Virus record (IMG/VR): IMGVR_UViG_2061766007_000442
Origin: an uncultured virus (IMG/VR IMGVR_UViG_2061766007_000442)
Taxonomy: Duplodnaviria > Heunggongvirae > Uroviricota > Caudoviricetes
Strand: one strand, 5' to 3'
Length of the DNA stretch: 20,000 bases
Part shown: piece by piece, positions 1 to 20,000 of the stretch
How positions within the stretch are numbered: the first letter of the stretch is position 1
How the letters are laid out: the number at the start of each line of letters is the position of its first letter
Position numbers and translations under genes: made by a program
Notes under the pieces: model-generated
Told to the model about the DNA's origin: nothing
What the model saw: the letters and a program-made list of their open reading frames with translations, nothing else
The model's database searches: none

Positions 1-1512
1 AAAGATATTTGCGGGTTTACATTAAAAGAAGCTAATGATGCACGAAAGATTTGTGCGAAGAAGCAAATGAATCGTATTGAAGAATTGCATCAAAAAGTTT
101 TAAAGCAAGCGACTTCTCCGAATATCGGCCCTTATATTTGGGAAACCGCGATTAAGCCGCAGATGGGTTATTCATTTAGTTTAATTCATAGTTTGGCATA
201 TAGTTTTGTTGGTTTGCAAACAATTTATCTTGCTACTTATTTTAATCCTGTCTATTGGAATACTGCATGTTTAAGGGTAGATAGTGGACTTGAAGAAGAA
301 GCAAGTACGAACTATGGTAAAATTGCCAAAGCGGTAGGTAATATTATTAATCGTGGTATTGATATGTCATTGATTGATATTAATAAGTCTGGTTATATGT
401 TTGAACCAGATGTAGTTAGTGATAGTATTATTTATGGAATGAAAGCATTAAACGGTGTAGGTGGCGAGATTATTCAACAAATTATTGCAGGTCGTCCATA
501 CGCAAGTTTACAAGACTTTCAAAATAAGGTAAAATGTAATAAGACGGTTATGGTTTCTTTGATTAAGAGCGGAGCATTTGATTCATTCGGTCAAAGAGAA
601 GATATTATGCGGCAGTATATATGGAGTGTTTGTGAACCAAAGAAAAGAATTACACTTCAAAATTTTAATGGTTTAATGGAGAGAGGTTTGATTCCAGAAT
701 CATTAGACTTTCAAAAGAGATTGTTTGTATTTAATAAAGCATTAAAAGCAAATTGTAAGATAGATAAATATTTTAAGTTGCCAGACAATTATTATGAATT
801 TTATGAAGAATTCTTTGATGTTGATTCGGTAAGTATATTTGATGGATTTTTGGTAATAGAACAGACTGTGTGGAAGAAACAGTATGATAAAGGTATGGAT
901 GCCGCCCGCACATATTTTAAACAACATCAGGATGAATTATTGAATAAACTTAATGATAGTTTATTCCAAGAAATGTGGGATAAATATGCAACTGGTAGTT
1001 TGTCAGATTGGGAAATGGATTCATTAGGATTTTATTATCACGACCATCCATTGAAAAATATTGATAAAGCTATGTATAATATTAGTGAATATAATTATTT
1101 ATCCGAAGTGCCAGCGGTTGACTATAAATTTAAGCGTAATGGTATTGATATTCCGATTTTTAAAACTTTAAGAATTGTAGGAACAGTTATTGCAAAAGAT
1201 GATAATAAGTCTAATATTAGTATTCTTACAAATGAAAGTGGAGTAGTAACTGTTAAATTTAGTCGTGATTATTATGCAAAGTATAATCGCCGCATCAGTG
1301 AAGTACAGATAGATGGAACAAAAAAAGTTAAAGAACAGGGATGGTTTACTCGTGGAACTAAAGTTATGTTAAATGGTTTTAGACGAGGAAATATGTTCTT
1401 TACAAAAGCATATAAGAAAACTAATAGTCATCAATTATATAAGATTACTCAAATTAATGATGACGGTACAATTGAATTTACAAATAAACGCTATGGAGAG
1501 GAAGATGAATAA
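1..1512 (+). CDS. dnaE: DNA polymerase III alpha subunit (phage DnaE-like), C-terminal part; 5' end lies outside the window
   Basis: Frame is open from base 1 (KDICGFTLKEANDARKICAKKQ resembles DnaE GFSLGEADLLRRAMGKK). GYSFSLIHSLAYS resembles GYGFNKSHAAAYA. Also contains HhH-like GMKALNGVG, LIKSGAFDSFG, WEMDSLGFYYHDHPL and a C-terminal OB-fold-like region. Ends TAA. All 7 Trp are TGG. Confidence 0.92.
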   Translation, partial: KDICGFTLKEANDARKICAKKQMNRIEELHQKVLKQATSPNIGPYIWETAIKPQMGYSFSLIHSLAYSFVGLQTIYLATYFNPVYWNTACLRVDSGLEEEASTNYGKIAKAVGNIINRGIDMSLIDINKSGYMFEPDVVSDSIIYGMKALNGVGGEIIQQIIAGRPYASLQDFQNKVKCNKTVMVSLIKSGAFDSFGQREDIMRQYIWSVCEPKKRITLQNFNGLMERGLIPESLDFQKRLFVFNKALKANCKIDKYFKLPDNYYEFYEEFFDVDSVSIFDGFLVIEQTVWKKQYDKGMDAARTYFKQHQDELLNKLNDSLFQEMWDKYATGSLSDWEMDSLGFYYHDHPLKNIDKAMYNISEYNYLSEVPAVDYKFKRNGIDIPIFKTLRIVGTVIAKDDNKSNISILTNESGVVTVKFSRDYYAKYNRRISEVQIDGTKKVKEQGWFTRGTKVMLNGFRRGNMFFTKAYKKTNSHQLYKITQINDDGTIEFTNKRYGEEDE

Positions 1513-2122
1513 ACCAATATTAATAGCTATATGCGGCAAGTCCGCCGCAGGTAAGGATAGTCTTGCTAAAGAATTAACAAGAGTATTACTTTACCATAAT
1601 ATTCGTTGTAAGCGATTGATAAGTGATACAACACGTCCTCGACGTATTAATGAAGTGCAAGATATAGATTATCATTTTATTACAGAATATGAATTTAAAC
1701 ATAACATTGCTTTAGAGCGATATATTGAGTTTAGTTATTTTCATCGTTGGTATTATGGTATTAATAAATTTCAGATTCATCCTGACGTTATTAATGTTGG
1801 AGTATTTAATCCAATAGGTATTAGACAATTAGATGAACTACAAAATCTATACAATATTATAGTTGTATATATTGATATGGATTTTAAAGAAAGGATGCGG
1901 CGGTCGATAGCGAGAGAAAATAAATTTAGAATTGAATTTTTAAGACGAGCATTTGCCGACCATCAAGATTTTAATAATATTGAATCTTATATTCAAGATA
2001 GTTTTAGACATAATATTATCTTTAAAAATAGAAAAAATATAGTATTAATGGCTTACTCGATTTATTTTGATATTAGAAATAAACTTGATATAACTAGTGT
2101 GAGCATGGGCAAAAAAGTATAA
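1505..2122 (+). CDS. gmk: Guanylate kinase-like nucleotide kinase
   Basis: ATG at 1505 overlaps the dnaE stop and follows GGAGAGGAAG. P-loop GKSAAGKD, TTRPRRxNExxDxDYHF and WYYG motifs. The ORF-track start at 1373 is unlikely. Confidence 0.85.
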   Translation: MNKPILIAICGKSAAGKDSLAKELTRVLLYHNIRCKRLISDTTRPRRINEVQDIDYHFITEYEFKHNIALERYIEFSYFHRWYYGINKFQIHPDVINVGVFNPIGIRQLDELQNLYNIIVVYIDMDFKERMRRSIARENKFRIEFLRRAFADHQDFNNIESYIQDSFRHNIIFKNRKNIVLMAYSIYFDIRNKLDITSVSMGKKV

Positions 2123-2177
2123 TCTGTATTTTGTGGTTTTTAAATATTATGTTATACAAAAAATACAAAATATAGTG
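2122..2177 (+). promoter_or_regulatory. Candidate tandem NrdR boxes upstream of nrdD
   Basis: TACAAAATATAGTG (2164-2177) matches 12/14 of the CACWAYATMTWGTG core. A weaker ATCTGTATTTTGTG (2122-2135, 10/14) lies 42 bp upstream. Both directly precede an RNR gene. Confidence 0.5.
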
Positions 2178-2185
2178 GGGTGATT

Positions 2186-4339
2186 ATGAGAATTAAAGTT
2201 ATTAAGCGAGACGGTACAAAAGTTAAATATAATCCTGAAAAAATCGCTATCGCTATATCTGGAGCTTTTCAAGATTTAGGTAAAGAATTTGACGATGTGG
2301 TTGTTTTAGAAGATATTGAAGCTGCTATTAAAAATCTACATCAAAAAAATATTGATATAGAGAAAATTCAAGATATTGTAGAAGATGCATTAATTGATAA
2401 TGGATATATTGAAGAGGCTAAGGCTTACATTCGATATAGACACGAGCGTGAACTAATTAGAAAAAAGAAATTAGAACTTAGTGTTACTGAAAAACTACTA
2501 GCCTCTAATGTTCAAAATCAAAATGCTAATGTAGATGAATATTCCTTTGGCGGCCGCAAAGGCGAAGTAGATAATGTTATTATGAAACAATATGCATTAG
2601 AACATATTGTTTCTAAGATGGCTAGAGAGAATCATCTGAATAATGAAATTTATATTCACGATTTAGATTCTTATGCAGTAGGTATGCACAATTGTCTATC
2701 TATTCCTTTTGATGATTTGCTTGCTAATGGTTTTAATACAAGACAAACTGATGTGCGGCCTGCTAATAGTATTAATACAGCTATGCAGCTTGTTGCAGTT
2801 ATCTTTCAGTTACAATCTCTACAACAATTTGGTGGAGTTGCCGCGACGCACATTGATTGGACAATGGTGCCTTATGTGCGGAAGTCCTTCTACAAACATT
2901 TCTTAGACGGATTAAAATATTGCGAAGCTGGTATCTCTGCCAATGTAAATAATGAAATGTCAGTTATGGATGAAAATTATAAAATGCATCCGGCTGCTTA
3001 TAAATATGCAATTGATATGACAGAGAAAGAAACATATCAAGCAGTAGAAGGTATGTATCATAATTTAAATACTTTACAAAGTAGAAGTGGTAATCAACTA
3101 CCTTTTACTTCTATTAATTATGGTACATGCACAAGTCCAGAAGGACGTTTAGTAACTAAGGCTTTGCTTGATGTAAGTATTAAAGGTCTTGGTAAGTTAC
3201 ATAAAACAAGCATCTTCCCGTGTGGAATCTTTCAGTGTATGGAAGGTGTCAACCGCAAACCTGGTGACCCAAATTATGATTTATTTAGACTAGCCCTTAA
3301 ATCAACAGCACAAAGACTATATCCAAATTATGCTAATGTTGATTGGTCTGGTAATGCTGGGTATGATATTAATGACCCCCGCACATATTTTAGTACAATG
3401 GGTTGCCGCACAGCTAACGGTTGGGATATTAATGGTTTTGGACAATTAAAGGATGGCCGTGGGAATATCTGTCCTGTTACTATTATTCTTCCTACTTTGG
3501 CTATGGAAGCTAAAGGGAATGTTGATACGTTTTTTGACCTATTGGATATTAAAATTCAAGAAGCGAAAGACATGCTTATAGAAAGATTTGAATGGATTTG
3601 TAGTCAAGACCCCAAGTCTGCTTCATTTATGTATGAAAATAATACAATGGCAGGATACGTGCCAGAAGAAGGTATTCGTTCAGCTCTTAAGCATGGTACA
3701 ATTGTAATTGGTCAACTTGGTCTAGCAGAAACACTTCAAATTTTAATTGGATGCGACCATACTGAAGAAAAAGGTATGGAATTAGCCAAGAGAATTGAAC
3801 AATTATTTAAAGATAGGTGCGCGCAGTTTAAAGAAGAATATAAATTGAATTTTGGAGTTTACTACACCCCCGCAGAAAATCTTTGTTATACTGCGATGCA
3901 GAAATTTAAAGATAAGTATGGTATTATTGAGAATGTTAGTGATAAAGATTTCTTTACTAATAGTATGCATGTACCAGTATGGAAGAAGATTACGCCTTTT
4001 GAGAAGATTGATATTGAGTCTCAATTAACTGGCTATAGTAGTGCAGGTTGTATTACATATGTAGAACTAGAATCTACAGTTAAACATAATATTGATGCAC
4101 TTGAAAGAATTGTTAATTATGCGATGGATAAAGATATACCTTACTTCGCAATTAATGTTCCAAATGACACATGTTTAGATTGTGGATATTGTGATGAATT
4201 CAATGATGAATGTCCTGTGTGCGGCAGTCACAATATTCAACAGCTTCGCAGAGTTACTGGTTATCTAACAGGTAACTATAAAACTGCTTTTAATCAAGGC
4301 AAACAAAAAGAAGTACAGATGCGAACTAAACATGAGTAG
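2186..4339 (+). CDS. nrdD: Anaerobic (class III) ribonucleoside-triphosphate reductase with N-terminal ATP cone
   Basis: ATP cone (VIKRDGTKVKYNPEKIAIAI), IYIHDLD, NCL, MGCRT, TPAENLC, C-terminal CLDC..CPVC Zn site and glycyl-radical RRVTGYL. ATG at 2186 follows GGGGTG (alternative GTG start at 2180). Ends TAG. Confidence 0.97.
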   Translation: MRIKVIKRDGTKVKYNPEKIAIAISGAFQDLGKEFDDVVVLEDIEAAIKNLHQKNIDIEKIQDIVEDALIDNGYIEEAKAYIRYRHERELIRKKKLELSVTEKLLASNVQNQNANVDEYSFGGRKGEVDNVIMKQYALEHIVSKMARENHLNNEIYIHDLDSYAVGMHNCLSIPFDDLLANGFNTRQTDVRPANSINTAMQLVAVIFQLQSLQQFGGVAATHIDWTMVPYVRKSFYKHFLDGLKYCEAGISANVNNEMSVMDENYKMHPAAYKYAIDMTEKETYQAVEGMYHNLNTLQSRSGNQLPFTSINYGTCTSPEGRLVTKALLDVSIKGLGKLHKTSIFPCGIFQCMEGVNRKPGDPNYDLFRLALKSTAQRLYPNYANVDWSGNAGYDINDPRTYFSTMGCRTANGWDINGFGQLKDGRGNICPVTIILPTLAMEAKGNVDTFFDLLDIKIQEAKDMLIERFEWICSQDPKSASFMYENNTMAGYVPEEGIRSALKHGTIVIGQLGLAETLQILIGCDHTEEKGMELAKRIEQLFKDRCAQFKEEYKLNFGVYYTPAENLCYTAMQKFKDKYGIIENVSDKDFFTNSMHVPVWKKITPFEKIDIESQLTGYSSAGCITYVELESTVKHNIDALERIVNYAMDKDIPYFAINVPNDTCLDCGYCDEFNDECPVCGSHNIQQLRRVTGYLTGNYKTAFNQGKQKEVQMRTKHE

Positions 4340-4345
4340 GTTATT

Positions 4346-4852
4346 ATGAGATATAATGCAATACAAAGATGTGAATATATTAATGGTAATGATATAGGTG
4401 TATCATTATATATCCAAGGATGCTCTATTAGGTGCGAAGGATGTTTTAATCCTGAAACTTGGGATTTTGAGGGCGGACAAGAATTTGATAGTGCAGCTTA
4501 TGCAAAATTAAATGAATTACTTAATAAACCTTATATTACTAGATTTTCTATTCTTGGCGGAGAACCATTAGAAAGATGCAATTGGGATGATTTAAATAAA
4601 CTGTTATGTCAGTTGCAAGAGTCTAAACCAGGACTAAAAATTTGGCTCTATACGGGCTATACCTACGAATTTCTAATGACTCTTATAGACGAATGGCGCA
4701 TCAAATGGCCTAAGTTTAATGATGCTTTTCTTTTAGAATCAATTTTAGAAAAAGTAGATGTATTAGTCGCTGGGCCTTTCATCCAAGAGGAACAAGATAA
4801 ATCATTACCTTTTAGGGGCAGCCGCAATCAAAAAATTATTGAACTAAATTAA
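4346..4852 (+). CDS. nrdG: Anaerobic RNR activating enzyme (radical SAM)
   Basis: GCSIRCEGCFNPETWDF (CxxxCxxC), ILGGEPL, IWLYTGY and FRGSRNQ motifs; immediately follows nrdD. Confidence 0.96.
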   Translation: MRYNAIQRCEYINGNDIGVSLYIQGCSIRCEGCFNPETWDFEGGQEFDSAAYAKLNELLNKPYITRFSILGGEPLERCNWDDLNKLLCQLQESKPGLKIWLYTGYTYEFLMTLIDEWRIKWPKFNDAFLLESILEKVDVLVAGPFIQEEQDKSLPFRGSRNQKIIELN

Positions 4853-4855
4853 AAT

Positions 4856-4889
4856 AACGGGTAGCTATATGCTACCCGTTTTATTATTT
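4856..4889 (+). terminator. Rho-independent terminator after nrdG
   Basis: 10-bp stem AACGGGTAGC / GCTACCCGTT with loop TATAT, followed by T-rich TTATTATTT. Confidence 0.85.
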
Positions 4890-4916
4890 GACAAAATATT
4901 TTTTTCTTGTTATAAT
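4888..4916 (+). promoter_or_regulatory. Consensus sigma70/sigmaA promoter with extended -10
   Basis: TTGACA (4888-4893), 17-bp spacer, TGn-TATAAT (4911-4916), about 30 nt before ATG 4947. Confidence 0.9.
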
Positions 4917-4946
4917 TATATTAATGAGGAAATAGAAAGGTTTTTT

Positions 4947-5327
4947 ATGTCGAATAAAGTTGTAGTTGGTTCATTATATGAAATGAATCAGCAATTATTT
5001 AAACAAATGGCACTACCTAGCAAGAAAAAAATAGATTTAGATTTTGCTAATATAGGTGCGTGATTCTCTTCGCATAAAGATATAAAATATTATATGCTTT
5101 TATGTAAAGAACGCTCAGATTATACAGTTTTTCATTTTAATGATTTTAATTTTAATAAAGCCGTAGATGAATTAAAAGCTACATTAGAAGAACGTGGCGA
5201 TATTATGGGTATTGATTATATTCATGGCGACGATGTATTCCAATGCTGGGTGCGGGAGCGCGGTGAAGACCCTGATGTATATATGTTTATGTTATTTGAT
5301 GCCAATTGAATGGTAGTTGAAATATAA
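4947..5327 (+). CDS. Phage hypothetical protein, 126 aa (TGA=Trp)
   Basis: ORF-track pieces 4869-5063 and 5094-5309 are in one frame, joined by TGA at 5061 and 5307 (IGA-W-FSSHKDIKYYMLLC...FDAN-W-MVVEI). SD GAAAGG; TAA overlaps the next ATG (TAATG). Confidence 0.8.
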
Positions 5328-5815
5328 TGATAGAACAAAACAAACAATATGGTCATTTAATTGTTTTGTATCCAGAAGATATTAATGAAGGTTCACATCC
5401 TCGTAAAATGTGAACCTGTAAATGTGCTTGCGGAAATGTTATATTGTTAACAGAGTTTGAAATTTTAAATGAACATTGTCAAAGAGCATGTCTTGATAGT
5501 CGTGGAGAAATATGCGCCGCCGATTTCTTTGATGAATTAAATATAGAGTATCAAGCCATGAAACGCTTTGATGATTTTGAATATGCTTTTGATTTTTACC
5601 TGCCCGCATACAATATTGCTATAGAATGTGATGGCGCTCAACATTTTAGAACTAAAAATAGTGAATGAATGTCACAATTTAAATTGCAAGAAATGCGGGA
5701 TAGGGACGATGCTAAGACAAAATATTGTAAAGATCATGGTATTTTGTTATACAGAATTTCATTTTGAGATCATAGTAAATTTGAAGAATTAAGGGAGCGA
5801 TTTAGTTGAAATTAG
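5327..5815 (+). CDS. Zn-ribbon + Vsr/DUF559-like PD-(D/E)XK endonuclease (homing-endonuclease-like), 162 aa (TGA=Trp)
   Basis: YGHLIV...W-TCKCACGN, FDFYLPAYNIAIECDGAQH and RDDAKTKYCKDHGILLYRISF-W. In-frame TGA at 5411, 5666, 5765 and 5807. Ends TAG. Confidence 0.75.
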
Positions 5816-6084
5816 TAGTTTGAGCTTATCCTTTAACAGCTATTAATATACAACTGGTAAATAGTTTTGACCAACCAGTTGATGATGTTCCAATAGAAGA
5901 ACAATCTGTATGGATGGATGATGTAATCCCCACTATTAAAAAGATGATTGACTTGCGGGACGTCGATGAAGTGTGCGTAATAGGACCGGCACAGTTTACA
6001 GAGCGTATTAAAGAAAAAATAGAAATGAATTTTCCAAATCTAGATGTATTTTTAGGAGACACAAATGTTAAAATTTCTAATTAA
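5806..6084 (+). CDS. Hypothetical protein, 92 aa (TTG start, TGA=Trp); missing from the ORF track
   Basis: SD AAGGGAG (5791-5797), TTG start, MKLVV-W-AYPLTAINIQ...VKISN-TAA. One TGA at 5821. Fills the gap between neighbours with short overlaps. Confidence 0.65.
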
Positions 6085-6340
6085 ATCTACAAATGAGGTT
6101 CGTGTTGCAACTAAGGATGAAGCTGACGAACTCCATAAGGAACTAGAAAAAGAAGCGCAGGATAATGGTTACACTCTTGCGGCCTGGTCTGAAATGCACA
6201 AAGATAGAAAAGCCCAAGGTGAAATTGTTGAAGAGTGGATGATTTGTAAATGGACTTTTGTATTTAATGATGCCAAAAATCCTGTAGATGCTTATAATAA
6301 GATTACTTATGATTTTTATAAAGTTGGAGAGCAATTTTAA
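6065..6340 (+). CDS. Phage hypothetical protein, 91 aa
   Basis: SD AGGAG; TAATG coupling to dut; 3 Trp, all TGG. Confidence 0.75.
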   Translation: MLKFLIKSTNEVRVATKDEADELHKELEKEAQDNGYTLAAWSEMHKDRKAQGEIVEEWMICKWTFVFNDAKNPVDAYNKITYDFYKVGEQF

Positions 6341-6888
6341 TGAGTGAAATATTAATGCCTAATGATTTTAATACACCACCTGTAGATTTGTCTATGGGCG
6401 TGCCTTTAGGTGCGGGTGCTCCGCAAATGATTACAGAAGAACAATTAATGGAAATGCTTAATCCCACTTTTGAAATCAGAATTAAGTATCTTGATGGAGC
6501 TACGCCTTTACAAAAAATTGAACAAGGTGATTGGATAGACTTATATACCTATGAAGATGTAGAATTACATGCGGGCGAGCATAGTTATATTAATCTAGGA
6601 GTAGCTATGGAGTTGTCACTAGGGTTTGAAGCAATTGTGGCTCCCCGCAGTTCCACTTTTAAAAAGTGGGGCATTTTACAAGCAAACAGTATTGGTATTA
6701 TAGACCACAGTTATTGCGGCGACGATGATATTTGGAAGTTCTCTGCATATGCAGTAAGAGATACAAGCATCCCCGCAGGTACAAGAATTTGTCAGTTTAG
6801 AATTCAGCAGGTGCAACCCAAGATTAAATTTACTTCTGTTTCTACTCTTGGAAATGCCCAGCGTGGAGGATTTGGTAGTACAGGATAA
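6340..6888 (+). CDS. dut: Trimeric dUTPase with ~40-aa N-terminal extension
   Basis: Motifs DWIDLY, PRSS, GIIDHSYCG, RICQF and RGGFGSTG. Confidence 0.93.
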   Translation: MSEILMPNDFNTPPVDLSMGVPLGAGAPQMITEEQLMEMLNPTFEIRIKYLDGATPLQKIEQGDWIDLYTYEDVELHAGEHSYINLGVAMELSLGFEAIVAPRSSTFKKWGILQANSIGIIDHSYCGDDDIWKFSAYAVRDTSIPAGTRICQFRIQQVQPKIKFTSVSTLGNAQRGGFGSTG

Positions 6889-7654
6889 TGGATTATTTAG
6901 AACATCACATAGTAGATCATTGTAATTTAAAGTGTGCAGGGTGTTCACATTTTAGTTGTTTAGCCGAACCTTGATTTGAAGATATACAGGATTTTACTAG
7001 AGATTTTGATGTATTAGCGCAAAAAACCAATCAAAATGTAGGGTGTATAAGACTTATGGGCGGAGAACCATTATTACATTCTAATTATAAAGAATTTTTA
7101 ATTATTGCTAGACAATTATTTCCATATAGTAATATTCAAATTGTTACAAATGGAATATTATTACCAAAATATCACGATGAATTAGTATCTATATGTAATA
7201 ATAATAATATTCAAATTTGTATTAGTAACTATGGTTTANNNNNNNNNNNNNNNNNNNNNNNNNNNNNNNNNATTTTAAATATAAACGAATAGATGATAAA
7301 AACCATTTATATAATATTTCATTTAATTTACAAGGATGTTTTGATGTTATAGATTCTTTTAATAATTGTGATTTACATATAAATCATTGATATTATTTTC
7401 AATATGGTAGATTTTATCCTTGTTGTATAGCTGCTAATTTACATTATTTTGAACAATATTTTAATATAGAAATGTGTGATTGAGATTTAGAAGAAGTATC
7501 TATATCTATACATAATAATTCTATATTAGAAATAGAACAATTTTTAAATAAATCTATACCATTATGTAAATTTTGTGATACTCGTTCGCGGCCGCATACA
7601 TATAAGCCTTTTTCTGTGACGAAAGGAGATATAAAAGAATGGATATGTCCATAA
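6888..7654 (+). CDS. Radical SAM protein with Cys-rich C-terminal region (TGA=Trp; spans N gap 7239-7271)
   Basis: ATG overlaps the dut stop. HCNLKCAGCSHF (CxxxCxxC), LMGGEPLLH and IVTNG. After the gap (different frame, gap length is an estimate): C..GRFYPCC..PLCKFCD..IKEWICP-TAA. TGA at 6972, 7388 and 7481. Confidence 0.85.
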
Positions 7655-8253
7655 TTGTTCCTTGTCACAATTTAGAATCCTATATTACTCCATTATTAGT
7701 ATCACTAAGATTACAAGATATAGGTAATTATGAGGTAGAAGTAATTTTTGTATGTGATAATTGTAATGATAATACTAAAACCATTATAGAACAATTTAAG
7801 TTTGATTATTTAATAAAACATATAATAGAATGTAATGTTCAATCATGTGGTTTAGCTAGAAATGAAGGTATGAAGATAGCTAAAGGCAAATATATATGAT
7901 TTATTGATGGCGATGATTGAATTATTAATAATCGAGCAATCTTTAAAATTATTAATTTTATGGATGAAACACGATTTAAAGTAATACGTTTTGGATATGA
8001 GTGTCCGCCAACATTTCGATATAAAGGATATTTTTCAATGGTTTGGCAATATGCCTATAGAAAAAATTTTATTAAATATACACCTTTTGTAAAAATGCAA
8101 CCTTCAGAAGATGTAGTATTTCAAAAAAAAGTTGTTAAAAAATTAGGTACTAAAGATATTCCAATGTTAAAAGAAAATTTATATTATTATAATTATATGC
8201 GGCCAGGATCAAATATGTATCAATATAGAAAAACTAGGAAAATAGAGCAATAA
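7639..8253 (+). CDS. Glycosyltransferase family 2 (GT-A), 204 aa (TGA=Trp)
   Basis: SIIVPCHN, ARNEGMKIAKGKYI-W-FIDGDD-W (TGA 7897, 7918), SEDVVF and YYYNYMRPGS. SD AAGGAG. Confidence 0.9.
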
Positions 8254-8745
8254 ATGATATATTTAGCATTAGATCAAGCATTACAAACAACAGGTTGAGC
8301 TATCTTTAATGATGGTCAATTGGTTAATCATGGTCATTTTAGTATTCCCGCTAATAAACCAATAGAACAACGTTTGTTAATGATAATGAAAAAATTATCT
8401 GAACTTGAAAATGAATTTGAATTTGAAAATTTATTTTTTGAGGATATACAGTCCCAACAAAATAAGGAAACATATAAAAAATTAGCATATGTGCAAGCTG
8501 CAATTTTAATTTGATGTTATAATACTGAACATAAATTTACAATTTTATCTCCCAGTCATTGGCGGTCAGTGTTAAAAGATAAGTATAAAATTAGTTTTGG
8601 TAGAGCTCGTGCAGAACAAAAAAAAGCCGCACAAGATTTAGTGCGGCAGCAATTTAATTTTGAAGCTACAGAAGATGAATGTGATGCTATCTGTATAGGA
8701 TTAGCTGGATTAATTGAGAATCAAAAAACCAAATCAGCATTTTAA
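8254..8745 (+). CDS. RuvC-like Holliday junction resolvase, 163 aa (TGA=Trp)
   Basis: YLALDQALQTTG-W-AIF (TGA 8296), FFEDIQ, PSHWR, EQK and EDECDAICIG give the D-E-D-D acidic tetrad. Second TGA at 8512. Ends TAA. Confidence 0.85.
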
Positions 8746-8755
8746 ATTTAGACAT

Positions 8756-8792
8756 AAAAAAATAGCCCCCGTATTAACGGGGGCTTATTTTT
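8756..8792. terminator. Bidirectional Rho-independent terminator between the convergent modules
   Basis: Stem AGCCCCCGT / ACGGGGGCT with loop ATTA, flanked by an A-tract (5') and a T-tract (3'). Confidence 0.9.
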
Positions 8793-8797
8793 ATATC

Positions 8798-9543
8798 TTA
8801 GTATGGTGCCTTTTTCTTNNNNNNNNNNNNNNNNNNNNNNNNNNNNNNNNNNNNNNNNNNNNNNNNNNNNNNNNNNNNNNNNNNNNNNNNNNNNNNNNNN
8901 NNNNNNNNNNNNNNNNNNNNNNNNNNNNNNNNNNNNNNNNNNNNNNNNNNNNNNNNNNNNNNNNNNNNNNNNNNNNNNNNNNNNNNNNNNNNNNNNNNNN
9001 NNNNNNNNNNNNNNNNNNNNNNNNNNNNNNNNNNNNNNNNNNNNNNNNNNNNNNNNNNNNNNNNNNNNNNNNNNNNNNNNNNNNNNNNNNNNNNNNNNNN
9101 NNNNNNNNNNNNNNNNNNNNNNNNNNNNNNNNNNNNNNNNNNNNNNNNNNNNNNNNNNNNNNNNNNNNNNNNNNNNNNNNNNNNNNNNNNNNNNNNNNNN
9201 NNNNNNNNNNNNNNNNNNNNNNNNNNNNNNNNNNNNNNNNNNNNNNNNNNNNNNNNNNNNNNNNNNNNNNNNNNNNNNNNNNNNNNNNNNNNNNNNNNNN
9301 NNNNNNNNNNNNNNNNNNNNNNNNNNNNNNNNNNNNNNNNNNNNNNNNNNNNNNNNNNNNNNNNNNNNNNNNNNNNNNNNNNNNNNNNNNNNNNNNCTTT
9401 CATTTTACGCCATCTGTTGTGCCCTCTAAATAACCTTTACCAGTTTGACCTTGACGGGCATTGGCGCTCATGGTATAGCCGAAGCGACTATCATTACACA
9501 TAGCTTTATGAATTGCGGCAGCAATTTTACCATAATCAGCCAT
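8798..9543 (-). CDS. Endolysin, copy A (N-terminus visible, body hidden in gap 8819-9396, probable end KKKAPY-TAA)
   Basis: MADYGKIAAAIHKAMCNDSRFGYTMSANARQGQTGKGYLEGTTDGVK-W-K is identical in the overlap to the endolysin at 11448-11359. SD AAGGAGAG. Linkage to the 8798 stop is inferred across the gap. Confidence 0.6.
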
Positions 9544-9561
9544 TTACTTCTCTCCTTTTAT

Positions 9562-9834
9562 TTATGATTGAAAATCTGTTAATGCAGCTTGTGTAATTTC
9601 AGAATTATCAGTTGAGGCTGTAATAACCTTTTGTGTGGTAGATGAACTGACATGCGCGCTATCAACGTAAGCCTCAGCAGCCGCATAAATCGCAGCGGAC
9701 AGGACGCCGCATATAATACCAACCATTACAATCTTGCTATCAGATACCGCTAGACCAGAAATACTAGTAGCAATTGAAGCAAGAAAAGCTGCAACTGAAA
9801 TCCAAAATTTACGACTTGTTAATTTACTACTCAC
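9562..9834 (-). CDS. Holin-like membrane protein, 90 aa
   Basis: KLTSRKFW start and two hydrophobic helices; lies directly upstream of the endolysin; GTG start overlaps the upstream gene. Confidence 0.75.
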   Translation of the reverse strand: MSSKLTSRKFWISVAAFLASIATSISGLAVSDSKIVMVGIICGVLSAAIYAAAEAYVDSAHVSSSTTQKVITASTDNSEITQAALTDFQS

Positions 9835-10096
9835 TATCCTCTAACTCCTCTTCTGTCTCCGACATTTCTATATCCTCAACGATTTCGTTGTTATCTTTTG
9901 GACGATATTTTGCTTTACCGATTTTATATAAAGCAAATGTGAGCAATTCACCGCCAAATATTGCCATAAATGCAGTTCAAGCACTATCACTAAATTGTTC
10001 ATATCCATGAATAATATTATATTCAGTTACACCAAAAATAATAAAAGTTGCAACTAATATAAACAATAAAATAATATCGCCTTTATTTATTTGCAT
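9827..10096 (-). CDS. Two-TM lysis-cassette membrane protein with acidic tail, copy A, 89 aa (TGA=Trp)
   Basis: MQINKGDIILLFILVATFIIFGV...SDSA-W-TAFMAIFGGELLTFALYKIG...EEELEDSE-TAG. TGA at 9977-9979. Confidence 0.75.
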
Positions 10097-10099
10097 AAT

Positions 10100-10298
10100 T
10101 TACCCTTCTTGTATAGTTTGTGTAAAAGGTCCTGGATAACCATTTGGAAAATCTAAAGTANNNNNNNNNNNNNNNNNNNNNNNNNNNNNNNAAAGTTTTA
10201 TTTGCATCATAATAAACATTCATTTGTATTTTTGTATTATTTTCTAATAACTCTCCAATATAAATACCATAACCAATAGCGTCTCTACCACTACCTGT
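10100..10298 (-). CDS. 3' fragment of an unidentified gene between gaps (possibly the C-terminus of an alternative tail-fibre gene)
   Basis: TGSGRDAIGYGIYIGELLENNTKIQMNVYYDANKT-[gap]-TLDFPNGYPGPFTQTIQEG-TAA, ending 3 nt before the copy A TM gene. Confidence 0.4.
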
Positions 10299-10308
10299 NN
10301 NNNNNNNN

Positions 10309-11448
10309 GGTAACAGCTTTAACCAAATCACGATATGCGTAATTTACGTCAACATTACCAGAAACACCGGGTACTTTACCCTTACTAGAATATTGTCAAA
10401 TATCTGTATTGACTACTGTAGGTTTAGTTTGCGGCTTACCTGTGTTTGTACCGTACTTAGCAATTCATTTAGTATAACGATTACCAACTACAGATTGTAA
10501 ATTGGCTTTCCATCAACTTTCTGAAGCATAAATACCTGCCCAGAAACCAGCTTTTTCCATAGCATCGCAGAATTTTTTAGCATATTTACCAGCAACTTTT
10601 TCTGTACCAGGTTCTTCACTATCGAAATAAACGGGATAGCTTAATTTGCGACCTCTAAGTAGACGCTTAGCATGAGCAATTTCAGAATTAATTTGTTTAT
10701 CATTCTTAGCATAGCTATATAAATAAACGCCATAAGGAATACCTAAACGCTCACACTCTTTATAGTTGCGCACTCATTGGGCATCATCTTGAGAAGGTAT
10801 ATTATCACCATACCCACAACGAAGAATTGCATGATAACCAGCTTTTTTAACTTGTACCCAGTCAATTTTACCATTATGTTTACTAACATCAATAATTTTA
10901 GCAACAACTTTTGTACCAGCTGTAGAAGTTGTCGTTTTGGTGGGTGTTGTAGTCTTAGCGGGTGTTGTGGTTGTTTTACTATCTAATTTACCATTATAGT
11001 GAATAATATTTTTCCAAGGATAATTGTAGTAACCGTGGACATAGGCTTCACGACCTGTTTGATCACCAACTTTTCCACCATATGCTCCACCTTTTTCATT
11101 AATTGAAAATTCAGAGAGAACATCTGGCTTCTGAGTTTGGCACATTGCAACATGCGCTCCAGCCTTAAGATATAAGTCACCAGGTTCAGCTAAGAAACTC
11201 ATTGGCTTAGCAACAAATAATCCACTTTTAACAAATACCGATTCAATATTACCTGTATAAGTAGCACCATCTAAAGCTTTAGCATATTTTGTGTTAGCTA
11301 AAGCAGCTTTTCATGCGGCAATAACACTACTACTGCAATCATAATCGCCAACTTTAACTTTCCATTTTACGCCATCTGTAGTACCCTCTAGATAACCCTT
11401 ACCAGTTTGACCTTGACGGGCATTGGCGCTCATGGTATAGCCGAAGCG
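10309..11448 (-). CDS. Modular endolysin, copy B: NlpC/P60/CHAP-like Cys peptidase + Thr/Pro linker + GH25 muramidase (TGA=Trp; both ends in gaps)
   Basis: DYDCSSSV..PGDLYL..HVAM peptidase; KTTTTPAKTTTPTKTTT linker; GH25 IIDVSKHNGKIDW, GVYLYSYA, VYFDSEE, W-IAKY, DI-W-QYSSKG and VDVN. Single frame with TGA at 11311, 10774, 10513, 10465 and 10396. Confidence 0.9.
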
Positions 11449-11981
11449 NNNNNNNNNNNNNNNNNNNNNNNNNNNNNNNNNNNNNNNNNNNNNNNNNNNN
11501 NNNNNNNNNNNNNNNNNNNNNNNNNNNNNNNNNNNNNNNNNNNNNNNNNNNNNNNNNNNNNNNNNNNNNNNNNNNNNNNNNNNNNNNNNNNNNNNNNNNN
11601 NNNNNNNNNNNNNNNNNNNNNNNNNNNNNNNNNNNNNNNNNNNNNNNNNNNNNNNNNNNNNNNNNNNNNNNNNNNNNNNNNNNNNNNNNNNNNNNNNNNN
11701 NNNNNNNNNNNNNNNNNNNNNNNNNNNNNNNNNNNNNNNNNNNNNNNNNNNNNNNNNNNNNNNNNNNNNNNNNNNNNNNNNNNNNNNNNNNNNNNNNNNN
11801 NNNNNNNNNNNNNNNNNNNNNNNNNNNNNNNNNNNNNNNNNNNNNNNNNNNNNNNNNNNNNNNNNNNNNNNNNNNNNNNNNNNNNNNNNNNNNNNNNNNN
11901 NNNNNNNNNNNNNNNNNNNNNNNNNNNNNNNNNNNNNNNNNNNNNNNNNNNNNNNNNNNNNNNNNNNNNNNNNNNNNNNNN

Positions 11982-12158
11982 AATTTTATATAAAGCAAAT
12001 GTAAGTAATTCACCACCAAATATTGCCATAAAAGCTGTTCATGCACTATCACTAAATTGTTCGTAGCCGTGAATAATATTATACTCTGTAACACCGAATA
12101 TAATAAAAGTAGCAATTAAAATAAAAAGTAAAATAATATCACCTTTATTAATTTGCAT
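11982..12158 (-). CDS. Two-TM lysis-cassette membrane protein, copy B (3' end in gap; TGA=Trp)
   Basis: 58/59 aa identical to copy A over the visible part; TGA conserved at 12039-12041; SD GAAAGGA. Confidence 0.75.
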
Positions 12159-12186
12159 AAATTTCCTTTCTTGCTTTACTTAGTTA

Positions 12187-14415
12187 TTATATTGATTTGA
12201 CTCAAATAGATGAATGTGGAATTAATAATGTAACTGGTGTATTAGCCTGAATATCTGTAGTCATGCCACCGTAATACTCTATTTTTCCTTTAATATTATA
12301 TAAATTTGTACTATAAATATAATCCATACCTGCTTCTCTAAGATTATTAACGGTATCTGATAATACTAATAAATTATTATTTCATAAATTTTTAGTAGTA
12401 TTAAAAACATAACTATAAGAATTGCCGTTATATAATTTAAGTGTATCTTGTGTATTTCACATTTGATTTGTAATTTGATGATATACTCTAGAGAAATGAT
12501 AAATATTATTACTATTATTATTATATGCTTCCATACTATATGTATATGGTCCTCCATAAGCATCATCTGAATTTAATGTTAATGATAATTCTGCACCCAT
12601 TGCTGGTTGAGAATAAGACGATCCATAAGGAGGTTTAATAGTAAATATACCAAATACACTCAGTATAGAAAAACCTATCATACAAGTACTCTGATTTGGC
12701 AAACTTATGTCGCAAGGAATTGTAAATTGTGTACCAGTAAATTTTTCTTCCAAAGTTAACATATATATATTAGTTAAATTTTCTCAATCTGTTGCTCTGC
12801 TATAGTTATAAAACTCATGCAAAGAAGCAGTAGCTATAATATTACATTCTAATATATTAGTAAAAGGACTTACTTTTCCAGACTTATCAACATTGACATT
12901 AACACTTGCTGTATTCGTAACATTATAATTTCCATTACTTGTAATTGTCATAGTGCCACTAGGTATAACATAATTGGTAGGAATAGGATTAACTATAACA
13001 GTTTCTAAACCATCATAATTACTATCTGCACTAATAGTTTGTGTAATTGTGCTTGGGGTTATTGTTTTAGATTGAAGATTAGGAATCACAGAACCTGAAG
13101 ATGCAGGTTCAACTATAATATTTTGTATAAAAGTATTTGGATCTGTAATTGTAATAACTTGTGTCGTTGTGGAAGGAGTACAAGTTATAGTACATAAATC
13201 TTGATACCCAATAATTGTTGGAATATCATTAATTTGACCTGGACTTATTGTTTCAAAATAACTACGTGCTATTAATTTATCTTGCTCACTATCACCTGAT
13301 TCTGGAAAACTAAAAATAGTCTGAGGATCAGATAATGTTGCTGGTGTTATTGCTGCTAAAGTTATAGAACCAGTTGTTAAACATTTACCTGATACTATTG
13401 TTTGAGCACTAGTAGTAGCAGCAAAAATGCCACCCGCGGCAGTTGGAATTTGAGAAAAAGTAGTTATAGTACCAGATGGAATATACCCTTCTTCGGCAGT
13501 TATTGTTGCTAAAATTTTACCGGTATTACTATTTATTGAAATATCAGGTATAACAGAACCGGTAGGAACATTTATTGTTGCATAGTCTGTTACATCAATA
13601 TTACCACTACTTGTAATTGTCATCGTAGCAGTAGGGCGAACCATATAATTTGTAGGGATAGCATTAACTGTAATAGTTGAAAAACCTCAATATTCTTGAG
13701 GCGCAACAATAGTCTGATTGTCTATTTGAGGTTGTACGATTGTGGTAGTTAATTTATTTTGTATATCAGTATTAGATATAGCTTTAATAGTTACATTTAC
13801 TTTCTCTAATCCATCATAATTCATTGTAGGAACAATTGTTTTTGTTTGTGCTATAAGAGATGGAGTATAAGTAACTGTATGTATTTCTAAATTAGGAGAT
13901 ACATTAACATTTACAGCTGCATAAGTTGTAACATTAATATTATTACCATTATCTGTAATAGACATTGTACCATTAGTTAATTGTGCAGCACTAACAGTTA
14001 CAGAAGAACCTGTTATTGTATTATTTTCAATATATCCTGCGCAATTTGTAACCTTTGGAGTTATTGTAATACTATTATCAATTATTTCTCCTATATTAGC
14101 AACAGGAGTGCCACTTATACCTGTTGGTATTGCTTGCACTGTTACAGATGATAAAGCATCAAAATTAATATCAGGTTCTATTGTTTGTGTTTCAAGAGTC
14201 GGTATAATAGTTTTAGATTGAAATTTTAAATTTTCTGGTAAAACATTAATATCTACATTGGCATATTCTGTAACATTTGTTATTCCATTAGAATCAATTT
14301 CAATAGTACCCGTAGGTACTATATAAGTATATGTTGATTCGCCATCAACTGCGGAGACAGTAATACCTTCAATATTACTATATGTTTGTCCAAAAACATT
14401 AATATCTAAACTCAT
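12187..14415 (-). CDS. Repeat-rich tail fibre / virion accessory protein, 742 aa (TGA=Trp)
   Basis: Three ORF-track pieces are one frame joined by TGA at 13687, 12784, 12457, 12382 and 12202; ends TAA TAA; SD AAGGAG. About four copies of a unit like LQSKTITPST.TQTI.AD.NYDGLE.V.V..IP....P.GTMTITSNG..NVT..A.VNVNV. Confidence 0.75.
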
Positions 14416-14458
14416 TTTGTCTCCTTATTATGAATCTTTAACATATAATTTTATATTT

Positions 14459-16129
14459 TTATAATGCTTTAATAATTTTATTTACTGTTGCATACGGTTG
14501 CATGTTATTATGCGCGTTTCCATTTGCATCCGTGGGATTGCCTGTCGTAGTGGCATTAGCGGTCCCAATTCCATGAGTGTGTCCACCACCTCCACCTGTA
14601 TTCACAACTCTCGTACCAGAAGCAGCATATTTCCCACTCTCTGTCATGAATGCCCAACCGGTTGAGGTTCCTGAACTGTTACGTTCATTTACGCTATGCT
14701 TGTGCGATGGTATTTCGGAAGTGGTTAGCGTATGGCTATCAGTGCTAGTTTTCGATTTCGCATATGTGTGGCTATGGTTCTTTGTAGCAGTTTCTGATGG
14801 GGTAAGAGTATGTGTCTCCGCGCCACCTGTCGAGCCAAGCGTATGGGCAGTTGCATCCGATGCCGTACCGGTACCAGAGCCAATGGCTGTACGCCCGCAT
14901 AAATTAGGTAAATTAAAAGTAGTTGAACCGTCACCATCGCCTCATGGCAAATTATCATTTTCATCTTTTAATATCTCAAATAAATCTGCATAAGTTGTAC
15001 GAGATACTGCGGAACCATCACAAATTAAATATCCTGTTGGTGGAGTAAAACCAGCAAAATCTAATATAGTACCGATAGGTACAAATGAATTGGAAAAACT
15101 ACTGGTTGGATGAAGAGTTCCTAATATATTTCAATCCGTACCATTATATGATCTAGCTAAAGTAGCAGATGTTAATTTAGTTTTATTATCATCCATATGT
15201 ACAGCAAAACTATATGTTACTGATTGTGTTTGTTGACCATATGGAAGTGCTTCTTCTCCATATCAGTTAACTCACATTTGGTCATCAGTATCACTAAAAT
15301 TCATTCTTTTGTCAATATATTCTTTGTTAACTGCATCTGCATCAACGGTTGGAGTTACTACATTATGTATATATGTTCCATTATTCGGACTTTCAATCAC
15401 AACAGAACTGGATGGATTATTAGCTGTAATATTTATTGATGTTGGACTTACACTGATAGTGTTATAAGTATTATTTTGTACATCATTATTATATAAACTA
15501 ATAACTCGTCCACTTTGATCTAATGCAGTTCTATATGCGTAATAATTATTATCATCAAAATAATGTGCATAAGAATATAAACCATCATCATAAAGTAAAT
15601 CATTAGTAGCATAGGTTTGTGGATTAGTAGTTGTAGCTGTTGCACCAATTAAATATATTGTAGATGATGTTGTAGTAGCACCCGCAGTATTTTTTGTATC
15701 TGTATCTGTACCACTAATAGTAATAGTATCTGTTGAAGAATTTGCAGTAACAGTAACACTACCTGTTCCAGTAATAGTTAAAGTATCTTGAACTAAATCT
15801 GCAACTGCGGTTACACCACCTGCACTTACTTTACCAAAAGCATTATAATTAAGACTATTTAAAGCAATAGTAGCTGTGGACATTAGCGAAGCGCCGCTAT
15901 CATTTTGTTTCATTAAATTTAATTGTAAATTTGATCCAGAAACAGATAATACAGGGGTCATTTTTTTTCAATAACCATCACTTCAAAGAATTTTTGTGGT
16001 TTCACCAGCTACAGGAGAAGGAACAAGACCATGTTCTCCGCCAGTAGCAGTTTTAGCACCTACAAAATCTCCATTTAGAATATAGGTATCATCACCATAT
16101 GTAAATTTATCTATAACATGCTCTGCCAT
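14459..16129 (-). CDS. Tail fibre protein with phage tail-collar domain, 556 aa (TGA=Trp)
   Basis: GLVPSPVAGETTKIL-W-SDGY-W; collar PIGTILDFAGFTPPTGYLICDGSAVSRTTYADLF..P-W-GDGDGSTTFNLPNL; HxH motifs; end AHNNMQPYATVNKIIKA. TGA at 15983, 15968, 15272, 15263, 15131 and 14942. Confidence 0.9.
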
Positions 16130-16143
16130 AACCTATATTCTCC

Positions 16144-18118
16144 TTAACTTAATCCATGTGTATGACCATTGTCTGTAATAGTATGAGACTTACCGGTCAC
16201 TACTGTTGTTGTACTAGTATTTTTAATTGGCACTGTTGTCGCGGCAGTTGCTTTAATAGGAACTGTTACATCTGAATTACTTTGAACTGCTGTGACAGTA
16301 AGTGCGGTTCCAAGAGTAGGTGGAGTGTGTACGTGTGAAAAAGCAATATTTAATTGCTTGGTGTCAGTTGTATCCATAGTCATAGTTAAACTAGCACTAC
16401 CACTACCTGCGGCGGTTACATTTGGAATTGAAACTGCAGTAGTTGTAATTTTACTTGCAGTTGTAGTAGATGCTTGAACGCCAGTGACAGATGTTGTTGA
16501 AGATTGAACCCCTGTAATAGTTGTTGTAGTGTGATCTGCGATAGAAATTCCTGTGGTATTAGTGGCTGCTGCGGTTGGTATATTTAAATCAGAACGAGAA
16601 AATATAGTAGTCATAGTACCTTGTTTAGACATTTTCAATGCTTCGGAAACACTATTCCATTGCAAAGTACTATAACCACCATAAGCATAACCCCAGTTTG
16701 TAATATCACTCGCGGTTATGCCTGCCGCGACCGAAGTTGCAAAAATTGGGTCTGTTTCAGTGTATGTAGTTAATACTGTACCTAAATCTACCACACCACT
16801 TGTTGGTGTTTTAGTTGTATTGTTAATCTTAACACTTGTTACCGTACCAATATTGGTAGTGTATCCACTATCATTTGTTAAATGAGAAACTTTAGTAGGA
16901 ACATTAAAATTAGCTGCTCCATTGGTAACAGTAATTTCAGTATGTGCGCCAGCGGTAGTTTTAACTTGTGTAATAGTACCGCCACCTAAACTACCTATAT
17001 CTGCTAAAGTAGCAAATTGACTAGTATCTACACCAGTTCATAATTTAATACCATCACCATCATATCAATAAACGGGATGAATATCATAAAGTTCAATATT
17101 TGTAGCTGAATAAGCCATACCAAGGAAAATATATATTTTTCCATCATTAGTATTTGGTAAAGATTGTACATATCCTTCCATTGTCGCGCTACCATCCGCG
17201 GCAGGCATACATTTTACATATACTGGAGCAGGATATGTTAATGTTAAAGCTGCACCAGTTGTATTAAAACTATATCCAAGGGCAAGAGCATATCTTGACC
17301 AACAAACAGTGGCACCAACATTTGAACCTGCGTTGACGTTGGTTGTGCCACTCATATAAACAATACGTCCAAATGGATCAATAGCATTAGGATTAACAGT
17401 TTTTTTGGAAGTTGCTGNNNNNNNNNNGATACATCCAAATGGATCAATAGCATTAGGATTAACAGTTTTTTTGGAAGTTGCTGAATTATCATAAGTAGTA
17501 TTAGCAGGCACTCATTTAGTATGATCTGCGCTGGTAAAAAGTAAACGATAATAACGCGTACGTGTAATGGTTGGCATTGCTGTTGAATTAGTTCTTAATT
17601 GATAACCAATAGTATTATTATCAGAATTATAACCTCTATAACAAATTCAACAACCACCTTCAACTATATCAGATTCAACATAAGTTAACAACATTGTATA
17701 ATTAATATTAAAAATTGTAGTATCACGAGTAGGTGCAGTTGGTGTTACATCATTACCTGTNNNNNNNNNNCTCAACTATGTCAGATTCAACATAAGTTAA
17801 CAACATTGTATAATTAATATTGAAAATTGTAGTATCACGAGTAGGTGCAGTTGGTGTTACATCATTACCTGTAGCCATATTATTATAAACAGGCTTTGCG
17901 CCAAGACCATTAATATTAATAGTAAATCCTGATGCAGATGTAACAACACCATTACGAAGCATGATAGTTGTTCCGTCTATTAATGTTGTTAGATTTGGTA
18001 TAGTTGCAGTATATGCTGTAGAAGTAGATGTACTATCTACTTCTCCATAAAATATTGCGCTTGCTTGAATATCATGTGGAGTCTCACCGACTTGAATTTG
18101 ATTAATAATATTAGCCAT
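16144..18118 (-). CDS. Tail fibre-like protein (TGA=Trp; crosses two 10-N scaffold joins with duplicated flanks)
   Basis: TININGLGAKPVY, VPTKVSHLTNDSGY, ETDP and terminal GHTH motifs typical of phage fibres. TGA at 17647, 17512, 17065 and 17038. SD AAGGAG. Confidence 0.75.
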
Positions 18119-18128
18119 GCAAAACTCC

Positions 18129-18179
18129 TTATAAATCTCTATTATAGGAGCTTTGTCCTATTTGAAAATTAAAAATCAT
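18129..18179 (-). CDS. Possible 16-aa leader peptide MIFNFQIGQSSYNRDL
   Basis: SD AAGGAG at 18196-18191, ATG 18179; the stop TAA overlaps the SD (TAAGGAG) of the next gene. Confidence 0.3.
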   Translation of the reverse strand: MIFNFQIGQSSYNRDL

Positions 18180-18212
18180 AGTTACATCAGCTCCTTCGAT
18201 ATTTTATATTTA

Positions 18213-18917
18213 CTAATCATAAATGTTTTGAGATATAATAATTTTTTGCTGATCTCAAGTATTTAAACTAGGGTAAGACGGTCTAAATCAAGTAACATTT
18301 TCTAAACAATATTGTAATTGAATATTAAGAACATTGTCATCAATCATTATAAGTCTTAATAGTATTCCCGACGTAGCTGCATATGGTGCATCTCCAAATG
18401 TTATATCAAGATTACTTCTTGATACTGGAGTAAGAATATACACATTATCTTCATTAAATTTTATATTCAAGTAATCGCCATTATATATTGTATTAAACAT
18501 AGTATTATCAGGAGTAGTAAATACATTACTATCAGCATCATGCGCTGTAAATGTATATAAACCTGTCGTATTATCATAAGATTCCATATAAAAAGGACTA
18601 ATAGTTCACATATTTTCATTTACAATAGTTAAACTATTAATAAAATCTTCTAAATAGGTTAATGTTTCAGATGTATTAGTTTTTATTCTGATGGCATCTG
18701 CAATACTTTGCAACTCTTCGCTGGTCGTTCAATATATATTATTAAAATCTTTTGGTCAATTTGCTGGAATATTGTCAGTATGAACGCCAGATAAATGATT
18801 AATAGCACTCACAAAACCATTTGGATAAGTTAGGAGTGCGGAAGTATTACCCTCCGCACGAATAGCATCTGCTAAATATTGTAATTGCGTATCTGTAACT
18901 CAATATTTTACAGTCAT
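18213..18917 (-). CDS. Tail-associated protein with two N-terminal 'ADAIR' repeats, 234 aa (TGA=Trp)
   Basis: Y-W-VTDTQLQYLADAIRAEGNTSALLTYPNGF and Y-W-TTSEELQSIADAIRIKTNTSETLTYLEDF. Six TGA (18900, 18756, 18729, 18606, 18288, 18255) and no TGG. TAATG coupling to the upstream gene; ends TAG TAA. Confidence 0.75.
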
Positions 18918-20000
18918 TAGAAATCACTTCCTTGTGCGGGATTAATAGTATCACCGCCGACCTCAGAAGCAAAGCGTTTATTAGAAACAACTGCAACTGT
19001 TCCCGCAGTACCAGTAAATCCAGTAGCCTTAGAATAACTGCCTGTAACAGTAACTGTGCCAGCTGTACCACTAAATCCAGTAGGCTTAATATAACTACCA
19101 GTAACCGTAATTGTCGCGGCAGTACTAGAGAAAATAGCTTTTAATGTACCAGTAGAAGTAATGGTTTCAGGGGAGCCAGAGAAAGTAACCTTTAATTTAC
19201 CAGTGGCACTTACTGTTGTTGAAGTATGTGTAATACTACCAGAAGGAGTATAACTACCAGTTAAAGTAATATCTGCGTCAGTAGTAGTAATATCTACAGT
19301 ACCAGCAGGAGTAAATGATCCAGTAGAAATAATAGTCGCAGTAGTTCCTGCAAATGTCTTTGTTGTGGGTTGACCAGTAACAACTGTTTGTGCAGCAGTT
19401 GTAACGCCAGTAACNNNNNNNNNNTGTACCAGCAGGAGTAAATGATCCAGTAGAAATAATAGTAGCAGTAGTTCCTGCAAATGTCTTTGTCGTGGGTTGA
19501 CCAGTAACAACTGTTTGTGCAGCAGTTGTAACGCCAGTAACCACAGTTTGTGCGGCAGTTGTAACACCGGTAACAACTGTTTGAGATTTAGTATTAATTG
19601 TATCTACCGCAGTAACTTCATTAACACTATCAGTAGTTGCTCCAGTTAATAATGTACCAGTTGCACTTACATTAGGAACATAAATCGTGCCAGTATTTCC
19701 ACCCGTAGCAACTGTTTGAGCTGCAGTAGTTACACCTGTAACAATAGTAACAGCAGCGGTGGTTACACCAGTAACTACTGTTTGAGTTGCTGTAGTAACG
19801 CCAGTTACTATAGTTTGAGCAGCTGTTGTCACGGCAGTTACCGCAGTTGTAGAATTTAATTGTAATGTAGTACCAGTAACAGTAGCAACAGCAGCTACAG
19901 AACCAGTACTAACAGAAGATACAACATTTTTACTAGCTGTATTAACTGCTGTTACTTTATTAATAGAAACAGTAGAAACACTAGAAACTACATTTTTACT
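18917..20000 (-). CDS. Thr/Val/Gly-rich repetitive fibre/adhesin-like protein, 3' part (5' end outside the window)
   Basis: Frame is open from 20000; 11-aa repeats VTGVTTAAQTV and F(S/T)GTAGTVTVTGSY repeats; frame change only at the 19415-19424 scaffold join; ends TAA. Confidence 0.7.
19490..19835 (-). repeat. Degenerate 33-bp coding tandem repeats (VTGVTTAAQTV)
   Basis: About four units at 19705-19835 and two to three at 19495-19585, differing mainly at third codon positions. Confidence 0.75.

Follow-up and report, generated by a model that had tools for sequence, protein, structure and literature searches.

A stop-codon-recoded phage with standard-code early genes is said to have been described by Ivanova in 2014. 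The Agate phages from the guts of animals and humans, as presented in the accessible part of Borges et al. (bioRxiv 10.1101/2021.08.26.457843), have genomes of ~127 kb in which TGA is recoded, and in the same source ~90% of the ORFs of phages whose code matches that of their host (code-25 phages) carry the recoded stop. The combination of a standard-code host with a switch of code driven by the phage is already a published model in the accessible part of that preprint (Borges et al., bioRxiv 10.1101/2021.08.26.457843), such that an earlier note on the DNA studied here, in which a code-11 host and a phage that changes code during infection had been put forward, restated this model and did not offer a new inference. 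In the TAG-recoded crAss-like, Lak and phAss-1 ('Phassvirus') phages, the available portions of two reports (PMC10607447, PMC9523058) also describe late genes with the recoded stop, phage-encoded suppressor tRNAs and standard-code hosts.

Gene content of the window and TGA as a tryptophan codon

The window, by which we mean the whole 20-kb stretch of DNA that was analysed (~30% GC, 1215 bases N), is organised in co-directional blocks in which gene junctions overlap or abut; counts are given as TGA/TGG throughout and refer to gene models read with TGA as Trp. The plus-strand block starts with the C-terminal part of the gene for DNA polymerase III alpha (dnaE, 1..1512, cut by the window edge; 0 TGA/7 TGG; PHROG 20695, 12219 and 405, Pfam HHH_6), followed by the guanylate kinase gene gmk (1505..2122; 0/1; Pfam PF00625, phrog_1815), the anaerobic ribonucleotide reductase gene nrdD (2180..4339; 0/5; Pfam NRDD, 7e-152) and the activase gene nrdG (4346..4852; 0/5; Pfam Fer4_12, phrog_626). 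A consensus scan placed a terminator-like hairpin immediately 3' of nrdG (4856..4880, plus strand) and a host-type promoter-like TTGACA-17-TATAAT element (4888..4916, plus strand; 12/12 with TG), whose function is putative, in the gap upstream of the first TGA-bearing gene. Downstream on the plus strand lie the conserved ORF4947, to which no function was assigned (4947..5327; 2/1), a homing/HNH-type endonuclease gene (5327..5815; 4/0; phrog_559, 7.6e-25, and phrog_9084), the small ORF5806 (5806..6084; 1/1), the small and conserved ORF6065 (6065..6340; 0/3), the dUTPase gene dut (6340..6888; 0/3; Pfam PF00692, phrog_135), a radical-SAM protein gene interrupted by an N run at 7239-7271 (6888..7292; 1/0; Pfam PF04055), a family-2 glycosyltransferase gene (GT2, 7639..8253; 2/1; Pfam PF00535, 2.6e-22) and a RuvC-like Holliday junction resolvase gene (8254..8745; 2/1; Pfam RuvC, phrog_827). 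The gene models also include ORF7472 (1/1) and ORF9562 (0/1).

A two-way terminator-like hairpin (8764..8785; consensus scan) separates this block from the converging minus-strand block. There, a second copy of the endolysin N-terminus with an N run at 8819-9396 inside it (8791..9543; repeat D7, 94%) is followed by the gene of a small membrane protein (9827..10096; 1/0), a candidate holin by its place and hydrophobic N-terminus that has no family match, by the endolysin gene (10291..11433; 5/5), which encodes an endolysin-like domain and a GH25 muramidase (Pfam PF01183 and PF25309; phrog_291), and by a second copy of the 5' part of the holin candidate (11982..12158; repeat D3, 87%) that runs into an N run at 11449-11981. 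The remainder of the minus-strand block comprises a gene with internal repeats and no family match that is called a tail gene from its place in the block (12187..14415; 5/0), a tail fibre gene with a phage tail collar domain (14459..16129; 6/1; Pfam PF07484, phrog_9116), a tail gene (16144..18118, ORF 16144-17775; 4/3; repeats D6 and D8) that is probably one gene split into two ORFs by 10-N gaps with duplicated flanks, a tail-block gene (18213..18917; 6/0) and a repeat-rich gene for a fibre-like protein (18917..20000; 33-nt period) with zero Trp codons in its true frame. No terminase was found in the window. Matches to Pfam and PHROGs confirmed the gene names given in the earlier note, and the gene at 5327-5815 that it had called Vsr-like indeed encodes a nuclease, but one whose matched families are of the homing/HNH type.

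TGA is a Trp codon in the lineage of the window, as shown by its alignment to W in G004, a relative that uses the standard code. When TGA was masked as X in alignments to this relative, W was found at 24/38, 24/50 and 20/32 context-filtered sites, and the residue profile aligned to TGA matched that of TGG. W, F and Y predominated opposite TGA and Gly was never found there in these alignments, which speaks against code 25 (TGA = Gly). In the endolysin and HNH genes of the window, five TGA align to TGG in the standard-code relative, three of them in the endolysin. Moreover, in the endolysin, collar fibre, RuvC, GT2 and HNH genes the Pfam and PHROG matches continue through the TGA sites, and taking TGA as sense increases ORF cover from 0.62 to 0.88.

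Uneven use of TGA and its maintenance across relatives

The dnaE part, gmk, nrdD, nrdG, ORF6065 and dut together have 0/24, the four tail genes (12187-14415, 14459-16129, 16144-17775 and 18213-18917) 21/4, and all Trp-containing window genes outside the TGA-free set 40/15 (Fisher test of 0/24 vs 40/15, p=2.2e-10, with gene classes defined after the data were seen and gmk contributing a single Trp codon). These counts, which exclude the N-run-broken duplicated copies of the lysis genes (8791-9543 and 11982-12158), reproduce every hand count of the earlier note (0/24; tails 21/4; endolysin 5/5; nuclease 4/0; RuvC 2/1). At least one TGA occurs in 13 of the 23 window gene models, including several genes that had not been listed before (ORF4947, ORF5806, the radical-SAM gene, ORF7472, GT2 and the membrane protein gene at 9827). 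Of 20000 permutations that reassigned Trp codons to genes irrespective of class, none was as heterogeneous as the real data. As to the expectation that TGA should be favoured in so AT-rich a genome if it were freely decodable, A-ending triplets have a share of 0.76 among the Lys, Glu, Gln, Leu2 and Arg2 codons of the TGA-free genes versus ~0.81 in the rest; at p=0.76, the chance that none of 24 Trp codons is TGA is 1.5e-15. Since A-ending codons make up 76% in the TGA-free genes, composition does not account for the TGA gap; GC and GC3 are similar in the two gene sets as well.

Genome-wide comparison of TGA use by functional class in three relatives (G001, given first, with G002 and G003) revealed 7/75, 9/74 and 3/74 for the replication core versus 109/54, 34/1 and 8/5 for the tail block, with no even spread of TGA over replication genes, while TGA-carrying ORFs amount to 93/161, 87/158 and 73/165 (44-58%). 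Counted over related loci, which are not independent lineages, DnaE has 0 TGA and 268 TGG (34 loci), nrdD 1/52, nrdG 5/57 and ORF6065 6/41, versus 63/22 for RuvC (26 loci), 14/3 for HNH and 61/22 for the endolysin. The replication core is thus spared while tail, RuvC and homing endonuclease genes are recoded, but the partition by function is not supported in the form proposed, as TGA use cuts across the classes. In the relatives gmk (24/40, 22 loci) and dut (25/51, 26 loci) carry TGA, whereas genes for a RecJ-like exonuclease, one HNH protein (phrog_59) and one GH25 endolysin (1/14) are TGA-poor, and no TGA occurs in a capsid-like gene (0/3, 0/5 and 0/4 in the three genomes; 0/12), which was identified by tblastn through ~26% identity to annotated 'major capsid protein' genes. 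The head block, with 0/13 in G001, is significantly below the tails in TGA share, head and tail genes of G001 gave no Pfam matches, and a putative tube-sized gene has 0/3 and 0/3; TGA content is highest in the low-copy tail fibres and tape measure, and a sigma-factor-like gene is heavily recoded. No consistent enrichment of TGA early within ORFs was detected in the three relatives: G001 and G003 are flat, and a first-quarter excess in G002 may be an artefact of over-extended starts, as the gene caller over-extends some 5' ends (ORF 5243 goes from 8 TGA to 4 with its true start). The TGA rule is therefore gene-specific and not class-specific, with DnaE, NrdD and NrdG strict, gmk and dut free and the capsid-like gene spared, indicating that decoding efficiency probably acts beside timing.

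We consider it probable that these patterns arise from a code switch that the phage imposes on a standard-code host. The window would be part of a ~130-kb tailed phage with a Gram-positive-type host that uses the standard code, and TGA would be reassigned to tryptophan by the phage. Purifying selection would hold the core replication and ribonucleotide-reductase genes TGG-only, such that unmodified host machinery could translate them upon DNA entry, and the tail, lysis, RuvC and homing-endonuclease genes would use TGA freely and yield truncated products until a phage-encoded tRNA(UCA) builds up. Because TGA-bearing and TGA-free genes share a tightly packed co-directional block, control would be exerted at translation and not at transcription. 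In keeping with this model, phage TrpRS:tRNA(UCA) pairs have been shown to insert Trp at UGA. Within this model, we infer the code of the host, the order in time and the role of TGA as a gate, as opposed to a codon merely tolerated late.

Decoding efficiency or accuracy could instead underlie the skew without any role of timing, if the suppressor competes with RF2 and TGA is decoded less well than TGG, so that genes needed at full yield or free of truncated by-products purge TGA and loss-tolerant genes drift to TGA under AT pressure. The TGA-free capsid-like gene, the head block and the TGA-poor GH25 endolysin are explained no worse by selection for efficient decoding than by timing, and the tube-sized gene, the TGA-rich low-copy fibres and tape measure and the variation of gmk and dut between relatives point the same way. 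Nonetheless, we regard efficiency as an unlikely sole cause: replication enzymes are not abundant, yet they are the strictest in being TGA-free, as DnaE illustrates, and RuvC and the homing endonucleases, which lie among TGA-free genes, are consistently TGA-rich. Moreover, the two gene sets are close to each other in A-ending use of two-fold codons, arguing that there is no general signature of translational selection.

Comparison with the relatives supports active retention of TGG in dnaE, nrdD and nrdG. Between the window and G001, G002 or G003 the third base differs at 34-35% of conserved Lys, Glu and Gln codons, which is near saturation, yet the Trp pairs in the six TGA-free genes are TGG-TGG in 44 of 47 cases, the other three TGG of the window being TGA in G001. 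Since synonymous A/G sites are saturated while TGG persists, the avoidance is selected, and the absence of TGA from these three genes is kept by selection rather than by composition or recent arrival. The earlier claim that selection keeps DNA-synthesis genes TGA-free is thus borne out for dnaE, nrdD and nrdG by the A-ending share, the Trp pairs and the DnaE counts. It seems quite improbable that the TGA-free genes came in recently from standard-code phages or hosts or undergo repeated exchange with them, or that recoding is too young for TGG to have changed to TGA by drift in conserved genes. The gene family set does include standard-code relatives (G004, L024, L029 and L030), standard-code and TGA-recoded genomes with >90% ANI are reported in the accessible part of Borges et al. 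(bioRxiv 10.1101/2021.08.26.457843), and the nrdD of Thomasclavelia phage TR-TP1, a presumed standard-code phage with ordinary database annotation, is 72% identical in DNA. However, the TGA-free genes are syntenic in all relatives, they are saturated at synonymous sites and resemble the other genes in GC and GC3, and in other genes conserved Trp sites switch freely between TGA and TGG (4 of 13 pairs differ between the window and G001). Such interchange is seen in the G001 ortholog of the 18213..18917 gene, and the G001 ortholog of ORF4947 has TGA at the same two sites. Synteny, saturation and the TGG-TGG pairs likewise count against recent acquisition as the sole cause of TGA avoidance, a possibility that the earlier note had raised itself.

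Host code and the tRNA(UCA) of related genomes

Contigs related to the window occur in four MAG bins whose labels range over Bacillales, Clostridium, Prevotella and Eubacteriales, and a prfB match above the cut-off was found in three of these bins, with the proviso that binning of phage contigs is unreliable; host assignment from the labels was dropped, as they contradict each other. The GH25 muramidase and holin-type proteins of the phage imply that its host has a wall, whereas code-4 bacteria, in the familiar cases, are Mollicutes without a wall or endosymbionts of insects. It is very improbable that the phage merely follows the code of a host with native code 4 (TGA = Trp), in spite of the AT-rich DNA and the one bin of four with no prfB match above the cut-off, because a shared code gives no reason for the absence of TGA from DnaE, because TGA is not used throughout but spares the core replication genes (0/24 in the window), because the 44-58% of ORFs with TGA in the relatives contrast with the ~90% reported for code-matched phages and lie within the range for phages of standard-code hosts in the available part of Borges et al. 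(bioRxiv 10.1101/2021.08.26.457843), and because prfB is present in the other bins and relatives encode their own tRNA(UCA).

No tRNA, release-factor or TrpRS gene was found in the window (20 kb with 1215 N bases), and neither RF1/RF2 nor TrpRS was found in five related records; of the decoding factors that had been suggested for a search of the rest of the genome (tRNA-Trp(UCA), RF1 and TrpRS), only the tRNA emerged, and this from relatives. A tRNA with the anticodon UCA is encoded in five of them (G002, G003 and L021-L023), with compensatory changes at 15 of 21 pairs and with the loop CUUCAAA, A1-U72 and G73-CCA invariant in the five copies. A1-U72 and G73 are Trp identity elements of tRNA. 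After the anticodon arm there is a second hairpin of 17 nt with the loop (C/G)UCCAAA, and therefore the cloverleaf is not class I and differs from the ordinary class I cloverleaf of a canonical tRNA-Trp-derived opal suppressor. No description of this two-hairpin design was found in the literature searched. In the closest relative, G001, a group I intron interrupts the tRNA(UCA) gene within the UCA loop, and the gene lies ~45 kb away from the region of G001 that is syntenic with the window; this copy overturned the view of G001 as a genome that lacks tRNA(UCA). Additional Infernal tRNA matches (G001 107098-107168 and G002 79494-79564) hold no UCA by eye. The label 'SeC' that aragorn gives to the 97-nt tRNA(UCA) was rejected, as A1/G73 together with the Trp-loop hairpin occurs in 27 of the 36 unique long copies, and no more than nine have the appearance of a true tRNA-Sec.

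These features raise the tentative possibility that a Trp-type tRNA with tandem anticodon-like hairpins drives the switch of code in this lineage. The first hairpin (UCA) would read TGA while the second, with the exact tRNA-Trp loop (CCA), may be a handle for host TrpRS. Because of the group I intron in its UCA loop, the TGA reader of G001 would have to await self-splicing, and the gate could owe its delay to this step. If the two-hairpin tRNA(UCA) is real, the mechanism of the switch would be directly testable in vitro. A phage tRNA-Ile(UAU) is of similar build, with an extra hairpin carrying GAU. By analogy, this suggests that an extra hairpin may be a general phage route to a new anticodon without loss of aminoacylation.

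Comparison with described systems

Read as a phage-imposed switch, the window would add a further case, well resolved and backed by evolutionary controls, of gut phages that keep early genes readable by the host and late genes in a code of their own. It refines the published model by a gene-specific rule, in which efficiency probably operates beside timing, and by shared packed blocks that point to translational control. For scaffolds of this kind, code-aware gene calling is needed, as a third of the proteins are otherwise truncated.

Phages of code-4 or code-25 hosts (Mollicutes; Absconditabacteria) resemble the window in having in-frame TGA for an amino acid, but nearly all their genes carry TGA (~90% in code 25, in the available part of the source) and TGA is Gly in code 25, whereas in the window it is Trp and core replication genes are spared. 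SPbeta-like phages and the Thomasclavelia phages TR-TP1/TP2, which have cultured hosts, share the DnaE-type polymerase and nrdD, with 65-73% DNA identity over parts, and are similar in genome size, with ordinary database annotation. The crAss-like, Lak and phAss-1 phages recode TAG to Gln, as far as the accessible portions of the reports describe, and the lineage of the window recodes TGA to Trp. Recoding of the dUTPase, NrdG and holin genes varies by genome among phAss-1 relatives (PMC10607447, available portion), the same leakiness as in the window lineage, and the capsid-like gene of phAss-1 is 46% identical to that of G001, and phAss-1 is therefore a real relative of the window lineage. 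The text of Borges et al., in its accessible part, makes no mention of a TGA-free capsid gene, of heavy recoding in a sigma-factor-like gene or of the form that tRNA(UCA) takes. Judged by features alone, the window having no terminase, the likeness to the Agate phages, as these are described in the accessible part of the preprint, extends to a genome class of ~127 kb, TGA as Trp, replication genes in standard code, recoded structural and lysis genes, a TGA-enriched intron endonuclease among the early genes, a likewise TGA-enriched tail gene beside the lysis cassette, a suppressor tRNA that is found in some genomes and not in others, and the same proposed early-to-late switch of code.

Sequence context and the meaning of TGA

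The window is AT-rich (GC ~30%) and contains 1215 N in eight runs. Four 10-N gaps (10299-10308, 17418-17427, 17761-17770 and 19415-19424) have direct duplicates of 55-116 nt on their flanks (98% identity) and are scaffolding artefacts, and two large N runs (8819-9396, 578 N; 11449-11981, 533 N) have next to them diverged copies (87-94%) of two gene starts, one for a small membrane protein and one for the endolysin; the window therefore looks like a metagenomic scaffold. From 8791 to 12158 a holin-candidate start and an endolysin start are present twice in tandem, each copy followed by a large N run, which reflects either a genuine duplication of the lysis cassette or the serial scaffolding of two strain variants. 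The 10-N gaps also make a single tail gene appear as two separate ORFs (16144-17775 and 17753-18118) and shift the listed frame of a fibre-like gene at 18917-20000 (-), which carries 33-nt (11-residue) repeats rich in Thr/Val/Ala/Gly and has zero Trp codons.

Pfam and PHROGs assign the plus-strand genes to the C-terminal part of a DnaE-type polymerase, guanylate kinase (gmk), NrdD, NrdG, a homing/HNH-type endonuclease, dUTPase (dut), a radical-SAM protein, a family-2 glycosyltransferase (GT2) and a RuvC-like resolvase, and the minus-strand genes to an endolysin (endolysin-like domain plus GH25), a tail-collar fibre and several tail-block proteins without family assignment. The minus-strand genes break up in the standard code and become long ORFs with TGA as sense, which raises long-ORF cover from 0.62 to 0.88.

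Related loci were found in IMG/VR (31), and four whole related records (G001-G004) were used, of which G001 (130.6 kb) shows synteny to the window, with 70-82% identity in DNA. By an ORF length test, TGA is a sense codon in G001-G003 and not in G004 (46% GC). When TGA was masked as X and aligned to G004, W stood opposite at 24/38, 24/50 and 20/32 context-filtered sites, followed in frequency by F and Y, a profile that is the same for TGG; Gly was never found opposite a masked TGA in these alignments. Moreover, five TGA codons of the window, in the endolysin and endonuclease genes, align to TGG of G004. These alignments indicate that TGA is a tryptophan codon in the window. Code 25 is excluded for TGA, which aligns to W with no G seen.

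Selection against TGA in core replication genes

An earlier note had counted TGA and TGG in a number of genes of the window and proposed that TGA use is partitioned by function, a stop-codon gate holding back nucleases, lysis and virion genes. Every one of its counts was reproduced, confirming the skew: dnaE, gmk, nrdD, nrdG, ORF6065 and dut together contain 0 TGA and 24 TGG, the four tail genes 21 TGA and 4 TGG, the endolysin 5 of each, the endonuclease (5327-5815, termed Vsr-like in that note) 4 TGA and 0 TGG, and RuvC (8254-8745) 2 TGA and 1 TGG. All Trp-containing gene models outside the TGA-free set amount to 40 TGA and 15 TGG (Fisher p=2.2e-10), the N-broken duplicate lysis-gene copies being excluded from every count, and the observed heterogeneity between genes was never matched in 20000 reshuffles of Trp codons with no classes imposed. 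The argument that TGA is to be expected in so AT-rich a genome if freely decodable also holds, as A-ending codons for Lys, Glu, Gln, Leu (TTR) and Arg (AGR) make up 76% in the TGA-free genes versus ~81% elsewhere, so that composition predicts mostly TGA there; the probability of 0 TGA in 24 Trp codons at p=0.76 is 1.5e-15.

Conserved Lys/Glu/Gln codons differ in their third base in 34-35% of comparisons between the window and G001, G002 or G003, close to the saturation expectation for 76% A. Of the 47 Trp pairs compared in the six TGA-free genes, 44 are TGG in both sequences, the three exceptions (one each in gmk, nrdD and dut) being TGG in the window and TGA in G001. Other genes exchange TGA for TGG and vice versa where Trp is conserved, with a difference between window and G001 in 4 of 13 pairs. 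Over 34 related loci, counted within the aligned stretch only and including many close kin that are lineage replicates rather than independent events, DnaE has 0 TGA and 268 TGG, or 0/240 in the 30 loci left after removal of four without TGA in any counted gene, which are probably standard-code. TGA/TGG counts in these loci are low for nrdD (1/52), nrdG (5/57) and ORF6065 (6/41), intermediate for gmk (24/40) and dut (25/51), and high for RuvC (63/22), ORF4947 (60/37), the endonuclease (14/3) and the endolysin (61/22). Thus, core replication genes are under selection against TGA, and the avoidance is gene-specific.

Genome-wide TGA/TGG counts relied on our own rough gene calls, reciprocal-best orthologues and PHROG names, the latter limited to the 82 of 161 G001 ORFs with at least three Trp codons. 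For G001, G002 and G003 in that order, TGA is rare in the replication and nucleotide core (7/75, 9/74, 3/74), and the tail block (109/54, 34/1, 8/5) is TGA-rich. Homing endonucleases have 23/7, 10/1 and 0/3. The proposed functional partition leaks: the head block (0/13, 5/10, 2/10) runs against it, as do a TGA-poor RecJ-like exonuclease and one HNH gene (phrog_59), and a GH25 endolysin is 1/14 in G001 and its counterpart 13/3 in G003. The portal gene varies (0/3, 3/0, 1/2), and a capsid-like gene (G001 16436-17566 (+) and orthologues), called from tblastn matches, ~26% identical to annotated major capsid protein genes and 46% identical to phage phAss-1, lacks TGA in all three recoded relatives (0/3, 0/5, 0/4; 0/12 in total). 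Because this capsid-like gene is TGA-free, decoding efficiency, the main rival explanation for the skew, probably contributes. The gated reading of the earlier note is therefore supported in part, selection being evident and the classes leaky, with host code and timing something that we infer.

Upstream of the packaging and head genes lies a gene with a sigma-factor annotation (phrog_5767, 2.8e-40; G001 7078-8184 (+)), rich in TGA throughout the three relatives (7/2, 9/0, 6/2); should its product direct late transcription, a TGA gate would cover the whole late programme. In G001, nrdD and dnaE (65972-69777 and 70454-75200 (-)) are each split into several ORFs by endonuclease-type inserts, with HNH phrog_59 within nrdD and an unassigned 281-aa ORF between dnaE parts, and a GIY-YIG-type homing endonuclease interrupts the RecJ-like gene; the endonucleases inserted in G001 genes are mostly TGA-rich.

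A two-hairpin tRNA(UCA) in related phages

No tRNA was found in the 20-kb window, nor did a covariance model built from five tRNA(UCA) copies match there. Aragorn detected a tRNA(UCA) of 97 nt in G002 and also in G003 and the related loci L021, L022 and L023, where it adjoins the endolysin gene (copies at L019:18170-18266(-), L021:14968-15064(-), L022:20946-21042(-), L023:19889-19985(-) and L086:16722-16818(+), L086 being G002). The five copies fold into a cloverleaf with compensatory changes at 15 of 21 pairs and share an invariant loop CUUCAAA, A1-U72 and G73-CCA. TrpRS recognises the anticodon together with A1-U72 and G73. The long 'variable arm' forms another hairpin of 17 nt, with the 7-nt loop (C/G)UCCAAA; 4 nt separate it from the T arm. 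The anticodon arm therefore seems to be present twice in tandem, once with UCA and once with CCA; (C/G)UCCAAA is the tRNA-Trp loop, and the second hairpin may be a recognition handle for TrpRS. Scanning IMG/VR with a 15-nt arm motif gave at least 119 loci; among the matches listed, at least 58 are tRNA(UCA) (36 unique long sequences and 15 unique short), and 27 of the 36 unique long ones have TCCA in the extra hairpin and the same two-hairpin build, the other 9 looking like true tRNA-Sec.

The tRNA(UCA) gene of G001 (115149-115436 (+), L067:15149-15436), ~550 nt downstream of a GH25 endolysin gene, is split within the anticodon loop. Its 5' exon (115149-115181) ends ...GCGGTCTT, and its 3' exon comprises CAAAACCGT, the CUCCAAA hairpin, the T arm and TGCCA. 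The ~200-nt insert gives a full-length match to Rfam Intron_gpI (41.9 bits, E 1.6e-9, under the gathering score of 50), so the UCA anticodon would exist only once this candidate group I intron is spliced out. A search for decoding genes proposed in the earlier note thus yielded tRNA(UCA) in relatives, including this intron-split form, and neither a release factor nor TrpRS in five related records. Insertion of Trp at UGA has been shown for phage TrpRS:tRNA(UCA) pairs (PMC12636597). Full-text literature searches, covering few subscription journals, turned up no tRNA described with a second hairpin bearing the cognate anticodon; the tRNA(UCA), located outside the window, is the unusual part of the findings.

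A 91-92-nt tRNA-Ile(UAU) (G001 109341-109432 (+), G002 76023-76113 (+), IMG/VR loci L213-L324) carries an additional hairpin whose loop, CAGAU(U/A)A, includes the Ile anticodon GAU, in parallel to the Trp case; in one motif scan, AGAT occurred in the extra arm of 15 of 25 unique long tRNA(UAU). Adjoining the phage tRNA cluster of G001 is a ROOL RNA match (L067:12384-12985 (+), 347.6 bits versus a gathering score of 99.1), and within the tRNA array of G002 is a short tmRNA-model match (L086:19234-19313 (+), 64 bits versus 47) that is probably a tRNA-like piece.

Level of control, host and known systems

Plus-strand genes of the window overlap or abut. A terminator-like hairpin lies directly after nrdG (4856-4880), and TTGACA-17-TATAAT with TG (12/12 match, 4888-4916) lies in the space that precedes ORF4947 and the endonuclease, the first TGA-bearing genes; both are consensus matches, and promoter-like matches in total are no more numerous than in shuffled sequence. 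Past this site the TGA-bearing ORF4947, endonuclease, radical-SAM, GT2 and RuvC genes alternate gaplessly with the TGA-free ORF6065 and dut, so that, if both kinds share a transcript, translation alone could distinguish them.

We infer a walled, standard-code host, because the phage has a GH25 muramidase, its core replication genes avoid TGA, tRNA(UCA) is phage-borne, and ORFs with TGA make up 44-58% in the relatives versus ~90% with the recoded stop in code-matched phages (Borges et al., 10.1101/2021.08.26.457843). The four MAG bins containing related contigs are labelled Bacillales, Clostridium, Prevotella and Eubacteriales, and prfB is above cut-off in 3 of 4; the contigs, at 55-130 kb, suggest binned phage DNA and not prophages, so these labels and prfB say little. 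Hosts of the closest named phages are Thomasclavelia, Bacillus and Staphylococcus.

According to Borges et al. (10.1101/2021.08.26.457843), the ~127-kb TGA-recoded Agate phages keep their replication machinery in standard code and recode structural and lysis genes, with TGA preferred by the endonuclease of a group I intron within an early gene and by a tail gene beside the lysis cassette, and replication-gene recoding varies in other clades. Their hypothesis of a switch from host to phage code in the course of infection matches that of the earlier note, which is therefore already published. The TAG version of recoding is found in a related group, that of phAss-1, which likewise varies from gene to gene (dUTPase, NrdG, holin; PMC10607447). 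The skew as given is thus nothing unusual among such phages, and the window adds one more member to the Agate-like kind, by recoding pattern rather than clade placement.

Follow-up and report, generated by a model that had tools for sequence, protein, structure and literature searches.

In-frame TGA codons predicted to encode tryptophan outside a TGA-free replication and nucleotide-synthesis block of a large bovine-gut phage

Gene content and in-frame TGA codons

The stretch of DNA analysed here (20,000 nt; hereafter, the window) comes from a bovine (cattle rumen) gut community. It was assembled as a scaffold and has eight N runs, beside which lie diverged duplicate pieces. With TGA read as sense, the following genes were delineated.

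1-1512, + strand: DnaE-type (PolIII alpha, SPbeta YorL-like) DNA polymerase, C-terminal part; PF14579, phrog_20695/12219; 0 TGA, 7 TGG
1505-2122, + strand: guanylate-kinase-like gene; PF00625, phrog_1815; 0 TGA, 1 TGG
2180-4339, + strand: anaerobic ribonucleotide reductase NrdD; PF13597 (7e-152); 0 TGA, 5 TGG
4346-4852, + strand: NrdG activase, which closes the TGA-free block; PF13353 (5e-37); 0 TGA, 5 TGG
4869-5327, + strand: hyp152; 2 TGA (5061, 5307); 64-aa and 71-aa pieces under code 11
5327-5815, + strand: HNH/homing endonuclease; phrog_559 (7.6e-25), phrog_9084; 4 TGA (5411, 5666, 5765, 5807), no TGG
5806-6084, + strand: hyp92; 1 TGA (5821)
6065-6340, + strand: hyp91; no TGA, 3 TGG
6340-6888, + strand: dUTPase; PF00692; no TGA, 3 TGG
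6888-7654, + strand: radical-SAM gene; PF04055; 3 TGA (6972, 7388, 7481); broken by an N run at 7239-7271
7639-8253, + strand: family-2 glycosyltransferase (GT2); PF00535 (2.6e-22) across both TGA sites (7897, 7918)
8254-8745, + strand: RuvC-like resolvase; PF02075, phrog_827; 2 TGA (8296, 8512)
9562-9834, - strand: holin90, small membrane protein of the lysis cassette, hydrophobic sequence; no TGA
9827-10096, - strand: TM89, small membrane protein of the lysis cassette, hydrophobic sequence; 1 TGA (9977), no TGG
10291-11433, - strand: endolysin (ELLD + GH25 muramidase); PF01183, PF25309; 5 TGA (11311, 10774, 10513, 10465, 10396), 5 TGG
12187-14415, - strand: tail742, frame read with TGA as sense; 5 TGA, 0 TGG
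14459-16129, - strand: fibre556, tail fibre with Collar domain; PF07484, phrog_9116; 6 TGA (15983, 15968, 15272, 15263, 15131, 14942), 1 TGG
16144-18118, - strand: tail fibre; weak phrog_9729 match; 4 TGA (17647, 17512, 17065, 17038)
18213-18917, - strand: hyp234; 6 TGA (18900, 18756, 18729, 18606, 18288, 18255), no TGG
18917-20000, - strand: Thr/Val-rich repeat protein that leaves the window; 10-N gap at 19415-19424; no in-frame TGA in its clean parts

The polymerase fragment is ~40% identical to SPbeta yorL over 99% of its length, and its stop codon is overlapped by the start ATG of the guanylate-kinase-like gene. Pfam and PHROG searches returned no family match for holin90, TM89, tail742 or hyp234, and a search of viral contigs gave no relative of tail742; position suggests a putative holin role within the lysis cassette for its small membrane proteins. 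Duplicated flanks at two 10-N gaps split the fibre at 16144-18118 into two listed ORFs, 16144-17775 and 17753-18118. An apparent second endolysin N terminus and a second TM89 were judged to be assembly artefacts and left out of the gene count, since diverged duplicates flank the N runs.

Between 4869 and 18917, 41 in-frame TGA codons (the first at 5061, the last at 18900) are spread over 12 genes, whose frame 0 contains no internal TAA or TAG, compared to 246 and 364 in the other two frames. All 20 gene ends inside the window are TAA or TAG, and TGA terminates none of them. Four TAATG overlaps (5327, 6340, 6888 and 18917) and one TAAATG abutment (8253/8254) were found. These results bear out the original prediction, which held that at least 12 genes are interrupted by TGA only, that the genes are packed with TAATG-type overlaps and that all end in TAA or TAG; every peptide motif quoted in it is present in the translations. 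With regard to stop usage more generally, a lack of TGA terminators is weak evidence when taken alone, as a standard-code relative described in the preprint of Borges et al. has few as well (4 of 146; bioRxiv 10.1101/2021.08.26.457843).

Coding density, a check proposed along with the prediction, was compared by greedy ORF cover over positions 4861-20000, where the N runs push up the figures for every code: cover was 0.74 under code 11 (28 ORFs, median 98 aa), 0.92 with TGA as sense (19 ORFs, median 190 aa), 0.79 with TAG as sense and 0.885 with TAA as sense, the last without longer genes (30 ORFs, median 126 aa). Standard-code annotation does misread the window, as had been claimed, yielding 28 short fragments in place of ~19 genes, and code 11 would miscall the endolysin, tail fibres, glycosyltransferase and resolvase.

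Pfam or PHROG domains span TGA sites in GT2 (residues 4-140), RuvC (5-148), GH25 (181-357), Collar (353-414), Radical_SAM (9-100) and the HNH endonuclease (phrog_559, 30-152), and the second half of the radical-SAM gene is an open frame only if TGA is sense. The gaps and duplicated flanks of the scaffold would be in favor of true stops at the TGAs, be it in a decaying prophage or pseudogenes or through sequencing or assembly errors. We give this explanation almost no credence, as TGA alone interrupts the frames, no frameshift occurs away from the N gaps, and the domains run on past the codons. In addition, many relatives carry TGA at the same sites, and the codons are retained in contigs of independent runs. 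One set of these contigs (X1) spans the six TGAs of fibre556 with 0 differences. The tail742 TGAs at 12784 and 13687 are likewise kept in contigs of an independent run; in X3, the 21 differences over 12540-13802 all fall outside the two TGA codons there.

The meaning of TGA

Alignment with homologues indicates that TGA stands for tryptophan in the phage of the window. A Codetta-like test was conducted on the TGA sites with at least five aligned residues (15 sites); pooled log-odds over these columns reached +69.1 bits for W, with Y second at -8.8, and all 11 control codons were assigned correctly. Homologues were too few for single-site testing at 24 of the 41 sites, most of which belong to tail genes that evolve fast. 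Because database proteins in the endolysin columns had perhaps been called under code 4, a codon-only test was added that uses the codons of relatives (12 columns). Here W scored +57.4, Y +2.7 and G -16.6, and the 96 pooled residues included 29 Trp and 7 Gly. Trp is therefore enriched opposite TGA, in agreement with the earlier claim that these codons sit where the protein families have Trp or another aromatic residue.

All five endolysin TGA sites lie in W-dominant columns (120 homologues). Solved GH25 and GT2 structures have Trp or an aromatic residue at 4 of 7 TGA sites; all three GH25 alignments have W at endolysin site 323 and two of the three have it at site 346, and for GT2 the residues in the PDB structures are Y/F/Y (site 94) and L/T/A (site 87). 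The column at fibre556 site 396 holds Y 96, W 24 and F 12 of 146, while some other sites of this gene fall in columns that vary and give no sign of Trp. TGA and TGG replace each other at shared sites: among aligned cells opposite window TGA, 66 of 160 are themselves TGA, and of the other residues W is the most frequent; conversely, subject TGA stands opposite window W 55 times, S twice and G once, and the dUTPase of relatives has TGA opposite W. At hyp152 site 65, relatives carry 15 TGA and 8 W, with TGG in the relatives that lack TGA. Three relatives without any TGA (L024, L029 and L030) have TGG, TAT or TTC at 6 of the 10 window TGA sites that they cover.

Glycine, as under code 25 in phages of Absconditabacteria/Gracilibacteria, was weighed as another meaning. 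Code-25 phages are among those reported in the text of the Borges preprint (10.1101/2021.08.26.457843), Gly codons occur at endolysin site 307 in 3 of 8 relatives, and Gly is found at hyp152 site 147 in 4 of 23 relatives (4 of 12 non-TGA residues with further relatives added). The best-conserved GH25 columns nevertheless hold W, and glycine fared poorly against W both in the codon-only scores and in its single pairing with subject TGA, such that its probability appears negligible.

The TGA-free block, the host and the decoder

Where TGA was predicted to be reassigned in the phage, the tryptophan meaning held, but the recoding is not genome-wide. The first 4.85 kb, comprising the polymerase, guanylate kinase, NrdD and NrdG, contain no TGA and 18 TGG, versus 37 TGA and 20 TGG in the clean portions of the other genes (Fisher p = 5e-7), and most tryptophans of the tail, lysis and several other genes are written TGA. 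This pattern is conserved in relatives, where TGA/TGG counts over 31 IMG/VR loci are 0/248 for the polymerase, 61/14 for RuvC, 57/37 for hyp152 and 13/3 for HNH; L024, L029 and L030 lack TGA in the same genes. The split between early and late genes is not clean, because TGA is also found in RuvC, GT2, radical SAM and hyp152, which are not usually called late, because only 16 nt separate the TGA-free block from these genes, which share its strand, and because the TGA-free hyp91 and dUTPase are interleaved among them.

Relatives of the phage are 125-142 kb in length with ~31% G+C and an SPbeta-type polymerase, and an endolysin 94% identical to that of the window sits on a contig of 127,819 nt. 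The MAG labels of related contigs conflict (Bacillales, Clostridium, Prevotella and Eubacteriales). Since the endolysin combines GH25 and ELLD, the host should have peptidoglycan. A standard-code host is indirectly suggested by the TGA-free block, by the muramidase and by the relatives that keep the standard code. A phage that merely mirrors a code-4 host (Mycoplasma/Spiroplasma-like or other) would involve no code mismatch and no switch. Such hosts do use TGA for Trp, and a suppressor tRNA is seen neither in the window nor in the closest relative; the lack of TGA stops would also fit. However, an AT-rich code-4 genome is expected to use TGA throughout, contrary to the polymerase/RNR block here and to the polymerases of relatives, and Mollicutes have no peptidoglycan for such an endolysin to attack. 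As relatives with the same genes have no TGA at all and some recoded relatives carry a tRNA(UCA) of their own, we regard a code-4 host as improbable.

We therefore consider it very probable that the window belongs to a large bovine-gut phage in which UGA means tryptophan in most genes, with a replication and nucleotide-synthesis block whose reading the standard code leaves unchanged, and that the recoded codon would serve as a translational gate for late and lytic functions. The host would be a bacterium with a cell wall and the standard code, probably a Firmicute, in which translation of the TGA-free early genes could begin immediately. Later in infection, a Trp-charged, UGA-reading tRNA would become available and outcompete release factor 2; only after this step would full-length tail, fibre, endolysin, membrane-protein, homing-endonuclease, RuvC, GT2 and radical-SAM products be made.

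The whole 20,000 nt of the window contain no tRNA. Among relatives, 3 of 12 recoded records and none of 3 standard-code ones contain a tRNA(UCA); G001 (90% complete), the nearest of the near-complete relatives, and G003 (95% complete) show none. No RF-1 or TrpRS domain was found in 13 relatives; therefore, host enzymes must serve. UGA might also be read through with no dedicated phage tRNA, by near-cognate tRNA-Trp(CCA) of the host or phage and perhaps with a weakened RF2. The two relatives lacking tRNA(UCA) would fit this route, as would the phage tRNA-Trp(CCA) of G003 and G011 and the statement in the Borges preprint that only 35% of code-4 phages have TGA suppressor tRNAs. On the other hand, the anticodon stem of the phage tRNA-Trp(CCA) is an ordinary 5 bp, not the 4-bp form that has been linked to UGA reading (as described in PMC13092985), and at 41 sites in essential virion genes a low efficiency would leave very little full-length protein. 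The relatives' records may also be incomplete, and we view such readthrough as unlikely.

For the gated translation favored above, a candidate decoder is seen only in the relatives. In the 3 recoded relatives that have it, the tRNA(UCA) is 97 nt long and tRNA-Trp-like, with a long variable arm that copies the Trp CCA anticodon loop. We tentatively raise the possibility that this unusual tRNA-Trp derivative (93-100 nt) performs the code change in the lineage and that the phage of the window carries the gene outside the 20 kb. The variable arm, which is conserved and reproduces the anticodon hairpin of normal Trp (CCA), may then supply the host TrpRS with an identity element missing from the UCA anticodon, uncoupling the charged amino acid from the codon read. 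A literature search found no published description of such a tRNA(UCA) design.

Comparison with known systems

The preprint of Borges et al. reportedly appeared later in Nature Microbiology in 2022. Code 4 of Mycoplasma and Spiroplasma also has TGA as Trp but is used across whole genomes, in cells without a wall, whereas the phage studied here has a TGA-avoiding gene block and a muramidase. Bacillus phage SPbeta resembles it in its DnaE-type polymerase YorL and similar genome size but has no nucleotide similarity to the window, and we know of no recoding in SPbeta. According to the published descriptions, crAss-like and Lak phages (TGA- or TAG-recoded) likewise reassign a stop codon in late genes in standard-code hosts (Borges preprint; PMC9523058), but they form another lineage, with Bacteroidetes as the reported hosts. 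Peters et al. (PMC9523058) present metaproteomic proof for TAG as Gln, not for TGA as Trp.

TGA-recoded gut phages had been named as a known class, and the 'Agate' phages of the Borges preprint are of this kind. As described there, they are TGA-recoded, come from cattle and pig guts, measure ~127 kb and are thought to infect standard-code Firmicutes; their replication genes are standard-code, and three of their genes favor TGA, namely those for a homing endonuclease, for a TM protein of the lysis cassette and for a tail protein encoded upstream of that cassette (bioRxiv 10.1101/2021.08.26.457843). The likeness is drawn from this published description, with no terminase in the window, and covers the cattle-gut origin, the size of the relatives, TGA as Trp, standard-code replication genes, close relatives with the standard code and a suppressor tRNA in only some genomes. 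The counterparts here have TGA/TGG counts of 4/0 (homing endonuclease), 5/0 (tail protein) and 1/0 (TM protein). The window differs in that TGA is also used in RuvC, GT2, radical SAM and hyp152, adjoining the replication block. Little new is added, because that preprint already describes the same pattern for phages of such a size from cattle guts. Overall, the window represents one more well-supported large gut phage whose polymerase and ribonucleotide reductase would be host-readable and whose virion, lysis and homing-endonuclease genes lie behind a recoded stop, and it fits the idea, put forward in the published descriptions, that recoding times late translation.

Gene layout and in-frame TGA codons of the window

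The phage identity of the window was established from Pfam and PHROG scans, which gave the following gene order.

Genes of the window
1-1512, plus strand: DnaE-type polymerase, C-terminal part (Pfam/PHROG)
After the polymerase, plus strand: guanylate-kinase-like gene (Pfam/PHROG)
2180-4339, plus strand: NrdD (Pfam/PHROG)
4346-4852, plus strand: NrdG (Pfam/PHROG)
After NrdG, plus strand, in this order: hyp152 (no assigned function), HNH homing endonuclease, two small ORFs, dUTPase, radical-SAM gene
After the radical-SAM gene, to 8745, plus strand: family-2 glycosyltransferase (GT2), then RuvC-like resolvase (Pfam/PHROG)
Array converging on the plus-strand genes, minus strand: Thr/Val-repeat protein, hyp234 (no assigned function), two tail fibres, one with a Collar domain (fibre556)
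Same converging array, minus strand: 742-aa tail protein (tail742), ELLD+GH25 endolysin, two small membrane proteins

At the protein level, the polymerase is approximately 40% identical to YorL of SPbeta. A nucleotide search of GenBank phages with positions 1-8800 returned no match, and neither did an exact 62-nt search of metagenome_contigs. No relatives of tail742 were found in viral_contigs. The Thr/Val-rich protein (18917-20000, minus strand) carries repeats such as VTGVTTAAQTVVTG, has TGG as its sole tryptophan codon, and matches no family. GC skew, positive over 1-9000, becomes negative from 9000 at precisely the point where both gene arrays converge (8745-8800 region); this turn could mark a replication terminus or merely reflect the strand switch.

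With TGA read as sense, 12 genes from 4869 to 18917 contain 41 in-frame TGA and 14 TGG codons, and internal TAA or TAG codons number 0 in frame 0 and 246 and 364 in the other two frames. All 20 gene ends in the window are TAA or TAG, TAATG overlaps occur at four junctions, and Pfam and PHROG domain matches continue across TGA codons. These counts bear out the original prediction that at least 12 genes are interrupted by TGA alone, with TAA or TAG ends and TAATG-type overlaps. It had also proposed a comparison of coding density, and greedy ORF cover of 4861-20000 was indeed best with TGA as sense, although N runs inflate all of these figures: 0.92 (19 ORFs, median 190 aa) versus 0.74 under code 11 (28 ORFs, median 98 aa). 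Cover was 0.79 with TAG as sense and 0.885 with TAA as sense, the latter with genes no longer (30 ORFs, median 126 aa).

The TGA codons are not errors: relatives repeat TGA at matching positions of shared genes, and run contigs retain TGA at 12784, at 13687 and in fibre556. Specifically, Logan contigs of the probable source run are identical to the window over 14413-16076, a stretch with six fibre556 TGAs. A contig from another study has 21 differences over 12540-13802, all of them outside the two TGA codons (12784 and 13687). A contig of a further run is identical across the codon at 13687, and contigs of an RNA-library run cover parts of the tail genes, which is no proof of transcription. 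Window parts outside run-contig cover are uninformative. The runs holding the stretch are labeled "bovine gut metagenome."

The window is a scaffold interrupted by eight N runs. Its two long gaps (8819-9396 and 11449-11981) are flanked by diverged duplicates that are 87-94% identical (9398-9486 versus 11360-11448, 94%; 9921-10111 versus 11983-12173, 87%), and the 10-N gaps at 10299, 17418, 17761, and 19415 also have duplicated flanks, with short duplicated peptides on either side of three 10-N gaps. Because of these duplicated flanks, a second endolysin N terminus and a second copy of TM89, a small membrane protein, are artifacts, and the ORFs at 16144-17775 and 17753-18118 are one fibre gene; two tail genes in all are split by such gaps. 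The diverged flanks point to a scaffold joined from two strain variants.

Residues and codons opposite TGA

Window TGA codons were translated as X, and the residues and codons standing opposite were tabulated, as the original prediction had proposed. The relatives comprised 31 IMG/VR loci, found via the polymerase, and three MAG contigs, with many genes in common with the window. Their TGA use was counted as codons inside tblastn matches; a first open-frame metric was dropped, as ORFs on both strands overlap and it was therefore nondiscriminating. Across 160 aligned cells from the 31 loci, TGA was the most frequent counterpart of window TGA (66), followed by W (27) and Y (20). Conversely, TGA codons of the relatives stood opposite X 66 times, W 55, F 23, H 15, Y 11, Q 11, S 2, and G 1, and TAG and TAA occurred once and seven times, respectively, inside the matches. 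Three loci (L024, L029, and L030; ~48% polymerase identity, 45-48% G+C) have 0 TGA in matched genes. They cover ten window TGA sites, with TGG at four (hyp152-65 and endolysin-41, -307, and -346), TAT at RuvC-15, TTC at RuvC-87, and other codons at the remaining four.

Among 120 database homologues of the endolysin, some of which may come from genes predicted with code 4, W is the most frequent residue at all five TGA sites, reaching 102/116 at site 323 and 114/116 at site 346. In solved GH25 chains, site 323 is W in all three alignments, and site 346 is W in two and H in the third; site 307 holds F or S, and site 220 holds L. For solved GT2 chains, the residues at site 94 are Y, F, and Y, and those at site 87 are L, T, and A. 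RuvC had no match among PDB sequences. The Collar-domain site of fibre556 has Y 96, W 24, and F 12 in a column of 146, and the other five fibre556 TGA sites lie in variable regions that gave no signal. The HNH search gave only 5 close matches, which are not independent of recoding and did not enter the codon test.

A Codetta-like log-odds sum over 15 columns gave W +69.1 bits and Y -8.8, and the same procedure assigned 11 of 11 control codons correctly (TGG, TAT, TTT, GGA, GGT, TGT, TCA, CAA, TTA, CGT, and AGA). When only the codons of relatives were used, so that translated proteins play no part, 12 columns gave W +57.4, Y +2.7, F -12.9, and G -16.6. Homologues were too few at 24 of the 41 sites (tail742, hyp234, the second fibre, radical SAM, GT2, and part of HNH). 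The TGA finding is real, and its proposed interpretation, reassignment of TGA to tryptophan (code 4), is right.

TGA use is uneven along the window. TGA/TGG counts are 0/18 in the first four genes versus 37/20 in clean parts of the rest (Fisher p = 5e-7), and the boundary is sharp, as NrdG and hyp152 lie 16 nt apart on one strand. In relatives, the corresponding counts are 0/248 for polymerase, 8/101 for NrdD, and 5/54 for NrdG, versus 61/14 for RuvC, 57/37 for hyp152, 13/3 for HNH, and 58/48 for endolysin. This pattern does not divide cleanly into early and late genes: in the window, recoding extends to RuvC, GT2, and radical SAM, and dUTPase and hyp91, of no assigned function, are free of TGA. 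G+C content is 45-48% in the three loci without TGA, ~30-34% in the window and nearly all other related loci, and 38% in one.

tRNA(UCA) and other RNA genes of relatives

Scanned with Rfam, the window yielded neither a tRNA nor a group I intron, and no match exceeded the gathering score. Of 12 relatives' records with TGA-containing genes, 3 have a 97-nt tRNA whose anticodon is UCA.

tRNA(UCA) genes, 97 nt each
L033:1667-1763, record G002
L066:375-471, record G013
L092:530-626, record G011

This tRNA is absent from G001 (90% complete) and G003 (95%), the most complete recoded records after G002, and no UCA anticodon occurs among the 13-15 tRNAs of each of three standard-code relatives. All three copies have a Trp-like acceptor end (A1-U72 and G73) and encode the CCA terminus, and CUUCAAA forms the loop of their normal 5-bp arm. 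Their variable arm is long, with stems that differ among copies; its loop, GUCCAAA, is of the Trp U-CCA-A type and copies a Trp CCA anticodon loop.

An IMG/VR motif scan gave 51 matches; ARAGORN identifies 34 of them as tRNAs with anticodon UCA, placing this two-armed design in at least 34 IMG/VR contigs, all copies lying outside the window. Arm-closing consecutive pairs in 34 unique two-armed tRNAs averaged 3.5 versus 1.05 with shuffled partners, with 28 distinct closing stems and U72-G73 in 32. A second scan that did not require the CCA loop yielded at least 24 long UCA tRNAs among at least 119 matches listed; among these 24, UCCAAA was present in the variable arm of 11 and UCCAA variants in 3, and several of the other ten had, by eye, Sec-type bodies. 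When one two-armed tRNA was split into its 5' and 3' halves, both halves matched genes annotated as tRNA-Trp in GenBank phages (tRNA-Trp label on 7 of 12 matches listed). Full-text searches covering the main texts of papers and preprints returned no published description of the design. BLAST of the G002 copy against E. coli genomes gave no match. None of 13 relative records contained an RF-1 or TrpRS/TyrRS domain, with controls detected in 10 and in 14/14 genomes. A phage tRNA-Trp(CCA) of G003 and G011 was considered as a UGA reader via a 4-bp anticodon stem and rejected, the stem having 5 pairs. Inferring the host from MAG bin labels was likewise rejected because the labels span two phyla.

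Further RNA genes were observed in relatives.

Other RNA genes
L040:1501-1592 (G001) and L033:968-1058 (G002): 91-92-nt tRNAs with a long variable arm, called tRNA-Ile(UAU) by ARAGORN; this body is unusual for an AUA reader
L041:2195-2266 (G003) and L074:893-965 (G011): tRNA-like gene with a tight GCAA-loop hairpin at the anticodon position (ARAGORN anticodon 'ca'; Rfam tRNA score 31 bits)
L036:1847-1926 (G002): 80-nt Rfam tmRNA match (64 bits versus a gathering score of 47), immediately following tRNA-His in the phage tRNA array

Comparison with the Agate phages

Borges et al. (bioRxiv 10.1101/2021.08.26.457843) describe a TGA-recoded "Agate" lineage of ~127 kb from cattle, pig, and tortoise, with standard code in close relatives, and report detectable suppressor tRNAs in only 35% of code-4 genomes. 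For the window phage, the code used by the host, the timing model, and the decoder are inferred. The likeness to Agate phages includes the window TGA/TGG counts of HNH (4/0), tail742 (5/0), and TM89 (1/0), contigs of 125-142 kb among the relatives, and a 94%-identical endolysin on a contig of 127,819 nt. The window, which holds no terminase, matches the published Agate description point by point. Consistent with the original prediction that TGA-recoded gut phages are a known class, the window phage is a further member of this published kind.
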